Source of the DNA: Parcubacteria bacterium C7867-007 | GTDB lineage: Bacteria > Patescibacteriota > Minisyncoccia > Phycocordibacterales > Phycocordibacteraceae | Reading direction: 5' to 3' | Length of the DNA stretch: 64,000 nt | Assembly (NCBI GenBank): GCA_001189195.1 | Contig: LFCQ01000002.1 | Coordinates: 4,997-68,996 of the forward strand | Shown: piece after piece, positions 1 through 64,000 of the stretch | How positions within the stretch are numbered: the stretch's first letter is position 1 | How the letters are laid out: the number at the start of each line of letters is the position of its first letter | Notes under the pieces: model-generated | The model's database searches: none | Told to the model about the DNA's origin: nothing | The model's input: only the letters and a program-made list of their open reading frames with translations | Made by a program: the position numbers and the translations under genes

Positions 1-59
1 CATAAACTGGTGGCTGAAGCAGTTCCAGCATAACGCCCTGGTTCAACCATCGACGCAGC

Positions 60-84
60 AAACCGCCCCGGAAACGGGGCGGTT
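60..84. terminator. GC-rich hairpin (aaaccgccccggaaacggggcggtt) just 3' of the MBL gene, possible bidirectional terminator
   Basis: Perfect 10-bp stem with a GAAA loop flanked by A/T runs; sits directly downstream of the minus-strand CDS ending at 88. Confidence 0.45.
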
Positions 85-87
85 ACT

Positions 88-954
88 TTATCTTTCTGTC
101 TTTGTTTGAATGCTTGTACCGTCACTAACAAATCTAATAGTTCCTGAATCAATAGTGGAATAAATCTTTGCTCCTTCAGCGTGAATGCGCTCAAGTACTT
201 CTGGACTTGGGTGACCATATGTATTTTCCTTTCCTGCAGAGATGGCCACAATACTGGGCCGTACTTGCCCAAGCCACGCCACACTTGTTGAGTGCCTTGA
301 TCCATGGTGCCCTGCCTTTAATACATCGCTCTCTATCTCTTCTGCGCTGTATTGGCGTATTAAATAGTTTTCTTGTTCTGAAGCGAGATCACCAGTGAAC
401 AGAAAAGAGGTGTCTCCATACACCACACGCATAGCAATGGACCCAGCATTCGTCTCCCCTTTTGAGACATCTCGATCTGGGTACAAAACATCTGCGTACG
501 CGCCACCACCAAGATGAATGCGCATATCTTTGCGTGCAATGAAACTCTTTGCTTTAGTTTCTCGCAACACTGAATCATTTAGCGTAAGAGTAACAGCGGT
601 GTCATTTGGAATCCCAGGACTCATAAAGTATGAAACTCCGTATTTACTGAATACACCAGGGAGACCAGCGATATGATCTTTATCTGGATGCGTCTCAACT
701 ACCATATCGATGGATCGATCAAGTATTCCCATCTCTAGTGCAAGCTTACGAAGAACAGAGCGATCCGGACCGCCATCAATGAGCATTTGGATACCGGTAG
801 GTCCTTGTATCAAGATAGAATCTCCCTGACCAACATCAAGGATGGAGACCCGTAGCGATTGGTCCGTATGTGCAAGCACTCCCTGCCATACAAAAATAGT
901 TAGTGCAGCAACTACGAGGATGATGCATGATACTGCGCCACGAGAAACCTGCAT
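88..954 (-). CDS. Stand-alone metallo-beta-lactamase-fold hydrolase of the ComEC C-terminal type
   Basis: N-terminal TM segment; LDVGQGDSILI motif and HxHxDH-like VETHPDKDHIAG; C-terminal GHHGSRHSTS typical of the ComEC/Rec2 Lactamase_B domain. Confidence 0.7.
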   Translation of the reverse strand: MQVSRGAVSCIILVVAALTIFVWQGVLAHTDQSLRVSILDVGQGDSILIQGPTGIQMLIDGGPDRSVLRKLALEMGILDRSIDMVVETHPDKDHIAGLPGVFSKYGVSYFMSPGIPNDTAVTLTLNDSVLRETKAKSFIARKDMRIHLGGGAYADVLYPDRDVSKGETNAGSIAMRVVYGDTSFLFTGDLASEQENYLIRQYSAEEIESDVLKAGHHGSRHSTSVAWLGQVRPSIVAISAGKENTYGHPSPEVLERIHAEGAKIYSTIDSGTIRFVSDGTSIQTKTER

Positions 955-957
955 GTT

Positions 958-1311
958 TTAGTGGACTGTTTCTCCTGTTGCACCAATTGCATTGAGAATC
1001 TCATCCAACACACTCACATCTGAGAGATCAATGTGTTCTGACGCATGCGCCACATCTTCAACATAGGCACGAAAACGCGCAGACAACGCCACACCACCTT
1101 CTTCATCGAGCCAACGTTCCATAGCTTTCCCGCGAATCGAACGCTCTACATCCATAGGATGCAACTCATCAATGGATTCATCTGGGTGTAGCCGGTGATA
1201 GAACCGGAGAGCAAGCATTGCTTGAAGAGGCAGTATCACCTCTGAAAGCAAGGGGTACCTCTCCGGCATTTCAGTATGCGGAGCAGGACGTTCTGGAAGC
1301 GATTCGTTCAT
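958..1311 (-). CDS. hypothetical protein
   Basis: 117-aa ORF packed tightly between the MBL gene and the sod promoter region; no recognisable motif. Confidence 0.35.
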   Translation of the reverse strand: MNESLPERPAPHTEMPERYPLLSEVILPLQAMLALRFYHRLHPDESIDELHPMDVERSIRGKAMERWLDEEGGVALSARFRAYVEDVAHASEHIDLSDVSVLDEILNAIGATGETVH

Positions 1312-1429
1312 GTATATAAGTATATCCTGAGCTACTCCTATACTTTGAATACCTCAGATAGTGCTTAGTTTCCATTGATTTTCTACTTACTTTTAATAGG
1401 CGTATACTTAGGAAATAACCAGAACTACC

Positions 1430-2026
1430 ATGACCTACGCCCCACGCACGTTTAATCTTCCAGACCTTAAAGGACTTTCAAAGAAGCAGATAGAGGTTCA
1501 CCTTGCTCTGTATGAAGGCTACGTAAAACATACGAACCTTATTATGGAGAAAATTGAAAAGCTCCGTGAGGAAGATGCTGAGGGTAACGCATATCTTATG
1601 GCTGAGTTGCGTCGTCGTCTTGGATTTGAGTTTGATGGCATGCGCATGCATGAATACTACTTTGAGCAGTTTGAAGGAGACATGACTTCACAAGATTCAA
1701 GTCACCCCCTAACCGAAGCAGTAACAGATCGATACGGTTCATGGGAAAAATTCATTGCCCACGTAAAGGAAGTGGCTGGCACGCGTGGTATCGGCTGGAC
1801 AGTCGTGTACTACGATCCCCGTGGCCGAGTTATTCATACCGCATGGGTGAATGATCATGAGCTTGGTCAACTCGCAGGACTTCCTATCCTTCTTGCGGTT
1901 GATATGTGGGAGCACGCATATATGGTTGACTATCTTCCTGCAGACAAGAAGTCATATGTCGAAGCATTTCTTGAGAACGTAAACTGGTGTGTGCCCGAGG
2001 GACGATTCCTTGATGCCGTAACCTAA
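1430..2026 (+). CDS. sodA: Fe/Mn superoxide dismutase
   Basis: N-terminal LPDL..KKQIEVHL and the C-terminal DMWEHAYMVDY metal-binding signature of Fe/Mn SOD. Confidence 0.9.
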   Translation: MTYAPRTFNLPDLKGLSKKQIEVHLALYEGYVKHTNLIMEKIEKLREEDAEGNAYLMAELRRRLGFEFDGMRMHEYYFEQFEGDMTSQDSSHPLTEAVTDRYGSWEKFIAHVKEVAGTRGIGWTVVYYDPRGRVIHTAWVNDHELGQLAGLPILLAVDMWEHAYMVDYLPADKKSYVEAFLENVNWCVPEGRFLDAVT

Positions 2027-3552
2027 TACGCCGTTGCATAAAGATGCCTCGCACGTTCATCGTGTGGGGTATTTTTCTTTTGTCTCCATACCCACCACCC
2101 CAATAATGCGTATATGGGGATTAACCACCATGCAGAGAACGCAGGAATGATGCTATTGGCAAATGGTACTGACGCACCTACCTGCGCTATGTGAATTACA
2201 TACGTAAGGAGAATGTATGCTGGAATTCCTGCAATTAGTGCAAGTATGGGCATGAATGACGATACTGCAAAAGAGCATACTGCAGCGAGTGCCGAGGCAG
2301 CCATTGCAGCGGGCAGGACGGGCATAGCAAGAAGGTTTGCAGGTATTGCAACAAAGGAGAGATTGCCACTTTGATACAGCAGGATGGGTAGCACAGCCGC
2401 TTGTGCAGCAAGAGTTGTTGAAAGCATTTCGTGCAGCGTTGCATTCTTAATCCACAGCAACCGAGCACCAATAGGAGTTGAACCTAGTATTAGTCCAAGT
2501 GTAGCCATAAAGGATAGTTGAAGTCCCGGATCAAATACCAACAATAGTGGATTGATCAATAGCATGAGTGTGAGTGCAAGAAATAGCGCACGCAGTACGT
2601 CATAGGGGCGGTACGTACCCCGCGCCAGCAACGCAATGAGTGCCATGATTCCTGCACGCACCGCTGCAGTTCCTGCACCTGCCGCAAGTACGAACAACGT
2701 GATAACTACCGCAGCAATAGTGAGTGCAATTCTTTTGCGCACTCTGTGCAGTACCGCGAGTACCCCTTCAGCGACAATCATTACGTTATATCCAGAAAGC
2801 ACGACAATCTGCAGCATGCCCGTTACTGTGAATGCATCAAGCAGTTCTTTTCCAAGACCCTGCTTCCCTCCTGCTAATATGCCAACCGCAAGTGCACTTT
2901 CTGGTTCCGGAATGGACTGACCTATGGCACGTACAAAACCATCTTTCACGTATTCGAGACTTCTAAGAAACGAAAGCCATATGCGTGTATCTCTACCCAC
3001 TATCTGTACGTCCGCAGGTGAAGCTGATCCAAATACTCCATCCTTCGCAAGAAACTGGTCGTACCGAAACACACGACCTCCATCACTATCAAACGGTTCT
3101 GGTGCCTTAATCGTTCCGGTAACACGGACCCTATCTCCAACGTGATAGGTGTCGCGCAGTGACGCACTCGCAATGATCCGTGTACGTTCGGTTCCCTTAG
3201 TTATCTCCACTGTTAAACGGTTACTGGATTCACGAATATCAGGCGGAGAAATAATTACTCCTTCGATAACAGATTTTGTATTGAGTACTGGTTGAAATGC
3301 CCGTGAGATTTGCGTGGACGCATAGTGGGTGCGAACACTCCCAACACTAAAAGCAACCAGCGCAACTGATACCACCAACACATAGCGCAGGTTCAGTTCT
3401 AAACTTTTTCTGAAGACTATTCCTTGTATTCCACAGAAGATTCCTAGCAATAAAATTCCTATACAAACAAGCAGCGGTACCCCGAGTATCAATGACAAAA
3501 AGACACCTAGAAGGAATCCGAAAACTGCCGCATAGAAGTAATATGCGTCCAT
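2023..3552 (-). CDS. comEC: ComEC/Rec2 competence membrane channel (DUF4131 plus competence domain) lacking the MBL domain
   Basis: About ten TM helices; central OB-fold-like soluble segment; the conserved competence-domain stretch QIVVLSGYNVMIV...GAGTAAVRAGIMA. Confidence 0.75.
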   Translation of the reverse strand: MDAYYFYAAVFGFLLGVFLSLILGVPLLVCIGILLLGIFCGIQGIVFRKSLELNLRYVLVVSVALVAFSVGSVRTHYASTQISRAFQPVLNTKSVIEGVIISPPDIRESSNRLTVEITKGTERTRIIASASLRDTYHVGDRVRVTGTIKAPEPFDSDGGRVFRYDQFLAKDGVFGSASPADVQIVGRDTRIWLSFLRSLEYVKDGFVRAIGQSIPEPESALAVGILAGGKQGLGKELLDAFTVTGMLQIVVLSGYNVMIVAEGVLAVLHRVRKRIALTIAAVVITLFVLAAGAGTAAVRAGIMALIALLARGTYRPYDVLRALFLALTLMLLINPLLLVFDPGLQLSFMATLGLILGSTPIGARLLWIKNATLHEMLSTTLAAQAAVLPILLYQSGNLSFVAIPANLLAMPVLPAAMAASALAAVCSFAVSSFMPILALIAGIPAYILLTYVIHIAQVGASVPFANSIIPAFSAWWLIPIYALLGWWVWRQKKNTPHDERARHLYATAY

Positions 3553-3606
3553 GCACGAAGCATAGACGTAGAGTGTTCAAATCTCAGTAAAGAAGTTTTA
3601 AAGAAA

Positions 3607-4050
3607 CTATGACTTTCTGTCCATTGCCCTGTTCGCAAGTTCATCTGCATCCTTATTCTTCTCGCGAGGCACGTGTTCGAAGTGCACTTCTCCAAAGTTT
3701 CGAGCAAGCACATTCTTCACTTCCATGTACCGTGGAATTAAATTTGGGTGCTTCACCTTGTATGCACCTTTGAGTTGTTCAATCACTAACTTGCTATCCA
3801 TACGAATACGAAGTGACATCTGCTGAAAATATCCAGAGGGATATTCTTGATGTAGTTTCACAAGTCCCCGAAGAACTGCTTCATACTCGGCAACATTGTT
3901 GGTGGCAGTACCAAGGTAGTCAGCAACTTCCACCACTCGCTTGCCTGCAGTATCAAACACCACAGCGCCTGCTCCTGCATGTCCCGGGTTGCCCCGTGAA
4001 CCCCCATCAGCGTATAGCGTAAATTCCATGAAACCAGTATACCTGAGCAC
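3607..4050 (-). CDS. rnhA: ribonuclease HI
   Basis: YADGGSRGNPGHAGAGAV RNase H active-site motif plus downstream conserved E and D residues. Confidence 0.8.
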   Translation of the reverse strand: MLRYTGFMEFTLYADGGSRGNPGHAGAGAVVFDTAGKRVVEVADYLGTATNNVAEYEAVLRGLVKLHQEYPSGYFQQMSLRIRMDSKLVIEQLKGAYKVKHPNLIPRYMEVKNVLARNFGEVHFEHVPREKNKDADELANRAMDRKS

Positions 4051-4052
4051 TC

Positions 4053-5816
4053 CTATGCTATTGCAATCAACCGCATACGTACCGGCTGACCTCGGGTATA
4101 GGTATCTCGCTCAAGCGTACCGAGTAGCGTTGCAGGCTTTCCAATCTCTAGACGCTCATAGTCCTTTCCGAGATCCCTACGAGCAAAGAACGTAATAGCT
4201 TCTATGTCCGTACGATTGAATCCATCATCGCGTGTAACACGAACGCGAAGATGTTCCTCTCCTTTTCCGAACCATGAAACCTGTGAGACTTCACAACCCT
4301 GCAATGCAAATAATGGTTTTGGGTTATCCATACCAAATGGTGCAAGCTTCTCCGTACGCGAGAGTAGTGTAGAGAGCTGATCCGCAGAACTGATAGCGTA
4401 ATCAGCCATGGATACTCTATTTGCTAGCGATATCGGTGAGATCTTTCTAAATGCATCACAGAGATGTTCTTCAAAGGTAAATACGGCATCGTCTTTGAGT
4501 GTGAAACCTCCCGAAGCTGCATGACCTCCTGCTTCAACAAAAATATCTTCTGCTAGCGTCATCAACTCAACCACCGACACTCCTTTACGACCAGCACGAC
4601 AAGAACCCTTCGCAGTGGTGGAACCTTCACGCCCCCAAAGAAACACGGGGCGCTCATATTCTTCTGCAAGTGAGTTGGCAACTAGTCCAAGCAAGCCCGG
4701 ACGCCAGTCTGGATCTCCCATCGCAATCACTGGTGGTAGCTCACCATTATTTTCTTCTTTCTTTCGTTCAAGTCGCTCGTGCGCCGCACGGGTGACCGCA
4801 GCACCTGATGCCTTGCGGCTGCGATTTGTTTTCTCAAGTTCTTTTGCAAGCGTATCAGCTCGAGATTCGTCTGAAGTGGTGAACAGTTCAAACGCATCAC
4901 GTGGATCTCCCATTCGAGATGCGGCATTCACACGGGGAGCAATCATGAAACCAACATCATCTTCTGTAATGTATCGCTGATTCACTCGCGCAACACTACA
5001 CAGTTTTTGTAGTCCGATGCGTGGAGACTTTCGCATGACCAACAATCCATACTTCGCGATCACGCGGTTCTCACCCGTAAGAGGTACCATGTCTGCGATT
5101 GTGGAGAGGCCTGCCATGTCCAGTAGCCACTTCTCCCATCCTATTGGTATAGCATCACGACCTTTGAATCCTTTTGCGAGTACCGCGCACACAAGCTTCC
5201 ATGCAAGGCCCCCTCCACAAAAATCTCTGTACGCATTGGTCTCTCCCTCTTGCTTTGGATCAACCACCGCATAGGCAGGCGGCAGCTCCTCAGTACCATC
5301 TGCATTGCGTCGTGGAAGATGATGATCAGTAACTATGACGTCAATCCCAAGTGATTGTGCAAACGCAACATGCTCCACATCAGCAATCCCGCAGTCTACC
5401 GTGATGATGAGTGTCGTACCTTCGTCTGCAAGTTTTTGTATTCCTATTTGATTCAATCCAAATCCTTCTAAGTGACGATGCGGTATGTAGTTGGTAAAGT
5501 TTGCGCCCGCCTTCTTAAAGAAGTCATGCATGATGGTTCCACCAGGAATACCATCGCAGTCATAGTCACTCCATACGGTAATACGTTCTTGTGCATCCAC
5601 TGCATCAGCAATACGTTTCGCTGCGTGACGCATATTGAGTATTAGAAACGGATCACCAATATGTGCATCGTAGTTAGGAGAGAGAAACGCTTCTGCTGCC
5701 TCAGCACTATCGATACCACGCCTAGAAAGTAGACCTGCGGTAAAGTCGTCATAGGCTTTAAGTGCCTCACGCTTCAAGCCCTCTAGTGGTTCATGAAAAG
5801 AAAGCATCGTCTGCAC
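4053..5816 (-). CDS. recJ: single-stranded-DNA-specific exonuclease RecJ
   Basis: DHH motifs (VWSDYDCDGI, VTDHH), DHHA1 region and a C-terminal OB domain; 587 aa. Confidence 0.85.
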   Translation of the reverse strand: MQTMLSFHEPLEGLKREALKAYDDFTAGLLSRRGIDSAEAAEAFLSPNYDAHIGDPFLILNMRHAAKRIADAVDAQERITVWSDYDCDGIPGGTIMHDFFKKAGANFTNYIPHRHLEGFGLNQIGIQKLADEGTTLIITVDCGIADVEHVAFAQSLGIDVIVTDHHLPRRNADGTEELPPAYAVVDPKQEGETNAYRDFCGGGLAWKLVCAVLAKGFKGRDAIPIGWEKWLLDMAGLSTIADMVPLTGENRVIAKYGLLVMRKSPRIGLQKLCSVARVNQRYITEDDVGFMIAPRVNAASRMGDPRDAFELFTTSDESRADTLAKELEKTNRSRKASGAAVTRAAHERLERKKEENNGELPPVIAMGDPDWRPGLLGLVANSLAEEYERPVFLWGREGSTTAKGSCRAGRKGVSVVELMTLAEDIFVEAGGHAASGGFTLKDDAVFTFEEHLCDAFRKISPISLANRVSMADYAISSADQLSTLLSRTEKLAPFGMDNPKPLFALQGCEVSQVSWFGKGEEHLRVRVTRDDGFNRTDIEAITFFARRDLGKDYERLEIGKPATLLGTLERDTYTRGQPVRMRLIAIA

Positions 5817-5847
5817 AGTGTATCAAAACGCGGTATTATGCGCGCAT

Positions 5848-6261
5848 ATGGAAGATACTATTTTCACTAAGATTATCCGTCGCGAAGTTCCTGCAGATAT
5901 CGTGTATGAAGACGCAGATACCTTGGCATTTCTAGATATTAGCCCCAACAGTCCTGGCCATACCTTGGTGATCTCTAAGAAACCGTTTGTAAATATCTTC
6001 GATATTGACGATGAGACACTTGCCGCTGTAATGCGAACCGTACGAAAGATTGCCCCTGCCGTGCGTGATGCGGTAGGTGCCAAGGGTGTACACATCAACT
6101 CAAACCACGGAGAAGAGGCAGGACAGGTAGTACCACACCTGCACTTCCACATTATTCCCCGCACCATTAAAGAAGAGTTTGTCTTCTGGCCTAAGAAGGA
6201 CTATGCAAAGGGTGAGGCAGCAGCAATTGCGGAACAGATTCGTACACAACTCGCTTCTTAA
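5848..6261 (+). CDS. HIT-family (histidine triad) hydrolase
   Basis: HLHFHIIPR histidine-triad motif; the ORF opens at 5818 but the likely start is MEDTIFTKII at 5848. Confidence 0.8.
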   Translation: MEDTIFTKIIRREVPADIVYEDADTLAFLDISPNSPGHTLVISKKPFVNIFDIDDETLAAVMRTVRKIAPAVRDAVGAKGVHINSNHGEEAGQVVPHLHFHIIPRTIKEEFVFWPKKDYAKGEAAAIAEQIRTQLAS

Positions 6262-7394
6262 CCAAGTGCTTCGATACCAGGAAGTGTATCCTTTGCGAGA
6301 AAGTCGAGCATTGCACCACCACCTGTTGAGATAAAAGAGAATCGGTCACTTAGACCAAGTTTCTCTACTGCAGCAACCGTGTCACCTCCACCCAAGATGG
6401 AATATGCATTAGACTGCGCAACTGCTTTCGCAAGTCCCTCTGTCGCATCCACAAAACCTTTCTCATAGTTGCCCAAGGGACCATTCCAAAGAATGGTCTT
6501 CGCGTTTGCTGTCAGCTTAGCGAGTGCCGCTACAGTCTTGGGACCATCATCGAGTATCGCTTCATCTTCAGGAACCTCATTAATGTCCTCGGCTTCTCCA
6601 CTACTGCGTGTTGAGCCCAAAGGAGCAGTAACTTCATCAATAGGAAGCATTAAGCGCGGATTGGTCATGAGCATACGTATCTCGCGATCATCTGCATCTG
6701 AAGACAGAAGTGATGTTCCAACCGTCTTACCACTTACGCGCATAAAGTCATTTGCGAGCGCTCCACCAACAAACACACGGTCATACCGTTCAAGCAATCG
6801 AACAAGCACCGGTTCCTTTGTACTAAACTTTGCACCACCAATGATTGCCACTGAGGGAGATGCAGGGCTGAGTGCCTTGGTTAGATGTTTCACTTCTTCT
6901 TCCACCAATAATCCTGCATATGAAGGGAGAAGTTCAGGAACACCCACCACAGAAGCATGTTCACGATGACACACATCAAATGCATCCTCCACAAACACGT
7001 CTGCTAGTTCTGCGAGTGCCGTAGCGAACTTTGAATCATTCTTTGTCTCACCTGCGTTACGTCGCAAATTCTCAAGCATCAACACATCTCCGGCATTCAT
7101 TGCACGGACGGCCGCACGCGCCTCTGGTCCTGTAGAAGAAGGACAGAAGGTAATTCGTGGAATAAATGCTTTCATTGCCTCACACACAGGAGCAAGTGTT
7201 TCTGTACCCTTCTCACCTAAGTGACCAATTAGAATTACGCGTGCATGACGTGAGCGCAAGTATTCAATAGTTGGGAGTGCACTTCTCAATCTAAAAGTGT
7301 TCGCCACCTTTCCATCTGCAATAGGGACATTGAGTGATGCGCGCACTAGTACTGGAATATTTGTTAGCTCGGGAATATCACGGACGCTTCTCAT
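6258..7394 (-). CDS. pgk: phosphoglycerate kinase
   Basis: Conserved PGK N-terminus (VLVRASLNVP, IGHLG) and a C-terminal nucleotide-binding domain; likely start is the internal Met at 7394. Confidence 0.9.
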   Translation of the reverse strand: MRSVRDIPELTNIPVLVRASLNVPIADGKVANTFRLRSALPTIEYLRSRHARVILIGHLGEKGTETLAPVCEAMKAFIPRITFCPSSTGPEARAAVRAMNAGDVLMLENLRRNAGETKNDSKFATALAELADVFVEDAFDVCHREHASVVGVPELLPSYAGLLVEEEVKHLTKALSPASPSVAIIGGAKFSTKEPVLVRLLERYDRVFVGGALANDFMRVSGKTVGTSLLSSDADDREIRMLMTNPRLMLPIDEVTAPLGSTRSSGEAEDINEVPEDEAILDDGPKTVAALAKLTANAKTILWNGPLGNYEKGFVDATEGLAKAVAQSNAYSILGGGDTVAAVEKLGLSDRFSFISTGGGAMLDFLAKDTLPGIEALG

Positions 7395-7423
7395 ATACAC
7401 ATGATACCGCACCCCACATATTG

Positions 7424-8134
7424 CTACTTCACCCGCTTTGCAACGTCTTCAAACCAAAGTCGATATCCCTCAGAAGAAGGATGGAGTCCATCAGAGGCAA
7501 GATAGATTTCAGGATTATCACCAATTACTTTTGTTGCAGGTGAAATACCAAAGTTTATATATTCACCCACGCCAACGTGCTGAACTGCTTCAGCAAAAAT
7601 CTGATGATGCTGCTTATTTAGATGAGTGTGGATCCACGTGATTGGTGGTGGGAACAGCGTTGCACCACCCACATCTCCTGCAGAGATAACTATCACCTGC
7701 TCTGCATCCGGTAGCTGCCTAAGTGCCTTTTCAAGCAGCTCTCCAGACTTTTTTGCACTATGGAACTGAATAATGTCATTCCCACCAATTTGAATGAGTA
7801 TAAGGTCGTAGTGCATTAGAGATGCTTGTGCAATCTGCTCTGAAAGAGCTGCCGTTACGGCACCAGACTTCGCATGGTTCTCCACATACGTCATGTGTGC
7901 ATAAGCACTTAGTCGTCCCGCGAGAGATTCGTCTGGGGTGGTTGCACCAACACCCACTGCAGTACTATCTCCTAATACTAGGAGTGTTTTTGCTTTATCT
8001 TCAGATCGTAGTTGAAACGGAACAGCAGCATCTATAAGTTTTCGTGAGGTCTGTACCGTCGTATAAAAACGAAAGACCCAGGCTGCAATGCCGGCCACCG
8101 CGAGAACACCAAGTCCAATAAGGATGAATTTCAT
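7424..8134 (-). CDS. SGNH/GDSL-family hydrolase with N-terminal TM anchor
   Basis: LVLGDSTAVG (GDS block I), GGND (block III) and DGLHP (block V). Confidence 0.7.
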   Translation of the reverse strand: MKFILIGLGVLAVAGIAAWVFRFYTTVQTSRKLIDAAVPFQLRSEDKAKTLLVLGDSTAVGVGATTPDESLAGRLSAYAHMTYVENHAKSGAVTAALSEQIAQASLMHYDLILIQIGGNDIIQFHSAKKSGELLEKALRQLPDAEQVIVISAGDVGGATLFPPPITWIHTHLNKQHHQIFAEAVQHVGVGEYINFGISPATKVIGDNPEIYLASDGLHPSSEGYRLWFEDVAKRVK

Positions 8135-8138
8135 CCTG

Positions 8139-8888
8139 TTATGATACCGCTTTTACGAGAGCCGTGAAGTTTTGAACATCAACACTTGCATGCCCGATAA
8201 GGAATCCATCTACACCACTTCCTGCTGCAAGCATGCGCACATTCCCTGGTTCAACTGAACCACCATACAAGATTTGATTTGAAGACATATAGTCGCCAAG
8301 TACTTTTCGTATATACAAGATCATTTCTGCAAGATCTCCCGGTGCTATAGCATCAGAGGCGTGCAAGCCAATTGCCCAGATGGGTTCGTATGCAACAATG
8401 ATCTTGATACGCTCCTGCGGTGTTAGTCCAGAAAATACTGCCGCTAATTGTGCGCGTATGAACTGAAGATATTGCGCATCACTATCACGCTCACGCTCAC
8501 CAATACAAAGGACAGGAGTCATTCCATGTGCAAGTGTGTGCTGGACCTTAGAAAAGATGATTTGATCACTCTCACCACGTGCACGTCGTTCAGAATGGCC
8601 AAGGATTACATACCGTGCACCGATACCAAAAGCAGCTGCAGCCGTCACCTCCCCTGTTTCTGCACCACCGGTTGAATTTGATATATCCTGAAGTGCAAAA
8701 GAAACTTTTGATCGGTTACCAGGAGCAAGCAATCCCACATGAGGTGCTGACGGTGCGAGGATAATACGAACACCCTTTCTTCCTGCAAGACGTTTTGCGG
8801 AAGCAAATAGTGCCTTCGCCTTTTGCGGGCTCTCAATATAGGCTTTCCAGTTACCTACGAATATCATGCTGATAATCGTAGCATGCAA
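8139..8888 (-). CDS. tpiA: triose-phosphate isomerase
   Basis: VGNWKAY, ILGHSERR and IAYEPIWAIG signature motifs. Confidence 0.9.
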   Translation of the reverse strand: MHATIISMIFVGNWKAYIESPQKAKALFASAKRLAGRKGVRIILAPSAPHVGLLAPGNRSKVSFALQDISNSTGGAETGEVTAAAAFGIGARYVILGHSERRARGESDQIIFSKVQHTLAHGMTPVLCIGERERDSDAQYLQFIRAQLAAVFSGLTPQERIKIIVAYEPIWAIGLHASDAIAPGDLAEMILYIRKVLGDYMSSNQILYGGSVEPGNVRMLAAGSGVDGFLIGHASVDVQNFTALVKAVS

Positions 8889-8891
8889 GAA

Positions 8892-10358
8892 CTATTCCTC
8901 TTGCCAGTCGACAAACTTATAAATGGTTGAGGTTATTGGTGTGAATGGAGGCGGGTTGGTGGAGAGCCCTCTATCAAAGGCATCAATGCGAGACATATAC
9001 CCAGACCATCTAAGGCCGCTACAGCCATACCCAGAGTAGTACCAGAGCGTATCGCTACGTTTGTTCGCAACGGTAGTGCCGTGTATAGAAAGAGCTCCTC
9101 GAATATCATTCGGTGCATTACCGCATGGATAAAGGTTCCTACCGAATGAACCGGATTGTGCAATGAACACACCACTTATATTCATATTGAATGGTGAGTT
9201 GGGTGGAATGAGAACGTCGTTCTCTGCAATGGCCGTGAGCCCAGAGATGCCACTTGGATTACTGTATGTAATATCTCCTGGAAGATAAATGTTCGGTGCA
9301 ATACCGGGCGTTGTAACATTCGCAGCAATGACTGTTACTGAACTTGGAATCGTTCCTTCAATCCAGGTATTATCTTCAACGAAAATGAGACCACAGCTTG
9401 AAGACAGCGGGTAGGTATTCACGAGTGTCTGTGTGGCAATACGTGAATAGTCTGCCTGGAGTGATGTGACACTAGGATTACTTATTGGAATAGAAGGGGT
9501 GTTGGTCTCGTTCGTCACACGGTACACCGTTACCGTTCCTGCTGCATTAAATACAAGATGGTATCCCCTACCTGCTGCCGCACCTGTGGTGCCGGAACTC
9601 GTACGAGCGAAGTACAGTGCACCGCCCCCTGCTTGAGCAAGTGTTTTAAGACTCGTGAAGTCTGCTGCAATCGCAGCAAAGTCTACCTGCGGTGTTGGAT
9701 AGCTCCAGTATTCAGGGTGCGGACCAGTACCAAATACCCCTGGTCTAGCCACTGAAGGAGAGCAGCCAAAGCTTGCCGTACAGGTCCATGTTGAAAGTGA
9801 GCTTGTTACGGATGAATTCGCAACACCATCTAGACGCACACCACCATTTGTATGGTACGGACCATTAATGATACGTTCGTCGCTTGCCCAGTCACTGCTA
9901 TTAAGCACATAGGAATACTCCGCTACGGTTGGCTGTGCGTATTTCGCATAGAGAGTACGGGAAACATTTGAACCGTCATTTGGTGACCCTGTTGAGGTGA
10001 TATCGATAGAACGGATCTGGCCACAAGCAAGATGTCCGGCTATATCAAGCTCAATAGTTCCCGCGGGTCCTCCTTCAGGGTCAACAAATGGAAGTGTGTA
10101 TGGTCCTGGTACACCCGTACCGTTTTGGAGATCTGTGGGGAAGTGTGCAAGATGCCAGCGGTAGTATTCAAGCCCCGCTTCAGCCATAGCAAGCGCTTTA
10201 CTACGACCAGTACTCGCGCTTTGTGCATGATTCTCTGTGAGTACAAAACTTGAGAGTGAGCCAAGCACGGTAAGAAAGATTGAACCGAATACAAGTGCAA
10301 GCAACATCAAATACCCTCCTCGTGGATGTTTGTGTATATAGTGTGCATTTCGATTCAT
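8892..10358 (-). CDS. large pilin-like / pilus-associated protein (PilX/PilY-like candidate)
   Basis: Hydrophobic pseudopilin-like N-terminus (GGYLMLLALVFGSIFLTVLG) followed by a large Ser/Thr/Gly-rich ectodomain; last gene of a three-gene pilin-like operon. Confidence 0.45.
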   Translation of the reverse strand: MNRNAHYIHKHPRGGYLMLLALVFGSIFLTVLGSLSSFVLTENHAQSASTGRSKALAMAEAGLEYYRWHLAHFPTDLQNGTGVPGPYTLPFVDPEGGPAGTIELDIAGHLACGQIRSIDITSTGSPNDGSNVSRTLYAKYAQPTVAEYSYVLNSSDWASDERIINGPYHTNGGVRLDGVANSSVTSSLSTWTCTASFGCSPSVARPGVFGTGPHPEYWSYPTPQVDFAAIAADFTSLKTLAQAGGGALYFARTSSGTTGAAAGRGYHLVFNAAGTVTVYRVTNETNTPSIPISNPSVTSLQADYSRIATQTLVNTYPLSSSCGLIFVEDNTWIEGTIPSSVTVIAANVTTPGIAPNIYLPGDITYSNPSGISGLTAIAENDVLIPPNSPFNMNISGVFIAQSGSFGRNLYPCGNAPNDIRGALSIHGTTVANKRSDTLWYYSGYGCSGLRWSGYMSRIDAFDRGLSTNPPPFTPITSTIYKFVDWQEE

Positions 10359-10359
10359 A

Positions 10360-10977
10360 TTAGTTACGCAGATTACGAAGCGTCGCAGTTTCTGAAAGAT
10401 TGAACGTGTTCGGTGCACGATTCGGGTTGAGATCTATCCATATCGATATTGTAACCGCTGACACCGCAGCAACATTGGTTGATGTCGCGGACAACGGTAC
10501 CCCTGCATTGTTGTAGTACGTGAATATAGGTGTAGATGACGAGTTACGCACATGAAACGCAACAGTCGTAGTTGCTTCAGGACGACCTGCATAGGAAGGA
10601 GGAAATCCTGCAGAATCAGTCACTCCTCGATAGAATGTTTCATTAGATAGGTAGTAGCGTACTCGTTCAACAGACCCATCGTTATCTAGGTCACTGAAGA
10701 AGGTCATGGAGGAAGTCGCTGCGGCACTAATTGGATAGGTGCCATCGTTTCCATATGATGCCTCACGAATAGAATGGATAGCATCCAGAATAGTGCGTCG
10801 TGCATTATCGAGTGCCGCTGTTTGTTCAAGCAAGAACGCATTCTTCTGATAGAAGAACTGAATCATACCCGAGAGTGCCACGCCAATGCTGCCGAGCATG
10901 GCAATAACAACAAGCATCTCTATGAGGGTGAGCCCCCTTCGCGAGTTAGATCGAGTCTGCATAGAAGGTATGACCAA
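10360..10977 (-). CDS. type IV (pseudo)pilin with prepilin-type N-terminal cleavage/methylation motif
   Basis: RRGLTLIEMLVVIAMLG class-III signal with Glu at +5. Confidence 0.65.
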   Translation of the reverse strand: MVIPSMQTRSNSRRGLTLIEMLVVIAMLGSIGVALSGMIQFFYQKNAFLLEQTAALDNARRTILDAIHSIREASYGNDGTYPISAAATSSMTFFSDLDNDGSVERVRYYLSNETFYRGVTDSAGFPPSYAGRPEATTTVAFHVRNSSSTPIFTYYNNAGVPLSATSTNVAAVSAVTISIWIDLNPNRAPNTFNLSETATLRNLRN

Positions 10978-12676
10978 GGATATTTATTCCGCTGGTGTTA
11001 GTTGAAGCGTATCCCGCTTTACTGCTTTGAATGGTGTATGCCGCAGAGGCACCGATATCGCCAAAGTATGCCCCACCGCAGGCACTGGTAGTTACCGTCT
11101 CTGAATATCCCGTGCGTGAAAGGGTTACCGATGCCCCAGGTACCGCAACACCAGCGGAATCACGAACAGAAACAAGAAGTGAGTTAGTAGTTGCGGGACC
11201 TACATACAACGTAGTTTCACTCGTAGTATTGGGTGGAATAGTGTACGGAGGTGCGTTACAAGCATCAACGGTGTCATACCCAGAAAGCCCAAGCTGGTAC
11301 GCATCCCACTCAAGAGTGAGCATGGTACTGCCCGTTGAACCCGTGGTGCTAGCAATTGTTGTCTTGTAGAGTGAAACGCTTGCACCTGTTGATCCAATCG
11401 TCTTTGCTCCCAAGAGCATGAAATCAACATTAGGTACCGGTACGGGTCCACGCATATAACCAATTCCCCACTCCTGTACTTCGGGAGTTGCCATGATGTC
11501 AGTTGAGGAAAGGTCGGCAACGAGAGAAAGTGATGGATAGGTACTCGTTGAAATAGTTGAGAGATCAATCGGGCCCGTAAACCCGGTTGAGTTGCCTGCA
11601 AGCACTCCATCAGGAAGAAGTGCGCCAGAACCATCAGCTACACGTACAACTACCGATGTCCCTGCAGGCGTCACAAGAGTGGAACTAGCTGAAGTCCATG
11701 AATACAGATACGTGGGGGTCAATGGATGCATACGTGCAGAACCACTAGGTTCATAGGGACCACTCGCGTTTGAAAGCACAATCGACCCGACACTTATCGT
11801 TGCATTGGTGAATGAGGAAATATCTGCTCCTGTTGCAAATGAATCAGAGTACGTAGTAGTTGCTATTGGACTAACGGTGCGTACCTGGAACTGCGAAAGG
11901 ATATCAATGGCAAAAGTATTGGTGGTGGTGAGATCTGTCACCACTGTTAGATACCCTGGATTCGGATTCTGGTTTGTTGCATCACGCAGGTATGTTTGTG
12001 CAGAAGAATAGCCAGACTTAGACACATACACCTCGTATTGCGTTGATGTTGCGGCACCCGGAAGATACACAATGCCATCAATATCAGAAAAGGTGGTGAG
12101 GTCCACTGTTGGTGTGGTACTCGCATTCACAATGCGTACTGATGCACCTGTCACCGGTGCACTCGCTGCATTCACCACCACCAGCCTGAGCGTTCCGCCA
12201 CCGGTGGTGGTTTCAAGTCCTATGGGACTGTAGTTTGAAATCATATCAACGGTACGCGTTCTGCCACCGGCCACGTACGTTACCGTTACCTTTATTCGCT
12301 TGTAGTCAGTAATGATTCCGTTTGAGTCTGCCCCTCCCAGTCCATCAGCAGGATCATCTTGGTACGCAATAAATGTGCGCACCGCATATGCTGTTCCGTT
12401 ACTCGTGGTAGTTGAGAATTGCGGTATAGGTCCACCAGGAATACCGCCAAGCGTACCTACGGAGCCATAACTAAGTGAGCGGACATACTCTATCTGGCTA
12501 TCCGCTACAGCCGTAGCAATTGCTTTTGCTTTAGTGAGCTGAGAAATTAATATGGAAGCGCGCAGCAAACCAAAAAGCGCAAGGAAAATAATAAGTATCA
12601 GTGCGGTACCAACAATCACATCGACAAATGACATTCCTCGCATCGGGCGCTGCATATGCAGCTTATGATAGCGCAT
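10946..12676 (-). CDS. large minor-pilin-like protein (PilV-like N-terminus)
   Basis: GMSFVDVIVGTALILIIFLALFGLL prepilin-like N-terminus, then a roughly 540-aa Thr/Ser-rich ectodomain. Confidence 0.5.
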   Translation of the reverse strand: MRYHKLHMQRPMRGMSFVDVIVGTALILIIFLALFGLLRASILISQLTKAKAIATAVADSQIEYVRSLSYGSVGTLGGIPGGPIPQFSTTTSNGTAYAVRTFIAYQDDPADGLGGADSNGIITDYKRIKVTVTYVAGGRTRTVDMISNYSPIGLETTTGGGTLRLVVVNAASAPVTGASVRIVNASTTPTVDLTTFSDIDGIVYLPGAATSTQYEVYVSKSGYSSAQTYLRDATNQNPNPGYLTVVTDLTTTNTFAIDILSQFQVRTVSPIATTTYSDSFATGADISSFTNATISVGSIVLSNASGPYEPSGSARMHPLTPTYLYSWTSASSTLVTPAGTSVVVRVADGSGALLPDGVLAGNSTGFTGPIDLSTISTSTYPSLSLVADLSSTDIMATPEVQEWGIGYMRGPVPVPNVDFMLLGAKTIGSTGASVSLYKTTIASTTGSTGSTMLTLEWDAYQLGLSGYDTVDACNAPPYTIPPNTTSETTLYVGPATTNSLLVSVRDSAGVAVPGASVTLSRTGYSETVTTSACGGAYFGDIGASAAYTIQSSKAGYASTNTSGINILGHTFYADSI

Positions 12677-12711
12677 GATTTATACTTCTATTATTCATAA
12701 CCATCTTTTAT

Positions 12712-13062
12712 ATGTTAAAAGGACTCCGTTCAGTTATCTATCCCTCTTCAGATTTAGAAACAGACAAGAAGTTTTGGGAGGAAATCACCGGCAAGAAGGC
12801 TTATTTTGATGAACCCTTTTATGTTGGTTTTGATATAAATGGTTTTGAACTTGGCTTGCATCCTGGTGCAGCCGCAGAGGGTATCACCTATCCTGTTTCG
12901 TATTGGCGTGTTGATGACACAAAAGCCGCATCAGAGAAGATTCTTGCTTCAGGCGCTACGCTGCACACCAATCCTGCAGATGTCGGTGATGGTATAACCA
13001 TGACCACCTTCAAAGATAAGGCTGGGAATGTATTTGGAATTATCGAGCACGCATCAAAATAA
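12712..13062 (+). CDS. VOC/glyoxalase-family protein
   Basis: 116-aa paired beta-alpha-beta-beta-beta pattern ending ...GNVFGIIE, typical of the glyoxalase/bleomycin-resistance fold. Confidence 0.6.
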   Translation: MLKGLRSVIYPSSDLETDKKFWEEITGKKAYFDEPFYVGFDINGFELGLHPGAAAEGITYPVSYWRVDDTKAASEKILASGATLHTNPADVGDGITMTTFKDKAGNVFGIIEHASK

Positions 13063-13065
13063 TGG

Positions 13066-14145
13066 TCAGACGGTCTTTCTTGGGATACCTATATAGGTAA
13101 GGAGATCGTCATAGGAGAGACCTTCAACTCGTGCAACTTCTTCATTGAGGTATGCCATTGCTTCACCAAAGGGAGTATCTTGCTGATCTATATCTCCTTC
13201 AAAGTACCTGAACTCTTTACCAATCTCTGCCTTCAGGCTTTCAGGTTCAATACCATCGAGTTCGGCCTGAAAGCGTTCTTTACGCTTCTGCGCGAAGAAT
13301 GGCTGAAACGTTATGGTGCCAAGAAGTCTCTTTCTATACTCTTCTTCTCTACCATCGACGGTTCCCGTGCGAATTGCTTCAACAATGTCACTGTTATCTT
13401 CGATAGCAATCTGCCTACCACTCATCAGTAGCTTCTCAGGTCCATCCATCCCAAAGTCAGCAAGATCAGCCAGTGCAAGAAAACGAGTAGTGAGTGGTGT
13501 TTCTCTGGTGAGCAGCTTTTGAGTCACCCCTTCCTCTGCACTAAAACTTGGAATTGTTACGTTGATGTCTTCAATATCCTTATCAGGATCAATAGTGAAT
13601 ATAGGATCCTTCCCCGCTTTGATAAGAGCGTTGTTTGCAGCTTCCTTTACAACACTAATACGTGCTGCACTTCGTACTTCGCCTTCTCCAATCTTTCGCT
13701 TACGAATACCATCTGCTTCATAAAACACATGCTCAACATCATGTCCTCCTGCTGCAATAACCGCAGCCGCTTTCTCTGCAGCTGATATGCGACCAGGTTC
13801 AAACGCATTGGTGGCATCAATCAGTCGCTCAACTCGTGATGCTACCAATGCACTGTGTTCCCTATTATGAAATGCTAGTTTTACATCCTGATTCTCTGGA
13901 TTCCCATACTTGTTTTCCACAAGATCCAGAAGAATGTCTCGGCTAATCTCACCAACCTTCTCGATACGTGCGTCTCCTTCCAATCCTTCTAGCACTCCTC
14001 CGGCAAATGATTCCGTTATCTTTTCATCAATAGCTTTGGTGAGGGTTTCAATATCACGCTTCTGACGCATATCAGGGTCCTCCAAATACGAGGGTATTGG
14101 TTCCGCAGAACGGATAGGTTCTCTGCTGAGGAGTCGTTCAAACAT
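13066..14145 (-). CDS. hypothetical protein (possible HD-like phosphohydrolase)
   Basis: 359-aa acidic protein with HNREHSAL...GGHDVEH His/Asp motifs; no confident family assignment. Confidence 0.4.
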   Translation of the reverse strand: MFERLLSREPIRSAEPIPSYLEDPDMRQKRDIETLTKAIDEKITESFAGGVLEGLEGDARIEKVGEISRDILLDLVENKYGNPENQDVKLAFHNREHSALVASRVERLIDATNAFEPGRISAAEKAAAVIAAGGHDVEHVFYEADGIRKRKIGEGEVRSAARISVVKEAANNALIKAGKDPIFTIDPDKDIEDINVTIPSFSAEEGVTQKLLTRETPLTTRFLALADLADFGMDGPEKLLMSGRQIAIEDNSDIVEAIRTGTVDGREEEYRKRLLGTITFQPFFAQKRKERFQAELDGIEPESLKAEIGKEFRYFEGDIDQQDTPFGEAMAYLNEEVARVEGLSYDDLLTYIGIPRKTV

Positions 14146-14180
14146 GGCCTGATGGTATCACAATAGGATTCATAGGGTAT

Positions 14181-14210
14181 TGGCAGTCTGGGACGATGTT
14201 TGAACCTTTA
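14181..14210 (+). repeat. tRNA-3'-end-like direct repeat, type A (TGGCAGTCTGGGACGATGTTTGAACCTTTAT)
   Basis: Member of the 11-copy, same-orientation family; 36 bp upstream of the start of the 13066..14145 gene. Confidence 0.8.
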
Positions 14211-14216
14211 TATTAG

Positions 14217-14513
14217 TTACAACACAAAGAATGCTCCCAGAATTCCTAGAATGAGTGCCGTCAGGGAAATTAGATTTTGTCCTACTTTGCTCTTTACCAA
14301 AACCACGTCACCATTCTTAGATTTCATAGTCAGGCGCGGATTCATCGCTACAGATCCTAAGAAAACAAAGTACAGCACGTAACCAAACAAGAAGGGAAGT
14401 AACAGTCCAGAAGTCACGCTGTGCTTAATAAGAAAATAATACGGAAGTAATCCAACCCCAAAAATGATAAGTACCCAGCCTGCAATTTTATTCCACGAAT
14501 AGTTCGAATTCAT
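14217..14513 (-). CDS. small three-TM membrane protein (cassette gene)
   Basis: 98 aa with three hydrophobic helices; bracketed by repeats at 14181 and 14573. Confidence 0.45.
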   Translation of the reverse strand: MNSNYSWNKIAGWVLIIFGVGLLPYYFLIKHSVTSGLLLPFLFGYVLYFVFLGSVAMNPRLTMKSKNGDVVLVKSKVGQNLISLTALILGILGAFFVL

Positions 14514-14572
14514 ACCTGAAGTTAAGCACGTTCACTGGTCTTCAAAATTTAGAGGGTGGATAAATGAGTGCT

Positions 14573-14599
14573 GGCAGACTAGGGATCGAACCTAAATCT
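14573..14599 (+). repeat. tRNA-3'-end-like direct repeat, type B (TGGCAGACTAGGGATCGAACCTAAATCT)
   Basis: Minus-strand sense AGATTTAGGTTCGATCCCTAGTCTGCCA reads as T-stem, TTCGATC T-loop and acceptor 3' strand; overlaps the pilC stop codon; no matching 5' half anywhere, so it is a tRNA fragment. Confidence 0.8.
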
Positions 14600-15806
14600 C
14601 ACTCGAGAGCGAGTAGATTGGTGCGATCATGGCAAGTGCAAACACACCCACGAATGCACCAATGAAGAGCATGAGAATCGGTTCAATAATAGTAGAGAGG
14701 TCTTTGGTACGATCCTCAACGTCTACTTCATAGTACTCAGCAACCTGGCCGAGCATGTCTGACACCTTTCCAGTCTCCTCTCCCACTGCAATCATGTCGG
14801 TGAAAAGAATCGGGTAGAGCTTTGGGTATGAAAGGAATGTTGCAGAAAGAGGTTCACCTTTTTTAACACGATCAGATGCTTCTACGAGCACTCGACCAAA
14901 GATGTTATCACCCACCACCTCTGACGTGATTTGAATTGCAGAGAGCATTTCAACACCTGAGGAAAGTAGAGATGAAAGAGTACGTGCTGCACGTGCTGCC
15001 ATCGTCTCACGAGTGAGTTCACCAATCACTGGAATACGTAGTGCAATTGCGAGCAATAGAGCGCTTCCCACCTTGGTGCGTATGAATGACATAAAGCCAC
15101 CAATAACCACAATGAATCCAACAACCACAAGAATCACGTTGTTAACCACAAAATCAGACATATCAATGATGACTCGGGTTGCTAGGGGTAGCTCGCTGCC
15201 AAATGATTCGAAGGTACTGGCAAGGGTTGGCACCACAAACATGAGCATGAGTACACCAATAATAGCGATTGCAACAAGAATGATGGAGGGATAGATCATC
15301 GCTCCCTTAACTTTCTTGGTGAGTTGCTCGGAACGATCCATCTGACGTGCAACCACTTTCAACGAATCAGCCAACTTTCCAGACTCTTCACCTGCCTTGG
15401 TCATCGCAATGAACAGTGGAGAGAATACCTTAGGGAACTGCGCAAGACCTTCATGGAAGGAGAGCCCAGATTTCACTGATGTTTCAAGTGCTGTGGTGAC
15501 TTTCTGAAGATACTTGTTGTTTGATTGACGTTCAATAACAGAGAGTGCACGTGAAAGGGTGAGGCCTGCTGAAAGCATTGCTGAGAGATTCTTGGTGAAT
15601 GTAATGCGCTGTTCATTCTTGATGTGACCACCACCAAATTGAATATTTCCTAGTGAGGAGAGACCTCCTCCCTTTGCTTCTTCAACGGTAATAACACTCT
15701 CCCCTGCTTTCTCAATTTCCTCGTATACGGCAAATCGTGTCTGCGCTTCAATGATGCGCTTTGATTGCATCCCATCAGCCTGCTTAACAAGGACCTGAAA
15801 TTTCAT
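14592..15806 (-). CDS. pilC: type IV pilus assembly platform protein PilC (GspF family)
   Basis: Two GspF-type repeats, three TM segments, 404 aa, directly downstream of pilB. Confidence 0.85.
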   Translation of the reverse strand: MKFQVLVKQADGMQSKRIIEAQTRFAVYEEIEKAGESVITVEEAKGGGLSSLGNIQFGGGHIKNEQRITFTKNLSAMLSAGLTLSRALSVIERQSNNKYLQKVTTALETSVKSGLSFHEGLAQFPKVFSPLFIAMTKAGEESGKLADSLKVVARQMDRSEQLTKKVKGAMIYPSIILVAIAIIGVLMLMFVVPTLASTFESFGSELPLATRVIIDMSDFVVNNVILVVVGFIVVIGGFMSFIRTKVGSALLLAIALRIPVIGELTRETMAARAARTLSSLLSSGVEMLSAIQITSEVVGDNIFGRVLVEASDRVKKGEPLSATFLSYPKLYPILFTDMIAVGEETGKVSDMLGQVAEYYEVDVEDRTKDLSTIIEPILMLFIGAFVGVFALAMIAPIYSLSSEI

Positions 15807-15833
15807 ACCGCTATCGTAGCACGCAGGTGCACG

Positions 15834-17585
15834 CTATTCAGAAATAACACGTAGAACTTCTTCCAAAGAAGTGACACCTCGTGCTGCTTTATACAAACCA
15901 TCTTCAAGCATGTTGAGCATTCCTTCCTTGCGTGCCTGTTCTTCAATAGCATCAGGTGCTGCATTGTGAATAATGAGATCGCGAATAGCAGAAGACACGG
16001 TGAGTACCTCATGGATACCGATACGACTCTTGTATCCATCCTCACATTCTGCCGATGCTTTGGGATGGAAGAATGGAATCTGATCAATACCCGTTCCCTT
16101 TGGCACTAGTTTCTCTTCAATAAGTGCGCTGAGTGCTGATTCAAACTTATCCTTAGGAGCAATCTTTGCACGTGCTGCAGCGTCAGGAGTATAGGCTTCC
16201 TTGTCATCACAAAGGCGGCGTACGAGGCGCTGTCCCACCACAAGGCGTAGGGTGGAAACAAGGAGGAAGGGCTCAACACCCATATCCATAAGGCGAGGAA
16301 TGGCACCTGCTGCTGAGTTAGTGTGGATGGTTGAAAGCACCACGTGTCCGGTGAGTGCTGCGTTAATCGCAAGCGACGCTGTTTCTTTGTCGCGGATCTC
16401 TCCCACCATGATGATGTTCGGGTCCTGACGAAGAAGTGCACGGAGCCCGTCAGCGAAACTGAAACCAATTGCAGGGTTCACCTGTGTTTGATTAACACGC
16501 TTCATCTGATACTCGATTGGATCTTCAATCGTGGAGATGTTTACATCTGGTTGGTTAAGAATATCCAGGATCGTATACAACGTTGTTGTCTTTCCAGAAC
16601 CGGTTGGACCAGATACGAGAATGATTCCTGTTGTCGTCTTCATCGCTCCATGAATACGCTCGAGTGTTTCACCATGGAAACCAAGTGACTCAAGACTAAA
16701 ACCTTCTCCTGTTTCGCGAAGCAAACGCATAACGATCTTTTCACCGTAGTACGTAGGGAGCAGTGACACACGGAACGATACTTTATCGGCATCTGTTTCC
16801 ATTTTGAAACGTCCATCTTGTGGAAGGCGCTTTTCATCAAGCTTAAGGTTTGCAAGCACCTTGATACGCGCAGTGATACCGGATGTTGCTTGCTTTGGCA
16901 GTGTCATCGCGTCATGAAGTGTTCCATCGATGCGATAGCGTACCAACACTTCCATCTCCATCGGTTCAATGTGGATATCTGATGCACCTTGAATGATTGC
17001 GTGACGAAGCAGCGTATCCACAATACGTACGATAGGCAAATCTTCTGCCATCTTCTTGAGTTCGTCACCAGACTTCTCTTCACCATCTGCTTCTCGCACC
17101 AGCGTTAGCTTTCCTGCTTCAGTGGTTATGAGATCCCCAAACTCTTCCTTAAGAGACTTCTGATACTGCATCAAGGAGTGCTTGATGGAATCATCATCGG
17201 TGAGGCGGGGGAGAATCTTCAGGCCTGTCTTCTTTCGTACCGAGTCGATTGCAACAAGGTCTTCAGTATCAAGCATCGCCACCTCCAAATCCTGCAGATT
17301 CCTTCGGAACGCAATGATGTTGTGGGTGCGTGCAATGGGTTCAGGAATGAGCGTAAGTATTTCAAGTGGAATCTTAAGCTCTTTAAGATTCACGAAAGGA
17401 ATACCCAGCACGTATGCTTTGATACGCCGAAGTGCATCACTAGTGAGTGCACCTTGTGATACGAGAATGTCCCCAAGCGACTGCTTTCGCTCCTTTCCTT
17501 CTGCTTCTGCAGCTTCAACTTCCTTCCGTGCAACAAGACCGGAATCAAGAATAAATGCTTTCAATTCGCTTTCAGCAACTTGCAT
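15834..17585 (-). CDS. pilB: type IV pilus assembly ATPase PilB (GspE family)
   Basis: N-terminal GSPII_E_N domain; Walker A GPTGSGKTTTLY; Asp and His boxes; probable start MQVAESE. Confidence 0.85.
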   Translation of the reverse strand: MQVAESELKAFILDSGLVARKEVEAAEAEGKERKQSLGDILVSQGALTSDALRRIKAYVLGIPFVNLKELKIPLEILTLIPEPIARTHNIIAFRRNLQDLEVAMLDTEDLVAIDSVRKKTGLKILPRLTDDDSIKHSLMQYQKSLKEEFGDLITTEAGKLTLVREADGEEKSGDELKKMAEDLPIVRIVDTLLRHAIIQGASDIHIEPMEMEVLVRYRIDGTLHDAMTLPKQATSGITARIKVLANLKLDEKRLPQDGRFKMETDADKVSFRVSLLPTYYGEKIVMRLLRETGEGFSLESLGFHGETLERIHGAMKTTTGIILVSGPTGSGKTTTLYTILDILNQPDVNISTIEDPIEYQMKRVNQTQVNPAIGFSFADGLRALLRQDPNIIMVGEIRDKETASLAINAALTGHVVLSTIHTNSAAGAIPRLMDMGVEPFLLVSTLRLVVGQRLVRRLCDDKEAYTPDAAARAKIAPKDKFESALSALIEEKLVPKGTGIDQIPFFHPKASAECEDGYKSRIGIHEVLTVSSAIRDLIIHNAAPDAIEEQARKEGMLNMLEDGLYKAARGVTSLEEVLRVISE

Positions 17586-17619
17586 AGAGAGTACGTATGT
17601 AAAAGTATAGCGCGCCGCG

Positions 17620-17648
17620 ATGAAATTCGCGGCGCGCATAGTGATGAA
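17620..17648 (-). terminator. GC hairpin between the tetR-like gene and pilB
   Basis: gcgcgccgcg-atgaaatt-cgcggcgcgc perfect 10-bp stem; the trailing U-run on the minus strand is weak. Confidence 0.35.
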
Positions 17649-17661
17649 ATCGGGGGAAATG

Positions 17662-18228
17662 TTATTTCTGAAACAACGATCTTACCCTCACACTCAAGTC
17701 CTGCTTCAAATGTTCAGGAGCGTTTGTGATCCATGGCATTGGCCTGCAGATATCACAGTGCACACTCCAGACCCAAAGACCAATTCCAGACCCGATACCA
17801 GCGAACTCCTCAAGCACATTCAGCAGTTCATGCATGCGTTCTCCGAGCAGGTGGCCGATCAAGTCACTTCCTGCGTACGCACAGCTGAGTTGCGAGCGCA
17901 GAATATGAAGACGCTCGGGTTCATAGTCTATCTCAAGAATCTCGATAATCATCTGTGATGCAGGCACCTCCGCCCCCAGAGACTTGGCGATGGTCTTATA
18001 CCCTTCAGGTTCCTTGCGGGAAATCGAAATGAAGAGCTCTTCTTTATCCTTGAAGCTATTGAAGACCGCGCCAGTAGACAAGCCACAGGCTGCTACCACA
18101 TCACGGAGCGTTACCTCTTCATATCTTTTTTCTGTGAAGAGCTTTCGTGCAGCCCCGAGTACCTTCTGCTGTGTTTCAAGCTTGGCTAATTGCCGTTTCG
18201 AGAGCTTAGGCTGCACCTGAGCTTTCAT
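17662..18228 (-). CDS. TetR/AcrR-family transcriptional regulator
   Basis: N-terminal HTH (TLRDVVAACGLSTGAVFNSFKDKEELF), 188 aa. Confidence 0.8.
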   Translation of the reverse strand: MKAQVQPKLSKRQLAKLETQQKVLGAARKLFTEKRYEEVTLRDVVAACGLSTGAVFNSFKDKEELFISISRKEPEGYKTIAKSLGAEVPASQMIIEILEIDYEPERLHILRSQLSCAYAGSDLIGHLLGERMHELLNVLEEFAGIGSGIGLWVWSVHCDICRPMPWITNAPEHLKQDLSVRVRSLFQK

Positions 18229-18412
18229 TTGACATTCCCTTTATTTCTGTTGATCTGGAGAAACCATACCCTTTCTCCTTCATTGACGCAATACCTATAT
18301 ATGGTATCTTTTGAGTATCTGGAATGTCCGCTCTTGCGGGCCTTTCTTTTTAGAAAACCAAGAGTATGTGCGAAAATCACTTATATAGGGCGTACAACTA
18401 AATAACGAAGGT

Positions 18413-19861
18413 ATGTTGGATCTAAAAACAATAAACTCAGTGTTCGGGGAATTTGAAGACCGCGGTATCACCCGCGAAATCATGATGGAAGCTATCGAAA
18501 GCGCGATGGCTACCGCATATAAGAAGGAGTATGGAAAGCGTGGCCAGGTTATCCGTGCCATGGTGGACATGAATAGCGGCACCGTTAACTTTGAACAGGT
18601 GAAGACGATTGTGGACGACACACTCGTTCGCTTCCCTGATGAAGAGGAGATCGCTGCAGAAGAACAGGCTCCGGTACGCCAGTACTTCCCTCATGAAGGC
18701 GAAGAAGTGGTTCCTGAAGGTGAACTCCCTCGCTATGACGCAGAGAAGCACATGCTTCTTGAAGATGCGAAGCGTATTAAGCGTGATGCAGAGCTCGGTG
18801 GTGAAATCGTATTCCCTCTTGAGCCACAAGATGACTTCGGTCGTATTGCTGCGCAGACGGCAAAACAGGTAGTGATCCAGAAGATCCGCGAAGCAGAGAA
18901 GAAGTCTCAGCTCGAGGAGTTTGAGCACAAGAAGGGTGAGGTGGTTACCGGTATCGTGCAGCGTGTTGAGCGTGGCGCTATCTTTATCGACCTTGGCCGT
19001 GCAACAGGTATCATCCCGTACGAGGAACAGATCCCTGGTGAACGGTACCGTTCTGGTGAGCGTATCTCTGCATATCTGTACAACGTTGATGAGGGATTCC
19101 GTGGCGTATATCTTCGCCTCTCCCGTTCACATCCTAAATTCATCATCAAACTCTTTGAGATGGAGGTACCTGAGCTCGCTACTGGCGCGCTTGAGGTTAA
19201 GGGTATCGCTCGTGAGGCAGGTAGTCGCACCAAGATTGCTATCGCTTCAGTTGATCCACACGTAGATCCAGTGGGATCACTTGTTGGTCAGCGTGGTGTA
19301 CGTGTCTCAACTGTTATGGGTGCAATTGGTGGTGAGCGCATCGACATCATTGAATGGTCTGAAGATCAGGCAGCATTCATCAAAGAGTCACTTTCTCCTG
19401 CAACCGTTATGGAAGTGGTACTTGATGAAGATGGTCACCGTGCAACCGTTACGGTTTCCGAGGATCAACAGTCACTTGCTATTGGCCGTGGCGGACAGAA
19501 CGTTCGTCTTGCCGCAAAGCTCACCGGCTGGAACATTGATATCGCCTCAACAGGAGGAGATAGCGTTGCAGAAACTGATCCTAATGAAGGTGCATCCGTA
19601 GAGCGTGTTGAGAAGGGCGAAGAAGCTATTGTTGAAGCAGAGGCAGCACTGGAAAAGGCTGAAGAAGCATTCGAGAATGATCCTGCAAAGGAAGCAGGTG
19701 TTGATGCAGGTGAAACGGATTCAGTTATCACCACTGAAGAAGACACCACTGAAACAACCCTTCCTATGGAAGAAGAATTCGCCTTCTCAGACAACACAGC
19801 ACTCTCTGATACCCAGGAGGCACGTGATGAAAGTGATGAAACAGCAAAAGATAACGCCTAA
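18413..19861 (+). CDS. nusA: transcription termination/antitermination factor NusA with acidic C-terminal extension
   Basis: NusA N-domain, S1 domain and two KH domains (GQRGVRV, GRGGQNVRLA); acidic tail. Confidence 0.9.
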   Translation: MLDLKTINSVFGEFEDRGITREIMMEAIESAMATAYKKEYGKRGQVIRAMVDMNSGTVNFEQVKTIVDDTLVRFPDEEEIAAEEQAPVRQYFPHEGEEVVPEGELPRYDAEKHMLLEDAKRIKRDAELGGEIVFPLEPQDDFGRIAAQTAKQVVIQKIREAEKKSQLEEFEHKKGEVVTGIVQRVERGAIFIDLGRATGIIPYEEQIPGERYRSGERISAYLYNVDEGFRGVYLRLSRSHPKFIIKLFEMEVPELATGALEVKGIAREAGSRTKIAIASVDPHVDPVGSLVGQRGVRVSTVMGAIGGERIDIIEWSEDQAAFIKESLSPATVMEVVLDEDGHRATVTVSEDQQSLAIGRGGQNVRLAAKLTGWNIDIASTGGDSVAETDPNEGASVERVEKGEEAIVEAEAALEKAEEAFENDPAKEAGVDAGETDSVITTEEDTTETTLPMEEEFAFSDNTALSDTQEARDESDETAKDNA

Positions 19862-19866
19862 CACAC

Positions 19867-20385
19867 ATGAATCTTCTTCACGATATTCCTGCGGGCTCTA
19901 AGGATGAAATGAACGTTATTGTTGAGATCAACAAGGGTTCAAAAAATAAGTACGAGATTGATAAGGAGACCGGCATCATTGCGCTTGATCGTGTAATGCA
20001 CTCTGCGCAAGACTACCCCTTCGACTACGGTTTCGTACCGCAGACCCTTTGGGATGATGGTGATGCACTTGATGTGGTACTTCTCACCACGTACCCACTC
20101 TTCCCTGGCCTGCTCGTATCAGCACGCCCTGTTGGCATCATGCACATGATCGATGGCGGCGAGGCAGATGAGAAAGTGATTGCGGTTCCTGTGGGTGACC
20201 CCCGTTTTGCAGAGGTACAAGACCTTGCAGACATAAATAAGCACACGCTCAAGGAAATTGCGCACTTCTTCGCAACGTACAAGCAGATCCAGAAGAAAGA
20301 GGTACAGGTTGGTGAATTTGAGGGTGCAGATGCTGCAAAAGCAGCGTTTGAGCGCTCACGTCAGCTGTATTCAGAAAAGAAATAA
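19867..20385 (+). CDS. ppa: inorganic pyrophosphatase
   Basis: DYPFDYGFVPQT...DGDALDVVLL signature; 172 aa. Confidence 0.9.
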   Translation: MNLLHDIPAGSKDEMNVIVEINKGSKNKYEIDKETGIIALDRVMHSAQDYPFDYGFVPQTLWDDGDALDVVLLTTYPLFPGLLVSARPVGIMHMIDGGEADEKVIAVPVGDPRFAEVQDLADINKHTLKEIAHFFATYKQIQKKEVQVGEFEGADAAKAAFERSRQLYSEKK

Positions 20386-20404
20386 ACCCGTTCCATTTTG
20401 GGTT

Positions 20405-20440
20405 CGAGAATGATGCCTCTATACTAGAGGCATCATTCTT
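20405..20440 (+). terminator. Rho-independent terminator after ppa
   Basis: gaatgatgcctcta-tac-tagaggcatcattc 14-bp perfect stem followed by a T-rich tract. Confidence 0.6.
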
Positions 20441-20444
20441 ATAT

Positions 20445-20678
20445 ATGGAAAACACACCGAACCCAACACCTGTTACCAATGAGATGCCAGTCGCACCGGT
20501 AGTACCGGTGGCACCCATGCCTGCACCAGCTCCAGAGATGAAAAAGAAGAATCAGTCTTGGGGAACTCTTATTGTTATCTTCCTTATTCTTGCAGTCGTA
20601 GTAATTGGTGCCTTCTACGCATGGGGAGAGCGTGTGGCTCAGCAGCCAGTTCCTGTTGACACTGAACTTCCTAGCTAA
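20445..20678 (+). CDS. small Pro-rich single-TM membrane protein
   Basis: 77 aa with a PxP-rich N-terminus and one TM helix (LIVIFLILAVVVIGAFYAW). Confidence 0.4.
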   Translation: MENTPNPTPVTNEMPVAPVVPVAPMPAPAPEMKKKNQSWGTLIVIFLILAVVVIGAFYAWGERVAQQPVPVDTELPS

Positions 20679-20699
20679 TTTGTTTGTACACCTTTATTC

Positions 20700-21452
20700 A
20701 TGAAACCCGTCATTTCCTCACTAGGTAGTATGGGTGTGTTCGTTCTGGTTGCGTCAACCGCACCATTCGCTCATGCAGCAATCACTAACTACGAAGTGAA
20801 CAGTACTGTTCCTGGAGCAGGCATTCAGACCAATGGTAGTACTGCAAACATAAAGATCGATGGTTTGGGTGTCGTAAATACCGATGCCATAGATACTATG
20901 GTGAACATCCAGACACCTGGCGTGGTGGTTAAGACTACCGCAGGTACCGATGTGAAACTTGGTTTTGGGGGACAGTCACTGAGCATGGTGGTAGAGACGG
21001 GAGTAGACGCATCTAGTGCAAAAACGATTATGTCTCTTGAGGGTAATGCAGCCACATACATACGAACTCAAGATGATGCAGATGCATACGGAACGGTTGT
21101 TGTTGAAAACACACCCCAAGTCAAAAGTGTTAAGACTAATAGCAACAACGTACACGTCACGTACACTCAGACAGGCAAGCTCTTCGGATTCATTCCCGTG
21201 AATATGAAGGCAGCCGTAAATGTTGATGCAGCAGGAACGGTTTCAGTTAAGCTCCCCTGGTATAAAATGCTTGTCGTACGTGATGACAGTGTTGCTTCTT
21301 CTGTGAAAGCCATCATCACTACCGCAAAGACTGAAAACAAGGTGCTAGTATCTGGCGAAGCCACTATCGAGCCTGTTGATCAAGCACGCCTCACACAGTA
21401 CGTGACACAGGTACTTGTAACCGATAGCTCTGTTGCAGTGAACGTTAAATAG
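20700..21452 (+). CDS. secreted hypothetical protein
   Basis: Signal peptide ending AHA; Thr/Val-rich beta-type composition. Confidence 0.45.
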   Translation: MKPVISSLGSMGVFVLVASTAPFAHAAITNYEVNSTVPGAGIQTNGSTANIKIDGLGVVNTDAIDTMVNIQTPGVVVKTTAGTDVKLGFGGQSLSMVVETGVDASSAKTIMSLEGNAATYIRTQDDADAYGTVVVENTPQVKSVKTNSNNVHVTYTQTGKLFGFIPVNMKAAVNVDAAGTVSVKLPWYKMLVVRDDSVASSVKAIITTAKTENKVLVSGEATIEPVDQARLTQYVTQVLVTDSSVAVNVK

Positions 21453-21470
21453 TGAGCAAAGAAACTAAAG

Positions 21471-21505
21471 AAGGACTCCTGCATGCAGGAGTCCTTCTTT
21501 TTTGA
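21471..21505 (+). terminator. Rho-independent terminator
   Basis: aaggactcctgcatgcaggagtcctt perfect stem followed by ctttttt. Confidence 0.6.
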
Positions 21506-22131
21506 TACCATTCCCTATTATGGCTACCAAAACATCAACTACCCCGTCTTCGATGCTCGTTCCAATGGTGCTCGAGAAATCACAGTTCGGTGAGCGTGCA
21601 TATGACATATACTCACGCCTGCTCCGTGATCGCATTATCTTCCTTGGTGGCCCGATCGATGATGACGTAGCTAATCTCATCATTTCTCAGCTCCTCTTCC
21701 TTGAGACGGAGGATCCAAAACGTGATATCTGGCTCTATGTGAACTCACCGGGTGGTCACGTGCATTCAGGCCTCGCTATTGTTGATGCTATGAACCATGT
21801 GAAGCCAGATGTCGCTACCGTTGCTATTGGTATGGCCGCTTCTATGGGTTCAATCATTCTTGCATCAGGTGCTAAGGGGAAGCGCTTTGCACTTCCAAAC
21901 GCAGACATCATGATCCACCAGCCACACGGTGGTGCTGAAGGACAGGCTGCAGACATCGAGATCAGCGCGCGCCGTATTCTTTCTCTACGTGAGCGTCTCA
22001 ACAAAATCCTCGCAAAGACAACTGGTCAACCACTTGAGAAAATAACGCGTGATGTTGATCGTGACTTCTACCTTTCTGCTGATGAAGCGAAGAAGTACGG
22101 TATCGTAGATCAGGTCTACAAGACGAAGTAG
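21502..22131 (+). CDS. clpP: ATP-dependent Clp protease proteolytic subunit
   Basis: Catalytic Ser region GMAASMGS and the His/Asp positions; 209 aa. Confidence 0.9.
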
Positions 22132-22329
22132 GTATGATCCATCTAGAACGACCACTAGACTTCAACCCAAAGTTTGAAGTCGTGGGCTGCGTTCTAGAGC
22201 ATGAAGACCAAAGTATCACCCTGTTTTACCGAACCCGTGAAGCGTAGTAAGGTGCACCTGTTCCCCCTTATTTAAATGTAACCCTCCGCAGACCCTATTT
22301 GGGCATGGCCTGCGCAGGACTGAACGTAT

Positions 22330-23859
22330 ATGTCTATAAAATTAGTATTGATTCTGCTGGCTATTTCAGGCACTGCAGGTATCGCGCTTGGCTATGTGCT
22401 TCGCTTGCTCATTGCACTGGGCCGTCGTGGTTCCCTGGAACTTGAGGTGAAGCAGCGCATGCTCGAAGCAAAGGAGCGAGCGAACCGCATCATCGCAGAA
22501 GCAGAGGCACGTGGTGAGGAGATCGAGAAAGAAGCCACTGCTCCTCTTAAAGAACGTGAGGCGCGCGTGGAGTCGTATGTAAATCGCCTCACCAAGCGTG
22601 AGGAGTTTCTTGATGAACGTGAACAGAATCTTTCTGAACTCAGCGAGCAAGTGAAAATGCGTGAGAATGAAGCAGCTAACCTTAAGCGTGAGGCAGCAGC
22701 ACTTATCCAGAGTGAGCAAGCTGAACTTGCTCGTATTGCAGAGCTATCTGAAGAAGAAGCCCGTACTAAGCTACTGAGCAATATTGAGCAGCTTCATGAG
22801 AAAGCTATTCTCTCTCGTATCCAGAAGCTTGAGACTAATGGTCGTGAGCGCATAGAAGAAAAGGCACGCGGCATTCTCCTCACTGCTATTCATCGCATGG
22901 GTAACGCGGTAAATACCGAGGTTATGACCCTTTCAGTGCAGCTTCCTTCTGAGGAATTGAAGGGTAAGGTGATTGGTAAAGAAGGTCGCAACATCAAAGC
23001 CTTTGAACGCGCTACCGGTGTAGACGTCATTATTGATGAAGCACCTGATCGTATTAGTCTTTCTTCCTTTGATCCACTGCGTCGCCACATCGCAAAGATT
23101 GCTCTAGAGCGTCTCATTGAGGATGGCCGTATCCAACCCGCAAAGATTGAAGAGATTGTTGAGAAAGCAAAGCAAGAAGTTGAGGTAATCATTAAACAGA
23201 AGGGTGAAGAAGCAGCCTATGAAGTTGGTATTGTCGGACTTGATCCCCGTCTCATCACGCTTCTTGGTCGCCTCCACTTCCGTACCAGCTACGGACAGAA
23301 TGTATTGCAGCATTCTATTGAAATGGCCCACATTGCAGGCATACTGGCAGCAGAACTTGATGCAGACGCTGAAATTGCACGTACTGGTGCCCTCCTTCAT
23401 GACATCGGCAAGGCTGTAGATCATGAGGTACAAGGTACCCATGTAGAGATTGGGCGTCGTATCCTTGAGAAATTCGGTGTAGACAAGAAGGTTATTCAAG
23501 CGATGCAGGCACATCATGAGGAATATCCGTATGAAACACCTGAATCTATCATTGTTCAGGTTGCAGACAGTATCTCTGCAAGTCGTCCTGGAGCACGTCG
23601 TGACACTATAGAGCGCTATCTAGAGCGTCTTGGTGATCTAGAACGTATTGCAAAAGGCTTTGCGGGCGTTGAGAAAGTGTACGCAATACAGGCAGGACGT
23701 GAAATACGTATATTCGTGAACCCAGGAAAGGTATCAGACCTTGAAACACATAAGCTTGCACGTGAAATTGCTGCTCGTATTCAAGAAGAACTAAAATATC
23801 CAGGAGAAATTAAAGTGAATGTGATTCGTGAGAATAGAGTGGTTGAATTCGCACGCTAA
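22330..23859 (+). CDS. rny: ribonuclease Y
   Basis: N-terminal TM helix, coiled-coil, KH domain, HD domain (LLHDIGKA..H). Confidence 0.9.
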   Translation: MSIKLVLILLAISGTAGIALGYVLRLLIALGRRGSLELEVKQRMLEAKERANRIIAEAEARGEEIEKEATAPLKEREARVESYVNRLTKREEFLDEREQNLSELSEQVKMRENEAANLKREAAALIQSEQAELARIAELSEEEARTKLLSNIEQLHEKAILSRIQKLETNGRERIEEKARGILLTAIHRMGNAVNTEVMTLSVQLPSEELKGKVIGKEGRNIKAFERATGVDVIIDEAPDRISLSSFDPLRRHIAKIALERLIEDGRIQPAKIEEIVEKAKQEVEVIIKQKGEEAAYEVGIVGLDPRLITLLGRLHFRTSYGQNVLQHSIEMAHIAGILAAELDADAEIARTGALLHDIGKAVDHEVQGTHVEIGRRILEKFGVDKKVIQAMQAHHEEYPYETPESIIVQVADSISASRPGARRDTIERYLERLGDLERIAKGFAGVEKVYAIQAGREIRIFVNPGKVSDLETHKLAREIAARIQEELKYPGEIKVNVIRENRVVEFAR

Positions 23860-24236
23860 CGCTTTGATTTAATAGCTTTCTGAAGGGTGACATCGAGGGT
23901 GAGGAGTGTATATTCTTCGGCATGGGCAAGCAAAGCAAGATCAACAAATGAAAGCTTGCTTTTTTGTCCAAGAAATTCTTCTATAGTCCTAAGAAATGAT
24001 TCTTCTTTGCTGTGGAGTATCGTAAATGCTGCATTCCCAAGCATTATGCGCAAAAAAGAATCAGCATTCGCTTTCCCAGAGCGCATCATAAGTACCGTTG
24101 CAGTCTCTAGAACGACATACTCATGCACTACTAGCTGCTGTGTTTGCTTGAAGAGAAGCTCTTTGGCCTCTGTATGAAAGTGATCTGCTTCGTTAAAGAA
24201 AGCGATCAGTACACTCGAATCAACGAGTATTCCCAT
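23856..24236 (-). CDS. vapC: PIN-domain toxin (VapC-like)
   Basis: N-terminal DSSVLIA motif and acidic residues positioned as in the PIN fold; overlaps the upstream antitoxin gene by 17 bp. Confidence 0.75.
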   Translation of the reverse strand: MGILVDSSVLIAFFNEADHFHTEAKELLFKQTQQLVVHEYVVLETATVLMMRSGKANADSFLRIMLGNAAFTILHSKEESFLRTIEEFLGQKSKLSFVDLALLAHAEEYTLLTLDVTLQKAIKSKR

Positions 24237-24462
24237 ATACTATTTCGTCGATGCGATTAGAAAGGTCTTTATCACCTTTAAACTTAGCTGTTGCGAGTGC
24301 ATCTTCAAGAGTGCCTGTGCGTTTTGTTGGAAGTATAGGTTCTATGCGAAATACCGGTTTGGAATCACGCACTACCGTAAAGGACTGGCCCTTAAGCGCC
24401 GCATCTGCAATGCGTTTAAGGTTATTTTGAAGTTCCTTAATACCCAGTATGGCTGTTGTCAT
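24220..24462 (-). CDS. antitoxin (Phd/YefM or VapB-like)
   Basis: 80-aa protein immediately upstream of, and overlapping, the PIN toxin gene. Confidence 0.55.
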   Translation of the reverse strand: MTTAILGIKELQNNLKRIADAALKGQSFTVVRDSKPVFRIEPILPTKRTGTLEDALATAKFKGDKDLSNRIDEIVYGNTR

Positions 24463-24465
24463 AAA

Positions 24466-24495
24466 GTAAGTATACTTTTAAGTATACTTAAAAGC
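24466..24495. promoter_or_regulatory. tandem palindromes AAGTATACTT x2, candidate toxin-antitoxin operator
   Basis: gtAAGTATACTTttAAGTATACTTaaaag sits 4-33 bp upstream of the antitoxin start codon. Confidence 0.35.
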
Positions 24496-24544
24496 AACTA
24501 TTTGCTATCCCCCTTATATTTTTGGCCCTATTGCGTTATATGGC

Positions 24545-25957
24545 TCATTTTCTATACTTTCCCCACAGACCTCCCTTGGAGGACTTAGCCCTAAAACCCC
24601 AATAGATTCGTATGAACAAGGCAGATATCGTGATGAAGGTGCAAGATGTGCTCGGCGGAACCAAAGCTGATGCAGAGCGCGCTGTAGAGACTGTTATCGA
24701 AAGCATCGTAGGCGGCCTCAAGGCTGGTGACGAAGTATCGATTGCAGGTCTCGGCATTTTCCGTGCAAAGCCTCGTGCTGCACGTATGGCACGTAACCCT
24801 CGCACAGGTGAGCAACTCTCTTCGTCATACATCTCATACCCCTTACCGTACTCAAGATCCTTCATAAGCTTCGTGGGGGCGTTACGAATATGCTTTGGTA
24901 CTGGCAGGTTACCCATCTTCTTTATATCTTCCTGTGCAGCACGTAACGCATCATATGCAGAACGGTCCTTCTTTGCTTGAGCAAGATACGCAACACCGTG
25001 CGCAAGATTAATAGCGCATTCTGGGTATCCAATCACCTCACACGCTCTAAACACCGCATTAGCCACCACCAACGCTGTTGGTTGCGCCACACCAATATCC
25101 TCTGAAGCAAAGATAACCATTCTTCGTGCAATAAACAGTGGATCCTCCCCTGCCTCAACCATGCGTGCCAAGTAATAGATGGCTGCGTCTGGTTGTGAGG
25201 CACGCATACTTTTTATGAACGCACTGATGGTGTCGTAGTGTTCATCTCCTTTCTTGTCATAGCGAAGGTGTGGAGACTCAAGAGCCTTATTGAGAGTCTC
25301 CACAGTTACCTTTCCATACAGACTCGTTGTGCTATCCAAAAGAGTAAGTGCACGGCGTGCATCCCCGTTGGCATATCCCATTAACCATTCAAATGCATCC
25401 TTACCTAGCTTTAGTTTTGCACGTGTAACTATTGCTCGTAGTGATTCTTCTGCGAGTGGTTCTAGTACAAACACTCTGCAACGCGAAAGAAGTGCGGGAA
25501 TAACTTCGAATGAAGGATTTTCTGTTGTTGCTCCAATAAGTGTGAGCCTTCCACTCTCTACATATGGAAGCAGAAAGTCTTGCTGGCTCTTATTAAATCG
25601 ATGAATCTCATCCAGGAACAATACTTTTGGACGTTCGGGTGCAAACGTATCGTTATTAAACGCTTCCTGAAAGGTACTCTTCCCTCCCCTACCCTTCGCT
25701 GGTCCCTCAACTATCTGACGAATATCCTCCTTCCCTGCAGAAACGGCTGAGAGCTCAAACAAATCTGCATCCAATGCTTTGGCATAGATACGCGCGATCG
25801 TCGTCTTACCAGTCCCTGGAGGGCCCCACAGAATGAATGAGAAGCGGTGTCTCTTCTCTGTCGCTACACGTATCGGCTTCCCTTCCCCTACCAAATGTTC
25901 CTGCCCTACGAATTCATCGAGGTTCTTGGGTCGTAGGCGTGCGGCAAGAGGTTCCAT
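24545..25957 (-). CDS. rarA: recombination factor RarA/MgsA (AAA+ ATPase); conserved homology stops near 24819 and the remaining 91 codons read antisense through the HU gene
   Basis: Walker A GPPGTGKTT, sensor motifs and MgsA_C start (...TKLMKDLEYGKGYEMYDEE), after which the sequence is non-homologous. Confidence 0.75.
   Translation of the reverse strand: MEPLAARLRPKNLDEFVGQEHLVGEGKPIRVATEKRHRFSFILWGPPGTGKTTIARIYAKALDADLFELSAVSAGKEDIRQIVEGPAKGRGGKSTFQEAFNNDTFAPERPKVLFLDEIHRFNKSQQDFLLPYVESGRLTLIGATTENPSFEVIPALLSRCRVFVLEPLAEESLRAIVTRAKLKLGKDAFEWLMGYANGDARRALTLLDSTTSLYGKVTVETLNKALESPHLRYDKKGDEHYDTISAFIKSMRASQPDAAIYYLARMVEAGEDPLFIARRMVIFASEDIGVAQPTALVVANAVFRACEVIGYPECAINLAHGVAYLAQAKKDRSAYDALRAAQEDIKKMGNLPVPKHIRNAPTKLMKDLEYGKGYEMYDEESCSPVRGLRAIRAARGFARKMPRPAIDTSSPALRPPTMLSITVSTARSASALVPPSTSCTFITISALFIRIYWGFRAKSSKGGLWGKYRK
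24612..24980 (+). CDS. hup: HU-family DNA-binding protein with aberrant C-terminus (homology ends at about residue 69, near 24818)
   Basis: MNKADIVMKVQDV...GLGIFRAKPRAARMARNPRTGEQL is canonical HU; the DNA-binding arm and C-terminal helix are replaced by unrelated sequence. Confidence 0.6.
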   Translation: MNKADIVMKVQDVLGGTKADAERAVETVIESIVGGLKAGDEVSIAGLGIFRAKPRAARMARNPRTGEQLSSSYISYPLPYSRSFISFVGALRICFGTGRLPIFFISSCAARNASYAERSFFA

Positions 25958-26056
25958 GCATAAAGCGTACGCTGGTGTATGTGAAAATCAATCGAACACC
26001 AGCATACCAATCTTGCTTAATGGTTCCCTTCCCTAGGAAGGAGGTACAATATTGCT

Positions 26057-26533
26057 ATGAAAAAGATACTGATTATCCTGGTTTTGATACTTGTGGCTGG
26101 TATTGCTTATTACGGACTTTCTCCCCTATTCCGCAACATGGAACTTAGCGAGGAGGTACCTGGCACCGTTCAACAAGAAAACCAGAATGATAGTTCTCAG
26201 AACACACCGAACCCAGAACCGGTCATAATGCCCGCTGCACAGATTGTTGACACTCCAGCGCACCCAGCAAGTGGAACCGCACGCATTGTTATCTCAAAAG
26301 GAACCACATACCTCCGTTATGAGAATCTAAAGACTATCAATGGACCTGATCTGTATGTGTACCTAAGTAAGGATCTTGACGCAAAAGAGTTCGTTAGCCT
26401 AGGACGAATAAAAGCAACGGAGGGGAATGTAAACTACGAGATCCCTGGAAACATTAACCTGACGGAGTATCCCTATGCGCTTGTTTGGTGCAAACAGTTT
26501 GGAGTGTTGTTTAACAGTGCAAAACTGCAGTAG
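26057..26533 (+). CDS. DM13-domain protein with N-terminal TM anchor
   Basis: C-terminal ...DLYVYLS...YEIPGNINLTEYPYALVWCKQFGVLF pattern typical of the DM13 domain. Confidence 0.55.
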   Translation: MKKILIILVLILVAGIAYYGLSPLFRNMELSEEVPGTVQQENQNDSSQNTPNPEPVIMPAAQIVDTPAHPASGTARIVISKGTTYLRYENLKTINGPDLYVYLSKDLDAKEFVSLGRIKATEGNVNYEIPGNINLTEYPYALVWCKQFGVLFNSAKLQ

Positions 26534-26594
26534 TTACTCTGTGTGCATTATTCGAAGTACCGTGGAACGTTAGTACGTAAACTCTAACTAAATG

Positions 26595-26665
26595 TGCGGG
26601 ATAGGAGAATCGAACTCCTGCGTCGAACTTGGAAGGTTCGCGTTCTACCATTAAACTAATCCCGC
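26595..26665 (-). tRNA. tRNA-Gly (anticodon UCC)
   Basis: 71-nt cloverleaf: acceptor GCGGGAT/ATCCCGC, anticodon loop CUUCCAA, T-loop GGTTCGATTCC. Confidence 0.85.
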
Positions 26666-26759
26666 TTCAGAAGCGAGGATACCATATAAATAAGTGTTTC
26701 GGCTACATGTCGACTACGCGTCGCCTATCTTTTTGAACGTTCTGTTGTACGCTACAGCT

Positions 26760-27932
26760 ATGAAAGTAACTGTTTTGGCCGTTGTTGCCGCCCTGACGTT
26801 CAGTGCAGGAGCTGCATACCTGGTATTTGTACCAAACGACCAGAAACCAGCTCCTGTGGCGGCCTTAAGTGCCTCTGCGGGCTCTGCCCTGTACGACACT
26901 AGCCGCATCCTAGAACTGTTGAAGCAGTTGCTGATGTTGCAGCAGAAAGTGAAACAACAGCCTTCAATCATAGCGAGCACCACTATTCCCTTTGCTCCTG
27001 TAGCAACAAGTACAACAACCACGAAGCCTGCAGCTCCTGTGAAACCAGCGGCTCCAAAATCTGTGGCACCCTTAAACACAGAGACCAAGCTAGGACTTGC
27101 ACTTCCTAAGGTTCGGAGCGCAACCGTTAATATTGTTTGTCTTCCGGTTAAATCAGGCACGAATGTACGAGGAGTTTCTGGAACAGGAGTGATAATTGAT
27201 CCTCGTGGCGTTATTCTCACGGTTGCTCATGTGGCACAGCACCATTTGATTGCTGCAGCACGTCCTGATTTGGTTTCATGTGTAGTGCGTACTGGCAGTC
27301 CAGCAATACCTGCATATATTGCAAAGCCTATCTTCGTATCTGAAGACTGGCTTGAGACTCATGGGAAACAGCTCTCCTCCTCTAACCCACGTGGAACAGG
27401 TGAGGATGATTTTGCGCTCCTTGCAATCACAGACACCGCAACCAAGACCCCCCTCCCTTCACTCTTCCCTTCTGTTTCACTCGCACAAAATACACCCGCA
27501 CTCAAGGATGGGGTGGTGATTGGATCATACGGTGCAGAGTTTCTAAGCAGCGCAACGATCCGTTCTGGTATATTCCCCACTGTTGTATTTGGCTCGGTCA
27601 AAGATCGCTTTACGTTTGGTACACAAACCCTTGATGTTATCTCTCTAGGTGGAGGTGCAGCAGCACAGGAGGGTTCTTCCGGAGGAGCTGCAGTGAATCA
27701 AGATGCGCAACTCATAGGACTCATCACCTCTCGCTCTAGCGCAGATAACCTTAATGATCGTGATCTTCGTGCCATAACCAACACATACCTTCAGCGCGCA
27801 TTCCGTGAGGAGACTGGTGAATCAATCAGTTCATTCCTATCTTCAGATATAAAGACACTTGTTAGCCAATACGCACCTGAAGCAGCAAAACGTGGTGATC
27901 AACTTATCAAACTAAATCGTCTTGCTAACTAA
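26760..27932 (+). CDS. secreted trypsin-like (S1/HtrA-type) serine protease
   Basis: TM/signal sequence; His (TVAHV), Asp and Ser (GSSGGA) catalytic-triad motifs. Confidence 0.75.
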   Translation: MKVTVLAVVAALTFSAGAAYLVFVPNDQKPAPVAALSASAGSALYDTSRILELLKQLLMLQQKVKQQPSIIASTTIPFAPVATSTTTTKPAAPVKPAAPKSVAPLNTETKLGLALPKVRSATVNIVCLPVKSGTNVRGVSGTGVIIDPRGVILTVAHVAQHHLIAAARPDLVSCVVRTGSPAIPAYIAKPIFVSEDWLETHGKQLSSSNPRGTGEDDFALLAITDTATKTPLPSLFPSVSLAQNTPALKDGVVIGSYGAEFLSSATIRSGIFPTVVFGSVKDRFTFGTQTLDVISLGGGAAAQEGSSGGAAVNQDAQLIGLITSRSSADNLNDRDLRAITNTYLQRAFREETGESISSFLSSDIKTLVSQYAPEAAKRGDQLIKLNRLAN

Positions 27933-27967
27933 GTTGAGAAGTTGAAGCAGTATGTGACTATGCATAC

Positions 27968-27998
27968 TGCAAGTCTGGGACGATGTTGGGGCCTTTCT
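27968..27998 (+). repeat. tRNA-3'-end-like repeat, type A variant (TGCAAGTCTGGGACGATGTTGGGGCCTTTCT)
   Basis: 28/31 identical to the consensus; first boundary of the tRNA-Pro-proximal array. Confidence 0.75.
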
Positions 27999-28068
27999 CG
28001 TCAAATGGACATAGCTCACGAAAAGGTATACGAATATAAAGAGTACAGAAGAAACACGGAGTCGAAAC

Positions 28069-28557
28069 ATGTTTAAAAAGCTTGGGGTCGACATTGGTGG
28101 GGTTATCATCGCTGAGATCAAAGCTGAAGGCGGCCTTGCTCACATCGATGAAGATCATCTCAATGTACTGCCAGTACAGAGTGTGCTTGAGGCTCTCGCT
28201 CAACTCGAACACACATTTAAAGATCAGCGTTTTTTGATCTCAAAGGCACGGGAAGAAGTTGAGGGTAGCTGCCGGTCTTGGCTGCAGCACTACAAGTTCT
28301 TCGAGACGACAGGTATACCTGAAGCTCACCTGCACTTCTGCAGGGAGCGTTCGGGGAAGAAGGCCATCTGCAGAGAGTTGGGTATCACCCATTTCGTGGA
28401 TGATAAGCTCGAGGTACTCAGTCACCTTGTAGGCCTGGTTCCGAACCTTTTTCTCTTCAACCCTGACGAGAACGAGACACGGCCCTATGCTGAGTATCTT
28501 CCTTCCGTAACCGTTGTTCCTGATTGGCGTTCACTGACACAGCTCCTTCAAGAGTAG
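28069..28557 (+). CDS. hypothetical protein, HAD/5'(3')-deoxyribonucleotidase-like with a degenerate motif I (cassette gene)
   Basis: LGVDIGGVI where DxDGV is expected; C-terminal GITHFVDDKLEVL...LFLFNPDEN resembles NT5C-type HAD phosphatases. Confidence 0.4.
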   Translation: MFKKLGVDIGGVIIAEIKAEGGLAHIDEDHLNVLPVQSVLEALAQLEHTFKDQRFLISKAREEVEGSCRSWLQHYKFFETTGIPEAHLHFCRERSGKKAICRELGITHFVDDKLEVLSHLVGLVPNLFLFNPDENETRPYAEYLPSVTVVPDWRSLTQLLQE

Positions 28558-28560
28558 TAT

Positions 28561-28612
28561 CGCTTCGCTGGTGCTGGCATATTCCAGCACCAGCCACTGC
28601 CATACCTTTTTT
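28561..28612 (+). terminator. double hairpin terminator
   Basis: gctggtgctggcatattccagcaccagc stem, then ccatacctttttt / aggtatggctttttt. Confidence 0.5.
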
Positions 28613-28627
28613 AGGTATGGCTTTTTT

Positions 28628-28660
28628 GCTGGCAGTCTGGGACGATGTTGGAACCTTTCT
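28628..28660 (+). repeat. tRNA-3'-end-like repeat, type A consensus (GCTGGCAGTCTGGGACGATGTTGGAACCTTTCT)
   Basis: Perfect consensus copy, directly between a terminator and a promoter. Confidence 0.8.
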
Positions 28661-28666
28661 CTACAA

Positions 28667-28694
28667 TTGACAATGGTATTTATTTACGTATAAT
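28667..28694 (+). promoter_or_regulatory. sigma70-like promoter (TTGACA, 16 bp spacer, TATAAT)
   Basis: Exact consensus hexamers 7 bp downstream of the repeat; RBS AGGAGG follows. Confidence 0.5.
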
Positions 28695-28737
28695 AGTAAA
28701 TGGGTACTTTTGCCCCTTCATATTAGGAGGTCCTCCA

Positions 28738-29133
28738 GTGGAGACCGCAATCAATTGGAACCAAATGCCGTTCAGGGTTCAGGCTGAAATTAACATCGGC
28801 CTGTACAGCGTGGAGAACACGCAACCCTATTTCGCACGATTGACTGAGCGCCTACAGGCGATCATCGATTCGAGCGAACAGTGGCGTGATTCTGCCGAAA
28901 ACGGAAACGACTGGCACGTTTGCCGGCCCGAGGTGAGAGGGTTCGGCGCGCACTTTAAACTGCTTGTGCCCTTCTCCGAAATCAAGCCGAGCCAACTTCG
29001 AGCTTTGTGCTCGTACGTCAACAGACTCGCTGAACGACTGGCTGAAGAAAACGATCCGAACATTGATACGGTCTACGCTGAAGTCGCCTTCAGACCCTGC
29101 AGCACAATCTTTACTAGCGGAAGTAGCTTGTAG
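28738..29133 (+). CDS. hypothetical protein (cassette gene); GTG start preferred over the longer ATG ORF that begins at 28645
   Basis: AGGAGG lies 8 nt upstream of the GTG at 28738, whereas the ATG at 28645 falls inside the repeat; no family match. Confidence 0.4.
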   Translation: METAINWNQMPFRVQAEINIGLYSVENTQPYFARLTERLQAIIDSSEQWRDSAENGNDWHVCRPEVRGFGAHFKLLVPFSEIKPSQLRALCSYVNRLAERLAEENDPNIDTVYAEVAFRPCSTIFTSGSSL

Positions 29134-29191
29134 AGATTCCTTAATGCGCGCCCTGTCTTTGAAAAACAAGATGGGGCGCTTTCGATATCTG

Positions 29192-29224
29192 GCTGGCAGT
29201 CTGGGACGATGTTGGAACTTTTCT
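29192..29224 (+). repeat. tRNA-3'-end-like repeat, type A (GCTGGCAGTCTGGGACGATGTTGGAACTTTTCT)
   Basis: Near-perfect consensus copy. Confidence 0.8.
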
Positions 29225-29239
29225 AAGCTTAGAATAGAC

Positions 29240-29268
29240 TTGACTTTTATATATATTAATAGTATGGT
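29240..29268 (+). promoter_or_regulatory. sigma70-like promoter (TTGACT, 17 bp spacer, TATGGT)
   Basis: Hexamers with an AT-rich spacer downstream of the repeat and upstream of the 29301 ORF. Confidence 0.4.
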
Positions 29269-29300
29269 AGTTTCAGGTATTGAAACGTATGGGGTAAGAA

Positions 29301-29636
29301 ATGGATTTTGCGATTTTGGACGCCCTCGATGCTCTGAAGGAGCAGGAGAAAGCACGACTACGAGAAGAGCTGCCCAAAAGGCTGGCACACTCTCACTTCG
29401 TCTGGTGGCGCCGGATGCTTCATCTGGCCACCTTCTTCAATCACGACCGCATCGACTGCCGCATCCCACTTTGGGTCCGGCTAGTGCTTGGAAACGAAGA
29501 TGCGTTTCAAGCATACACTGATGCGCTTCAAGAAAGATTCGGCTCATCGTTTCAGGTCTATCTGGGACGTCCAATTGGATACCCCGAGGCCCGATACGAT
29601 CGCGTGTGTATCGAGTTTCAAGCCGCAGCCGCCTGA
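29301..29636 (+). CDS. hypothetical protein (cassette gene)
   Basis: 111-aa ORF with its own promoter-like element and a strong terminator. Confidence 0.45.
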   Translation: MDFAILDALDALKEQEKARLREELPKRLAHSHFVWWRRMLHLATFFNHDRIDCRIPLWVRLVLGNEDAFQAYTDALQERFGSSFQVYLGRPIGYPEARYDRVCIEFQAAAA

Positions 29637-29640
29637 AGAA

Positions 29641-29686
29641 GCCCGGAGGATAATTCCCCGCTGCTCCTCCGGGCGGCTTCTTTTTA
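29641..29686 (+). terminator. Rho-independent terminator
   Basis: gcccggagga...tcctccgggc 10-bp stem followed by ttcttttt. Confidence 0.6.
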
Positions 29687-29713
29687 TAAAAGTTCGATAC
29701 CTTTTGAAAGGGG

Positions 29714-29742
29714 TGGCAGACTAGGGATCGAACCTCAAATCT
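29714..29742 (+). repeat. tRNA-3'-end-like repeat, type B (TGGCAGACTAGGGATCGAACCTCAAATCT) fused 3 bp after the tRNA-Pro 3' end
   Basis: Identical to the 14573 copy except for one inserted C; minus-strand sense is a T-arm plus acceptor fragment of a tRNA different from tRNA-Pro. Confidence 0.8.
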
Positions 29743-29745
29743 TTG

Positions 29746-29816
29746 TCGGGGTGCGGGGAATTGAACCCCGTCTAACTGGTCCCAAACCAGTCGTACTACC
29801 GGTATACGACACCCCG
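29746..29816 (-). tRNA. tRNA-Pro (anticodon GGG)
   Basis: 71 nt: acceptor CGGGGTG/CACCCCG, anticodon loop UUGGGAC, T-loop GGTTCAATTCC. Confidence 0.85.
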
Positions 29817-30095
29817 TATGAACGGAAGGATTTCCACACATCCTACGTAGATGCATCCTACCAGATTTTAAATTTTAGCCCACCCGTGCCAAGTATCGAG
29901 TATTTGCACCATCAACACTCTATTAACATCGGTTCCCTCTTTCCGGTGTCCTTACGTGAAGAATTCTTCATATTCAAGACCTTGAATAGTACAGCCTAAA
30001 CATTGATTATTTCTTAAAGTATCTATAAAGAAGCTCTCCAGACACTGTCCTTTATCCCCACTGTCCCCTACGTTGTCCACAGTTATCAACAAATC

Positions 30096-30121
30096 AAAAA
30101 GACGGCCGTAACCGTCTTTTT
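30096..30121. terminator. perfect hairpin aaaaagacggccgtaaccgtcttttt, bidirectional terminator candidate
   Basis: 8-bp GC stem flanked by an A-run and a T-run, ending 10 bp before the tRNA-Gly 3' end. Confidence 0.45.
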
Positions 30122-30131
30122 GATTATTTCT

Positions 30132-30205
30132 TGGTGCGGATAGGGAGAATCGAACTCCCGACTGAACCTTGGCAAGGTCCCGTTTTACCACTAAACCATA
30201 TCCGC
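30132..30205 (-). tRNA. tRNA-Gly (anticodon GCC) with genomically encoded CCA
   Basis: 74 nt: acceptor GCGGATA/TATCCGC, anticodon loop UUGCCAA, T-loop GGTTCGATTCT, then ACCA. Confidence 0.85.
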
Positions 30206-30260
30206 TACAGGGCCGATAATAGCATCCCTAGAGACAAGATGCCAGAATCGACCAGCCAAT

Positions 30261-31283
30261 TTACACCTCAGTCTTCTTTCGAGCGAAGCGTAGTGATGAG
30301 TAGTACGCAGCACCCACGAAGATAAGTCCTGCAGAGCCTGTAATAAGCTCTGGGACCTCTACAAAGATGCTTACGAGCATTGCCAACGCAAGTGCAAGAA
30401 TCGCCCAATGAGCACCGTGTTCAAGGTATACAAGAGCATTGAGGGTGTTACGGCGTACTAGATACACCGTGAGGGATCGAACGAAGTATGCACCGATACC
30501 AAGACCAATAACAATAAGGAGAATGTCGTTTGTGAGCGCAAAGGCACCTACAACACCGTCCAATGAGAATGCCGCGTCAAGAATGTTGAGGTATACGAAG
30601 AGTGCTGCGCTCCCTGCCCCAATAGACATTTCCGCTCCCTTGGTGAAGGAGTTCGCAATACCCTGAATAATGATGAAGAGCACGATACCCACAATACCTG
30701 CAAGGAGTACTGCTGCTGAATCCCCCGGCATAAGGAGTGCAAGGATAATGAGCACGATAAGGCTGATTCCGATCTCAATAGCTTCGATCTTCCCCCACCC
30801 CGCAACAACACGCTCAATAGAACGGATCCAGTGAGTATCCTTTCCTGCACTAAAGAAGTACTTAAGTGAAACCATGAGCAGGAAGATACCGCCGAATGCA
30901 GATATAGCATTACGAGCACCCTCAAGGAGATGTCCGTATTCATCTGGATTGAATGCTGCAAGTTGCGCGATAAACCACGGAGATGCACCGACACTGGCAC
31001 TAACAATAATGATTGGGAGGATAAAGCGTGTACCGAACACGGCCACGATAATACCCCAGGTTAGGAAGCGCTTTCGCCACTTCTCATCCATGTGTGCGAG
31101 GATTCTCGCGTTTACAACAGCGTTATCGAACGAAAGTGTCACTTCGAGGACAACGAGGAGGGTCGCAATGAAAAAAGCGTCCCAACCACCCCATATATAA
31201 ATAGCAACCAGAATACCTATTGAAAGAAGCACCGGAAATGCGAATGCGCGAATTGCAGAGTTCATTTCCCTACTATACCGCAT
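30261..31283 (-). CDS. TerC/DUF475-family integral membrane protein
   Basis: About nine TM helices with the EVTLSFDNAV motif. Confidence 0.6.
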   Translation of the reverse strand: MRYSREMNSAIRAFAFPVLLSIGILVAIYIWGGWDAFFIATLLVVLEVTLSFDNAVVNARILAHMDEKWRKRFLTWGIIVAVFGTRFILPIIIVSASVGASPWFIAQLAAFNPDEYGHLLEGARNAISAFGGIFLLMVSLKYFFSAGKDTHWIRSIERVVAGWGKIEAIEIGISLIVLIILALLMPGDSAAVLLAGIVGIVLFIIIQGIANSFTKGAEMSIGAGSAALFVYLNILDAAFSLDGVVGAFALTNDILLIVIGLGIGAYFVRSLTVYLVRRNTLNALVYLEHGAHWAILALALAMLVSIFVEVPELITGSAGLIFVGAAYYSSLRFARKKTEV

Positions 31284-31293
31284 TTCACTTTTG

Positions 31294-31365
31294 TGCTCCC
31301 GCCAGGACTCGAACCTGGAACGACTGATCCGAAGTCAGTAATGATATCCATTTCACCACAGGAGC
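31294..31365 (-). tRNA. tRNA-Arg (anticodon UCG)
   Basis: 72 nt: acceptor GCTCCTG/CGGGAGC, anticodon loop CUUCGGA, T-loop GGTTCGAGTCC. Confidence 0.8.
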
Positions 31366-31430
31366 TTTCTTGCCATTGCATACTACGCCAGAGCTAGGAG
31401 AATGGCGAGTCGCGTACTAGTATTTTTGTA

Positions 31431-32894
31431 ATGAACATGCGCGTTCCAAGTGAAGTACGCACAGTGGCAGAAGGCCTACGAGCTGGCGGATATGAAGCAT
31501 ACCTTGTAGGTGGCTGTGTTCGAGATCTACTTCTAGACCGCACCCCTAAAGATTGGGATGTAACCACCAACGCCAAACCTGAGGATATACAGCGTCTATT
31601 CCCTGAATCCTTCTATGAGAATGATTTTGGGACCGTTGGTATTAAGACTGATTCTGAAGATGAGCGTCTCGCAGTTATTGAGGTAACTCCCTATCGTACC
31701 GAGACTGGCTATTCAGATAAGCGCCGACCTGACTCTGTCGCGTTTGGGGATAACTTGGAAGAAGATCTTGCTCGACGAGACTTCACCATAAACGCCATTG
31801 CCTATGATGAGGCTAAAGGACAGATTGTAGATCCTTATAAAGGACAAAAAGACATTGAGCTTAAGGTGTTGCGGACAGTAGGTGTTGCCGCTGAGCGCTT
31901 TGAAGAGGATGCTCTTAGGTTAATGCGTGCAGTTCGTTTGGTTGCAGAGCTGGAATTTGCTCTAGATGCTGATACTGCGGCTGCAATACTAGAGAAAGGC
32001 CCTAATCTAAAACATGTTTCACGTGAAAGAATTAGGGATGAATTCGTACGCATACTCGAGTCAAAACAGCCTATGCAGGCCCTAGTTCTGGCTCAGCAGC
32101 TAGGGATCCTCGAGTATATTGCCCCAGATCTAACAAAGGGTATTGGCATAGAGCAGAATCAAGCCCATAGCTATGATGTATTCGGCCACCTTATGCGCGC
32201 CCTGCAGCACGCTGCAGACAAGGACTGGCCTCTCGAATTACGTCTTGCTGCTGTATTTCACGATGTTTCAAAGCCTGAGACCCGTCGCTGGTCTGACGAG
32301 AAGAAAGATTGGACGTTCCACGGCCACGAAGTAGTGGGTGCGCGAGTAACCCGAAAGGCACTGGAGAATATGCGCTTTTCACGTGAAACCATTGAAAGAG
32401 TAAGTAAATTGGTGCGTTGGCACATGTTCTTCTCCGATCCTGATCAGATTACCCTTTCTGCCGTTCGCCGTATGATTCGAAACGTGGGGGAGGAGAACAT
32501 ATGGGATCTACTAAATCTGCGTATTTGTGACCGTATCGGAACCGGCAGACCTAAGGAACAGCCATTTAGGTTTAGAAAATATAAGGCAATGGTTGATGAA
32601 GCACTTAGGGACCCAATCTCTGTTGGGATGCTGAAAACTGACGGTTCGAGAATTATGGAGAAGTTTCACATGAAACCAGGCCCAGAGCTTGGGTGGACGC
32701 TAAATGCCCTTTTGGAGGATGTTTTGGAGGATCCGGCTAGAAATACTCAGGAATACCTTGATATTCGCACCAAAGAGCTTATTGCCCTTTCTCCAGAAAT
32801 GCTTAAAGAGTTAGGGGATTCTGGAAAGAGGAAGCGTGAGGAGAAGGAATCTGAAGAACTCAATAAGATCCTTGAGAAGCACGGAGTATCATAG
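31431..32894 (+). CDS. cca: CCA-adding tRNA nucleotidyltransferase with HD domain
   Basis: Pol-beta-type head (GGCVRDLLL..DWD), probe domain, C-terminal HD (FHDVSKP...H). Confidence 0.8.
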   Translation: MNMRVPSEVRTVAEGLRAGGYEAYLVGGCVRDLLLDRTPKDWDVTTNAKPEDIQRLFPESFYENDFGTVGIKTDSEDERLAVIEVTPYRTETGYSDKRRPDSVAFGDNLEEDLARRDFTINAIAYDEAKGQIVDPYKGQKDIELKVLRTVGVAAERFEEDALRLMRAVRLVAELEFALDADTAAAILEKGPNLKHVSRERIRDEFVRILESKQPMQALVLAQQLGILEYIAPDLTKGIGIEQNQAHSYDVFGHLMRALQHAADKDWPLELRLAAVFHDVSKPETRRWSDEKKDWTFHGHEVVGARVTRKALENMRFSRETIERVSKLVRWHMFFSDPDQITLSAVRRMIRNVGEENIWDLLNLRICDRIGTGRPKEQPFRFRKYKAMVDEALRDPISVGMLKTDGSRIMEKFHMKPGPELGWTLNALLEDVLEDPARNTQEYLDIRTKELIALSPEMLKELGDSGKRKREEKESEELNKILEKHGVS

Positions 32895-32909
32895 TTTTCA
32901 CGTGAAACA
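32895..32909. promoter_or_regulatory. 14-bp perfect palindrome GTTTTCACGTGAAAC (copy 3 of 5)
   Basis: Directly after the cca stop codon; same palindrome at 33091 and, with one change, at 32944; further copies inside cca at 32017 and 32376. Confidence 0.4.
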
Positions 32910-32943
32910 GGGTATATAGCCTAAAACATAGGCATATCAGCTA

Positions 32944-32957
32944 GTTTCACATGAAAC
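32944..32957. promoter_or_regulatory. palindrome GTTTCACATGAAAC (copy 4, one substitution)
   Basis: Sequence family member in the long cca-xth intergenic region. Confidence 0.35.
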
Positions 32958-32976
32958 CTGGGCATATAAATAATTA

Positions 32977-32996
32977 GAGACCCGTTGGGGTCTCTA
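32977..32996 (+). terminator. hairpin agagaccc-gttg-gggtctct, terminator candidate for cca
   Basis: 8-bp perfect stem followed by a weak T-tract. Confidence 0.4.
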
Positions 32997-33090
32997 TTTC
33001 GGTCCACCAGGTCTGAAGACAAGGTTGGGGCGGGGCAATATGTTTGAACGTCTTCAAGGAGAAATTTCCCTGGTTAACTTAAAAGAATGC

Positions 33091-33105
33091 GTTTTCACGT
33101 GAAAC
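33091..33105. promoter_or_regulatory. palindrome GTTTTCACGTGAAAC (copy 5)
   Basis: Perfect 14-bp dyad in the intergenic region. Confidence 0.4.
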
Positions 33106-33352
33106 TTCTGATTCTGACTCTCTTATTATTCAGGGAATACATCCCGATTATGTTAGTCGATCAGTTTTCAGATGACAGCGCCTACAATGATTGAGCACAA
33201 AGAGCTCCAAAAGAACAACCAATTCGAGGTTCGATAGTTCCTTCACAGGTTTTTATCGCCTCGTCTTTACGTATCATACGGGTATAAAGGACATCGTAAA
33301 GGACATACAGGTGGATAACTTAAAATGTCCTTTATATAGGACATTTCCTGAT

Positions 33353-34117
33353 TTAGACAGTTATCGAAAGAGGGCAGTGGTCTGAGCCGTAAACAGTACT
33401 GTGAATCTCAGCTTTCTTCACATTCTTAATGAACTCCTTGGACACAAAAAAGTAATCAATACGCCATCCTACGTTCCGTTCACGTGCACGAGTGAGAGTA
33501 TCCCAGTATGTATATGCCTCAGCTTGCTGTGGGTGAAAGTGTCTAAAGGTATCTATATATCCTGCCTCAATAACCTCATCAAGCCACTTACGTTCAATTT
33601 CAAGAAAACCCGTTGTTTTCTCATTTTCCTTTGGCCGAGCCAGGTCAATAGGGAAGTGTGCAGTGTTTACATCCCCACAGAACACAACGGGCTTGGTTTT
33701 CCGTAACTCCTCACAGAATGCAAGAAATGCCTCGTAGTACCGTAATTTAAAGTCCAAGCGCTCTGGCCCTCGTCCTCCATTGGGGAAGTAGATGTTTAGG
33801 AGCCAGAAATCATCATATTCTGCGCCAATTAATCGGCCCTCATCATCAAATTCCTTTATTCCCATACCATATATGACGGAGAGTGGCTCAATACGTGAGT
33901 ATATTGCTACGCCGCTATAGCCCTTCTTTATCTTGCAGGGGGAAAAGAATGCCGAAAAACCCCCTAGATTTAACATGTCCTCTGGTAACTGATCTGGTTC
34001 TGCTTTGATCTCCTGGAAGCAGAATATATCTGGCTTAGTTCCTTTTAAAAAAGCTTCCCAGTAGCCGTTGCGGTGAACTGCACGCAACCCATTTACGTTC
34101 CAGGAGACAATCTTCAT
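33353..34117 (-). CDS. xth: exodeoxyribonuclease III
   Basis: MKIVSWNVNGLRA N-terminus; DxN/E, GDxN and SDH catalytic motifs. Confidence 0.9.
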   Translation of the reverse strand: MKIVSWNVNGLRAVHRNGYWEAFLKGTKPDIFCFQEIKAEPDQLPEDMLNLGGFSAFFSPCKIKKGYSGVAIYSRIEPLSVIYGMGIKEFDDEGRLIGAEYDDFWLLNIYFPNGGRGPERLDFKLRYYEAFLAFCEELRKTKPVVFCGDVNTAHFPIDLARPKENEKTTGFLEIERKWLDEVIEAGYIDTFRHFHPQQAEAYTYWDTLTRARERNVGWRIDYFFVSKEFIKNVKKAEIHSTVYGSDHCPLSITV

Positions 34118-34189
34118 TGCGAGTATTGTACGCTACCTCAACATAAAACTGCACCATCTTTTAGCAGTTATCAGCTATACTCTGTGTAC

Positions 34190-36487
34190 ATGGCCGAGCA
34201 AGAGCTACTAAACTTAATTGCCGTTCGAAGAGCAAGTGGTGTTAATGATACCGACATACGCACGGAGCTAACCTCAAGAGGTTGGGCTGCTCAAGATATA
34301 AATGGAGCACTTGCAATTCATACGATGCAAACATCAGGACATAAGTTTGCAGGTACTAGTTCATACGCAGTAGTGAGGACTGGTGTTCCTTCAAAAGGAG
34401 GTGTTTCCTTCTTTCATCTATTCGTACTCTTTATATTAATAATTTCTGCACCAGGTGCTTATGGGTTAGTTACCCAACTAATTGTTCCCGCAGCGAAAGG
34501 TCAACCGGTTGCGGTAAAGGATTCACTAAAAGGGTATGAACTTCTCCGTGATGTTCCATCTTTGATTCCTGTAGACACATCAGGCATTCTTCCGTCAGCC
34601 AAAAGAGATGTTTCTCCTACAGTTGCAGTTGCGCCAAAAACAACTTCAAGTAGCAACTCTGGTGGTTCAACAAACACACCCGCTCCTGCAAGTACTCCCA
34701 CAGAATCCATTGCTTCGACTGCCGATAAAGGGGTGCCTGTTATAAAGTTCAATTCAACTAGTAGAAATGTATATGCGGGTCGTTTTGTAACATTTGATTG
34801 GAGTGCATCAAACGCTGATTCTTGTACTGCAGAAGGATTTGGTACCGACGGAAAAACAGAAGGGTCAGCACGTGTACGTATTAATGTCGGAGGAATATAC
34901 CGAGTTACGTGTACCGGAAAGGGAGGTAGCGCTAGCAAGATAATTACCATTACATTGCGTACCGATGTGCCGCCCGTACCAGTTGAACCTGCACCGACAC
35001 CCACTCCAACGCCCACTCCAACGCCCACTCCAACGCCCACTCCAACGCCTACTCCAACACCTCAGCCAACACCCACCCCGACTCCAACCCCAACACCGAC
35101 TCCAACACCGACTCCTCCTTCACCCCCATCACCTCCACCTGTTCTTAATCCATCCCCGCCAGGCTCGTATCCTGTCTATTCAGGGTGTCCAGCGCCATCT
35201 TCTTCGTATTCTCGTGTTGTGTACGTTGATCCTGTGAATGGTCTAGACACTGGTGATGGTTCACTAGCAAGACCATACAAGAGTCTCTCGAACTCGTTCG
35301 GTGCAGGTCTCATACGACCAGGTGACCATGTTGTTGCGATGGCTGGTAATCACGGATCGCTTCAACTACTTGGTGGCTTCGGTTCAGGAACGTGGACATG
35401 GTTAGACTTCCAGCCAGGCTCTCTAATGAGCGGCACAAACATAAACAACATTCGCAATCTATTGATTACGAAAATGACCGTTAATAATCCTACAACCGGC
35501 ACAGCCGCAATGGTCTACTTCGCCGGAGGTTCTAATCTTGTTATCGCTGACAGTCTTATCTACGGGGGTACTACACGTGACTCATCAGGCTGGAGCGCAA
35601 CCACTTGGAAGAATGTCAAAAGCGGTGCACAGTTAGACGGACTCAGTTGTGTTTCGTTCCTGCGCAACACCATTACCAATGTTCGTTCAGGTCTTGGAAC
35701 CACTGGAAACAGTGTTAAAGGATTGATTCAGGATAATCGTGTTAAGAACTTTTCTGCAGATGGTATTGATCCCAACGGTTCAGATATCATCGTGTACAAC
35801 AACTCAATCATTGATGAATATGTTGACCAGTCTGAAGGTGACCCAAACCACGATGATGGTATACAAACCTTCACGTCACCAGGAAGACCGTTCAGGAACG
35901 TTGTGATTGACCACAACTGGGTTCAGGAGACCACTGATCCAAGTCGACCGCTCATTGGTGGCATGCAGGGTATTTCATCTTTCGATGGTGCGGGTATGAG
36001 TAACATTCGTATCACGAACAACGTAGTTATCACCTCAGTGTGGCATGGTATGTCATGGTATGGGATAACAAACAGCGTCATCGATCGTAATACGGTTGTG
36101 AACTACTCAGGTAATGGTCGTAACACGTGGCTAATGCTTAATACCGGCAAAGAAGGTGAGGATGCGATCAACAATACGGTTTCTAATAACGTTGCAGTTG
36201 ATATGGTGCTCATTGAAAATGACGGTAACTCATTCACAAATAATATAAAGGTTTCTAATCCATCTGCTGCATTTACTGCATTCAATCCAGCAAGTAACAC
36301 GTATGATCTTTCGCCTAAGGCGGGCGGTATACTTAGCGGAACAGGTGCAGGTGCGACCCTTACTCGCGTTAGTCAGGTGGCATATGCAGAAGCACCGGTA
36401 TATCCTGGTCAACCCCGCACTCAGTTAGCCTCTGTGTTCGCTGCATTCGAATCCTTCCTCAACTGGCTTCAAAATATCTTTAGGTAG
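34190..36487 (+). CDS. large surface protein with TM anchor, PT-repeat linker and right-handed parallel beta-helix domain
   Basis: TM helix near residue 80; (PT)n linker; repeated N/G/T/V-rich about 22-aa units characteristic of pectin-lyase-fold beta-helix; start moved to MAEQELL to avoid overlap with the divergent xth. Confidence 0.55.
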   Translation: MAEQELLNLIAVRRASGVNDTDIRTELTSRGWAAQDINGALAIHTMQTSGHKFAGTSSYAVVRTGVPSKGGVSFFHLFVLFILIISAPGAYGLVTQLIVPAAKGQPVAVKDSLKGYELLRDVPSLIPVDTSGILPSAKRDVSPTVAVAPKTTSSSNSGGSTNTPAPASTPTESIASTADKGVPVIKFNSTSRNVYAGRFVTFDWSASNADSCTAEGFGTDGKTEGSARVRINVGGIYRVTCTGKGGSASKIITITLRTDVPPVPVEPAPTPTPTPTPTPTPTPTPTPTPTPQPTPTPTPTPTPTPTPTPPSPPSPPPVLNPSPPGSYPVYSGCPAPSSSYSRVVYVDPVNGLDTGDGSLARPYKSLSNSFGAGLIRPGDHVVAMAGNHGSLQLLGGFGSGTWTWLDFQPGSLMSGTNINNIRNLLITKMTVNNPTTGTAAMVYFAGGSNLVIADSLIYGGTTRDSSGWSATTWKNVKSGAQLDGLSCVSFLRNTITNVRSGLGTTGNSVKGLIQDNRVKNFSADGIDPNGSDIIVYNNSIIDEYVDQSEGDPNHDDGIQTFTSPGRPFRNVVIDHNWVQETTDPSRPLIGGMQGISSFDGAGMSNIRITNNVVITSVWHGMSWYGITNSVIDRNTVVNYSGNGRNTWLMLNTGKEGEDAINNTVSNNVAVDMVLIENDGNSFTNNIKVSNPSAAFTAFNPASNTYDLSPKAGGILSGTGAGATLTRVSQVAYAEAPVYPGQPRTQLASVFAAFESFLNWLQNIFR
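34988..35140 (+). repeat. in-frame tandem ACnCCn repeats encoding the PTPTPT linker
   Basis: Direct 6-bp repeats of acgccc/acaccg encoding about 50 residues of alternating Pro-Thr. Confidence 0.8.
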
Positions 36488-37411
36488 TTAGTTTTGGCGA
36501 CGAGAATGAAACTTCTTGTGGACCTCACGTAAGTGCGCATCAGTAACGTGAGTGTAGATCTGAGTTGTGGTGATGGATGCATGACCAAGCATCTGCTGTA
36601 CAGAGCGAATATCAGCACCATTGTTCAGAAGATCCGTAGCGAATGAGTGACGCATCACGTGAGGCGTCACTTTCTTTGTAATGCCGGCTTTAGCGGCATA
36701 GATTTTAATCATGCGCTCAACCGATCGGGGGGTGAGACGTGTGGGCACACGTTTAGACGTCTTCTCAGGATCCTTGCTTGGCATGGGCGGAATATTCACA
36801 AAAAGTGCCTCATCCATGTCTTTTCGTGCTTTAAGATACGCTCGAACGGCTGTTTTTGCTTCATCAGAAAGGAATACCACACGAACTTTTTCTCCTTTAC
36901 CTCTAATAGGGAAGTCATCTCTACTTAGATCGAGATCAGTATTGAGGGAACAAAGCTCTGAAACACGAAGTCCTGTTGAGAAGAGAAGTTCGAGTATGGC
37001 CTTGTCTCTGAGGGACTTCTCATCGGTTCCGACTGCTGAAGCAAGTAAACGATTGAGTTCGGTCGGGGAAATAAGGTCCAAGTGGCGTTCTGGTACCTTT
37101 GCAAGCTCAATTCGCTCAGGAGAAAGGCCATCCATACCTCGTTTTCGAAGGAATTTAAGGAATGCTCGTAGAGCAATGAGGTAATAATTCTGGGTACGGC
37201 GCTTCATGGTGCCAGAAACACCCTGTTGGCGGTTTAGCCAGAGCCGAAATTCACGTACCTTTTCCTCCGTTATGTCAGAAACCTCTTTAATAGCCATTTG
37301 ATCAAAGAAACGGCTTAGGTAGTGGTCGTAGTTCTCAATAGTCTTCACTGCACGACCACGCTCAATCTCAGTGTGCTCTAAAAACTGCCGTTTCCAGTCC
37401 TCAATATTCAT
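36488..37411 (-). CDS. tyrosine site-specific recombinase, XerC/XerD family
   Basis: SAM-like N-domain; catalytic R..HxxR..Y context (HVMRHSFAT, LGHASITTTQIYTHV). Confidence 0.85.
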   Translation of the reverse strand: MNIEDWKRQFLEHTEIERGRAVKTIENYDHYLSRFFDQMAIKEVSDITEEKVREFRLWLNRQQGVSGTMKRRTQNYYLIALRAFLKFLRKRGMDGLSPERIELAKVPERHLDLISPTELNRLLASAVGTDEKSLRDKAILELLFSTGLRVSELCSLNTDLDLSRDDFPIRGKGEKVRVVFLSDEAKTAVRAYLKARKDMDEALFVNIPPMPSKDPEKTSKRVPTRLTPRSVERMIKIYAAKAGITKKVTPHVMRHSFATDLLNNGADIRSVQQMLGHASITTTQIYTHVTDAHLREVHKKFHSRRQN

Positions 37412-37514
37412 CTAGCCTATTATAGCCTACGTATATTGTGCGACCCTGTACCAAGGCCATATGCAGGCGGGGACACACTTGCGCAAATAATCAAGGTGTG
37501 GTAGGATACATCCA

Positions 37515-37781
37515 ATGCTTACGAAACGAGTAAAGACCGCAGTAATTAAGAACGCGGCCCTTCATGATACGGACAACGGCTCAGCGTCGGTTCAGGTTGC
37601 TATGCTTTCTCGCAAAATCGAGGAACTAACCGCACACCTTAAGAAGAATCAGAAGGATTTTCATAGTCGTCGCGGCCTTCTTCAGATGGTTGCAGACCGT
37701 CGCTCACATCTTCGTTATCTAGAGAAGAACAACAAGCGTCAGTACTCAACAATCATCAAGAAACTCGGTCTCAAGAAGTAG
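37515..37781 (+). CDS. rpsO: 30S ribosomal protein S15
   Basis: 88 aa with the canonical ...LKKNQKDFHSRRGLL...RRSHLRYL sequence. Confidence 0.95.
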   Translation: MLTKRVKTAVIKNAALHDTDNGSASVQVAMLSRKIEELTAHLKKNQKDFHSRRGLLQMVADRRSHLRYLEKNNKRQYSTIIKKLGLKK

Positions 37782-37815
37782 GAATCCGGCGGGGAAATCC
37801 CCGCCGCTTCCTTTT
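37782..37815 (+). terminator. Rho-independent terminator after rpsO
   Basis: ccggcgggga-aat-ccccgccg stem followed by cttcctttttc. Confidence 0.6.
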
Positions 37816-37919
37816 TCGTAGCAGTGAAGTGGTAAACTCTATCTAGTAGCAATTTGCTACCACTTTTAATAAGAATCCGTGCAGCGCGCTTGCGTTACAC
37901 ACATCACTAATACATTTAT

Positions 37920-38435
37920 ATGGCAGTAATCAAACACCCCGCACAACGGGTAGGCGTATTTATAGATACACAAAATCTCTATCACAGCGCTAAACATCTT
38001 TATAAGTCACGCGTTAACTTCGCAAACGTACTTGCTGAAGCAGTGGGGGATCGTATTCTCGTACGTGCCATTGCATACGTAATTAGCACTGAGAGCGGTG
38101 AGGAGACGAACTTCTTTGAGGCCCTCACCAAAATTGGTATTGAAACAAAGGTAAAAGGTCTTCAAGTCTTCTCTGATGGTGCAAAGAAAGCAGACTGGGA
38201 CGTTGGTTTAGCAATTGACGCGGTGAAGCTGGCACCAAAGCTGGACACCATCATCCTTGCGACAGGGGATGGAGACTTCGTACCACTTATCGAATACCTC
38301 GATATGAACATGGGGTGTCAGGTGGAGGTAGTTTCATTCGGAAAGTCTTCTTCACAAAAACTGAAAGAAGCAGCGCATGCGTTCACAGACATGTGTGACA
38401 ATCCAAAGAAGTTCCTCATCGGAGGAAGAGGGTAG
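37920..38435 (+). CDS. NYN-domain (LabA-like, PIN-related) protein
   Basis: VFIDTQNLYHS N-terminus, DVGLAIDA and ILATGDGDF acidic motifs of the NYN fold. Confidence 0.6.
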   Translation: MAVIKHPAQRVGVFIDTQNLYHSAKHLYKSRVNFANVLAEAVGDRILVRAIAYVISTESGEETNFFEALTKIGIETKVKGLQVFSDGAKKADWDVGLAIDAVKLAPKLDTIILATGDGDFVPLIEYLDMNMGCQVEVVSFGKSSSQKLKEAAHAFTDMCDNPKKFLIGGRG

Positions 38436-38480
38436 GGAACTAAGAGTTCATACTCACACGGCGCACGACCCCATGGGGCC

Positions 38481-39929
38481 GTGCGCCGTGTACAATACTA
38501 TATAGCTATGGCTGACGATCCTGCGGCATCGATTTCAAATACTCCTTCAGATCCGACACCGTACATTCGTACCTATGCGAAGGATGTTGCACGCCTAACA
38601 GGGAAGCAACCAATAGCAGTGCACAGCACTGTAAAGAAAGATGCGCCCGAGCCCGGGGTACTGCTTCCTGACTTCGATCCAACCCAGTCACTTAACTCAT
38701 CACGCCCTTCTTCTCCGCGCGAGTTCCCACAGGAAGTAATTTCTGTAACAGCAGATGATACTGTTGCAAACCTTAATGCTCCTGGCCCTGACCTATCAAA
38801 CAGGGAGGTGCGTCGTGATGAGATATTGACCCGCTTGCGCGCAAAGGTAGGGAGAGATGAACCTGCGGTTGAGCTTCCGCACCCAACTCCTCCAGCACCG
38901 GTTGCTCCCGTAAAACCTGTTCCCGTATATGTTCCGCCACCGCAACCAGCACCCGTACCTCCTCCTGCACCCGTTGTCGTACCTGAGCCACCCCACAAAG
39001 CACATAAGCAGGCTTTCACATTCTTCGGTCACCACGGAACGAAGAAGGAGTCCCTGGACCCAGCTCCCACGAACCTTCATACCTTCAAGAGCGATTTCGC
39101 CGATCATATTGATTCTCAGAAGGCCACCACATTCTCAGTACTTGCTGCTCAAAGTGACAGCAAAGAAAATCTTGCGCGTACACCAAAGCCTGCTAGTACC
39201 ACATCAAAGAAACCGAACCTTCCTTTTATATTGGGTGGCGTGACTCTCTTGGTGCTTGGTATTGGAATTGTCGGTGGTTCATATTGGTTTGTTTCTGTAC
39301 GTACTCCTAGTTCCGGTCTTCCATTTATTGTGCCTTCGCTTATCTTTGCTGATGAGAAGGTTGAAATCACGGGTGATTCTGGCCCAGAACTTATGCAAGC
39401 ATTGGCAGCTGTTGCTCAAGGTCCGTCTGTGAATGGAAACATTATTGTGACGTATATAACCGAACGTGAAGAGGGTGTAGTATCTATCCCACAGGCAGGG
39501 GGACAACTTATCAAACAACTATTCCAGAATGCACCTGACATTCTCCTGCGTAACATCACGGACGGGAGTACTGTTGGGGTGATTGATGCCGGTGATTCCA
39601 ATGCACCCTTCTTTATACTTGATGTATCTTCGTATGAACGTACATTCGCTGGAATGCTTGGTTGGGAGCCAACGATAGCGGCTAACCTAGCACCTCTATA
39701 TCCACCTCACCTAGAGAATGTATCAACCAGCACCGGCGCTCGCATCGTTAATCCAACACGCTTCATGGATAAGTCGGTTGCTAATCATGACGTACGGGTG
39801 CTTATAGACAGCAACAACAAGACCATTCTTATATATGGATATCGCGACAAACAAACTCTCATAATTGCACGAGATGAGGCTGCCTTTTCAGCAATCCTTG
39901 TTCGTCTTGCTGCAGGGAATACGAATTAA
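38481..39929 (+). CDS. proline-rich single-TM membrane protein
   Basis: PAPVAPVKPVPVYVPPPQPAPVPPPAPVVVP tract and one TM helix (FILGGVTLLVLGIGIVGG); start may be the second Met. Confidence 0.4.
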   Translation: MRRVQYYIAMADDPAASISNTPSDPTPYIRTYAKDVARLTGKQPIAVHSTVKKDAPEPGVLLPDFDPTQSLNSSRPSSPREFPQEVISVTADDTVANLNAPGPDLSNREVRRDEILTRLRAKVGRDEPAVELPHPTPPAPVAPVKPVPVYVPPPQPAPVPPPAPVVVPEPPHKAHKQAFTFFGHHGTKKESLDPAPTNLHTFKSDFADHIDSQKATTFSVLAAQSDSKENLARTPKPASTTSKKPNLPFILGGVTLLVLGIGIVGGSYWFVSVRTPSSGLPFIVPSLIFADEKVEITGDSGPELMQALAAVAQGPSVNGNIIVTYITEREEGVVSIPQAGGQLIKQLFQNAPDILLRNITDGSTVGVIDAGDSNAPFFILDVSSYERTFAGMLGWEPTIAANLAPLYPPHLENVSTSTGARIVNPTRFMDKSVANHDVRVLIDSNNKTILIYGYRDKQTLIIARDEAAFSAILVRLAAGNTN

Positions 39930-39952
39930 CCCCATTGTGCTAGAATGGCGCC

Positions 39953-40309
39953 ATGATTGATACCACCATGTACCGTGCGCGTCTCGAAGAGGAGAAAACA
40001 AAACTTGAAAAGGAATTAATGAGCGTTGGTCGTCGCAACCCAAGCAACCCCGCGGACTGGGAACCCGTACCACAGGAAGTGGGGCAGGAATCAGACCCAG
40101 CAGATCGTGCTGATCTTATTAGCCACTTCGAAGACAACACAGCGATCCTTAAAGATCTTGAGATTCGTTTCAATCAGGTGAACGCAGCACTAGAACGTAT
40201 TGATGCTGGTACATATGGTGTCTGCACCGTTTCTGGAGAAGAGATTGAGACCGACCGGCTTGATGCAGATCCTGCAGCAACCACCTGCAAGCAACATTTA
40301 AACTCATAA
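39953..40309 (+). CDS. DksA/TraR-family regulator with degenerate zinc finger
   Basis: Coiled-coil N-domain; C-terminal GTYGVCTVSGEEIETDRL...TC retains only two of four Cys. Confidence 0.5.
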   Translation: MIDTTMYRARLEEEKTKLEKELMSVGRRNPSNPADWEPVPQEVGQESDPADRADLISHFEDNTAILKDLEIRFNQVNAALERIDAGTYGVCTVSGEEIETDRLDADPAATTCKQHLNS

Positions 40310-40324
40310 GTGTTTGAGTTGATA

Positions 40325-40356
40325 AGAAAAGACCCTCGCATGCGAGGGTCTTTTCT
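40325..40356. terminator. bidirectional terminator aaaagaccctcgcatgcgagggtcttttctt
   Basis: 9-bp perfect stem with flanking A and T runs between convergent genes. Confidence 0.6.
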
Positions 40357-40365
40357 TATCCTTTA

Positions 40366-41424
40366 TTACTTGAACGTACAGCGTGTCATGGTCTTACAAC
40401 CAGCAAATGGATTCTTGGCACTTCGGACTTCGAAGTGTAGGTGGTTACCCGTCGCTTGACCTGTTGCACCAACGTACCCGATCAATGCACCTGCCGCCAC
40501 CCTTTCCCCTACTGATGCAACATCCTTGCTCATGTGAGCATAGAGAGTTTGCGAGCCATTAGCGTGTGAAATTACTACATAGCTACCATACCCACCATTC
40601 CATGCACCGTCAGCCTTAGAAATGATTACTGAACCCGCAGCCGCTGCATAGATAGGAGTTCCTGAAGGTGCACTAATATCAACACCATTGTTTCCATGGA
40701 CACCCTGAGAGAGGATTCCTCCAGGAACCGGGTTGGTGAAGTACCCAGAAGTGCTCACCGAAGACGTAGCCTTGGTACTACTACTTGCTTTGGTTGTAGC
40801 AGTCTTTGTGGTGGTCTTCGCAGGGGTTTTCACTGCTACGCTTATTTCACCACCAGGAATGATGATTTCAGAACCTGCTTTGAGTGTGGCATCTGTGCCA
40901 AGACCGTTGAATGTAGCGATTTCCTGGGTTGAGGCGTTGAACTTCTTAGCTATAGAAGCAAGTGTCTCGCCAGAAGCTACCTTATGCTTTACGCCTGAGG
41001 TTGGGAGAATAACGAGTGACATTCCGGGACGAATAGTACTCTTAATGGTTAGGTCGTTCGCCCAGAGGATGGTGTTTGTAGATACACCAAAGGATTCAGC
41101 AATCTTTGAAAGCGAGTCACCCTCTTTAACTACATATACGGAAATGCTTCCTCGTGGGTCTGCTGCGGTAGCAGAGGAGGTGCCAGCGTCGGGAAGGGTG
41201 CCTTCAGGACCACTGCTCGCAATAAGAGCAGAGTCATTGGAGAGTGCCATCTCTACATCCCCCTTGCTTGGGTTTGGATCAGTATTAACCGCTGCCTCAA
41301 GAAGCTCGAGAGTAGCATCATGCAAAATAGGCTGAGAGGATGCATCAGCATTCACTCTCTTAAAAGGCCAGAACGCCCCTGCTGGGCGTGGAAGTAGATA
41401 TGCGCCTGTTCCAGCAGCAATCAC
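40366..41424 (-). CDS. LysM-domain M23 family peptidase
   Basis: Two LysM repeats (YVVKEGDSLSKIA, HKVASGETLASIA) and a C-terminal M23 HxxxD...HLHFE motif. Confidence 0.8.
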   Translation of the reverse strand: MIAAGTGAYLLPRPAGAFWPFKRVNADASSQPILHDATLELLEAAVNTDPNPSKGDVEMALSNDSALIASSGPEGTLPDAGTSSATAADPRGSISVYVVKEGDSLSKIAESFGVSTNTILWANDLTIKSTIRPGMSLVILPTSGVKHKVASGETLASIAKKFNASTQEIATFNGLGTDATLKAGSEIIIPGGEISVAVKTPAKTTTKTATTKASSSTKATSSVSTSGYFTNPVPGGILSQGVHGNNGVDISAPSGTPIYAAAAGSVIISKADGAWNGGYGSYVVISHANGSQTLYAHMSKDVASVGERVAAGALIGYVGATGQATGNHLHFEVRSAKNPFAGCKTMTRCTFK

Positions 41425-41737
41425 GATGATTGCCAGAAGGAGTGCTGCGTATGAGTTCCGGTTCGTGCCCGAAGGCGCCTTATCGGAAGAATCAATGAGA
41501 AAAGAAATACGTGGCGGAGGGAACTTCAGTCAAACTTCAGAATACAAAAATGGCTTACCTAGGCCATCTCTTGAGTACATCCATGTCTATCAACCCGATA
41601 AGTATACCCCCTCGAAGGGCTCGGTCAACGGGTTGACAGGGCACCTGTTGAGAAGGTGAATGACGCATGAATTATGCTTAAAAGTCAAAGATTCAGGCTT
41701 TTAAAGGTGGGGAGAGTCGTTTTGCTATAGTGCAGCT

Positions 41738-43681
41738 ATGGATCACCTCCAGCCTGAATATGTGGCACACCTTAATCCTCGTCAGAGAGAAGCCGTGCTC
41801 GCCACAGACGGGCCTGTTTCTGTGCTTGCAGGAGCTGGATCTGGCAAAACATCAGTCCTAACCACCCGTATATACCATTTAATGCGTCAGGGAGTACCTG
41901 CAGATAAGATACTCGCCGTCACGTTCACCAATAAGGCTGCTCGGGAGATGCGCGAGAGACTCCAAACAAAGATTCCGGACAGTCCACTCCCGTTTGTTGC
42001 GACCTTCCATGGTCTTGGCAGAGAACTGCTTCAAACGTACGGCTCAGTTATTGGGGTATCACGGCATTTCACCATTTATGATCGAGATGATTCAAAGAGT
42101 GCAATTCGTGAAGCACTTAAGGCACTCGATGTTGATCCAAAGGAAGTACCTCCTGCCGCAATACTCTCGCGTATATCCAAAGCAAAGAGTGAGGGGCAAA
42201 CACTCACTGCATTTCGTGAGAAGCACGGCCGTGAAAGTTTTCGTTCACGCATAACGGTGGATGTATGGGCTCGCTATGACGAAACACTTAAGAAAGAAAA
42301 AGCACTAGACTTTGATGATCTCATCGTGCTTCCTGTACACCTTCTTCGTGACCATCTTGATGTACGTGCCCGTGTTCAAGAACGTTTCTCACACCTACAC
42401 ATTGATGAGTATCAAGACACAAACGAACTTCAAGGAAAACTTGCACACTATATTGCTGGAGATCGTAAAAACATTTTCGTGGTGGGGGACATAGATCAAT
42501 CTATCTATACGTGGCGCGGAGCAACTATTGATAATCTTTTGAAATTCGAAGAAACCTATCCTGGTGCTAAGCATATTGTGCTTGAACACAACTATCGTTC
42601 AACCTCTACGATTGTTGAGGCATCAAATCAAATCATTGAACGAAATAAGAACCGCAAAGAGAAGCACGCAATTACGAGTAACACGAAAGGGGAGCGTATT
42701 GTGATTCATCCTGCAGCCACTGCAGAAGGGGAAGCGCTATGGGTAGCGCGTGAGGCACGGCGCTTGATTGAGCGCGGCACACACCCAGAGGAGATTGCGG
42801 TTCTGTATCGCACAAACTTCCAGAGTCGTACCCTTGAGGAAGCTTTCCTCGCATGCGCGGTACCGTATAAGCTTCTAGGTACAAGGTTTTTTGATCGCAA
42901 AGAGGTGAAAGATACCCTTGCATGGATTCGACTCGCTCTAGATCCAGACCGTGAATCAGATCGCATGCGTGCCGTGCAATCGCCACCACGTGGTATCGGA
43001 AAAGTAACCTTAGGAAAGCTTATTGCAGGAAAGCGTGATGAACTACGCGCAGCTGATAAAGCAAAGGTTGATACGTTTGAACTTGTTGTTGCATCACTTC
43101 GTGAACTCGCAGAAACTGCACTGCCGTCGCAGTTCGTAAAACTAGTAATTGAAAAAAGTGGAATTGAATCTGCTCTTCTTAAAGAAGGAGAAGAAGGGCA
43201 AGAGCGTTTGGAGAACGTAAAAGAACTCGCAACACTCGCAAGTCGTCACGATGAGATACCGGGTATGGATGGTATTGCCGCATTCCTAGCAGAAGCAGCA
43301 CTTGCGGGAGATCAAGATGAGATGGATCGTCCAGAAGGTGATCGCAAAGAAAAAAAACCTGGTGTTACCCTTATGACCGTACACGCAGCCAAAGGTCTTG
43401 AGTTCGATGCTGTCTTTGTTACAGGACTTGAAGAAGGCCTCTTCCCACACGAAGGTATGGGTGGTGACGAAGAACGAGATGAAGAAGAGGAGCGTCGACT
43501 ATTCTATGTCGCAATAACTCGAGCAAAGAAACGACTATTCCTAACCCTTGCACGCATCCGTCGTATCTATGGAACAGACTTTATGTCTGAACCATCACAA
43601 TTCATTCGTGATATTGATCCTGATCTCACGCAGTTCGTAGATGCAGGTGCATTCGGTCCAGAAGCTATCATAGAAGCATAA
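41738..43681 (+). CDS. UvrD/PcrA-family ATP-dependent DNA helicase
   Basis: Motif I GAGSGKTSVL, then motifs II-VI (DEYQDTN, VGDIDQSIY, TVHAAKGLEFD, YVAITRA). Confidence 0.85.
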   Translation: MDHLQPEYVAHLNPRQREAVLATDGPVSVLAGAGSGKTSVLTTRIYHLMRQGVPADKILAVTFTNKAAREMRERLQTKIPDSPLPFVATFHGLGRELLQTYGSVIGVSRHFTIYDRDDSKSAIREALKALDVDPKEVPPAAILSRISKAKSEGQTLTAFREKHGRESFRSRITVDVWARYDETLKKEKALDFDDLIVLPVHLLRDHLDVRARVQERFSHLHIDEYQDTNELQGKLAHYIAGDRKNIFVVGDIDQSIYTWRGATIDNLLKFEETYPGAKHIVLEHNYRSTSTIVEASNQIIERNKNRKEKHAITSNTKGERIVIHPAATAEGEALWVAREARRLIERGTHPEEIAVLYRTNFQSRTLEEAFLACAVPYKLLGTRFFDRKEVKDTLAWIRLALDPDRESDRMRAVQSPPRGIGKVTLGKLIAGKRDELRAADKAKVDTFELVVASLRELAETALPSQFVKLVIEKSGIESALLKEGEEGQERLENVKELATLASRHDEIPGMDGIAAFLAEAALAGDQDEMDRPEGDRKEKKPGVTLMTVHAAKGLEFDAVFVTGLEEGLFPHEGMGGDEERDEEEERRLFYVAITRAKKRLFLTLARIRRIYGTDFMSEPSQFIRDIDPDLTQFVDAGAFGPEAIIEA

Positions 43682-43683
43682 CC

Positions 43684-44469
43684 ATGTTTGCTAAGAAATC
43701 ACTTGGACAGAACTTTTTAATGCACCCGCAGATTGCGGAGCGTATTGTCCATGCGGCAAAACTGCCCGAAGGTGCACAGGTACTAGAAATTGGACCTGGT
43801 ACAGGCATGCTCACCCGCGCACTTCTGGCTAACGGAGCAACTGTTGTGGCTGTTGAGGCAGATAATGAACTTGCACCACAGATGGAGGAATCGTTTGCCG
43901 CTGACATCTCTACCGGTTCACTTAGGGTTATTCATGGTGATATTCGTGTATTTGACCCAGCTACTATTGATGGGGAATACCATGTGGTGGCCAATATCCC
44001 TTATTACATAACGGGAGAAATCATTCGTTCATTCCTAACTTCCACCCATAAACCTAGTTCAATGACCCTCCTCGTGCAGAAAGAAGTGGCTGAACGTATT
44101 GCTCGAAGCAAGAAAGAAAGCCTCCTTTCACTCTCTGTGAAGGTATTTGGTACCCCAGAATACTGCTTTACGGTACCTCGAGGTGCCTTTCGTCCTGCTC
44201 CAAACGTAGATTCTGCTGTTCTGGCTATACGAAATATAGACATGTCGGCATTTGTAAACAAAAAAGCAGAGGAATACTTCTTTTCAGTAGTACGTACTGG
44301 CTTTGCCCATAAGCGTAAACGTCTTGCTAAGAATTTAGAGGAAATCGCACCTGCAGCACACATAGCAGCAGCATTTGATGCTGCATCATTAACAAAGGAT
44401 ATTCGTCCTGAAGATCTTTCTCTGTCCGATTGGAAACAACTCACTGCATCACTAGTGCAAAGCGCATAA
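43684..44469 (+). CDS. rsmA: 16S rRNA (adenine1518/1519-N6)-dimethyltransferase
   Basis: GQNFL start, SAM motif LEIGPGTGMLT, NIPY motif. Confidence 0.9.
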   Translation: MFAKKSLGQNFLMHPQIAERIVHAAKLPEGAQVLEIGPGTGMLTRALLANGATVVAVEADNELAPQMEESFAADISTGSLRVIHGDIRVFDPATIDGEYHVVANIPYYITGEIIRSFLTSTHKPSSMTLLVQKEVAERIARSKKESLLSLSVKVFGTPEYCFTVPRGAFRPAPNVDSAVLAIRNIDMSAFVNKKAEEYFFSVVRTGFAHKRKRLAKNLEEIAPAAHIAAAFDAASLTKDIRPEDLSLSDWKQLTASLVQSA

Positions 44470-44489
44470 CGTATACACACCATATATAG

Positions 44490-45551
44490 TTGAGCACTGC
44501 TTCACGTGGTGCTCATGGTACTATTTATCAAGTAATTATGGCGCTATCTGCTCGATCAATCAGGATCATCGCTGCATCAGCACTTTCATTGGTGCTCGTT
44601 GTTGGTGCCTATGCAGCATCAGGTCCACTCAACTTTCTTAAGGGTCGTATTGTGGGTGCGCAATCTACTGAATCACTTCTAAAAGCATACGCTGCAAAAG
44701 ATTCTGATGGTGATGCACTTCCAGATTGGCAGGAAGCATTGTACGGAACCAATCCGAACGATCCGCACTCTTTTGACGCTGTTCTCACCGATAGTGAGGC
44801 CGTTAACAAAGGACTTGTTACACCAAAGACATCTGCAGTTATCCCTGCAGATCCCTCTACAAACACTCCTGACACAGCAGCAGACGTTCCCGGAAAAGAT
44901 CCAGCACCAGGTAGTCTTACCGACGAATTCGGTCGTCAGTTCTTCCAGCAGTATGTTGCTGCGGGTAATGGAGGCCAACTCACTGAAGAGCAGAAGGAGG
45001 CACTCATAGCCAAGCTGCTTGCTGACTTTAGTTTGCGTGCAAGCAAGTTGCTGGTTTCCCCATACACCGCAGTATCAATTCGTGTCTCGCCGAGTGCTGA
45101 TGTGGTTACCTATCTCGATTCAGTTGAAAAAGTAATCCGCGAGAACGATGTACCTGCAGGAGCAGGGGAGCCTGCTCCACTGATGCAAGCATTCCTTGAG
45201 GAGAGTGACCTTGAAGCAGGAAAGAAAATCGTTGCGCTTGGCGGTGCATATGGATCAATCTCAGAAAATCTGCTAGCGATACAGCCTCCGCCTGCGTATG
45301 GGGCACAACACCTTGCACTAGTTCAATCTTTCGATACTCTTTCGCGTTCAATGAAAGCAGTTTCAAAATATGAAACTGATCCACTCGCTGTACTTGGATC
45401 ACTTTCACTCCTGCAGCCAACCTCACAGGTGATTGTAAACACATTCAAGCAGATGGCAGTAACCACTATAAGTCAGATTGGTGAGCCGGTGTCTGGTACC
45501 CCTGGCGCACTTATCGTGAACATTGCCCGCAGTACTGAACAAACACCATGA
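44490..45551 (+). CDS. membrane-anchored hypothetical protein (first gene of the T4SS-like cluster)
   Basis: N-terminal TM helix; no family signature. Confidence 0.4.
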   Translation: MSTASRGAHGTIYQVIMALSARSIRIIAASALSLVLVVGAYAASGPLNFLKGRIVGAQSTESLLKAYAAKDSDGDALPDWQEALYGTNPNDPHSFDAVLTDSEAVNKGLVTPKTSAVIPADPSTNTPDTAADVPGKDPAPGSLTDEFGRQFFQQYVAAGNGGQLTEEQKEALIAKLLADFSLRASKLLVSPYTAVSIRVSPSADVVTYLDSVEKVIRENDVPAGAGEPAPLMQAFLEESDLEAGKKIVALGGAYGSISENLLAIQPPPAYGAQHLALVQSFDTLSRSMKAVSKYETDPLAVLGSLSLLQPTSQVIVNTFKQMAVTTISQIGEPVSGTPGALIVNIARSTEQTP

Positions 45552-46978
45552 GTACGACTGCACTAGCGTCTGTGGCAACAAAGAGTACTGCAGCAACTGT
45601 TGCAACAGTACTGCTTCTTACAATCCTCTATCCGATCGCACCAAGAGCGAGCGCTCAGATCGGCACCTTTGAAACAAATCCTGTTCTGATTGGAGGTGTG
45701 GTCACTACTGCAGGCGCATCTGCAATCAGCGCAGAAAGTACTGCCTTTGACGCGCACGTTCGCCCCATCCTTGATGGTCTTGCGTGGACGGTAGCAAAGG
45801 TTGCCGTGCAATCACTCACTCGCAGTACCGTTAATTGGATTAACTCTGGCTTCCAGGGTTCACCTGCATATGTCACCGACCTTAAACAGACCCTGGAGGA
45901 GGTTGGTGATACAGTTGCTGACGATTTCTTTGATTCACTTGAATACAATTCTGGTATTGATGTACGTTCACCATTTAAGGATCAGGTGACACAAGCACTT
46001 AGAGACAACTATTATCGTTCAACCGCAGGATTCTACGGAAATGGTTACGATCTTGATCTATATAGCGATGATCCTTCAGCTTTCCTTGATGGACACTTTG
46101 CGCGTGGTGGTTTTGATGCATGGTTCGCAACACTCGCAAATGATGAGAACAATCCACTTGGCGCATATCGCTCAGGACAGAACGAACTTGCACGAAGGGT
46201 TGAAGATTTCCGTGTAAATCGTTTGCACGAACTTAACTGGGGTAACGGGTTTCTGTCATGGAGAGGGGACTGCATTGTTAAGAAACCAGCTGGTGCTCCC
46301 ACATCACTTAAGAAAACAGACGACTGTGCATCATATGAAATAAAAACACCAGGCTCAGTTATTGAAAGTACGCTTGGTATCACCGCAACATCACCCCTTC
46401 GTCAGCTTGAACTCGCAGACTCTATCAATGAGATTGTTGGCGCACTTGCCGGCCAGCTTGTGGGCCAGGTACTTGGTGGTGTGGGTCTATCAGGCGTTTC
46501 ACAACCGCGCAGTGGTGGTGGTAACTCATACCTAACTGATGCAACTGATCCAAACCAATACGCTCAAGGCACCGCAAGTCTTTCGAATGGTTTTATCCAA
46601 ACAGTGAAGGATGAGCAAAATAAGGTAGAGGCGTATCAAAAGAATTGGATGAAGATTCAATCTGCAGCAGGCAGTGCACGTGGCTGTGTAGATGATAGCG
46701 TGATTGATGATGCGTTAGCACGTGCAAAGTCCGCACTTGAGAAAGCATCCACAGCAACCACTGAACTAAACACTATCAGTGCACGCATAAGCTCTTCACA
46801 GAGTTCAACTAATTCTGCCGCGGCACTCTCCAGTGTATCTGACTCATTTTTAACCCTTATGTCTTCAGGCAAACTAATCAGCGCCCAAGACGCAACAGAC
46901 GCACAGGTCCAAGCTAGTGAGGACTCAAAAGACTCCCTCTATAGCCAACTCACCGCAACTTGCGGAAGAGGTAGTTAA
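45548..46978 (+). CDS. secreted hypothetical protein
   Basis: Signal peptide ending ASAQ; overlaps the previous stop, which suggests an operon. Confidence 0.4.
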   Translation: MSTTALASVATKSTAATVATVLLLTILYPIAPRASAQIGTFETNPVLIGGVVTTAGASAISAESTAFDAHVRPILDGLAWTVAKVAVQSLTRSTVNWINSGFQGSPAYVTDLKQTLEEVGDTVADDFFDSLEYNSGIDVRSPFKDQVTQALRDNYYRSTAGFYGNGYDLDLYSDDPSAFLDGHFARGGFDAWFATLANDENNPLGAYRSGQNELARRVEDFRVNRLHELNWGNGFLSWRGDCIVKKPAGAPTSLKKTDDCASYEIKTPGSVIESTLGITATSPLRQLELADSINEIVGALAGQLVGQVLGGVGLSGVSQPRSGGGNSYLTDATDPNQYAQGTASLSNGFIQTVKDEQNKVEAYQKNWMKIQSAAGSARGCVDDSVIDDALARAKSALEKASTATTELNTISARISSSQSSTNSAAALSSVSDSFLTLMSSGKLISAQDATDAQVQASEDSKDSLYSQLTATCGRGS

Positions 46979-46983
46979 CACAT

Positions 46984-49254
46984 ATGCGGATCAACTCTCT
47001 GATGCTTCGCTCAATGCTCGTTGCAGTATTCTTTGCAGCAGTAGCGTTGCCAGGACAGCTTGTGCATGCTCAACAGCCAGCCGCAACCACCGCAGCTGCT
47101 GCGGTCGCGTGTCCCCCTGGCGAACTCGACAATTCAAAGGGAGAATGCCGGCCGGAGAAGGAGGTTCTTCTACAGGCCGCAATAGATGAAAAAGCAAAAA
47201 CCTCAAATGAAGCAGCGGAGAGAGCAGTGGATGCAGCGACGGGTGGGGCAGTAACGGCTTTGAAGTGTATTGATGATGTTGGTGACTGTATTCTAAACTC
47301 CTTTGCATTCTTTATCCTTGGTTTCGCAAATTACTTGCTTGGTCTTACTGGCGTGCTCTTGAACTGGGTCGTAGTTAAAACAGTATTCCAGTTCTCAACA
47401 CTTGTAGGTAACTCTCAAGGACTTCTGGTTGCATGGGGAATACTAAGAGACCTTGGAAATCTACTTCTATTGTTCGGGTTCGTATTAATGGGTATCGGTA
47501 CCATTATTGATACTAATAAGTTGCCTGATAAGAGAGCTATCCCGAAACTCATCATATTTGCCATACTCCTAAACTTCAGCTTGTTTGCTGCAGAAGCAGT
47601 TATTGATACATCAAACGTTCTCACTGCAGCGATATATGCACAAACAAATACTGAACCCTGCCAGACAGAAACCTGTGACGTAAATTATGGTCTTTCGGGT
47701 AGACTTCTTGATTCAACCGGGCTTTCTGGAATACAGAATGTTGAACCAGAAGATGTTGGAGAGGGTACGAAGAAGCTCTCGGTGATTATTGGGCTCGCAA
47801 TCTTTTCTATTATTGGCACGATAGTGCTTCTTGCTACCGCAATAATGCTTATGATTAGAGCAATCGTACTAACGGGTCTCATTATTGTTTCCCCTATTGG
47901 TTTTGCAGGAATGGCCATAAAACCTCTTGAGAAGATGGCGCAGAAATGGTGGCACACTCTGATTCATCAATCATTCTTCGCACCCGTACTGTTCATACTC
48001 CTCCTTATTACTCTTAAAGTCACCGAAGGCTTCGCTACAGGGACAGGGAACACCGGGCTCTCCGCAGCACTCACTGCTAACGGCAGCTCGCAAATGGGAA
48101 TCATCATGGTATTCCTCCTTATAACAGGTGGTCTCCTTGCCTCACTTATGGCAGCAAAATCATTCGGGGCCATGGGGGCAGACTATGCAATTAAAACTGC
48201 AGGAGGAATTGTTGGTGGCGCATCATTTGGCACCGCAGGTTTTGTTGGGCGAAGAACTCTTGGTGCAGGGGGTGCCGTTGCAGCACGTAACATAAAACGC
48301 TCAGCATTTGGCGCAACCTTCTTTGGTAAACAGTTTGCAGGTGTTGCAGACCGCGCTGCGAATTCAAGTTTTGATGGTCGTGTAGTGCTTCCTAAGAAGA
48401 TCGGCATTGGCAAGCTTGTAGTTCCTGACCTCGGCAAACCAAACAAGACGGCTGCTAAGGGGTACAACGAGATTGAAAAGAAGGTGGTAGATGCAAAGGT
48501 TAAATACGGAAACTCACTTGAGATGTCCGACGCGGCAAAGGAGCAGGAAAAGAAGCTTACAGAGAAGCGTAAGGCGAACTTTGACGAGTACAAAGAGAAC
48601 CTTGCTTCACTCAACAAAAATCTTACAAATGCGAAGAGCGGTAGGGCTGAAGCTAAATCTAAGTTTGATACTCAAGAAAAAGCACTTGAAGCTCTTGCTG
48701 CAAACGCTGGTCCGGAAAAAGAAAAGATCAACAAACAGATCGCTGAGCTGGTACAACAGCAAAACACACTGCTGGCCCAGGGAAGGGCTCCTGAAGCAAC
48801 TGCTCTCAATAAACAGAGGGACAGCCTTAATGAGCAGCTCAACTCTATAGACAAAGTATCTGAGAACCTCGAGAAGATAAAAGCCGATCACGCTGCTGAG
48901 GATGCCGCTGCGGTCGCCCGCATCAAGATTATTGAAGACGCACAGGTGGCACTGAAGAAGACAGCGAAAGATAAGCAGGATGCGATTGATGCGGAAATTA
49001 AACTCAACAATCCAAAGGGCCGCTATGCAGACAGGCTTGAGAACTCATTCTTCACAAAGTTCAGCACCGTAACCGCTGAAGCTAATAGAAAAGCAGCAAA
49101 GAAGATTGGTGGTGATTTCAAGAAATCAAAGAAAGATAAATCTATAGAGGAGATTAAAAAAGCTATTGAGTCAGGTTCAAAAGATTCAGGCTCCAAGGTT
49201 GATGATCTTGCTGAAGCACTTGCTGAAGACAAAGAGGAGGAAATAACACTGTAG
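46984..49254 (+). CDS. polytopic membrane protein with coiled-coil C-terminus, VirB6/TrbL-like candidate
   Basis: Signal peptide, at least six TM helices, then a roughly 300-aa Lys/Glu-rich coiled-coil; sits where VirB6-like genes occur in Gram-positive-type T4SS loci. Confidence 0.35.
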   Translation: MRINSLMLRSMLVAVFFAAVALPGQLVHAQQPAATTAAAAVACPPGELDNSKGECRPEKEVLLQAAIDEKAKTSNEAAERAVDAATGGAVTALKCIDDVGDCILNSFAFFILGFANYLLGLTGVLLNWVVVKTVFQFSTLVGNSQGLLVAWGILRDLGNLLLLFGFVLMGIGTIIDTNKLPDKRAIPKLIIFAILLNFSLFAAEAVIDTSNVLTAAIYAQTNTEPCQTETCDVNYGLSGRLLDSTGLSGIQNVEPEDVGEGTKKLSVIIGLAIFSIIGTIVLLATAIMLMIRAIVLTGLIIVSPIGFAGMAIKPLEKMAQKWWHTLIHQSFFAPVLFILLLITLKVTEGFATGTGNTGLSAALTANGSSQMGIIMVFLLITGGLLASLMAAKSFGAMGADYAIKTAGGIVGGASFGTAGFVGRRTLGAGGAVAARNIKRSAFGATFFGKQFAGVADRAANSSFDGRVVLPKKIGIGKLVVPDLGKPNKTAAKGYNEIEKKVVDAKVKYGNSLEMSDAAKEQEKKLTEKRKANFDEYKENLASLNKNLTNAKSGRAEAKSKFDTQEKALEALAANAGPEKEKINKQIAELVQQQNTLLAQGRAPEATALNKQRDSLNEQLNSIDKVSENLEKIKADHAAEDAAAVARIKIIEDAQVALKKTAKDKQDAIDAEIKLNNPKGRYADRLENSFFTKFSTVTAEANRKAAKKIGGDFKKSKKDKSIEEIKKAIESGSKDSGSKVDDLAEALAEDKEEEITL

Positions 49255-49295
49255 GGTAGTGGAAATTATTTCAAAGCCGAGCGATACTTATCTTA

Positions 49296-50348
49296 ATGAA
49301 CGAAGAGGAAATCAATACAGACGAGCTTGATCTGAATCAGCAGATTGCGGTGTTGATGAGAGAGCTTCCTAAACCGGTACAAGATTTCCTTAAGAGCCCT
49401 GAGCGCGACGCCGTTTCACTAGAACTAAGCACCAAATACTCTCTACACGCTGATCAGGCTGGTGTATTCTCTCGCGCATACCTATTCATGCTTTTGGGGG
49501 TATACACACCAGATGAATTCATACAGGAACTGCGGGAGGCAGGAATTTCAGAACCATCTATTCAGGGTATAACTGCAGATGTAAACGAACGAGTATTCAA
49601 GCGCCTACAAAATGCTGAGCGCTCATATGTTGCTCCAGTTCCTGTACAGCCAGCACCAGTCACACCAATACAGGTACCTGTACAAACACAAGCAGTTCCT
49701 CCTGCTCCTGTTACACCTCCAGTGGTTCCCATACAACCAGTTCCTGCAGCTCCAGTGGTACCTATATCAATGCCAACTCCATTTGGTCCAGTGCCAAAAA
49801 GTATGCCTTCAGTCCTGCCTCAGGTGACTGCACCTCTCCCGCCACCAGTTCCCATGCCGGTACCACCACCTGAGCCAGTTGTACCTGCGTACGTTGCTCC
49901 AGAAGTGCAACAACAAGCAGTTCGCACCATGGCACATGACATGCAGATGATGAAGGAGGCAGCAGAGCACCCGCACCCCGTTCATCATGAACCCGTACCG
50001 GTTCATGCAAACAGCACTCCTCCTGCAATATCTTGGCAACCAAACTCGCCTGCACGATCATTCCAAACTTCTTCGGTTCCAAATACGTTAGCTGCTCCGA
50101 GCATTCACCCCGCACCCACTGTTCCTGTGCCTCCCATGCCCGCAGCACCTCCTATCCCTTCTGCGCCAGCACCCGTACACCCACTTCCACCCTCAGCAGC
50201 ACCAGTACCACACAATCTTCCAACGCAACCCGCAGCATATCCTTGGCAACAGCAACAGACCGTCACCCCACCAACAATGCCGCAAGCAAATGGAATTCCG
50301 ATCGTTAAAGAATACGGTGTGGATCCATATAGAGAGGTGCCTCAGTAG
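49296..50348 (+). CDS. proline-rich hypothetical protein
   Basis: Extensive PxxP tracts (PVPPPEPVVPAYVAP). Confidence 0.4.
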   Translation: MNEEEINTDELDLNQQIAVLMRELPKPVQDFLKSPERDAVSLELSTKYSLHADQAGVFSRAYLFMLLGVYTPDEFIQELREAGISEPSIQGITADVNERVFKRLQNAERSYVAPVPVQPAPVTPIQVPVQTQAVPPAPVTPPVVPIQPVPAAPVVPISMPTPFGPVPKSMPSVLPQVTAPLPPPVPMPVPPPEPVVPAYVAPEVQQQAVRTMAHDMQMMKEAAEHPHPVHHEPVPVHANSTPPAISWQPNSPARSFQTSSVPNTLAAPSIHPAPTVPVPPMPAAPPIPSAPAPVHPLPPSAAPVPHNLPTQPAAYPWQQQQTVTPPTMPQANGIPIVKEYGVDPYREVPQ

Positions 50349-50369
50349 GGAACTGGTATACTCCTAGTT

Positions 50370-50795
50370 ATGGAGTATCAGGTTCCTCAATTTATTGAAG
50401 TTGAAGATAAGATTTTTGGTCCACTCACCCTCAGACAATTCATATTTGTTGCAGGGGGTATTGGGTTGTGCGTAATACTTTTCATTTATCTTCCTAAGTT
50501 CCTCGCGTTATTGATTGGTCTTCCTGTCGCCGCACTGGCTGCTGCGCTCGCATTCTACAAAGTAAATAACAAAACGTTCTTAGACATGATGGAGGCAGGT
50601 TTTAACTACTACACCAAAGAGCGTTTGTATCTTTGGAAACAGGGTGACAAGAAGTCTGAAACCCCAGCCATCGTGCAGGTTGCTCCACCAACCCAAATAG
50701 AGCGCCAAAAGCTGGGTATTTCAAGCGATCGTTTGAAAGAACTTGCGTGGTCTCTTGATATCAAGGATCACAATAGGACACCAGACGCACCATAA
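50370..50795 (+). CDS. PrgI-family (VirB3-like) T4SS membrane protein
   Basis: YQVPQFIEVEDKIFGPLTLRQFIF followed by two TM helices, immediately upstream of the VirB4 genes. Confidence 0.5.
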   Translation: MEYQVPQFIEVEDKIFGPLTLRQFIFVAGGIGLCVILFIYLPKFLALLIGLPVAALAAALAFYKVNNKTFLDMMEAGFNYYTKERLYLWKQGDKKSETPAIVQVAPPTQIERQKLGISSDRLKELAWSLDIKDHNRTPDAP

Positions 50796-50810
50796 CGCTA
50801 TAGTCTATTT

Positions 50811-51443
50811 ATGCCCGCATCGAAACCAGCTCAAGATTTTGTACCCGTCTCTGAAGTACGCAGTGGGGTAATCATCCTTAAAGAGGGTGGGTATCGTGGT
50901 GTCATGATGTGTTCATCACTCAACTTCGCGCTTAAATCAGAGGATGAGCAGCGAGCAATTATTGGAGGCTTTCAGAACTTCCTTAATACACTTGATTTCA
51001 CGGTGCAGATCGTAGTGCACTCACGCAAGACAGACATTCGTCCGTATTTAAATCTTCTTAATGAACGTCTTGAGCATCAAAATAGTGAATTGATGCGTAT
51101 CCAGTTGAGGGAATACATAAACTTCATACGAACCTTCATTGAAGGCTCTGACATTATGACGAAGACCTTCTATGTGGTGGTGCCTTATTCAACGAGTAGC
51201 GCGGTTGTTTCTGTTAAGGGGGCATTTTCAGGCATAGGAAAGAGTGCAAGCACGGCACCCGCTGCAGATCAGGGGTTTGAAGAAGGGAAGGTACAGCTTG
51301 AACAGCGTATGGCTCTAGTCGCTGGAGGTCTCGCAAGCTCTGGTTTGCGTGCCATACCCCTGGGTACCGAAGAAATCATTGAGCTCCTTTATCGTTCGTT
51401 CAACTTGGGCGAGATGGATAATCCTATTTCATTTACCGCATAA
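50811..51443 (+). CDS. hypothetical protein resembling the VirB4 N-terminal domain (separate ORF, 5 bp before the VirB4 ATPase gene, different frame)
   Basis: SGVIILKEGGYRGVMM...TKTFYVVVPYS matches the CagE/TrbE/VirB4 N-domain pattern. Confidence 0.35.
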   Translation: MPASKPAQDFVPVSEVRSGVIILKEGGYRGVMMCSSLNFALKSEDEQRAIIGGFQNFLNTLDFTVQIVVHSRKTDIRPYLNLLNERLEHQNSELMRIQLREYINFIRTFIEGSDIMTKTFYVVVPYSTSSAVVSVKGAFSGIGKSASTAPAADQGFEEGKVQLEQRMALVAGGLASSGLRAIPLGTEEIIELLYRSFNLGEMDNPISFTA

Positions 51444-51448
51444 ACCGT

Positions 51449-53263
51449 ATGGCACTCCTTGATTTTTTCAATCGCGACAAGAAAGACGAAACTCCGGCAA
51501 TCGCACCGGTACTTCCTAAAGATATCTATGCACAAGGAACTCTTGATCTTGCAGATACCATTGCTCCTGCAGCCCTTAAGGTTGGTTCTCGTGAGCTTGA
51601 GTTGGGGGAGAAGGTTTCTCGTTCCTTCTACACCATCTCATACCCACGCTTCCTGAGTGACAGCTGGTTCACCCCGATCGTTAATCTCGATAAGGTGTTT
51701 GATGTATCAATATTTGTGAGTCCTATTGATACTGCTGATGCCCTTCGAAACTTCCAGAGGAAAGTGGCTGAGGTACAGAGCCAAATCTCAGAGCGAGAAA
51801 CAAAGGGCTTGGTGCGTGACCCAATGCTTGATACTGCATACCAAGACCTTGAAACACTGCGAGATAACCTCCAACAAGCCCAGGAGCATCTCTTTGAGGT
51901 GGGGCTCTATATAACAATGTATGCCTCTACAAAGGAGGAGCTCGATAAGGTTGAGGGTGAGCTACGCGGCATATTGGACTCCAAATTGGTGTACACCAAG
52001 CCAGCACTCTTCCAACAGGAGCAGGGTTTCCGTACCACACTTCCACTAGCACTTGATGAACTGCAGGTTACCAACAAACTTAACTCATCTCCACTCTCCT
52101 CTATATTCCCATTCGTATCATTCGATCTTTCAAGTGATCGAGGCATCCTCTACGGCATTAACCGCCACAATTCTTCTCTAATTCTGTTTGATCGTTTCTC
52201 TCTTGAGAACTACAACTCTGTGGTGTTTGCAAAGTCGGGTTCAGGCAAGTCGTACGCCGTGAAGCTGGAGATCCTTCGTTCGTTGATGTTCGACACTGAT
52301 GTCATTGTTATTGATCCTGAGCGTGAGTATGAATACCTTGCACAAGCAACGGGGGGTCGTATGTTTAATATCTCACTTTCAAGCGAGAACCACATCAATC
52401 CTTTCGATCTTCCTCCTGTTAAAGAAGATGAAAACCCATCAGATATTCTTCGCAGCACCATCATCAATCTGGTTGGTTTGTTCCGTATCATGCTTGGTGG
52501 TCTCACACCTGAAGAAGATGCCATCATTGACCGTGCCATCTCTGAAACGTACGCACTTAAAGACATCACTGGAGATGTAGACTTTACGGGTGTGGAACCT
52601 CCACTCCTTTCAGACTTCGAAAACGTTCTTTCGGGTATGGAGGGCTCTACCTCATTGGTACAGCGTCTTTCTAAATACACACGTGGTACTTGGGCAGGTT
52701 TCCTGAATCAACCAACAAACGTTGATATCAATAACCAATTCATCGTGTTCTCGGTGCGAGATATGGAGGATGAGCTCAAGCCTGTAGCGATGTATATTGT
52801 TACGCACTTTATCTGGAATGCAGTACGCCATGAGCTAAAGAAGCGTCTCCTTATAATCGATGAGGCGTGGTGGATGATGAAATCTGAAGACACAGCATCG
52901 TTCCTCTTCAGTATTGCAAAGCGTGGACGTAAGTACTTCCTAGGTCTTGCAACCATTACACAGGACGTTGAAGACTTCCTTCGCAGTCCTTACGGTCGCC
53001 CCATCCTTACCAACTCTTCGATGCAGTTACTTCTTAAGCAATCTCCAACCACGGTTGATGTACTTCAAGAAACATTCAACCTAACGGACGAAGAGAAATA
53101 TCTCCTTCTCGAGTCAGGGGTGGGGGAGGGTCTCTTCTTCGCAGGCCTCAAACATGCAGCTATAAAGATCGTTGCTTCATACACCGAAGACCAGATCATC
53201 ACTTCAGACCCATCGCAGTTGCTCCAGATACAGCGCGAAAAGGCGCGTCACGATGGTGTGTAA
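51449..53263 (+). CDS. VirB4-family conjugation/T4SS ATPase (Gram-positive type)
   Basis: Walker A AKSGSGKSYAV, Walker B LLIIDEAWWMM, conserved YPRFLSDSWF N-region. Confidence 0.8.
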   Translation: MALLDFFNRDKKDETPAIAPVLPKDIYAQGTLDLADTIAPAALKVGSRELELGEKVSRSFYTISYPRFLSDSWFTPIVNLDKVFDVSIFVSPIDTADALRNFQRKVAEVQSQISERETKGLVRDPMLDTAYQDLETLRDNLQQAQEHLFEVGLYITMYASTKEELDKVEGELRGILDSKLVYTKPALFQQEQGFRTTLPLALDELQVTNKLNSSPLSSIFPFVSFDLSSDRGILYGINRHNSSLILFDRFSLENYNSVVFAKSGSGKSYAVKLEILRSLMFDTDVIVIDPEREYEYLAQATGGRMFNISLSSENHINPFDLPPVKEDENPSDILRSTIINLVGLFRIMLGGLTPEEDAIIDRAISETYALKDITGDVDFTGVEPPLLSDFENVLSGMEGSTSLVQRLSKYTRGTWAGFLNQPTNVDINNQFIVFSVRDMEDELKPVAMYIVTHFIWNAVRHELKKRLLIIDEAWWMMKSEDTASFLFSIAKRGRKYFLGLATITQDVEDFLRSPYGRPILTNSSMQLLLKQSPTTVDVLQETFNLTDEEKYLLLESGVGEGLFFAGLKHAAIKIVASYTEDQIITSDPSQLLQIQREKARHDGV

Positions 53264-53269
53264 CTAAAT

Positions 53270-53641
53270 ATGGCAGCAAAGCCCATTAACGTTGTTGAGC
53301 AGGGGCTAGTGATTGGAGGCGCAGCACTTGCAGATACCATAGGACTCATTCCTGTTGTAGGAAATATCGTTTGGTTTATAGCCTTTTTGTCTTTAAATAT
53401 CTACTTCCTCATTAAACTAGGACCATCGTATCTGGGTGGAAAACGCACCTCCACGAAGATGATCCGCACGATTATAAGCGGTATTATTGGTGCAATTCCT
53501 GTTGTGGGTAACATAGCTCCTGAACTATTAATCCTCACCCTTAGTACTTTTTGGATGAATAACAAAGAGGTTATGGAGGAAGAGGCTGCGAGGCAGGCAG
53601 CAAACGACAACACTCCTTCTAAAATATCCCGTGCTGCGTAA
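53270..53641 (+). CDS. small two-TM membrane protein with internal GxIPVVGNI repeats
   Basis: 123 aa; IGLIPVVGNIVW and IGAIPVVGNIAP repeats. Confidence 0.4.
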   Translation: MAAKPINVVEQGLVIGGAALADTIGLIPVVGNIVWFIAFLSLNIYFLIKLGPSYLGGKRTSTKMIRTIISGIIGAIPVVGNIAPELLILTLSTFWMNNKEVMEEEAARQAANDNTPSKISRAA

Positions 53642-53678
53642 CAGGGTACGCGCACAGACGCGGTATACTGTACGTACT

Positions 53679-54665
53679 ATGAAAGCTGGTTTTGGAGTAC
53701 TGGTGACGCTTCTTATCCTCTCTGTTGGTGTACCCGCACATGCGCAAACACTGTCTCTTGATCAAGACCCACTAACGGTACAGATTAGTCCAAACTTCCC
53801 ACGACCCTTTGAGGCGGTGACGGTTGTGCCGGGTAGTACTATAATCGACCTTTCTGCGAGTACCGTTACCGTATCGGTAAACGGTGTGGTGGTAGAGAAG
53901 GGAAGCGGTAGCGCTCCGGTTCAGATACAGGCAGGTGGGGCAGGTGCACGCACAGTTGTTAAGGTAACCGCAGTACATAACGGTCAAACCTTCACTAAGG
54001 AAATCACCATCCGTCCTGCAGATGTCGCACTGGTTGTTGAACCTTCTTCCGTTTCACATCCCTTCTACAAAGGAGCATCGCTTGTTTCCTCTGAAGGACT
54101 CCTTCGCTTGGTGGCACTTCCAGACCTACGTACTGCTGCTGGTGCACCTATCCCTTCGTCAAACCTTGTATTCACCTGGCGAAACGGGAGCCAGATCCTC
54201 CAAGACTCTTCTGGTATTGGGAAGTCTGTGCTAACCGCAACCGCTCCTGTTCGATACCGCGATACCACCATCCGCGTTACTGTTTCAACACAAGACAATA
54301 GTGTTGTTGCAGAAGCAACCGCATTCATTTCTCCAACCGTTCCTGTTATTCGCATATATCAAAACGATCCATTGCTTGGTCCACTCTTTAATTACGCACT
54401 CCCAAAGAAGATTTCCATGACTGACGAGGAGCAGACCTATCGTGCCGTTCCTTATTATTTCTCAGGTACACCGATTATGAATTGGACCGTGAACGGCAAC
54501 CAAAGCCAGTCTGGGAAAGATATAACCGTTCGTTCAACGGGGGCAGGTAGCGGTACTGCGTTGGTAGGGTTCAACGCCAAACAACCTTCAGCAGGTGTGG
54601 TGGCGGACACCTCTATGAGTGTTTCCTTTGGTGGCGCTAAGCCTCTTGGTATATTTGGTCTATAA
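53679..54665 (+). CDS. secreted hypothetical protein
   Basis: Signal peptide ending AHAQT; Thr/Val-rich beta-type composition. Confidence 0.4.
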   Translation: MKAGFGVLVTLLILSVGVPAHAQTLSLDQDPLTVQISPNFPRPFEAVTVVPGSTIIDLSASTVTVSVNGVVVEKGSGSAPVQIQAGGAGARTVVKVTAVHNGQTFTKEITIRPADVALVVEPSSVSHPFYKGASLVSSEGLLRLVALPDLRTAAGAPIPSSNLVFTWRNGSQILQDSSGIGKSVLTATAPVRYRDTTIRVTVSTQDNSVVAEATAFISPTVPVIRIYQNDPLLGPLFNYALPKKISMTDEEQTYRAVPYYFSGTPIMNWTVNGNQSQSGKDITVRSTGAGSGTALVGFNAKQPSAGVVADTSMSVSFGGAKPLGIFGL

Positions 54666-54667
54666 AT

Positions 54668-55435
54668 ATGAACCGACCCACCCTTACAACCACCTCCACC
54701 TTCTTGCTAAGCACTGTATTGCTTTCAATACCGTTTCTTGTGTTTGCAGACGATAGCTTTGTTCCACTCACCAGCCTTCCTGGTCTAGATAATGTTATTG
54801 GAGAAAGCACGTTGCCTGGATTTATAAACAATCTCTATCGTCTTCTCATTGGTGCTGCGGCTATCGTAGCTGTTGTAGAGATTATTTGGGCAGGCTTCCT
54901 GTTCATGAACAGCAATGACAGTATCTCTGCTAACAAAAAAGCGAAGCAAAAGATTACTAATGCGATCATAGGTCTGGTTCTGGTGCTTTCCCCATACGTC
55001 GTATTTAGTGTGATCAACCCGAAGATCCTTGATGTGAATCTAGACTTTGGACAATTAAAGGGTGGTGACAGTACCGGCGGCGCAGGCAGTACTGAAGATG
55101 TAAATGTTATTTCTATCGATTCAAAGTCGAGCAAAGAAGATGCAGGGGCAGTTTGTAGTAAGGAGGGAGGAAATCCAATATTCAGCTGTAAGCCAGAAAA
55201 AGGAGATGCGTATGTGGTGACCAAAGACCAAGCATGTAAGACAGGTGAAACTACCGTTACAACCTGCACAAAACCTAAGAACACTGATCCAAATGCTTGT
55301 GTAGATACTGGCGCCGCAACCGTCATCGCCCCTAAAGGTGACTCTTCATACTCACGAGACGGGTATATTCAAGTGAAGGATTCGTGCTGCAAAGGCATGA
55401 CTGCAGGAAATGTCTGTTGGCAAAAACCTAAATAA
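54668..55435 (+). CDS. VirB2/TrbC-like pilin candidate with Cys-rich C-terminal extension
   Basis: Signal peptide plus two hydrophobic helices separated by a short basic loop, then a Cys-containing tail. Confidence 0.3.
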   Translation: MNRPTLTTTSTFLLSTVLLSIPFLVFADDSFVPLTSLPGLDNVIGESTLPGFINNLYRLLIGAAAIVAVVEIIWAGFLFMNSNDSISANKKAKQKITNAIIGLVLVLSPYVVFSVINPKILDVNLDFGQLKGGDSTGGAGSTEDVNVISIDSKSSKEDAGAVCSKEGGNPIFSCKPEKGDAYVVTKDQACKTGETTVTTCTKPKNTDPNACVDTGAATVIAPKGDSSYSRDGYIQVKDSCCKGMTAGNVCWQKPK

Positions 55436-55436
55436 C

Positions 55437-56651
55437 ATGACCAGACGCATACTCATCATTGCCGCAGCTATCGTAGTAATCGTGGGTATTGCCCTTGCGG
55501 TGTATTTCTTCTTTTTTGCTCCTAAGTCTGGTGAATTAATTATTGGCGATCCATTTGGTGATACTGGTAGTGGCACCGTAGAGCCTGGATCACTGATAGA
55601 AGGGCAGGGGGCAGGAACCGTCGTTGGTCCTAACTTTGTCCGTATCACAGAAGGTCCTGTATCTGAAGGAGTGGTGGCATTTGGGATAATGATTCCATCT
55701 GAAGCAGGCACGGTAAGCACCACAAGCAGTAGTACTCCTCTCGTGCCTGATGTTGCGGTACGGTTTATAGATCGCGCCAGTGGGAACATATACAGCTATG
55801 TAGCGCATGCACGCACCCTTACACGTATTTCAAATAAAACACTTCCAGGTATCCAGGAAGCATCATGGGTACCAAACGGAACATTAGCGTATGTACGATT
55901 CATCACGAGTGACTCAGCTTCTGGTGAGCACGTGGCAACATACGCGCTTCCAGAGAATGGGGAAGGGGGGTACTTCATTGAACAGGACCTTTCCGAAGCA
56001 CGGGTGGTGGGTTCAACCGGCCTCTTCACCATGATTTCTAACACAGGGGGAAGTGTGGGAACTATCGCAAAGGTAGACGGTACCGGTGCACGCACCCTCT
56101 TCACCTCACTTATCTCTTCTCTAATTGTTCACCCTGCAGGAAACACATACTTCGCACACACCAAAGCTTCAAGTCAGACGGAAGGGTATGGCTTCCAAAT
56201 AATAAATGGCTCGTTTAATCGTATTCTTGGCCCACTTAACGGCCTCTCGCTTCTCCCAAGCCCTTCAGGAAAATCACTTCTCTATAACTATGTAAGTGGT
56301 GGAGTAACACGTCTTGCGGTTATTGATCTTGCAAACCGAAACGCAACAGCACTTCCTTTAAGCACCCTGAGTGAGAAGTGTGTGTGGGCAAGTGAGCTCA
56401 CCGTGTACTGTGGAGTTCCAACAACCCTAAGTGGGTACAAGCTTCCTGAGGACTGGTACCAGGGTGCTGCACCGTTCTCTGACCGTATCTGGCGTATTGA
56501 TATGACCGCACGTGTCGCAACACTTGTGGTGGACCCTACACAGGTCGCAAAGACCTCTATCGATGCCATTGCACTCACCACGGACCCCAAAGAAGACGTT
56601 CTCATCTTCACTGATAAGAAAACTGGTTCGCTCTGGTTATACAATCTATAG
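55437..56651 (+). CDS. TM-anchored hypothetical protein (last gene of the T4SS-like cluster)
   Basis: N-terminal TM helix; Gly/Thr/Ser-rich beta-type ectodomain. Confidence 0.4.
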   Translation: MTRRILIIAAAIVVIVGIALAVYFFFFAPKSGELIIGDPFGDTGSGTVEPGSLIEGQGAGTVVGPNFVRITEGPVSEGVVAFGIMIPSEAGTVSTTSSSTPLVPDVAVRFIDRASGNIYSYVAHARTLTRISNKTLPGIQEASWVPNGTLAYVRFITSDSASGEHVATYALPENGEGGYFIEQDLSEARVVGSTGLFTMISNTGGSVGTIAKVDGTGARTLFTSLISSLIVHPAGNTYFAHTKASSQTEGYGFQIINGSFNRILGPLNGLSLLPSPSGKSLLYNYVSGGVTRLAVIDLANRNATALPLSTLSEKCVWASELTVYCGVPTTLSGYKLPEDWYQGAAPFSDRIWRIDMTARVATLVVDPTQVAKTSIDAIALTTDPKEDVLIFTDKKTGSLWLYNL

Positions 56652-56654
56652 ACG

Positions 56655-56685
56655 AAAGAAGAAAACCGCCTTAGGCGGTTTTCTC
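56655..56685. terminator. bidirectional hairpin aaaaccgcc-tta-ggcggtttt
   Basis: 9-bp stem with flanking A and T runs between convergent genes; overlaps the yidC stop. Confidence 0.5.
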
Positions 56686-57408
56686 TTCTTCTAGCGTTAT
56701 TTGTGGAAGTTTTCGTATCAACAGCTCCTGAGCAAGAGTGAACAAGCTTGTTGTTATGAAGTACAACGCAATTGCTCCTGAAGAGATATAGGCGACACCA
56801 CCAATCAGAATAGGGAGCATGTAGCGCATCTGGATGGCCATGGAGTGGTTAAACCGCTCTGATGTGGTTGGTTCTGTACTAAGCTTGGGAATCGGCATTG
56901 CATACTTTGCCTGAAGAAACTGCGTCACTGCAGCCACAATAGCGAGAATTACGTTGTGACTTGTAAGAGTGAAGAACCCAAGGAACAGGAAGGACACCGT
57001 CTCTGGAACCGGTACAAATGAATACAAGATACTAGTATCAACACCATTGAGTTCACGTACGAATACGAGATACAGCGCGATAACCACAGGAAGCTGAATG
57101 AGAATCGCAAGAATGCTTGAGAACGGGTTGATCTTGTACTTCTTGTAGAGTGCAAACACTTCTTTTGCCTGCGTTTCCTTATCATCCTTATATTTCTCCT
57201 GAAGTGCCTTGAATTTAGGCTGTATCACCTGCATGGCACGAGAGGTGCGCAGCGCAGAGACGGTAAGGGGAAGGATAATAAGCTTCACAATGATCGTTAC
57301 GATGATCACCGCGAGACCAATATCACCCCCGGGAAGCACATCTACCAGTGCGATAAGAAGGTTATATATAGGAACAAACAAGAACGTATTAAATAGGTCG
57401 CCGATCAT
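56671..57408 (-). CDS. yidC: membrane protein insertase YidC (short Gram-positive type)
   Basis: Five TM helices; conserved PLTVSALRTSRAMQVIQPK... Confidence 0.85.
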   Translation of the reverse strand: MIGDLFNTFLFVPIYNLLIALVDVLPGGDIGLAVIIVTIIVKLIILPLTVSALRTSRAMQVIQPKFKALQEKYKDDKETQAKEVFALYKKYKINPFSSILAILIQLPVVIALYLVFVRELNGVDTSILYSFVPVPETVSFLFLGFFTLTSHNVILAIVAAVTQFLQAKYAMPIPKLSTEPTTSERFNHSMAIQMRYMLPILIGGVAYISSGAIALYFITTSLFTLAQELLIRKLPQITLEEEKTA

Positions 57409-57743
57409 ATAGTGTACATAGTACCGGAAGGGAACGATTGCTGTAAGAGTGCAGTAAGTTCGGTCTCCATTTCAGTGAAGGGAAGTTCAGCAGCTCCAGG
57501 GCGGGCGTGGATGATAATCACCCGACCAGAAACACACCACGGCTTCAAAATGGCTTTGATGCGGCGTTTAAGGAGGTGCCGATCTACTGCTTTCTTCGCT
57601 ATTTTCTTTGAAACAACCACCGCACCCCCTGAAATAGGGGCTTTGAGTATATAGGCCATAGAAAAATACCGGCTTGCGGTTCTTCGCAGGCCGGTATTCT
57701 GCTCAAAACCGGCCCTAGGGAGACGGTTAGCGCGGGAAAGCAT
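57405..57743 (-). CDS. rnpA: ribonuclease P protein component
   Basis: Basic 112-aa protein in the conserved rpmH-rnpA-yidC synteny. Confidence 0.85.
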   Translation of the reverse strand: MLSRANRLPRAGFEQNTGLRRTASRYFSMAYILKAPISGGAVVVSKKIAKKAVDRHLLKRRIKAILKPWCVSGRVIIIHARPGAAELPFTEMETELTALLQQSFPSGTMYTI

Positions 57744-57895
57744 TAGCGTACTTTCTTTGAAACAGTAAGGCTGGCACGGCCCTTACGGCGGCGTGCGAGC
57801 AATACACGGCGACCGGTAGGGGTAGCTGAACGGGCACGGAAACCGTGGGTTCGTGCGCGCTTGCGCTTCTTTGGTTGATAGGTGCGCTTAGGCAT
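57743..57895 (-). CDS. rpmH: 50S ribosomal protein L34
   Basis: Translates as [22 protein letters not shown]...; its stop overlaps the rnpA start (TAATG); not in the supplied ORF table. Confidence 0.85.
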
Positions 57896-57992
57896 AAGAA
57901 GTTATACACAGGATACTAACAGGTTGCGTCCTGGCGTGCAAGAAATTGCCTATCTTTGGAGTTATCCACAGAGGTGTATACAATGAGCTCAC
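57896..57992. promoter_or_regulatory. dnaA upstream region with DnaA boxes (TTATACACA at 57902, TTATCCACA at 57962)
   Basis: Perfect and one-mismatch DnaA boxes 20-90 bp upstream of the dnaA start. Confidence 0.6.
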
Positions 57993-59342
57993 ATGAATCG
58001 TTCTGATCCGCATGAGCTCTGGGAATACATGCTGACGCAGGTCGAACTCTCTATATCTTCAGCCAATTTCAACACTTGGTTCAAGGAAAGCACGATAGTA
58101 AAGATAGAGGACGGTATCGTATACATCGGTGTTCCAAGCCAGTTCTTCCGTGATTGGTATCAAAAGAAGTTCCACACACTTCTTTTGAAGATTGTGCGTG
58201 ATGTTTCGTATGAATTCAGGAATATCGAGTACATGATCGTGAAAGATATTGCTCGCAAACCAAAGGAGCAGCGTACTCGCCGTGAACCAACACCAGAACT
58301 ACCTCTCAATGAGTTCTATATCAATAAAAGCGATAATCTAAACCCTCGTTACACGTTTGATACGTTCGTTGTTGGTTCATTTAATGAGTTGGCTCATACC
58401 GCAGCCATGGCAGCTATTGCGCGCCCAGGTATTACCTACAACCCTCTCTTCATTTATGGCGACACTGGTCGTGGAAAGACACACCTGATTCAGTCCATTG
58501 GTAACCAGTACAAGAAACAGTATCCAAATCGTAAAGTGTTTTATCTCACTTCAGAGAAGTTTGGTACTGATTACACTGACTCACTCCAGCAAGGCACTGC
58601 AAACCGCTTTAAAGAGAAGTATCGTCAGTATGATCTGTTGATTATGGACGACGTACAGTTCCTTTCCCGTAAGGAAAAGATGCAGGAAGAGTTATTCCAC
58701 CTCTTTAATACCCTCTACGACAACAATAAACAGATCGTATTCTCCTCAGATCGTGCCCCTATCGCTATCCCAGACATCGCAGACCGCCTTCGTGGACGCT
58801 TTGTATCCGGTATGACCGTTGATATTGGTGAACCAGACAGTGAATCTCGTATCGCTATTGTGCGAAAGAAGGCAGCAATGAGTGGTATCACCCTTTCTGA
58901 TGAGGTTGCTGAGTATATTGCTACCTCTGTTACCGGTTCAATTAGAGAATTGGAAGGTGTTCTTAACTCAGTAGTGTGCCACACACAGGTAAAAGGAACT
59001 CCTCCAGATATCGCTGAAGTGAGACAATCCCTTCGTTCATTCTCACGCCCTTCAAAAACAGTATCTGTGAAGCATGTGGTGTCTAAAATTGCTGAATTCT
59101 ATGGCATTGAAGAGGAGAGTATCTATGAGAAGACCCGTAGAAGGGAGGTGGTACGCCCACGCCAAGTGATTATGTATATTCTTCGTGAAGATTTCAGTGT
59201 TTCATATCCAACCATAGGTTCTAAACTTGGTGGTCGTGACCACACCACTGTCATTCACTCCTGCGAAAAGGTTAAACGTGAAGTTGCAGAAGATACTGAA
59301 CTCGCAAAAGAGATTCAGGATATTCGTACCTTGTTAGTCTGA
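57993..59342 (+). CDS. dnaA: chromosomal replication initiator DnaA
   Basis: Walker A GDTGRGKTHL, sensor and box VII motifs, C-terminal DNA-binding domain. Confidence 0.95.
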   Translation: MNRSDPHELWEYMLTQVELSISSANFNTWFKESTIVKIEDGIVYIGVPSQFFRDWYQKKFHTLLLKIVRDVSYEFRNIEYMIVKDIARKPKEQRTRREPTPELPLNEFYINKSDNLNPRYTFDTFVVGSFNELAHTAAMAAIARPGITYNPLFIYGDTGRGKTHLIQSIGNQYKKQYPNRKVFYLTSEKFGTDYTDSLQQGTANRFKEKYRQYDLLIMDDVQFLSRKEKMQEELFHLFNTLYDNNKQIVFSSDRAPIAIPDIADRLRGRFVSGMTVDIGEPDSESRIAIVRKKAAMSGITLSDEVAEYIATSVTGSIRELEGVLNSVVCHTQVKGTPPDIAEVRQSLRSFSRPSKTVSVKHVVSKIAEFYGIEEESIYEKTRRREVVRPRQVIMYILREDFSVSYPTIGSKLGGRDHTTVIHSCEKVKREVAEDTELAKEIQDIRTLLV

Positions 59343-59583
59343 TTGTGAAGAAAGTCTGGGGATTCCCTGTGGATAGCCTGGAGATAAATAGAGGAAGAAC
59401 TATGGGGAGAACTATCTAATAGCGGTAGAGTTTTCCCCACTGTTTCAACCGGCCTCCTTCTATCCACAGTCGTTGTACTCCACTTTCACACAGCTTGAGT
59501 GAAACCTGCGTAAGGGTTTCAGAGCGTATATACTAGAGATATCGCTCTTTCCCCAGTATCCACACCCCTAATAATAAAGAATC
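59343..59583. other. candidate oriC: at least three DnaA boxes plus an AT-rich unwinding tract between dnaA and dnaN
   Basis: CTATCCACA (59460), GTATCCACA (59556), reverse TGTGGATAG (59368); AT-rich aataataaagaatcatgattatcaatatag at the dnaN start. Confidence 0.6.
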
Positions 59584-60684
59584 ATGATTATCAATATAGA
59601 AAAAAAGGAGTTCTCGGAAGCAGTCAGTAGAGTGTCTCGATTTGCTGAGAGGAAATCAGCAACACTACCGGTACTCGCAGGTATCGCTATTGTTGCAGGG
59701 GATGATGGAATCAAACTTCGTGCAACAAACCTTGAGACCGGTATTGATTTCAAGATGGGTGGAACTATAGAGCAGCCAGGGGTGGTGGCTCTTCCTGCTA
59801 TTACTCTTCGTGAGATAACGAGCTCATTCTCTGGAACCGGAACTATTAAACTCGAGCATACAGGAGATACGGTCCTTATCTCCTCCTCTGCAGGGCGCAG
59901 TACGCTTAAGACACTGGCATACGAAGATTTCCCCACACTTCCATTCCCTGAAGCTCCTACGGCTAAATTCACGCTTCCAGGAGTATCTATCCGTACACTA
60001 GTACTCACAGTTGCTGGTTGTGCATCACCCTCAACTGTTCGTCCTGAGCTCGCTAGCGTACTCCTTTCTGCAGAAGGCGGCATTGTGAAGGCTGTTGCCA
60101 CAGACTCCTTCCGTCTAGCAGAGAAGAAAATCTCAGTAACAGGCTCTGTGGCACCGTTTTCTATACTTATTCCTGCAAAGAATGCGATCGATATCGTACA
60201 AACACTTCCTGATACCGATGTGGATGTTCTTATTGACGAACACCAGTGTGCATTCTCTTGGCCTGGAGGTATTGTTACAACTCGTCTCGTAACGGTCCCA
60301 TACCCTGACTACACACAGATAATTCCAAAGCAGTTTGTTTCTGAAGCTACTCTTCTCCGAAAGGACTTTGAGGCAGTACTTCGTCGTACGGCAATCTTCT
60401 CAGATTCATTCCAGAAGATTCGTGTTGGATTCTCTACAACAGAGAAAAAGATTGCATTCTCTGCCCGCAACAGTGATGTTGGAGAATCTTCTGAAAATGT
60501 CCCTGCCTCTATTTCTGGTGAAGCAATTGAACTATCGTTTAATCACCGTTATCTAGCTGCACCCCTATCACTTATTAGTTCAGAAAACCTTTCACTTTCA
60601 GCAGCAGGTATTGGACGTCCACTCATTATTAAAGGAATTGGAGATAATACATTCCTGTATCTTGTGATGCCAATGAATCAGTAG
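59584..60684 (+). CDS. dnaN: DNA polymerase III beta sliding clamp
   Basis: 366 aa with three-domain clamp architecture immediately after dnaA. Confidence 0.95.
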   Translation: MIINIEKKEFSEAVSRVSRFAERKSATLPVLAGIAIVAGDDGIKLRATNLETGIDFKMGGTIEQPGVVALPAITLREITSSFSGTGTIKLEHTGDTVLISSSAGRSTLKTLAYEDFPTLPFPEAPTAKFTLPGVSIRTLVLTVAGCASPSTVRPELASVLLSAEGGIVKAVATDSFRLAEKKISVTGSVAPFSILIPAKNAIDIVQTLPDTDVDVLIDEHQCAFSWPGGIVTTRLVTVPYPDYTQIIPKQFVSEATLLRKDFEAVLRRTAIFSDSFQKIRVGFSTTEKKIAFSARNSDVGESSENVPASISGEAIELSFNHRYLAAPLSLISSENLSLSAAGIGRPLIIKGIGDNTFLYLVMPMNQ

Positions 60685-60690
60685 GCGTAG

Positions 60691-60712
60691 CTGAGATGAT
60701 ATTGAACTTCCA
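60691..60712 (+). repeat. degenerate tRNA-3'-end-like repeat (CTGAGATGATATTGAACTTCCA), first boundary of the dnaN-proximal array
   Basis: 17/22 matches to CTGGGACGATGTTGGAACCTTT, same orientation, 7 bp after the dnaN stop. Confidence 0.5.
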
Positions 60713-60726
60713 GTAGCAAAATAGAC

Positions 60727-61176
60727 TTATTTGTTTGTAATAAAATCAATAATCCAGAGCAAAAGGGAATACCCCAATGGGAATGTAGGAAGTACAATCA
60801 GTAAGAAATTTTCAGTTCTACTCAGTTTAGTAACAACTGGAGGTTTAACACGGTAGCGGATATAGCCGATAAAAATAGAAATAAAACCAACTACTAGAGC
60901 TATTCCTAATGCGCCAATAAAATAGATTGCTAGAGCGAAGTTTGTACTACTCCCCGCACCACCAGTTGCCGATGCGCAGTAATTATTTAAGCCGCACTCA
61001 AGAAGCATACGTACATCACCAACACTAAGTGCAACTAACACAACAGCGATGACAGAAAACATCCCAGTAAAAATAGCTGCTCCGAAAGCTGATCCACCTA
61101 TTTTCCATCCAATCTGATGCGTAAAGTAGAGAGCGACAAACGAAATAATTACAAAGCTTAGTACAGTGACTATCAT
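60727..61176 (-). CDS. four-TM membrane protein (cassette gene)
   Basis: 149 aa with four hydrophobic helices. Confidence 0.45.
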   Translation of the reverse strand: MIVTVLSFVIISFVALYFTHQIGWKIGGSAFGAAIFTGMFSVIAVVLVALSVGDVRMLLECGLNNYCASATGGAGSSTNFALAIYFIGALGIALVVGFISIFIGYIRYRVKPPVVTKLSRTENFLLIVLPTFPLGYSLLLWIIDFITNK

Positions 61177-61196
61177 GTAATAAAGATACCACTACT

Positions 61197-61229
61197 ACTG
61201 GCAGACTGAATTGAAGTTGGAACCTTTCT
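61197..61229 (+). repeat. tRNA-3'-end-like repeat, type A variant (CTGGCAGACTGAATTGAAGTTGGAACCTTTCT)
   Basis: Both ends conserved, central part diverged. Confidence 0.7.
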
Positions 61230-61275
61230 GCAACATGTGGTAGTTTTCGTCCAGAATCGGTAATCGGAGGCTATT

Positions 61276-61551
61276 ATGGCACAACGCAAGAAGAAGTTAC
61301 TCGCTGAAAAAGTGGTTCCGGCGTATTCGGCCCAGTTGTACTCTTCGACTGAAGGAAGACAATTCTTCCCTGACATTCTGCAGGATGCTTTCGGCGAGAA
61401 AACCATCACCGGCTTTCATCGCTATGAACGTGTTCTTGGTGCACTCATTCCTATGGAGGCCCTATTAATGCTCGCTGGGTGCGACCAAGAGATTGATGAG
61501 GGTATGAAGCTTCGTATTAAAAACGCAGCTCGAAACCTCCTTTATTCATAG
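61276..61551 (+). CDS. hypothetical protein (cassette gene)
   Basis: 91 aa, preceded by a GGAGG RBS and followed by a terminator. Confidence 0.45.
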   Translation: MAQRKKKLLAEKVVPAYSAQLYSSTEGRQFFPDILQDAFGEKTITGFHRYERVLGALIPMEALLMLAGCDQEIDEGMKLRIKNAARNLLYS

Positions 61552-61574
61552 CCATGTCTCGATCAAGTTTTTTA

Positions 61575-61611
61575 AACCGCCCACTCATCCGAGTGAGCGG
61601 TTTCTTTTTAT
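61575..61611 (+). terminator. Rho-independent terminator
   Basis: ccgcccactc-atcc-gagtgagcgg stem followed by tttcttttta. Confidence 0.55.
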
Positions 61612-61615
61612 TGTT

Positions 61616-61645
61616 AACAGCTTGGGACGATGTTGGAACCGTTAT
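61616..61645 (+). repeat. tRNA-3'-end-like repeat, type A variant (AACAGCTTGGGACGATGTTGGAACCGTTAT)
   Basis: The core GGGACGATGTTGGAACC is perfect. Confidence 0.75.
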
Positions 61646-61647
61646 AT

Positions 61648-61938
61648 TCAACTAAGTACCAAAAGAATCTCACTCACCCCTATGCCGATACAGATAGATC
61701 CCAAACCGATTAATACGTAGGATGAACTTTTAAAGCCTGGAATCAGTACCAGTATCTGACCAAGTTTAAATCGCTCGGACCAGATCTGAGTTAAGCCTAA
61801 AAAGACGGAGAATATACCCAAAACTCCAAATAGTAAGCCACCTTGAACGGATTGTTCATAGGGTCCATATATCGTTGCGGCTACTCCACATAAAAAACAA
61901 AAGGCGGAAACTATTGCAACGATTGTGACGCGGTTCAT
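61648..61938 (-). CDS. three-TM small membrane protein (cassette gene)
   Basis: 96 aa; starts 38 bp from the next repeat. Confidence 0.45.
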   Translation of the reverse strand: MNRVTIVAIVSAFCFLCGVAATIYGPYEQSVQGGLLFGVLGIFSVFLGLTQIWSERFKLGQILVLIPGFKSSSYVLIGLGSICIGIGVSEILLVLS

Positions 61939-61973
61939 CGCTCTACTGTATCAGCAAATCTTAAGATACTTTT

Positions 61974-62002
61974 GCTGGCAGTCTGGGACGATGATGGAAC
62001 CA
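61974..62002 (+). repeat. tRNA-3'-end-like repeat, type A (GCTGGCAGTCTGGGACGATGATGGAACCA)
   Basis: 28/29 identical to the consensus. Confidence 0.8.
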
Positions 62003-62046
62003 AATTAAAATCTTGGGCGACTACGTTTTAGTAGCCGCCCGAGTGA

Positions 62047-62349
62047 TTAGGTTATCGTTGTGGCTCGATTCGCCGCAACAAACTTTAGAAACTTCTTCCT
62101 TCTTGCAGGTGGCACCCCTTTCGGTGTTGCTACGATACAGCCCCACTTTTGGCGACTCAGTACGTGAAAGGGGCGGTATTGAGATTCTGGAAAGGCTTGG
62201 TTGTAGATCTTCCGTAAAACCGAGTCGCTTGGAAGAGTCAGGTTGAAGATGTTGTCTTTACGACGCAAACTCCAGCGGGAAACATTTTTCTTATCTCTGT
62301 CCCAATGCAACCAGCCATATTTCATCTCAAGAATAGGTTCAATAGCCAT
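62047..62349 (-). CDS. hypothetical basic protein (cassette gene); preferred over the antisense ORF 62013..62246
   Basis: 100 aa with a more protein-like composition than the Leu/Ser/Arg-rich overlapping plus-strand ORF. Confidence 0.35.
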   Translation of the reverse strand: MAIEPILEMKYGWLHWDRDKKNVSRWSLRRKDNIFNLTLPSDSVLRKIYNQAFPESQYRPFHVLSRQKWGCIVATPKGVPPARRKKFLKFVAANRATTIT

Positions 62350-62405
62350 GTATGCATCTCCTCTTTCTACAGAAGACTATTATTCATATGTTGAGTTTGT
62401 GCAAG

Positions 62406-62435
62406 CTGAAAGACTAGCGATCGAACTTTTTAATC
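62406..62435 (+). repeat. degenerate tRNA-3'-end-like repeat, type B-like (CTGAAAGACTAGCGATCGAACTTTTTAATC)
   Basis: AGACTAGcGATCGAAC matches the type B core (T-loop GATCGAAC retained); last boundary, 20 bp upstream of the DciA-like gene. Confidence 0.6.
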
Positions 62436-62454
62436 AAGGCTATATACTTTACCT

Positions 62455-62706
62455 ATGAAAAGCCTTGCAGACCTACTTCTCAACCACAAGGTACCTGGTG
62501 TACGGGATGCCCAAATACGCCATGCGATTGCTGAAGAACTAACACAGTTACTACAAGTCCCCATTGAACCAAGGCAGGTTAAGTATAAGGATGCAGATTT
62601 GGTACTCGCAGTACCACCAATAATTAAGTCTGTTGTGAAGCTGCGAACACAGGAAATAATTGAAGTGCTGCAGAAGCGAGATATACGTATAGCAACAATA
62701 AAATAA
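62455..62706 (+). CDS. DUF721/DciA-like protein (replicative-helicase loader family usually adjacent to dnaN)
   Basis: 83 aa; ...ELTQLLQVPIEPRQVKYKDADLVLAVPPIIKSVVKLRTQEIIEVLQ fits the DUF721 pattern (HT.P..L.dG.L.V.V.S..W..EL...eIl..L). Confidence 0.45.
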   Translation: MKSLADLLLNHKVPGVRDAQIRHAIAEELTQLLQVPIEPRQVKYKDADLVLAVPPIIKSVVKLRTQEIIEVLQKRDIRIATIK

Positions 62707-62735
62707 GAGCCGGAACAATCCGGCTCTTATTTACC
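62705..62735. terminator. bidirectional hairpin aagagccgg-aacaa-tccggctctt
   Basis: 10-bp perfect stem between convergent genes. Confidence 0.5.
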
Positions 62736-64000
62736 TACTGTCCTCCAATATTCGTTCCATCAATTCCTATCGTTGGACTTGAAGTACCAACTTGTTGAGT
62801 GGGGGCAAGTTGTGCACCGCCCGCTACCCAGTTACCGATAGGGTATTCCCAATACACATACTGCGGGTCTCCCACAGAACTTCCTCCACCCATCGGGTTG
62901 TTCTTGTTCACCCAGTAGAGGATATCGTGCATGGAGGTACCGTCTGTGTAGATACCACGAAGTGCTGCAGGTGCACTATCCGGAATAGCAGGTGGTTCAG
63001 GGAATACTTCGTTTGGATACTTATTAAGCGCAAACTCCATAACCTCGTGCCACATTGGCGCAACGATGAATCCAGCGATCTCTCGTGCCATAGGGGAGTT
63101 GTCGTTATTTCCTGCCCACACACCAATTGCTATCGTTGGTGAATACCCAACGGTCCACACGTCACGCGATTCATTTGTGGTACCTGTCTTTGCTGCCACA
63201 TCATACCCTGGGAAGGTGAATGGATTCACAGGTGGATATTCAGGCTGACGTGCTTCGTTGTTTGAAAGCATGGAAGAAATTCCACGTGCAACCTCAGCAG
63301 ATATTGCTTGCTTAGGTTCAGATTTGTACTCCTCTAACGTCTTGCCGGTTTTGTCGGTGATACGCAGGATGCCGGTTGGAGTATTAAGTTTTCCATCATT
63401 TGCAAACGCACCATATGCACCCACAAGATCAAGAAGACGTACCTCTGCAGCACCAAGTGCAAGTGAGAGGCCATAGTCACTTGGTTTTCCGAGAGTGGTA
63501 ATACCCATATCCTTTGCGAGGGTGAGTACATTCGGAAGACCTGCTAGATACATTGCTTTCACTGCAGGTACATTGATTGATTGTGCGATTGCGGTGGTGA
63601 AGGTCATTGGACCACGGAACTTCCCATCATAGTTACCAGGTGAGTAGCATGGTGCCTCTCCATTGAAGTTATCTGATGGTGCACAACTCGTTGAGAATTG
63701 AGTGGGGAGGTCAAAGACCGTGGTGAGGGGAGTGTACCCCTTCTGAAGTGCTGCGGCGTATACGAATGGCTTAAACGAAGACCCCGGCTGACGCTCCGCA
63801 AGTGCGATGTTGTAGTTACCATCGATATTCTTATCGAAGTAATCACGTGAACCAACCATTGATAGAATCTGTCCAGTCTTTGGATCAATAGCTACGAGTG
63901 CTGCATTACTTGCTTTAAACCGCTTCTCATTCTGAAGCGCATACTGGTTAACAATAGTTTCTGCTTGATGCTGAAGGTCTGCATCGATTGTGGTGAGAAC
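62735..64000 (-). CDS. class A penicillin-binding protein, transpeptidase domain (5' part beyond window end)
   Basis: SxxK (GSSFKP), SxN and KTG(T) motifs; the reading frame continues to position 64000. Confidence 0.8.
   Translation of the reverse strand, partial: VLTTIDADLQHQAETIVNQYALQNEKRFKASNAALVAIDPKTGQILSMVGSRDYFDKNIDGNYNIALAERQPGSSFKPFVYAAALQKGYTPLTTVFDLPTQFSTSCAPSDNFNGEAPCYSPGNYDGKFRGPMTFTTAIAQSINVPAVKAMYLAGLPNVLTLAKDMGITTLGKPSDYGLSLALGAAEVRLLDLVGAYGAFANDGKLNTPTGILRITDKTGKTLEEYKSEPKQAISAEVARGISSMLSNNEARQPEYPPVNPFTFPGYDVAAKTGTTNESRDVWTVGYSPTIAIGVWAGNNDNSPMAREIAGFIVAPMWHEVMEFALNKYPNEVFPEPPAIPDSAPAALRGIYTDGTSMHDILYWVNKNNPMGGGSSVGDPQYVYWEYPIGNWVAGGAQLAPTQQVGTSSPTIGIDGTNIGGQ

Follow-up and report, generated by a model that had tools for sequence, protein, structure and literature searches.

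The window, as we call the whole analysed stretch of 64,000 nucleotides from Parcubacteria bacterium C7867-007 (contig LFCQ01000002.1), contains three arrays of short repeats (14181-14593, 27968-29735 and 61199-62428), each of which follows the layout A-(gene)-A-(gene)...-B. The repeats number seven of type A and three of type B, one fewer than the 11 copies counted in the original prediction, and all of them lie on the + strand, profile searches of the window having returned zero copies on the - strand. Type A, TGGCAGTCTGGGACGATGTTGGAACC, occurs with at most one mismatch at 14181, 28630, 29194 and 61976 (0 such copies expected in shuffled sequence) and in degenerate form at 27968, 61199 and 61615. 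Type B, TGGCAGACTAGGGATCGAACCT, is exact at 14572 and 29714 and degenerate at 62407-62428. The conserved site proved to be longer than described earlier: it begins 5 nt further upstream, with ATTGC, and type A extends to about +33. The sites and the genes between them, here termed cassettes, occupy about 5% of the window. The features are as follows.

14181..14206, + strand: type-A site opening the sole cassette of array 1 (1 mismatch to the A consensus; nhmmer E=2e-9)
14217..14513, - strand: cassette ORF, 98 aa, probably a membrane protein (no Pfam hit)
14572..14593, + strand: type-B site, orphan tRNA-Gln 3' fragment closing array 1 (exact match)
27968..27993, + strand: degenerate type-A site at the end of array 2 most distant from B (4 mismatches)
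28069..28557, + strand: cassette ORF, 162 aa, followed by a terminator-like hairpin at 28599-28621 (no Pfam hit)
28630..28655, + strand: type-A site (exact to consensus)
28667..29133, + strand: cassette; 12/12 match to a sigma-70-type promoter (28667-28694), ORF of 131 aa at 28738-29133 (no Pfam hit)
29194..29219, + strand: type-A site (1 mismatch)
29240..29677, + strand: cassette; promoter-like site (29240-29268), ORF of 111 aa at 29301-29636, terminator-like hairpin at 29660-29677 (no Pfam hit)
29714..29735, + strand: type-B site, orphan tRNA-Gln 3' fragment closing array 2 (exact match)
36488..37411, - strand: Xer-type tyrosine recombinase, the only recombinase of the window, a candidate for action in trans only
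61199..61224, + strand: degenerate A-length site TGGCAGACTGAATTGAAGTTGGAACC at the end of array 3 most distant from B (profile search)
61276..61551, + strand: cassette ORF, 91 aa (no Pfam hit)
61615..61640, + strand: type-A site with degenerate 5' part (profile search)
61648..61938, - strand: cassette ORF, 96 aa (no Pfam hit)
61976..62001, + strand: type-A site (1 mismatch)
62047..62349, - strand: cassette ORF, 100 aa (no Pfam hit)
62407..62428, + strand: degenerate type-B site TGAAAGACTAGCGATCGAACTT closing array 3 (nhmmer E=0.065, weak alone and backed by its position at the array end)

The last 2 nt of the type-B site of array 1 are shared with the stop codon of pilC/T2SSF, a convergent gene at 14592-15806, and the type-B site of array 2 is located 9 nt past the 3' end of the tRNA-Pro(UGG) gene (29745-29816, - strand).

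Type B derives from the 3' end of tRNA-Gln

Read on the minus strand, type B has the order T-stem, T-loop, T-stem and acceptor, as the original prediction had proposed. ARAGORN and Rfam revealed no tRNA-Gln gene in the window and no cloverleaf overlapping any copy of the repeat; the type-B sites of the window are orphan fragments of 22-24 bp. The complete tRNA with the matching 3' end, for which the original prediction had asked as a check, was found in relatives, where the gene for tRNA-Gln(UUG) equals type B of the window at 21 of 22 positions, confirming the latter as a tRNA 3' fragment. Type B (ATTGC|TGG[G/C]AGACTAGGGATCGAACCT) comprises the final 22 nt of this gene together with 5 nt of its trailer, and the homology of orphan copies to tRNA-Gln ends after 22-24 nt. 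The terminal A, previously assigned as the discriminator base, belongs to TCTGCCA, the whole 7-nt acceptor strand (U1-A72, typical of tRNA-Gln), and the discriminator is the G of the conserved GCAAT.

Intact tRNA-Gln(UUG) genes overlap B in 12 of 57 related genome loci (ARAGORN); in these relatives the intact gene closes the array, and the repeats there are of the diverged A form. Orphan copies of 22-24 bp are fixed beside other tRNA genes and beside core genes, in the latter case often precisely on the stop codon. Type A (ATTGC|TGGCAGTCTGGGACGATGTTGGAACCTTTnT) is a diverged derivative of B that is carried along with each cassette. Its earlier description as type B with a 6-bp insertion in the T-loop corresponds to a reasonable alignment (19 common left-hand positions, an insertion of CGATGT, the loss of one base and finally T(G/C)GAACCT), but this alignment is not unique, since MAFFT favours a 2-nt gap followed by a diverged right part.

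Polarity and cargo of the arrays in related genomes

Comparison with 137 related Patescibacteria loci (57 from genomes and 80 from metagenomes), ascertained via exact consensus A sites, revealed a strict order of the sites: the succession AA was counted 281 times and AB 83 times, against 2 cases of BA and 4 of BB. Most arrays with room to the right finish in a B-like site, and not one of the 137 loci carries sites on both strands. The single orientation claimed in the original prediction holds within the window and within each array but not genome-wide, loci of one and the same contig (JALHOO010000001.1) carrying arrays on opposite strands. Type A is strongly conserved, most of its 377 copies differing from the consensus at 0-2 positions, and the site is near-invariant between species, while the sequence surrounding it is unrelated. 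A sites closer to B resemble the consensus more (Spearman 0.29, p=0.001), a modest gradient in loci that were themselves ascertained through exact consensus A.

The loci hold 366 cassettes with a median of about 516 bp (units of 0.2-2 kb), each with a single ORF in either orientation; in the genome-locus subset, 73 cassettes have their longest ORF on the + strand and 93 on the - strand. The cargo is very diverse, as 391 cassette proteins fall into 350 clusters, and it includes NUDIX, HAD and GNAT proteins, methyltransferases and others. No recombinase, integrase, transposase or phage gene remnant was detected in the 366 units, no enrichment of defence genes was seen in the cargo, and no protein recurs in the large cassettes that could mark an autonomous version of the element. 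Two cassettes of the window show signs of self-expression in the form of sigma-70-type promoter matches, and terminator-like hairpins close two. The spacer between ruvB and yebC is a conserved landing pad, occupied by arrays in two loci (L031 and L059) and, in a third (L043), by a degenerate B-like site with no adjoining A called. The arrays, which probably represent an integron-like gene-capture system, are widespread in ultra-small Patescibacteria and recur in dozens of their species.

Relocated cassettes and the predicted crossover point

The cassette at 14181-14575 is 93% identical to one in the tRNA-Gln array of another species, Parcubacteria C7867-008, whereas housekeeping flanks of the two genomes share only 73-80% identity. 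The array beside tRNA-Pro is syntenic in the two genomes, which have no cassette in common there, and in locus L006 the orthologous B adjoining tRNA-Pro carries 5 different cassettes. Ten homologous cassette pairs were found, each in different arrays and with different neighbours. The homology of each pair starts at the TGG of its own A site, where identity rises from 0.25-0.34 to 0.78-0.93, and stops at the ...ATTGC preceding the next site, identity being 0.83-0.92 up to position +4 of that site and random beyond. In several pairs this following site differs in type between the two genomes, being A in one and B in the other. The boundaries fall within positions -5..+4 in all ten pairs; variants of the A body follow the right-hand cassette and variants of ATTGC the left-hand one. 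All 15 real tRNA-Gln genes have G at position 4, where 74% of orphan B copies and 84% of A copies have C; T at position 5 occurs in 19% of A and in none of 65 orphan B copies. From the cassette boundaries and this linkage at positions 4 and 5 we infer an exchange at ATTGC|TGG(C/G), the extreme 3' end of the tRNA. Judged by these alignments, the TGG of the cassette's own A site is the left edge of the mobile unit, which contains one gene on either strand and extends to the ...ATTGC ahead of the following site.

The proposal that the repeats are recombination sites is upheld in so far as they form the edges of mobile one-gene units, as indicated by the ten relocated pairs, the differing cassettes in the syntenic locus of the sister species and the strict A...A-B polarity. 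The crossover core had been placed in the dyad-symmetric T-arm, to which the data run counter: type A has no dyad symmetry and folds with 0 to -1.5 kcal/mol, no better than shuffled sequence, the only dyad of B is the tRNA T-stem, and the boundaries point to ATTGC|TGG(C/G). Nor does the term scars fit: each unit is a single intact gene, and in at least two units sigma-70-type promoter matches and terminator-like hairpins are present as well.

Signs of ongoing movement were sought as well. No contig with terminal overlap, as expected of excised circles, occurred among the related loci, and no strain-level presence/absence alleles were seen, near-identical contig pairs differing only by scaffolding Ns. 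Look-ups of the window cassette proteins matched the same sample only. A JGI contig ending near B at tRNA-Pro was considered as a sign of variability and dismissed: a contig of the same sample spans the entire array, and the break is therefore a mere contig overlap at tRNA-Pro.

Discussion

Our analysis suggests, with a probability of about 0.68, that the repeats serve as recombination sites in an integron-like system of gene cassettes, with the 3' end of tRNA-Gln as its anchor. On the best reading, drawn by analogy, cassettes would be inserted site-specifically, with B acting like attB or attI and A like attC. A circular cassette with one A site would recombine with a resident site and enter to the left of its body, that is, directly past the tRNA 3' end, leaving the tRNA or orphan B intact and moving older cassettes, A sites included, farther from B. 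Strand exchange is predicted within about GCTGG(C/G), corresponding to tRNA positions 69-73 plus one trailer base, and the sites would be read as double-stranded sequence rather than as hairpins. The recombinase would be supplied in trans, the only candidate being a conserved single Xer-type tyrosine recombinase. A counterpoint to this model is that type A is devoid of the inverted-repeat arms usual for tyrosine-recombinase cores.

The arrays resemble integrons, including the integrase-less CALIN, in their succession of single-gene cassettes with co-oriented sites between them, in the one special terminal site beside which the younger cassettes apparently lie, and in the huge, mostly orphan cargo pool from which the same cassette appears in different arrays and species. 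Unlike the palindromic attC, the sites are a conserved primary sequence of about 38 bp in double-stranded form, with no hairpin or R/L-box symmetry. No intI gene lies beside the insertion end of the window arrays, the terminal site is a tRNA gene end or an orphan copy of it, and several arrays are present in one very small genome. Instead of promoterless genes co-oriented behind a Pc promoter, genes here face either way, and two window cassettes have promoter-like matches of their own. Islands that target tRNA genes, including the tycheposon, appear to share with the arrays the 3' part of a tRNA gene as target, the preservation of that tRNA, partial tRNA copies as direct repeats, and tandem stacking with older units moved off from the tRNA; in Prochlorococcus islands newer arrivals push older elements away from the tRNA (bioRxiv 10.1101/2020.12.28.424599). 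Contrary to such islands, the units here measure 0.2-2 kb and lack integrase, replication and packaging genes, the site borne by the element is a fixed diverged derivative (A) rather than an identical copy of the tRNA end, and most landing pads are orphan 22-24 bp fragments distant from any tRNA-Gln gene. Xer-dependent elements are known as IMEX (CTX/TLC phages, the gonococcal island) and as pdif modules of Acinetobacter plasmids. By analogy, the cassettes would resemble them as small modules that have no recombinase of their own, are bounded by short sites and presumably depend on a host enzyme in trans; A and B differ from dif in having no pair of inverted arms of about 11 bp around a 6-8 bp spacer, and they are direct repeats, whereas the sites of pdif modules are alternately inverted.

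The Xer-type gene at 36488-37411, correctly named in the original prediction as the only recombinase of the window, is a weak candidate for the recombinase of the system, and it is possible, though doubtful, that the host Xer catalyses A x B and A x A recombination in trans, as it does for IMEX and pdif. The protein passes the XerA-type NCBIfam cutoff (with the integron-integrase model it scores 137 bits, the cutoff being 265), and close homologues (76-91% identity among the 120 matches listed) are abundant in public Patescibacteria/Paceibacteria assemblies and metagenomes. The cassettes bring no enzyme of their own, and at about 137 loci no tyrosine or serine recombinase lies near the arrays, apart from an Xer orthologue in three: in L009 and L127 the array starts about 5-20 nt from the xer stop codon, and in L137 it starts about 0.9 kb downstream. 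Among five xer loci sampled irrespective of arrays, two have a B-like site about 35 nt upstream of the xer start codon, against its conserved upstream motif. The numbers behind this adjacency are low and include orthologous cases; 2 of 12 flanking spacers are occupied versus about 0.6 expected (rough Poisson p ~0.1). The gene also has a conserved rpsO-xer neighbourhood of the kind usual for housekeeping genes. Also speaking against Xer are the unlikeness of A and B to dif, with no 11-6-11 arrangement and no inverted arms in A, and the danger of core-gene deletion that numerous directly repeated Xer sites would create on one chromosome.

The cassettes might also move by natural transformation and RecA-dependent recombination across the 38-bp repeats, like minimal mobile elements, with no dedicated recombinase. 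The window encodes competence machinery (ComEC, RecJ and the type IV pilus proteins PilB and PilC), an integrase is absent near every array, and the repeat is long enough for a marginal homology anchor. A homology of 26-38 bp is nevertheless close to the lower limit of RecA, and homologous exchange would not be expected to produce the strict A...A-B polarity, the systematic difference between A and B, a near-invariant site across species amid unrelated surroundings, or boundaries limited to -5..+4 in 10 of 10 pairs with A-body and ATTGC variants staying with opposite cassettes, all of which renders this route unlikely. That the arrays are decayed integrase-bearing islands or prophages, repeatedly integrated at tRNA-Gln in the manner of tycheposons and leaving the repeats as inert scars, is very unlikely, even though distal sites are more degenerate and tRNA 3' fragments form direct repeats in Prochlorococcus islands (bioRxiv 10.1101/2020.12.28.424599). 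The 366 units hold zero integrase or phage gene remnants and are uniformly intact single genes, which argues against decay; the two window units checked carry promoter-like matches, A is distinct and strongly conserved rather than a decaying copy of B, and the same small unit recurs in other arrays with exact boundaries. A viral origin of the sites was considered separately. The A 20-mer matches 33 IMG/VR contigs, all within one homologous ORF (...VWDDVGTFDGRPW...) of a high-GC phage family, and represents one chance event and no att site; by eye, we take this ORF to be C5-methyltransferase-like. The one viral contig matching B contains an ordinary tRNA-Gln gene, and annotated phage and plasmid collections gave no match to the repeats.

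It is hardly credible that the repeats are regulatory DNA through which a transcription factor or alternative sigma factor controls accessory genes, as operators or promoter elements, and that their likeness to tRNA is incidental. The sites are intergenic, two A copies are closely followed by sigma-70-like promoter matches, and the terminal GGAAC of type A presumably resembles the -35 element of ECF sigma factors. Yet the sites keep one orientation among ORFs divided 73 to 93 between the strands, no conserved -10 partner follows them, they are the break-points of homology between cassettes, and B lies inside an actual tRNA gene in relatives. Sigma-54, ECF promoter and retroviral primer-binding-site readings, examined by eye, were dropped because their spacing and partner elements are not conserved.

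Genomes of Patescibacteria are tiny and streamlined, and the acquisition and turnover of their accessory genes are poorly understood. To our knowledge, integrons are so far the only well-established platform for the capture of single genes, and full-text searches, including a search for the motif itself, returned no account of these arrays. The chances appear about even that Paceibacteria (Patescibacteria) possess an undescribed, lineage-wide capture platform that is analogous to integrons and mechanistically distinct from them, with double-stranded sites derived from tRNA-Gln, many landing pads per genome of about 0.6-1 Mb (often on core-gene stop codons), self-expressed cassettes in both directions and a host recombinase in trans, possibly the sole Xer. 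The site is short, defined by its sequence and very conserved, and the crossover is predicted to a few bases; the hypothesis is therefore directly testable. A working system may offer a tool for site-specific integration in organisms that are hard to manipulate genetically. If the proposed integron-like system is real, it would be a main route of gene flux across a large part of the bacterial tree.

Cassette arrays in the window

Our analysis confirmed the single orientation of the repeats claimed in the original prediction, with all copies on the + strand, and corrected their number from eleven to ten. Type A (TGGCAGTCTGGGACGATGTTGGAACC) is represented at 14181, 28630, 29194 and 61976 with at most one mismatch, where shuffled sequences are expected to give none, and by more degenerate copies at 27968, 61199 and 61615. 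Type B (TGGCAGACTAGGGATCGAACCT) occurs as exact copies at 14572 and 29714 and as a degenerate copy at 62407. The sites form three arrays:

14181-14593, sites on +, array 1: A sites split by single small ORFs, B closing the right end
27968-29735, sites on +, array 2: A sites split by single small ORFs, B closing the right end
61199-62428, sites on +, array 3: A sites split by single small ORFs, B closing the right end

None of the seven cassette ORFs (four on the + strand, three on the - strand) has a Pfam match, and no tRNA (ARAGORN) or Rfam family overlaps any window repeat. Two cassettes contain their own sigma-70-type promoter matches (12/12 in one case), and terminator-like hairpins were found at the end of two. 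The outermost site of array 3 (61199-61224) is a hybrid: its left part (TGGCAGACT) is of type B, its length is that of A, and its middle (GAATTGAAG) is different. Array 3 is located just past dnaN, one of the replication-origin genes (yidC-rnpA-rpmH, then dnaA-dnaN at 56671-60684), which are adjoined by a type IV secretion-like cluster (49296-56651) with PrgI, a TraC-like protein, a VirB4/TraG P-loop ATPase, a T4SS pilin and several large proteins that match no family. Elsewhere, a PIN-domain protein and its small upstream partner (23856-24462), probably a toxin-antitoxin pair, adjoin the RNase Y gene.

A family of arrays across Patescibacteria

A scan for the A motif, in which each species was represented by a single genome, returned 57 loci in MAGs of Patescibacteria, Parcubacteria and Paceibacterota, which repeat the window architecture of runs of A with B at the end. 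A metagenome scan added 85 loci, 80 of which were analysed, giving 137 loci for the counts of successive sites: AA 281, AB 83, BA 2 and BB 4. No locus among the 137 carries sites on both strands, and in most arrays that have space on the right the last site is B-like, sometimes degenerate. The conserved A site reads ATTGC followed by TGGCAGTCTGGGACGATGTTGGAACCTTTnT, and the conserved B site ATTGC followed by TGG(G/C)AGACTAGGGATCGAACCT.

The cassettes (n = 366, median length about 516 bp) usually hold one ORF each, on either strand (73 + and 93 - in the genome-locus subset), and clustering of the 391 encoded proteins gave 350 clusters. Recognisable cargo consists of small enzymes: NUDIX, HAD, GNAT, methyltransferases, formyltransferase and histidine phosphatase. 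Neither a recombinase or transposase nor an enrichment of defence genes was detected among the cassette proteins.

Type B is the 3' end of tRNA-Gln

The original reading of type B as a tRNA 3' fragment was borne out by the complete gene: in 12 of the 57 genome loci ARAGORN found an intact tRNA-Gln(UUG) gene with the B sequence TGGGAGACTAGGGATCGAACCT as its 3' end. The TGG... end of B is explained by the U1-A72 start of tRNA-Gln, TCTGCCA being the acceptor strand and the following G the discriminator. The remaining arrays, including all three of the window, carry an orphan B, at which tRNA-Gln homology ends after 22-24 nt. Whether A equals B plus a 6-nt T-loop insertion, as proposed, depends on the alignment: homology is clear over 19 positions on the left, and the GAACC match on the right is plausible but not the one that MAFFT prefers. 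No encoded CCA follows the 3' ends of tRNA-Pro in the window and of tRNA-Gln in related loci. The other three tRNA genes of the window are Gly-UCC, Gly-GCC and Arg-UCG, and a gene for a CCA-adding enzyme directly adjoins the window tRNA genes (26594-31365 and 31431-32894).

Mobility of cassettes and predicted position of the crossover

The array beside tRNA-Pro is syntenic in the window, which belongs to Parcubacteria bacterium C7867-007, and in C7867-008 (locus L006), with flanks 73-80% identical, and its three cassettes in the window and five in L006 have none in common. The window cassette 14181-14575 is 93% identical to one in the tRNA-Gln array of C7867-008 (locus L013), where the next site is A; in the window it is B. 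Pooling ten homologous cassette pairs located in different arrays, identity rose at the left site from 0.25-0.34 to 0.78-0.93, and on the right side stayed at 0.83-0.92 as far as base 4 of the next site before falling to random level. Thus, the unit consists of the A body, the gene and a terminal ...ATTGC, with exchange in the shared ATTGC-TGG(C/G).

At position 4 of the site all 15 real tRNA-Gln genes have G, whereas C prevails in orphan B (74%) and in A sites (84%); a T at position 5 occurs in 19% of A sites and in 0/65 orphan B. As judged from these base frequencies, strand exchange appears to include position 4 and exclude position 5. The crossover would then lie at the extreme tRNA 3' terminus and outside the T-arm, which the original prediction had included in the core. 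The closeness of A sites to their consensus rises toward B (Spearman 0.29, p = 0.001), a gradient consistent with insertion at the B end. Genes of natural competence and type IV pili (ComEC, RecJ, PilC/T2SSF and PilB/T2SSE; 2023-5816 and 14592-17639) are relevant to the possible entry of cassette DNA into the cell.

The Xer protein as candidate recombinase

Profile searches of all locus ORFs revealed no local integrase at the arrays, matching only orthologues of the window Xer-type gene. The window protein scores above the XerA-type NCBIfam cutoff, its best 120 database matches are 76-91% identical, and the rpsO-xer arrangement is kept in 4/5 sampled relatives. Arrays abut the 3' end of xer in two related loci (L009 and L127), and one begins about 0.9 kb downstream of it in a third (L137). 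Among five xer loci sampled regardless of arrays, two carry a B-like site about 35 nt upstream of the start codon:

L186, about 4935-4960: B-like site, xer starting at 5001
L187, 4944-4965: B-like site, xer starting at 5001

This adjacency is suggestive and statistically weak, and Xer is therefore a candidate recombinase only. The B-like site immediately borders a motif conserved upstream of xer, CTTCGCACAATA...TATACT, which we take to be the promoter region. Convergent with xer in the window is an 804-aa ORF (34073-36487) without a family match, in which a 12-nt tandem repeat, especially at 34970-35137, encodes a Pro/Thr-rich stretch; L009 has a cassette array in the corresponding place.

Orphan B sites at stop codons

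Of the 57 orphan B sites that have an ORF to their right, 29 share their last 1-3 nt with the stop codon of the convergent core gene, as exemplified by pilC in the window (14572-14594). In these overlaps TAG or TAA is supplied by the C-TA in the T-stem of the tRNA. In locus L047 the stop codon of DnaN lies inside B (3312-3333), yet the protein ends at the same residue as window DnaN. Such overlaps may have arisen by streamlining, through loss of all spacer bases as far as the functional edge of B, or else arrays may be seeded at stop codons by a second type of event. The ruvB-yebC spacer of locus L043 holds a degenerate B-like site (about 3205-3230, TGGCAGCGTCAAAAATCGAATCCC) with no A site called beside it, and as cassette arrays occupy the same position in loci L031 and L059, it is a possible empty landing pad.

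Comparison with known systems

A/B arrays resemble integrons in their cassettes, terminal acceptor site and huge cargo pool, but are devoid of intI, and type A, unlike attC hairpins, has neither dyad symmetry nor a stable single-strand fold. With tRNA-targeting islands and tycheposons they share the tRNA 3' end as target and, probably, the outward displacement of older units by newer arrivals; in contrast, none of the cassette units encodes an integrase, and A, the site carried by the element, is a fixed variant that has diverged from the tRNA end. By their defining features, A/B arrays fit neither class. A phage att reading of A was considered and rejected: a 22-nt identity in IMG/VR contigs (L062-L094) falls within an ORF conserved among high-GC phages (...VWDDVGTFDGRPW...), which, read by eye, we take to be C5-methyltransferase-like, and was judged a single chance match. 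Full-text literature searches, one of them on the motif, found no description of the arrays. We rate the A/B system as a lineage-wide kind of site-specific cassette array whose predicted crossover is directly testable.

Follow-up and report, generated by a model that had tools for sequence, protein, structure and literature searches.

A one-cassette array at the 3' end of pilC in Parcubacteria bacterium C7867-007, probable member of a site-specific gene-cassette system of Patescibacteria

Results

Repeats and genes at the 3' end of pilC

The region described here belongs to a 64,000-nucleotide stretch of the Parcubacteria bacterium C7867-007 genome, which was analysed in full and is called the window. 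All features of the locus are on the minus strand. The pilC gene (14592..15806 in the ORF list) encodes a T2SSF family protein of 404 aa ending in ...SLSSEI*; the PF00482 domain is found in its orthologues. Its TAG stop codon (14594..14592) abuts a repeat of 23 nt, the B site (14570-14592, GGTTCGATCCCTAGTCTGCCAGC), the first base of which is the final base of the stop. B is regarded as a docking, attI-like site. The cassette boundary falls inside it, after the sequence CCAG, and the part up to the boundary is GGTTCGATCCCTAGTCTGCCAG (14571..14592). The cassette measures 391 bp (14180..14570), and runs from the first base past CCAG to the end of its own A site, a cassette-borne, attC-like repeat of 27 nt (14180-14206, GGTTCAAACATCGTCCCAGACTGCCAA) which in extended form, ATAAA-GGTTCAAACATCGTCCCAGACTGCCAA, spans 14180..14211. 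The cargo is a single ORF (14217..14513) encoding a 98 aa protein with three hydrophobic segments, assigned to no Pfam family and identical to AB202_02855 of Parcubacteria bacterium C7867-007. The A site at 14180-14206 is the terminal site of the array, and is atypical in having A as last base and TAC as next triplet, in place of the usual G and CAA, respectively.

The gene found downstream of the cassette (13066..14145, 359 aa) has a weak, sub-threshold Pfam match to a phosphodiesterase family. It begins 34 nt past the A repeat, and no recognizable site is present at its far side that would mark it as a cassette. No Pfam family scored above threshold for the ten cassette and neighbouring ORFs searched in the window. 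Since no promoter-like site was found in the interval 13900-14800, the 98-aa gene is probably transcribed by read-through from pilC.

The two repeats are not fortuitous. Two B and four A matches were found in the window at three mismatches or fewer, and none in 100 shuffled sequences. Looser matching raised the numbers to three B-like and seven A copies, which are confined to three loci and without exception lie on the minus strand. Rfam searches, carried out at the gathering threshold on the whole window and at E values up to 10 on the interval 14100-14700, returned only four true tRNAs and one noise match, and A and B are therefore outside every known RNA family. No complete tRNA cloverleaf was detected at 14570-14600 by either ARAGORN or Rfam, the tRNA content of B being limited to a T-arm and a 3' acceptor strand.

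An earlier sequence-only reading of this DNA had listed the two repeats, pilC and the gene with three hydrophobic segments, and all were recovered, at the positions it gave or a few bases off. That reading also had B overlapping the last three codons and the stop of pilC. The overlap with the stop was borne out, as the conserved core covers the last base of TAG (the whole TAG, if the weak extended B consensus tA-GG is counted), whereas the last three codons are outside the conserved repeat. The recurrent spacing of about 36 bp between repeat and downstream start is real but unremarkable, as co-oriented ORFs in 183 cassettes start at a median of ~26 nt past the boundary.

Relationship of the B and A sites to tRNA-Gln

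B corresponds to the T-arm, the 3' acceptor strand and the discriminator of tRNA-Gln(UUG), that is, to the last 22-25 bp of the gene, and the term tRNA-like, used in the sequence-only reading, turns out to be literally right. The pilC repeat is an orphan copy of this tRNA end. At 11 other Patescibacteria loci the array is headed by a genuine tRNA-Gln gene, the 3' end of which is B, and cassettes with A sites follow. The CCAG| boundary is at the discriminator base, and marks the exact 3' end of the tRNA gene. Arrays are bounded at the left by the tRNA-Gln 3' end or by an orphan copy of it, and at the right by an A site. Orphan B copies lie on stop codons in 22 of 41 cases, versus 0.3% of random positions; this exact placing is left unexplained by the cassette model outlined below. 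Genes with B on the stop codon include those for AlaRS, an M23 peptidase, a HI0933-like protein, PilC and DnaN.

The A site is 32-36 bp long, fits the sequence A.AAA-GGTTCCAACATCGTCCCAGACtGCCAG, and is related to B in its 3' part. The consensus drawn from 192 sites in ~30 genomes spans 27 nt, and is more than 90% conserved at most positions. A and the tRNA have in common a CT(G/C)CCAG-CAA core, and are loosely similar upstream of it; the stretch common to A and B at the junction amounts to ~10-12 nt. Neither consensus displays dyad symmetry. No significant fold was predicted for A on either strand (z-scores -0.30 and -0.55), and the only structure found on folding A and B as single strands is the 5-bp T-arm of B. 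At the ends of arrays, A sites depart from the consensus in the last base (Fisher p = 1.6e-4) and in the CAA next to it (p = 4.5e-4), and an atypical CCAC end moves with the downstream cassette. Both observations put the crossover either at the final G or directly to its left.

Organization and distribution of the arrays

Two more arrays, both with sites on the minus strand, are found in the window. The former (27967..29816) starts with a tRNA-Pro gene (29816..29745) followed by an orphan B (29734..29712) and by three cassettes, ended by A sites at 29219..29193, 28655..28629 and 27993..27967. Its cassette genes are on the plus strand, hence opposite-oriented; all three cassettes feature a terminator-like site, and two of the three a promoter-like site, the promoters being perfect or near-consensus. 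The latter (61198..62427) has a degenerate B (62427..62405) and also hosts three cassettes, with A sites at 62001..61975, 61640..61614 and 61224..61198.

In total, ~140 loci from genomes and metagenomes have this layout; they contain 183 cassettes (median 525 bp), bounded by 192 A sites and 43 B sites. Order and orientation, a single B and then several A, are identical at ~61 loci from Patescibacteria genomes and at 44 loci from metagenomes. The system is present in ~30 Patescibacteria/CPR genomes. Matches outside this group were 15, all single, against ~17 expected by chance. Of 66 arrays, 43 start with B, and all the sites of an array are co-oriented. Several loci may be occupied in one genome, including positions beside dnaA and dnaN; genes upstream of arrays encode DnaX, Dus, AlaRS, M23 peptidase, PilC and similar proteins.

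Cassettes range from 0.2 to 2.2 kb, and usually consist of one gene with an A site at one end. The cargo is made of miscellaneous accessory or orphan genes, and no mobility genes were found in it. Genes are oriented as the sites in 99 cassettes and opposite to them in 84 (~46%). Because orientation is nearly random, a role of the repeats as promoters or RNA signals is disfavoured. Opposite-oriented cassettes have longer non-coding ends, and only in the length of these ends do the two orientations clearly differ: a crude consensus scan of all cassettes separated them poorly, with promoters in 12% versus 17% and terminators in 4% versus 15%. The A site was also considered as an uptake sequence or as a sigma-54 or ECF promoter, and discarded for its clustering, uniform orientation and poor fit to the consensus.

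Mobility of the cassettes

The 391-bp pilC cassette has a counterpart at positions 6842-7232 of L018, a tRNA-Gln array of Parcubacteria C7867-008. The two are 92.8% identical over 390 of 391 nt. The homology begins exactly at CCAG|C and stops in the A site, and flanks are unrelated on both sides; the copy in L018 follows an A site, the copy in the window follows B. In four more cassette pairs homology is similarly confined from boundary to boundary. For comparison, housekeeping flanks of C7867-007 and C7867-008 are only 73-80% identical. Cassettes have therefore moved, as units, between loci and genomes.

Turnover of cassettes at a conserved B is evident at two loci. In PilC orthologues (80-86% identity) both the B site at the stop and the C-terminus are kept, and the cassettes are unrelated. 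L082 and L083 have B at the pilC stop, L078 has a degenerate version of it and L084 has none; the C-terminal sequence APIYSLSS[EQAT]I(S)* is conserved in either case. The PilC alignment suggested in the sequence-only reading showed that the protein end had not been altered by the insertion. No orthologue was found in which pilC was followed by the same gene order free of repeats; the interval from pilC to the CarboxypepD_reg gene is variable in all relatives, L084 included. At the tRNA-Pro locus, the orthologous region of C7867-008 (L006) has flanks 80% and 73% identical to those of the window and hosts five cassettes, all different from those in the window. These comparisons agree with the earlier suggestion that the repeats show where modular one-gene units insert, and are not promoters.

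Filled and empty variants of a site were not found within a population, the same-strain contigs L001 and L085 being identical to the window, and no circular cassette was observed. Contig ends, taken as a proxy for population heterogeneity, are mildly enriched near sites (19 of 82, or 23%, versus ~14% expected).

Search for a recombinase

The only recombinase seen in the window is a Xer-type tyrosine recombinase of 307 aa (36488..37411, minus strand) with PF00589 and PF02899 domains. It scores 240.7 bits with the NCBIfam XerA-type model (cut-off 220), and is below the cut-offs of the integron-integrase models TIGR02249 (137.5 versus 265) and NF011946 (82 versus 435). Recombinases were sought at the ~140 loci by ORF clustering, Pfam analysis of recurrent families, motif scans and phmmer with the Xer protein; tyrosine recombinases were covered by phmmer and motif scans, and a serine-recombinase motif was included in the latter. 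No array-linked recombinase or intI was found at these loci, and a single Xer-type orthologue family was identified. A Xer gene is located beside the array in L011, L133 and L138, which represent one orthologous site. The 183 cassettes contain neither an integrase nor a remnant of one. As the only tyrosine recombinase seen, the enzyme encoded at 36488..37411 is a candidate for acting on the sites in trans.

Viral contigs were searched with 18-mers from the two ends of the site. The 3' 18-mer had no matches. The 34 matches to the 5' 18-mer all fall in one homologous high-GC phage coding sequence which diverges right after the 18-mer, and are attributed to chance. With viral matches either missing or due to chance, no phage attP was found.

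Discussion

A proposed site-specific cassette system

The interval 14180-14594 is likely, in our view, to represent an array with a single cassette, belonging to a site-specific cassette system widespread in Patescibacteria. The system is best read as integron-like, though not an integron, and as served in trans by a site-specific enzyme. According to the proposed mechanism, a trans-acting recombinase would exchange strands within the core common to A and B, CT(G/C)CCA|G-CAA, with a proposed overlap of 7 bp, CT(G/C)CCAG. Cassettes, presumably in the form of circles, would be taken up at B or at an A site already in place, and would leave when two sites recombine. The single Xer-type tyrosine recombinase of the genome would be the best candidate for the enzyme. 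Expression of co-oriented cassettes, as the one carrying the 98-aa gene, would depend on transcripts reading through from the preceding gene (pilC in this case); opposite-oriented cassettes would carry their own promoter and terminator, and their longer non-coding ends are consistent with this. Some points weigh against the model. No recombinase was found linked to the arrays, and Xer owes its candidacy to being the sole tyrosine recombinase seen. A lacks the dyad symmetry or the hairpin expected of classical tyrosine-recombinase core sites or of attC. Neither circular cassettes nor filled and empty variants were observed, and the position of orphan B copies on stop codons is not accounted for.

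The arrays might be viewed otherwise, as the decayed product of serial integrations at a tRNA of integrase-carrying elements, such as prophages, tycheposon-like elements or ICE/CIME, with the repeats as leftover attL and attR. B is a piece of a tRNA 3' end, and tRNA-Gln does stand at the start of arrays; moreover, a 55-nt partial duplication of tRNA-Gln, a classical scar of integrase insertion, lies beside the array in L120, and tycheposons are known to accumulate in tandem at tRNA genes (bioRxiv 10.1101/2020.12.28.424599). No integrase or remnant of one, however, is found in the 183 units, which have a median size of 525 bp and usually contain one gene. The systematic difference between A and B, and the conservation of A above 90% at most of 27 positions in ~30 genomes, are also unlike decaying att scars, and we regard this origin as unlikely.

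Natural transformation followed by RecA-dependent homologous recombination, with A repeats serving as short homology arms in the manner of Neisseria minimal mobile elements, would suit a genome encoding the type IV pilus genes pilB and pilC, and in L084, where B is missing, the stretch from pilC to the CarboxypepD_reg gene is variable all the same. Natural competence is reported for Saccharibacteria (PMC10633639). Homologous recombination, however, needs neither a conserved sequence of 27-36 nt nor a strictly uniform orientation, and arrays always begin with B. One cassette is joined to A in one genome and to B in another, and the ~10-12 nt that the two sites have in common are too little for the process, which seems to us improbable as the source of the arrays.

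Much harder to sustain is the notion that the repeats work in the RNA, as tRNA-like elements for processing, stability or termination, or are operator or promoter motifs of resident genes: B has a T-arm hairpin, comes directly after stop codons, and the cassette boundary coincides with the position at which RNase Z cuts pre-tRNAs, but genes are found in both orientations (99:84), A has no predicted structure (z-scores -0.3 and -0.55) or Rfam match, and movement of whole cassettes between loci and genomes is not explained. It is just as improbable that selfish intergenic repeats (REP, MITE or uptake-sequence-like) spread between pre-existing genes and made the cassettes illusory, as the repeats are indeed short, intergenic and multi-copy, yet they occur only in a few arrays, in one orientation and headed by B, an uptake sequence would be far more numerous and less clustered than the ten copies in 64 kb, homology between genomes involves gene and A site as a single unit, content is wholly replaced between conserved flanks, and no orthologous gene pairs differing only by an A repeat were seen.

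Going back to the cassette model, we lean guardedly towards a wider proposal. Patescibacteria may have a so far undescribed cassette-capture system of their own, a functional counterpart of integrons made from the end of tRNA-Gln (B) and a derived site of 27-36 bp (A). A recombinase of the housekeeping type, which might be the single Xer, would serve it in trans, and the system would set arrays exactly on stop codons of essential genes and shuttle one-gene modules between species of these ultra-small bacteria, which depend on competence.

Significance

A large part of bacterial diversity lies in the Patescibacteria (CPR), whose genomes are tiny and in which few mobile elements have been recognized; the routes by which they gain accessory genes are poorly understood. 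A description of the system was not found in the searchable literature, although full texts were searched, also for the repeat sequence itself, and cassettes, tRNA sites and recombinases are not mentioned in surveys on horizontal transfer in Patescibacteria. The cassette arrays are, apparently, undescribed. A cassette system would supply a concrete mechanism for the flexible gene pool of these bacteria, hundreds of cassettes being already visible, and the A site is a simple tag for harvesting this pool from metagenomes. It would represent a second, independent solution to the problem solved by integrons, of help in asking what cassette systems essentially need. Should the enzyme be the host Xer, cassette arrays at several chromosomal loci would join terminus-linked phages and plasmid modules among the users of Xer. 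The sites, being short and defined, could also find use in the genetic manipulation of CPR bacteria, an area with few tools.

Comparison with known systems

Sedentary chromosomal integrons and integrase-less CALIN arrays provide a close parallel. There, as here, a single docking site heads a row of short cassettes whose sites share one orientation; most cassettes contain one gene, and each has a recombination site at one end, the last bases of which belong to the next cassette. There, as here, the cargo consists mostly of orphan or accessory genes, and close relatives differ in cassettes. There are also differences. Integrons have IntI at the array, while here none is found and the sole tyrosine recombinase fails the integron-integrase models. 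The attC sites are structured and variable in sequence, in contrast to A, which is a conserved, hairpin-free sequence of 27-36 nt. Docking takes place here at a tRNA end or at an orphan copy on a stop codon, with several arrays per genome. Integron cassettes, finally, are mostly promoterless, co-oriented and dependent on a platform promoter, whereas ~46% of those described here are opposite-oriented, and some feature promoter- or terminator-like sites.

Tycheposons of Prochlorococcus and ICE/CIME similarly integrate at tRNA 3' ends, leave the tRNA intact and form islands that grow by successive insertion; partial tRNA copies are scattered within tycheposon islands (bioRxiv 10.1101/2020.12.28.424599). 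Tycheposons, unlike the ~0.5 kb units devoid of mobility genes found here, span several kb and encode their own tyrosine recombinase and often replication genes. Elements targeting tRNAs contain a plain tRNA repeat, in place of a distinct and highly conserved internal site.

IMEX, such as the CTX and TLC phages, and the pdif modules of Acinetobacter plasmids are also comparable. These are described as recombinase-free cargo with sites of ~28 bp, acted on in trans by the housekeeping Xer, and elements exploiting Xer are said to form tandem arrays at the site (PMC11705084). The dif site has two ~11-bp inverted arms around a centre of 6-8 bp, a symmetry not found in the A and B consensus. IMEX are located at the dif site of the terminus and pdif sites alternate, whereas here several loci are occupied, also beside dnaA and dnaN, and all sites have one orientation. 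Use of Xer is a feature of IMEX and pdif modules; a role for Xer in the Patescibacteria arrays would be a guess.

Neisseria minimal mobile elements are small gene modules which differ between related genomes at one position between conserved genes, and move by homologous recombination in these flanking genes, with no dedicated boundary sites. The swapping of modules is alike in the two cases, and dedicated boundary sites are found only in the Patescibacteria system.

Repeats at the pilC locus and in the rest of the window

The genes around the repeats at the pilC 3' end are all encoded by the minus strand, and include pilB (17639..15834), pilC (15806..14592), a 98-aa ORF (14513..14217) and a 359-aa ORF (14145..13066). 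The type B repeat GGTTCGATCCCTAGTCTGCCAGC (14592..14570, minus strand) is continuous with the pilC stop codon TAG (14594..14592). The type A repeat GGTTCAAACATCGTCCCAGACTGCCAA (14206..14180, minus strand) is found 3' of the 98-aa ORF, 34 nt from the next ATG. Both are far above expectation, as neither was matched in 100 shuffles. Coordinates and shuffles confirm the repeats noticed at this place by the sequence-only reading. The 98-aa protein and AB202_02855 of Parcubacteria bacterium C7867-007 have identical sequences.

Three B-like and seven A copies were identified in the window by tolerant matching, all on the minus strand and in three groups. The first array consists of pilC, B, one cassette and A. 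In the second (29816..27967, minus strand) tRNA-Pro and B are followed by three cassettes, each ending with an A site. The third (62427..61198, minus strand) features a degenerate B and three cassettes similarly terminated. No Pfam family was found for any cassette ORF of the window. The third array lies directly beyond dnaN (59584-60684), in a replication-origin neighbourhood (56671-60684) which also hosts yidC (56671-57408, minus strand), two small minus-strand ORFs and dnaA (57993-59342); GC skew gave no clear origin signal. An 83-aa ORF lacking Pfam matches (62455-62706, plus strand) separates a PBP-like gene from the degenerate B. It is divergent from this B, with about 28 nt between its start codon and the site, which therefore does not sit on a stop codon.

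Nature and distribution of A and B sites

An integron-like cassette system anchored on the tRNA-Gln 3' end is hosted by about 30 Patescibacteria genomes, labelled as several lineages of the phylum. One representative genome per species (596 Gb) was scanned with an 18-mer of the A repeat, and 76 loci were retrieved. Fifteen are single matches in unrelated phyla, close in number to the about 17 that chance would give in 596 Gb; the remaining 61 belong to about 30 Patescibacteria assemblies, which carry the labels Parcubacteria/Paceibacterota, Kaiserbacteria, Nomurabacteria or Saccharibacteria. In these, tolerant matching revealed a recurrent layout, one B followed by 1-7 A sites in the same orientation, 0.2-2 kb apart. 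An exact 27-mer scan of metagenome contigs added 44 loci of identical layout. Thirty-four viral contigs (L086-L119) carrying the 18-mer GGTTCCAACATCGTCCCA were discarded: the match lies inside one conserved high-GC coding sequence, with divergence immediately after the 18-mer, and is a chance match multiplied by homology, unrelated to the cassettes.

In 11 loci ARAGORN identified a genuine tRNA-Gln(UUG) gene whose 3' end is B. From the sequence of this tRNA (TGGGAGA...CTAGG-TTCGATC-CCTAG-TCTCCCA-G), B corresponds to T-arm, 3' acceptor strand and discriminator, and the cassette boundary CCAG| coincides exactly with the tRNA gene end. Elsewhere B is an orphan copy of 23-25 nt, as behind pilC in the window. 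Consensus sequences, built from 192 distinct A sites and 43 B sites, are A.AAA-GGTTCCAACATCGTCCCAGAC(t)GCCAG-CAAt for A and tA-GGTTCGATCCCTAGTCT(g/c)CCAG-CAAt for B. Common to both are GGTTC on the left side and CT(G/C)CCAG-CAA on the right side, and the 3' two-thirds of A can be aligned to B allowing two single-base gaps.

Two loci feature additional tRNA-Gln copies. In L120 (7774-7945) a complete tRNA-Gln, a spacer of 44 nt, a 55-nt partial copy of this tRNA spanning D-loop to 3' end, and an A-site array follow one another. The partial copy exceeds the usual B in length and is a duplication scar of the classical integrase type. In L004 (about 6285-6600, minus strand) three tandem tRNA-Gln 3' regions, each followed by a different sequence, surround a run of N. 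Alternative first cassettes seem to have been assembled together here, which may reflect within-population heterogeneity.

Organization and expression of the cassettes

The 183 cassettes delimited have a median length of 525 bp (range 182-2237 bp), and the longest ORF covers on average about 70% of the cassette. Relative to the sites, 99 cassettes have a co-oriented ORF and 84 an opposite-oriented one. Co-oriented genes are tightly packed, leaving about 26 nt upstream of the start and about 9 nt from the stop to the A site, while opposite-oriented genes have about 50-60 non-coding nt at each end. In the second array of the window, sigma-70-like promoters were found in two opposite-oriented cassettes, and terminator-like sites in all three. 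One promoter (28667-28694, plus strand) fits perfectly the sigma-70 consensus TTGACA-16-TATAAT, directly adjoins an A site, and would drive an opposite-oriented cassette gene. The second (29240-29268) matches at 9 of 12 positions. No promoter-like site was found in the 98-aa cassette, and this gene presumably depends on pilC transcription.

The larger cassettes carry ordinary accessory enzymes, among which short-chain dehydrogenase, aldo-keto reductase, methyltransferase, NUDIX and HD-domain proteins; no mobility protein is encoded by the cassettes. Array loci repeatedly feature genes of NUDIX hydrolases (13 members, 10 loci). One is found immediately behind a B site (locus L027, 3649-4077), another between pilB and pilC (locus L084, 4509-4952).

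Mobility and turnover of the cassettes

The pilC cassette of the window (14570..14180, 391 bp, from the base after the CCAG of B to the A-site end) is 92.8% identical to a cassette (6842-7232) of the tRNA-Gln array L018 of Parcubacteria bacterium C7867-008. The latter sits behind an A site, not a B, and flanks are unrelated on both sides. Since housekeeping DNA of the two genomes is only 73-80% identical, the cassette is more similar than the genomes carrying it. In four further cassette pairs from different genomes, homology similarly extends from the boundary to the cassette's own A-site end, and then stops. The orthologous tRNA-Pro locus hosts three cassettes in the window and five in C7867-008, none in common.

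Orthologous pilC loci have a constant order, NusA, regulator, PilB, PilC, variable small genes and a CarboxypepD_reg protein. B is found on or beside the pilC stop in the window and in the loci L082 and L083, is degenerate in L078 and absent from L084, and the cassettes behind pilC differ in every locus compared. The B site at pilC is accordingly old and stable, and the cassettes behind it turn over. The sequence-only reading had taken the repeats as insertion points of modular units, and the data support this view, the locus being one small instance of the cassette system. The residues at the PilC C-terminus, for which the sequence-only reading had asked whether the insertion altered them, turned out to be unchanged, as all orthologous loci compared share the ending ...APIYSLSS[EQAT]I(S)*.

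Position of the crossover

At the junctions, variable bases immediately left of CCAG remain with the upstream unit, and the sequence from the base after CCAG on goes with the downstream cassette. An unusual CCAC end goes with one and the same downstream cassette, which follows B in the window and an A site in C7867-008. The final G is conserved at 21/32 terminal sites versus 169/183 internal sites (p = 1.6e-4), and CAA follows at 8/32 terminal versus 108/183 internal sites (p = 4.5e-4), as expected if the last base and those after it are a legacy of the original docking site. The terminal A site ...CTGCCAA|TAC of the window matches this pattern. Junctions and terminal sites together place the exchange at the final G of CT(G/C)CCAG, or just left of it. 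This 7-bp stretch, present in both A and B, would be suited as the overlap region of a tyrosine recombinase.

Docking sites on stop codons

The overlap of B with the pilC stop, flagged by the sequence-only reading, is an example of a general rule. Considering co-oriented open frames of at least 150 codons, a stop codon ends within -1 to +2 nt of the first B base in 22/41 orphan B sites, compared to 0.3% of random positions. Such sites include window 14592 and loci L005, L007, L017, L027, L030, L038, L039, L043, L048, L055, L063, L065, L066, L073, L082 and L083, and involve at least 10 different housekeeping genes, including AlaRS, M23 peptidase, HI0933-like gene, DnaN and PilC. Other orphan B copies are located 5-10 nt behind tRNA-Pro or tRNA-Lys. 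The extended consensus of B starts with TAG, and its docking place is the stop codon of a transcription unit. A cassette circle that simply inserts cannot generate the left half of B at a new location.

Search for the recombinase

Genes neighbouring the arrays are housekeeping (DnaX, Dus, AlaRS, M23 peptidase, HI0933-like oxidoreductase, PilC, DnaN). Motif scans and phmmer searches on all six-frame ORFs of about 140 loci identified a single tyrosine-recombinase family, represented by a 307-aa protein of the window (36488..37411) and its orthologues in the loci L011, L133 and L138. In the latter three the gene adjoins the distal array end, but this is one orthologous site, not independent linkage. 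In these relatives (L011 3476-5142, L133 4799-6471, L138 418-5565) the array and the Xer-type gene are convergent, and the array terminates beside the stop codon of this gene. In the window (33353-37411), the place of this array is taken by a gene encoding an 804-aa beta-helix protein, with a Pro/Thr-rich tandem repeat (34970-35137).

The 307-aa protein scores above the cut-off of the XerA-type NCBIfam model, and far under both integron-integrase cut-offs. Lacking both dyad symmetry and a significant single-strand fold, the A site resembles neither attC nor dif. The junction data give good support to site-specific recombination in trans. Class and identity of the recombinase are a guess, and the Xer-type enzyme is a candidate only, less likely than not to be the right one.

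Comparison with known systems

No description of the cassette system was found in the full-text literature, queried also with the repeat sequence itself, and cassettes, tRNAs, integrases and recombinases are all unmentioned in a recent survey of horizontal transfer in Patescibacteria. The system appears to be undescribed so far.

Xer-exploiting modules are also integrase-less units located between short sites, but the Patescibacteria sites do not resemble dif, and the arrays occupy several loci. Tycheposons and other tRNA-integrating elements share the tRNA target; in contrast, the units described here lack integrases and are ten times smaller. The resemblance to integrons involves a docking site, one-gene cassettes lined up in a co-oriented array with a separate site on each, composite junctions, orphan cargo and fast turnover. 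Unlike integrons, however, the Patescibacteria arrays proved, when tested, to have no adjacent IntI and no structured attC sites, and their cassettes are not predominantly co-oriented and promoterless. Because these three features define integrons, the system is not an integron, in spite of its integron-like function. Site-specific gene-cassette arrays are an already known kind of genetic element, and the machinery of the Patescibacteria system has a substantial chance of being new.

Follow-up and report, generated by a model that had tools for sequence, protein, structure and literature searches.

What has produced the run of three small genes, each flanked by the same short repeat, that lies between a protease gene and a tRNA-Pro gene in the genome of Parcubacteria bacterium C7867-007? 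We addressed this question in a 64,000-nt stretch of that genome (contig LFCQ01000002.1, positions 4,997 to 68,996; hereafter, the window). An earlier note on the same DNA proposed that repeats delimit three single-gene units at this locus, and our analysis bears this out: three 35-nt repeats, which we call A (starting at 27964, 28625 and 29189), and one site of a second type, B (29710..29734), bound three one-gene units in what we refer to as array 2. Our results support a model in which these units are probably mobile one-gene cassettes of an integron-like system that would be driven by site-specific recombination, with an enzyme acting in trans.

All features of array 2 lie on the plus strand. 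Its leftmost site, A repeat 1 (27964..27998; nhmmer E=2.9e-6; family D2), has a degenerate left half, with ACTGCAA in place of TTGCTGG, and is followed by an ORF (28069..28557) for a 162-aa protein assigned to the HAD fold from an AF2 model (pLDDT 93) whose Foldseek matches are HAD phosphatases and 5'(3')-deoxyribonucleotidases. The modelled protein resembles nucleotidases and phosphatases, although with an atypical motif I (DxG); it has 113 homologue clusters, and residues D8, G10, K97, D111 and D112 are invariant. We looked for a promoter within cassette 1 and detected none. Two terminator-like hairpins (28567-28594 and 28599-28621; hairpin I14 and terminator scan; span 28567..28621) close the cassette and stand immediately before the left half, TTGCTGG, of the site that follows. 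This site, A repeat 2 (TTGCTGGCAGTCTGGGACGATGTTGGAACCTTTCT; 28625..28661; nhmmer E=1.9e-13, with an exact 20-mer), precedes a promoter, TTGACA-16-TATAAT (28667..28694), that matches the consensus at 12/12 positions, and the 131-aa ORFan carried by cassette 2 (28738..29133). The ORF was listed as 28645-29133, but the GTG at 28738, with AGGAGG upstream, is its plausible start. The cassette 2 protein has no relative except itself among 5.8 billion proteins and no match in Pfam, NCBIfam or PHROG. Cassette 3 begins at A repeat 3 (29189..29226; nhmmer E=6.7e-13) and contains a promoter, TTGACT-17-TATGGT (29240..29268; 9/12 match), an ORF for a 111-aa protein with no assigned function (29301..29636) and a terminator hairpin (29635..29680, hairpin I8, with a terminator-like segment at 29660-29677). 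A single homologue of this protein was found, P0115 (76% identity), which belongs to another array, at locus L241. The ORFs at 28069-28557 and 29301-29636 are thus present as the earlier note described them, at least two of the three cassettes carry sigma-70-type promoters, and terminator-like hairpins precede the repeats at 28567-28621 and 29635-29680, as it had also claimed.

The B site that ends the array has a variant left half, GGGGTGG, followed by CAGACTAGGGATCGAACC, and its 20-mer is identical to a copy at 14573. It had been placed 3 bp from tRNA-Pro(tgg) (29745..29816, minus strand), which holds if the similarity to the other B copy, extending to ~29741, is counted but not for the B core, which ends at 29734. 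The view that this site is tRNA-like, yet derived from a tRNA other than the adjacent one, stands: B corresponds to the terminal ~24 nt of tRNA-Gln rather than tRNA-Pro and matches the 3' end of relatives' tRNA-Gln(ttg) genes at 23/24 positions. Its CAGACTAGGGATCGAACC is the reverse complement of the tRNA-Gln T-loop, 3' T-stem and 3' acceptor strand, and the tRNA T-arm is the sole dyad in B. The puzzle of the different tRNA is resolved because, across Patescibacteria, arrays of this kind terminate at genuine tRNA-Gln genes. Because the two other arrays in the window adjoin no tRNA, the site itself copies the 3' end of tRNA-Gln and relatives have empty sites beside tRNA-Pro, tRNA-Pro is the neighbor of array 2 rather than its attachment site, and their adjacency is incidental. 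A search of Rfam with the window and five array-rich loci returned no known RNA family for the repeat; its matches in the window were the four tRNAs only.

Array 2 is not the only one of its kind in the window. The A core GTCTGGGACGATGTTGGAAC, with up to three mismatches, has six matches, all on the plus strand, compared with 0.00 expected from shuffles, and a profile built from 255 copies identified exactly seven A sites by nhmmer (14180, 27964, 28625, 29189, 61213, 61610 and 61970; E from 2e-13 to 9e-3, with 61213 degenerate). The B 20-mer, GGCAGACTAGGGATCGAACC, has identical copies at 14573 and 29715 and a degenerate third copy at 62408. Together, these sites (seven A, three B) make up three A…B arrays that share one orientation, where none is expected by chance. 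Array 1 (14180..14594, plus strand) consists of an A site, one cassette with an ORF for a 98-aa membrane protein (14217-14513, minus strand) and a B site that begins at the stop codon of pilC. Array 3 (61199..62427, plus strand), just downstream of dnaN, comprises a degenerate long A (61213), a first ORF (61276-61551, plus strand) with a homologue within a cassette of locus L064, a second A (61610) followed by a minus-strand ORF (61648-61938), a third A (61970) followed by another minus-strand ORF (62047-62349) and a degenerate B (~62404-62427), all of its sites being on the plus strand. Both share the A…A…B-type layout of array 2. The arrays on either side of dnaA/dnaN face the same way and GC skew was uninformative, so that a replication-strand bias of the kind known from single-strand transposons or attC receives no support.

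Comparison of relatives for cassettes beside tRNA-Pro revealed both empty sites and turnover. In seven relatives, the protease stop codon lies 0–33 bp from tRNA-Pro, with neither A nor B, and the three ORFs are absent together with the repeats. The sister genome C7867-008 (L011) keeps the B/tRNA-Pro junction and has ~7 unrelated cassettes over 3.8 kb, compared with 3 in the window. This outcome favors the reading of the earlier note, which had proposed just such a comparison. Because the B copy is missing from the empty sites, it arrived with the insertion. We rejected B as an ancestral docking site at all three arrays: the empty sites of array 2 lack it, no B follows pilC in relatives at the position of array 1, and at the position of array 3 the relative L108 has neither array nor B. 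No target-site duplication was found at the array junctions compared with empty-site relatives. Two independent assemblies of this organism, from JGI and Logan, are identical to the window, one of them breaking within repeat 2; they show no population variation within the organism, and no excised or circular form was seen.

Two cassettes of the window recur elsewhere, with homology bounded by the repeat. Cassette 3 (29192-29725) matches positions 5889-6424 of L241 at 78% identity, promoter included, in another array that lies beside a TIM gene, and the window counterpart of that spot is a 3-nt gap. The array 1 cassette (14181-14575) matches positions 770-1164 of L045, a tRNA-Gln array of C7867-008, at 93% identity, compared with 73–80% for the core flanks. 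This homology ends right after TTGCTGG, beyond which B follows in one copy and A in the other, and a third shared-cassette pair (L036/L078) has the same boundary. These observations bear on the possibility that the repeat is an immobile intergenic element of a REP-like regulatory, insulator or processing kind and that the gene differences reflect ordinary genome flux. The position of the copies between transcription units, next to terminators and promoters, would suit such an element, as would a conserved extension of ~10% of A sites that holds an extended -10-like motif. However, we consider it very unlikely, given that the repeat is absent from ~900 kb of homologous neighborhoods in 80 relatives and that its copies exactly mark the ends of segments common to different loci, in arrays that end at tRNA-Gln and whose genes lie in either orientation.

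The same organization extends well beyond this genome. Among the matches listed, more than 115 stretches from species-representative genomes contain the 20-mer core of A, and the lineages that carry the site include Saccharibacteria, Paceibacteria/Parcubacteria, Berkelbacteria and others, even distant ones sharing a nearly identical repeat. The A core is present at no fewer than 96 loci of Patescibacteria, with 274 copies in ~96 of them; all copies are direct and share a strand, none being inverted at any locus. These copies delimit 223 cassettes with a median length of 541 bp and a tight size distribution around 0.5 kb (0.3–0.9 kb), most of which contain one intact ORF. The longest ORF lies on the plus strand in 71 cassettes and on the minus strand in 115, so that genes occur in either orientation relative to the repeat, and strong Pfam matches identify the cargo as diverse small enzymes. 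Nineteen arrays end at an intact tRNA-Gln gene, its 3' end facing the array, and another 34 at a tRNA-Gln 3' fragment; when all ORFs of the 96 loci were clustered, the commonest housekeeping neighbor beside tRNA-Gln was dnaX. Leftmost A sites have a degenerate left half (2.31 mismatches vs 1.17 elsewhere), as is expected if TTGCTGG moves with the cassette to its left. The extension found at ~10% of A sites is an imperfect inverted repeat without compensatory changes; these long sites carry TGnTAGGTT as a putative promoter motif, and we rejected the idea that it is the leader of one gene family because the downstream proteins are unrelated. We also dismissed ~20 Rhodobacterales matches from the genome scan as chance, since they lie inside GC-rich coding sequence. 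Cargo proved no guide to the system, as relatives of the cassette 1 protein (L232-L237) sit in contexts free of this repeat and of any other repeat family. We found no description in the literature of tRNA-Gln cassette arrays or of this repeat, its sequence included, nor was there one in a paper on HGT in Patescibacteria.

The geometry of array 2 had been likened to classic tandem accretion at a tRNA attachment site, but the arrays are not integrase-bearing islands, having units of 0.3–0.9 kb and no integrase at ~96 arrays. The units could instead be the decayed remnants of integrase-bearing elements that accreted in tandem at tRNA-Gln, in the manner of tycheposons, and then lost their integrases by deletion. 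This scenario is in line with direct repeats that stem from the 3' end of a tRNA and with arrays that adjoin an intact one; L006 and L050 contain longer duplicates of the tRNA-Gln 3' end, which show that this tRNA serves other elements as well, and scattered partial tRNAs are also present in tycheposon islands (bioRxiv 10.1101/2020.12.28.424599). Decay is nonetheless quite unlikely to account for 223 units of such uniform size, usually with one intact ORF and without integrase fragments, or for whole units with identical ends in different arrays. Furthermore, the A site is conserved in primary sequence over ~35 nt and has a conserved non-tRNA half, CGATGTTGGAACC, so it is not a plain tRNA fragment.

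We return to the model of mobile cassettes, of which the anatomy is shown here and the recombination steps are proposed. A cassette extends from the right half of A (NN-GTCTGGGACGATGTTGGAACC-TTT), through a promoter if present, one ORF and a terminator, to TTGCTGG, a left half of 7 nt; where the site is a real tRNA-Gln gene, these 7 nt supply positions 70–73 and the trailer. Conservative site-specific recombination would insert, excise and swap cassettes, presumably through a circular intermediate, with a crossover next to TTGCTGG, within the stretch corresponding to the tRNA-Gln 3' acceptor strand. A cassette-borne A would pair either with another A or with a docking site at a tRNA-Gln 3' end, which may be the real tRNA-Gln gene in many Patescibacteria and a 20–30-nt copy, B, in the window. 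Recombination of A with A and of A with the docking site would generate the A-c-A-c-A-c-B layout. The recombinase would be encoded elsewhere and act in trans, and DNA may enter by natural transformation, a process for which comEC, pilB and pilC, all encoded in the window, are candidates.

Natural transformation could also operate with RecA and without a dedicated recombinase, the 35-nt repeat serving as portable homology for swaps between flanking copies, much as in the minimal mobile elements of Neisseria. Such an explanation draws on the presence of ComEC, PilB and PilC, on the near identity of the repeat in distant lineages and on the fact that no recombinase was found near the arrays. It is unlikely, however, because the A/B hybrid junctions require a crossover within ~7–10 nt of shared sequence, which is too short for RecA, and because a double crossover between repeats can neither add a cassette at a single site nor seed a site that lacks homology. 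In addition, association with the 3' end of tRNA-Gln, together with a tRNA that is restored exactly, is a hallmark of site-specific integration.

What enzyme might act on these sites? Clustering of all ORFs at ~96 loci revealed only housekeeping neighbors and no integrase in or beside the arrays. BLAST and phmmer searches with the Xer protein of the window detected no tyrosine recombinase near the arrays of the 96 loci other than one Xer orthologue, which abuts an array in 1/96 loci (L020). No integrase or transposase was among the strong Pfam matches of 150 cassette ORFs scanned, and a phmmer search of every ORF in the loci, with the Xer protein as query, found no integrase in cassettes. Scans of IMG/VR found no phage or plasmid with an A site; a phage- or plasmid-borne attP was rejected because the matches were chance ones in GC-rich coding sequences: alphaproteobacterial prophages matched where a C5-methyltransferase-like ORF begins, and an unrelated gene matched as well. 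The sole recombinase gene in the window, of XerA/XerD type (36488..37411, minus strand; Pfam Phage_integrase 1.3e-41), is 6.7 kb away from array 2, and we list its product purely as a candidate trans-acting enzyme. This protein passes the NCBIfam XerA cut-off and scores 137.5 bits with the integron-integrase model TIGR02249, compared with a cut-off of 265. The latter score argues against a true integron or CALIN, in which an attC-bounded array would be served by an IntI encoded elsewhere. Although arrays of single-gene cassettes with diverse small-enzyme cargo, and the imperfect palindromic extension at ~10% of sites, would be in keeping with such an origin, the chance of it is very slim: the site is a 35-nt conserved primary sequence without an R''/L''-L'/R' palindrome, promoters lie inside cassettes, and genes point both ways.

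Several observations count against the cassette system itself. No recombinase is linked to any array, and inspection of the A consensus revealed no internal dyad symmetry of the kind used by simple tyrosine recombinases. Under a simple attP x attB scheme the tRNA-body side would remain chromosomal, which does not account for the arrival of B at loci whose empty sites have none. Neither an excised or circular form nor a phage or plasmid with the site was found, and cassette 1 has no promoter of its own and carries cargo whose homologues elsewhere have no repeats around them. Even so, we regard the cassette system as the probable explanation.

Patescibacteria (CPR) make up a large share of bacterial diversity and have genomes of ~1 Mb, few recognized mobile elements and a patchy accessory metabolism. 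If the model is correct, a one-site cassette system would provide a concrete mechanism for this patchiness. The accessory-gene pool, bounded by a known sequence, would be directly minable, and the recombination site, and eventually its enzyme, might aid genetic manipulation of organisms with almost no tools.

Unlike MITEs and other non-autonomous transposons, the arrays have no terminal inverted repeats or target-site duplications that we could find. They are similar to the minimal mobile elements of Neisseria and to phage 'morons' in being single transcription units between conserved genes, with strain-variable content. Those elements have no dedicated bounding site, and those of Neisseria rely on homologous recombination in the conserved genes around them, whereas here a conserved site bounds every unit. 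IMEX such as CTX-phi and the pdif modules of Acinetobacter plasmids likewise lack a recombinase gene and have short bounding sites, and they are moved by a chromosomally encoded enzyme, the host Xer; a XerA/XerD-type gene is present in the window. In tandem arrays of IMEX, only the terminal site is genuine. However, dif is a 28-bp site in which two 11-bp arms, partly dyad-symmetric, flank a 6-bp spacer, and A and B lack this 11-6-11 dyad: by eye, no inverted repeat with 6–8 bp spacing was present in the A consensus. Moreover, the arrays here target the end of a tRNA and not the terminus, and the sites are direct repeats, whereas those of pdif modules are inverted.

Tycheposons and other tRNA-targeted elements share with these arrays insertion at a tRNA 3' end with restoration of the tRNA, direct tRNA-derived repeats between insertions, newer insertions that push older ones outward and the supply of flexible genes to a streamlined genome. 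The tycheposons of Prochlorococcus encode their own tyrosine or serine recombinase, usually with a replication module, or with a packaging module instead, and carry cargo of up to 10 kb or more (bioRxiv 10.1101/2020.12.28.424599). Units here are 0.3–0.9 kb, usually with one ORF and no mobility gene, and docking sites also occur away from tRNA genes, as 20–30-nt tRNA-Gln mimics that are missing from empty sites. In tRNA-targeted islands the repeat comes from the adjacent tRNA, unlike in the window, where that tRNA is Pro and the repeat is derived from tRNA-Gln; an intact tRNA-Gln adjoins 19 arrays elsewhere.

Integrons, including sedentary chromosomal integrons and CALINs, have several traits in common with these arrays: a recombination site bounds each of the short cassettes, most of which hold a single gene; the terminal site is special, being attI in integrons and B or tRNA-Gln here; sister genomes have entirely different content at a conserved position (3 vs ~7 cassettes); and the cargo consists of small enzymes and ORFans. 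In integrons, intI, which encodes a tyrosine recombinase with an IntI-specific insertion, is adjacent, the attC sites are imperfect palindromes of 57–141 nt (R''-L''…L'-R') with structure conserved over sequence, and promoterless, co-oriented cassettes are served by a common Pc promoter. The arrays described here differ in having no linked integrase and no attC; no intI adjoins them, a 35-nt conserved sequence derived from tRNA-Gln takes the place of the structured attC, many cassettes have their own promoter, genes lie in either direction (71 plus, 115 minus), and there are several arrays per genome, three of them within 48 kb. That the same repeat bounds hundreds of swappable CPR cassettes points to an integron-like gene-exchange system for which we found no description in the literature. 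More tentatively, and with somewhat less than even confidence, we suggest an independent invention of the integron principle across Patescibacteria, with a 35-nt site derived from the highly conserved 3' end of tRNA-Gln, a pool of cassettes, many with their own promoters, shared by phylum-level lineages, an unlinked enzyme that may be a housekeeping XerA-type or an unrecognized protein, and tRNA-Gln-mimic docking sites that can be planted at new gene ends, giving minimal genomes several plug-in sockets for accessory metabolism. If so, cassette platforms of the integron kind would have more than one origin, the present one having come from a tRNA attachment site.

The sequence of the block beside tRNA-Pro (array 2) agrees with the layout of repeats and ORFs that the earlier note described for 27933-29816. 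The repeat that bounds its one-gene cassettes, A, is 35 nt long (consensus tTGCTGGCaGTCTGGGACGATGTTGGAACCTTTtT), and direct reading of the sequence places copies on the plus strand at 27964-27998, 28625-28661 and 29189-29226. The fourth repeat, B (29710-29734, plus strand), is the tRNA-like site that closes the array; it has CTGGCAG-CT-GGGA-CGA in common with A and then diverges as ...CTAGGGATCGAACC, and an identical second copy of its 20-mer lies at 14573. The 20-nt core of A has six matches in the window with at most three mismatches, all on the plus strand, compared with none in 100 shuffles, and searching the window with a profile of 255 copies yields seven A sites in all. All three ORFs reported between the repeats are present (cassettes 1-3: 28069-28557, 28738-29133 and 29301-29636). 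At least two cassettes were said to carry their own sigma-70 promoter, and we find one after repeat 2 (28667-28694; 12/12) and one after repeat 3 (29240-29268; 9/12), with none detectable in cassette 1; the proposed terminators are recognizable as hairpins in front of repeat 2 and of B. The end of cassette 3 (29691-29733) carries GTTCGATACC, an inverted near-copy of B's GGGATCGAAC 23 nt downstream, and this 3' module recurs in cassettes of L011 and L047 and is degenerate in L241 (L-numbers denote comparison loci). Array 2 adjoins tRNA-Pro(tgg) (29745-29816, minus strand), upstream of which lies a promoter-like site, TTGGCA-16-TAAAAT (29865-29892, minus strand), so that transcription of the tRNA would run towards the array, convergent with cassette 3.

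The sequence of B points clearly to tRNA-Gln as its source. On the minus strand B reads GGTTCGATCCCTAGTCTGCCAG, comprising the T-loop, 3' T-stem and 3' acceptor strand, plus a G discriminator, of a tRNA in which U1 pairs with A72, and it matches the 3' end of tRNA-Gln(ttg) genes in related genomes at 23/24 positions, bearing out the suspicion that the repeat derives from a tRNA other than the adjacent tRNA-Pro. Its outer edge is sharp and recurrent, at position 52/53 of the tRNA, immediately past ...TCGAAC(C), and a conserved gene often has its stop codon 0-3 nt away (pilC in the window; ychF in L056, L078, L083 and L114; another gene in L019, L021, L088 and L102). This edge suggests either a second defined breakpoint at the T-loop edge or that B was seeded by another kind of element, one crossing the T-loop. 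In L006 (6286-6554) and L050 (808-914), two or three duplicates of a longer tRNA-Gln 3' fragment (about 56 nt, extending as far as the anticodon stem) lie just outside a genuine tRNA-Gln gene; such duplicates are characteristic of classical integrative elements, distinct from the cassettes, that target this tRNA too but at another crossover point.

Comparison with relatives argues that the cassette block is an insertion whose content turns over. The surrounding gene order (tRNA-Gly, protease, tRNA-Pro, tRNA-Gly, tRNA-Arg, CCA enzyme) is kept in 80 metagenomic loci with a matching neighbourhood (RNase Y identity 57-88%), and no A site occurs across their roughly 900 kb. As the earlier note had led us to expect, the number of cassettes beside tRNA-Pro varies. 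Seven of the 80 loci are empty, with -1 to 33 bp between the protease stop codon and the tRNA-Pro 3' end and no A, B or intervening ORF, and L011, from the sister genome C7867-008, has a 3.8-kb stretch with about seven repeats that resembles none of the window cassettes at the nucleotide level; its flanks are 73-80% identical to those in the window, and the B/tRNA-Pro junction is kept.

The composition of the other two arrays gives the order A…A…B in every array of the window, and all ten A/B sites share one orientation. Array 1 (14180-14594), adjoining pilC, is a one-cassette array consisting of an A site, one ORF (minus strand, a 98-aa membrane protein) and B. The pilC C-terminus, YSLSSxI-stop, is native, B starts exactly at the stop (TAG followed directly by GTTCGATCC), and eight relatives have no B after pilC. 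Array 3 (61199-62427), right after dnaN, has one degenerate and two good A sites, a degenerate B and three small ORFs, one on the plus and two on the minus strand; in the relative L108 its position is occupied by a NUDIX gene, and repeats are absent there. Beside array 1, two genes at 12712-14145 (a 116-aa glyoxalase-family protein and a 359-aa protein without a family match) are absent from relatives, where a 576-aa gene abuts pilC, and may be older cassettes with eroded repeats. Array 3 starts about 500 bp past dnaN, and the placement of dnaA and dnaN (57993-60684), immediately preceded on the opposite strand by rnpA and yidC, makes it probable that the origin region lies inside the window, GC skew being too weak to confirm it.

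Three pairs of loci with a cassette in common delimit the unit. Window 29192-29725 (repeat 3, promoter, ORF 3, terminator and the start of B) shows 78% identity to 5889-6424 of L241, a relative with 68% identical pilC, whose array (A at 5508, 5886 and 6411, B at 6870) lies between a 475-aa gene and a triose-phosphate isomerase gene that are 3 nt apart in the window; there, the copy of cassette 3 is followed by an A site, not by B. Between window 14181-14575 and L045 770-1164, inside the tRNA-Gln array of C7867-008, identity is 93%, compared with 73-80% for the core flanks of the two genomes, and homology stops just past ...GAGTGCTGGC, with B next in the window and A next in L045. In L036 and L078, a common cassette has an identical right boundary immediately after TTGCTGG. 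These boundaries indicate a cassette that runs from NN plus the right half of A, through the cargo, to TTGCTGG, the left half of A, and the exchange point would lie in the stretch equivalent to tRNA-Gln positions ~68-70. Leftmost A sites have 2.31 mismatches to TTGCTGG, compared with 1.17 elsewhere, as expected if their left half originated from the original target. A homologue of the first array-3 ORF, 55% identical, lies within a cassette of L064.

An exact scan for the A core, with one genome per species, found more than 115 stretches; about 96 of the matches listed come from MAGs of Patescibacteria, which carry the labels Saccharibacteria, Paceibacterota/Parcubacteria, Nomura-, Wolfe-, Kaiser- and Berkelbacteria. 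Together with the window, these listed loci hold 274 A copies, always direct repeats within any one locus and mostly spaced 300-900 bp apart. Among arrays with their right end inside the fetched DNA, 19 close at an intact tRNA-Gln (called by ARAGORN; Rfam score 63.8 bits in L045) encoded on the opposite strand, the 3' end towards the array; 34 do so at a B-type fragment, and for 26 no end could be recognized. The tRNA stays intact because the last cassette's TTGCTGG supplies positions 70-73 and the trailer. About 20 matches in alphaproteobacterial prophages are coding-sequence coincidences, not arrays. The coincidental core (within L003-L117 and L118-L151: about 20 loci from genomes, 33 of 34 from viruses) sits close to where a conserved C5-methyltransferase-like ORF (…MEDASLDQAVVWDDVGTFDGRPWRG…) begins in Rhodobacterales prophages of 60-70% GC.

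A conserved extension of 33 nt, CCTTTCTGCAACATATGGTAGGTTCTGTCYAGAC, is present in about 10% of A sites, the degenerate copy at 61199 among them; it has an extended -10-like motif (TGnTAGGTT) ~18 nt past the core TTGGAA and is followed by the RBS and start codon of mutually unrelated plus-strand ORFs. The end of the extension and the core form an imperfect inverted repeat (TCTGGG/TCYAGA, TGGAAC/GTTCTG) in which we saw no compensatory changes. The extension may be a built-in promoter, a fuller recombination site, or both.

The 223 cassettes delimited in the listed loci and the window have a median length of 541 bp; the longest ORF lies on the repeat's strand in 71 and on the opposite strand in 115, and is shorter than 70 aa in 37. 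Pfam matches among 150 cassette ORFs are to varied small enzymes (histidine phosphatase, HAD, NUDIX, formyltransferase, methyltransferases, HD, alpha/beta hydrolases, aldo-keto reductase, SDR, GNAT and others), with no recombinase among the strong matches. None of the seven window cassette proteins exceeded the Pfam cut-off or had an NCBIfam or PHROGs match. The product of cassette 1 has a HAD fold, resembles nucleotidases and is unusual in its first motif, DxG; that of cassette 2 is an ORFan and that of cassette 3 has one homologue only. The last of six cassettes in L088 contains a 72-nt match (3712-3783, minus strand) to bacterial 23S rRNA positions 2135-2206, at 45 bits slightly below the gathering score of 50. 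Elsewhere in the window, a PIN-domain gene (Pfam 1e-10; 23856-24462, minus strand) has a 17-nt overlap with an upstream ORF of 80 aa without a family match, and the two look like a VapBC-type toxin-antitoxin pair. At its C-terminus, the product of a rarA-like ORF (24545-25957) has an odd extension of low complexity, possibly an assembly or indel difference; a JGI contig of the same organism (L001, 68-221, against window 24748-24814) has 154 nt extra at the 3' end of this gene.

The most likely mechanism, judged from these sequence features, would be conservative site-specific recombination that pairs a site on the cassette with a tRNA-derived site in the chromosome, by an enzyme supplied in trans; hybrid sites, tRNA restoration, direct orientation and precise unit boundaries are what such recombination would leave. 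A simple attP x attB scheme leaves the tRNA-body side in the chromosome; since empty sites lack B, B comes with the first insertion, which does not fit that scheme. The neighbours of the 96 arrays are housekeeping genes. The sole recombinase in the window is a XerA/XerD-type protein (36488-37411), whose orthologue abuts an array in L020 only. In L020, an A-A-B array (2859-4535) lies immediately past the stop of the Xer-type gene, and the window has a gene for an 804-aa beta-helix protein (34073-36487) at the matching place. By eye, the A consensus contains no dif-type dyad, and IMG/VR scans found no A site on viral contigs, the core matches there being coincidental. Cassette DNA could enter by transformation, which is plausible given comEC, pilB and pilC in the window.

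Literature searches, which included the repeat sequence itself and a paper on horizontal gene transfer in Patescibacteria, found no description of this system in the publications they covered, and an earlier description may exist. The arrays resemble integrons in their working but lack each defining integron feature tested, and their sole likeness to Xer-exploiting modules is that they have no recombinase of their own. The earlier comparison with classic tandem accretion at a tRNA holds in part: like tRNA-island accretion and tycheposons (bioRxiv 10.1101/2020.12.28.424599), the arrays have that geometry and target, but they differ in unit size and autonomy, their units being small and without an integrase of their own. 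We rate the array system as real and as belonging among the site-specific gene cassettes, as a new form.
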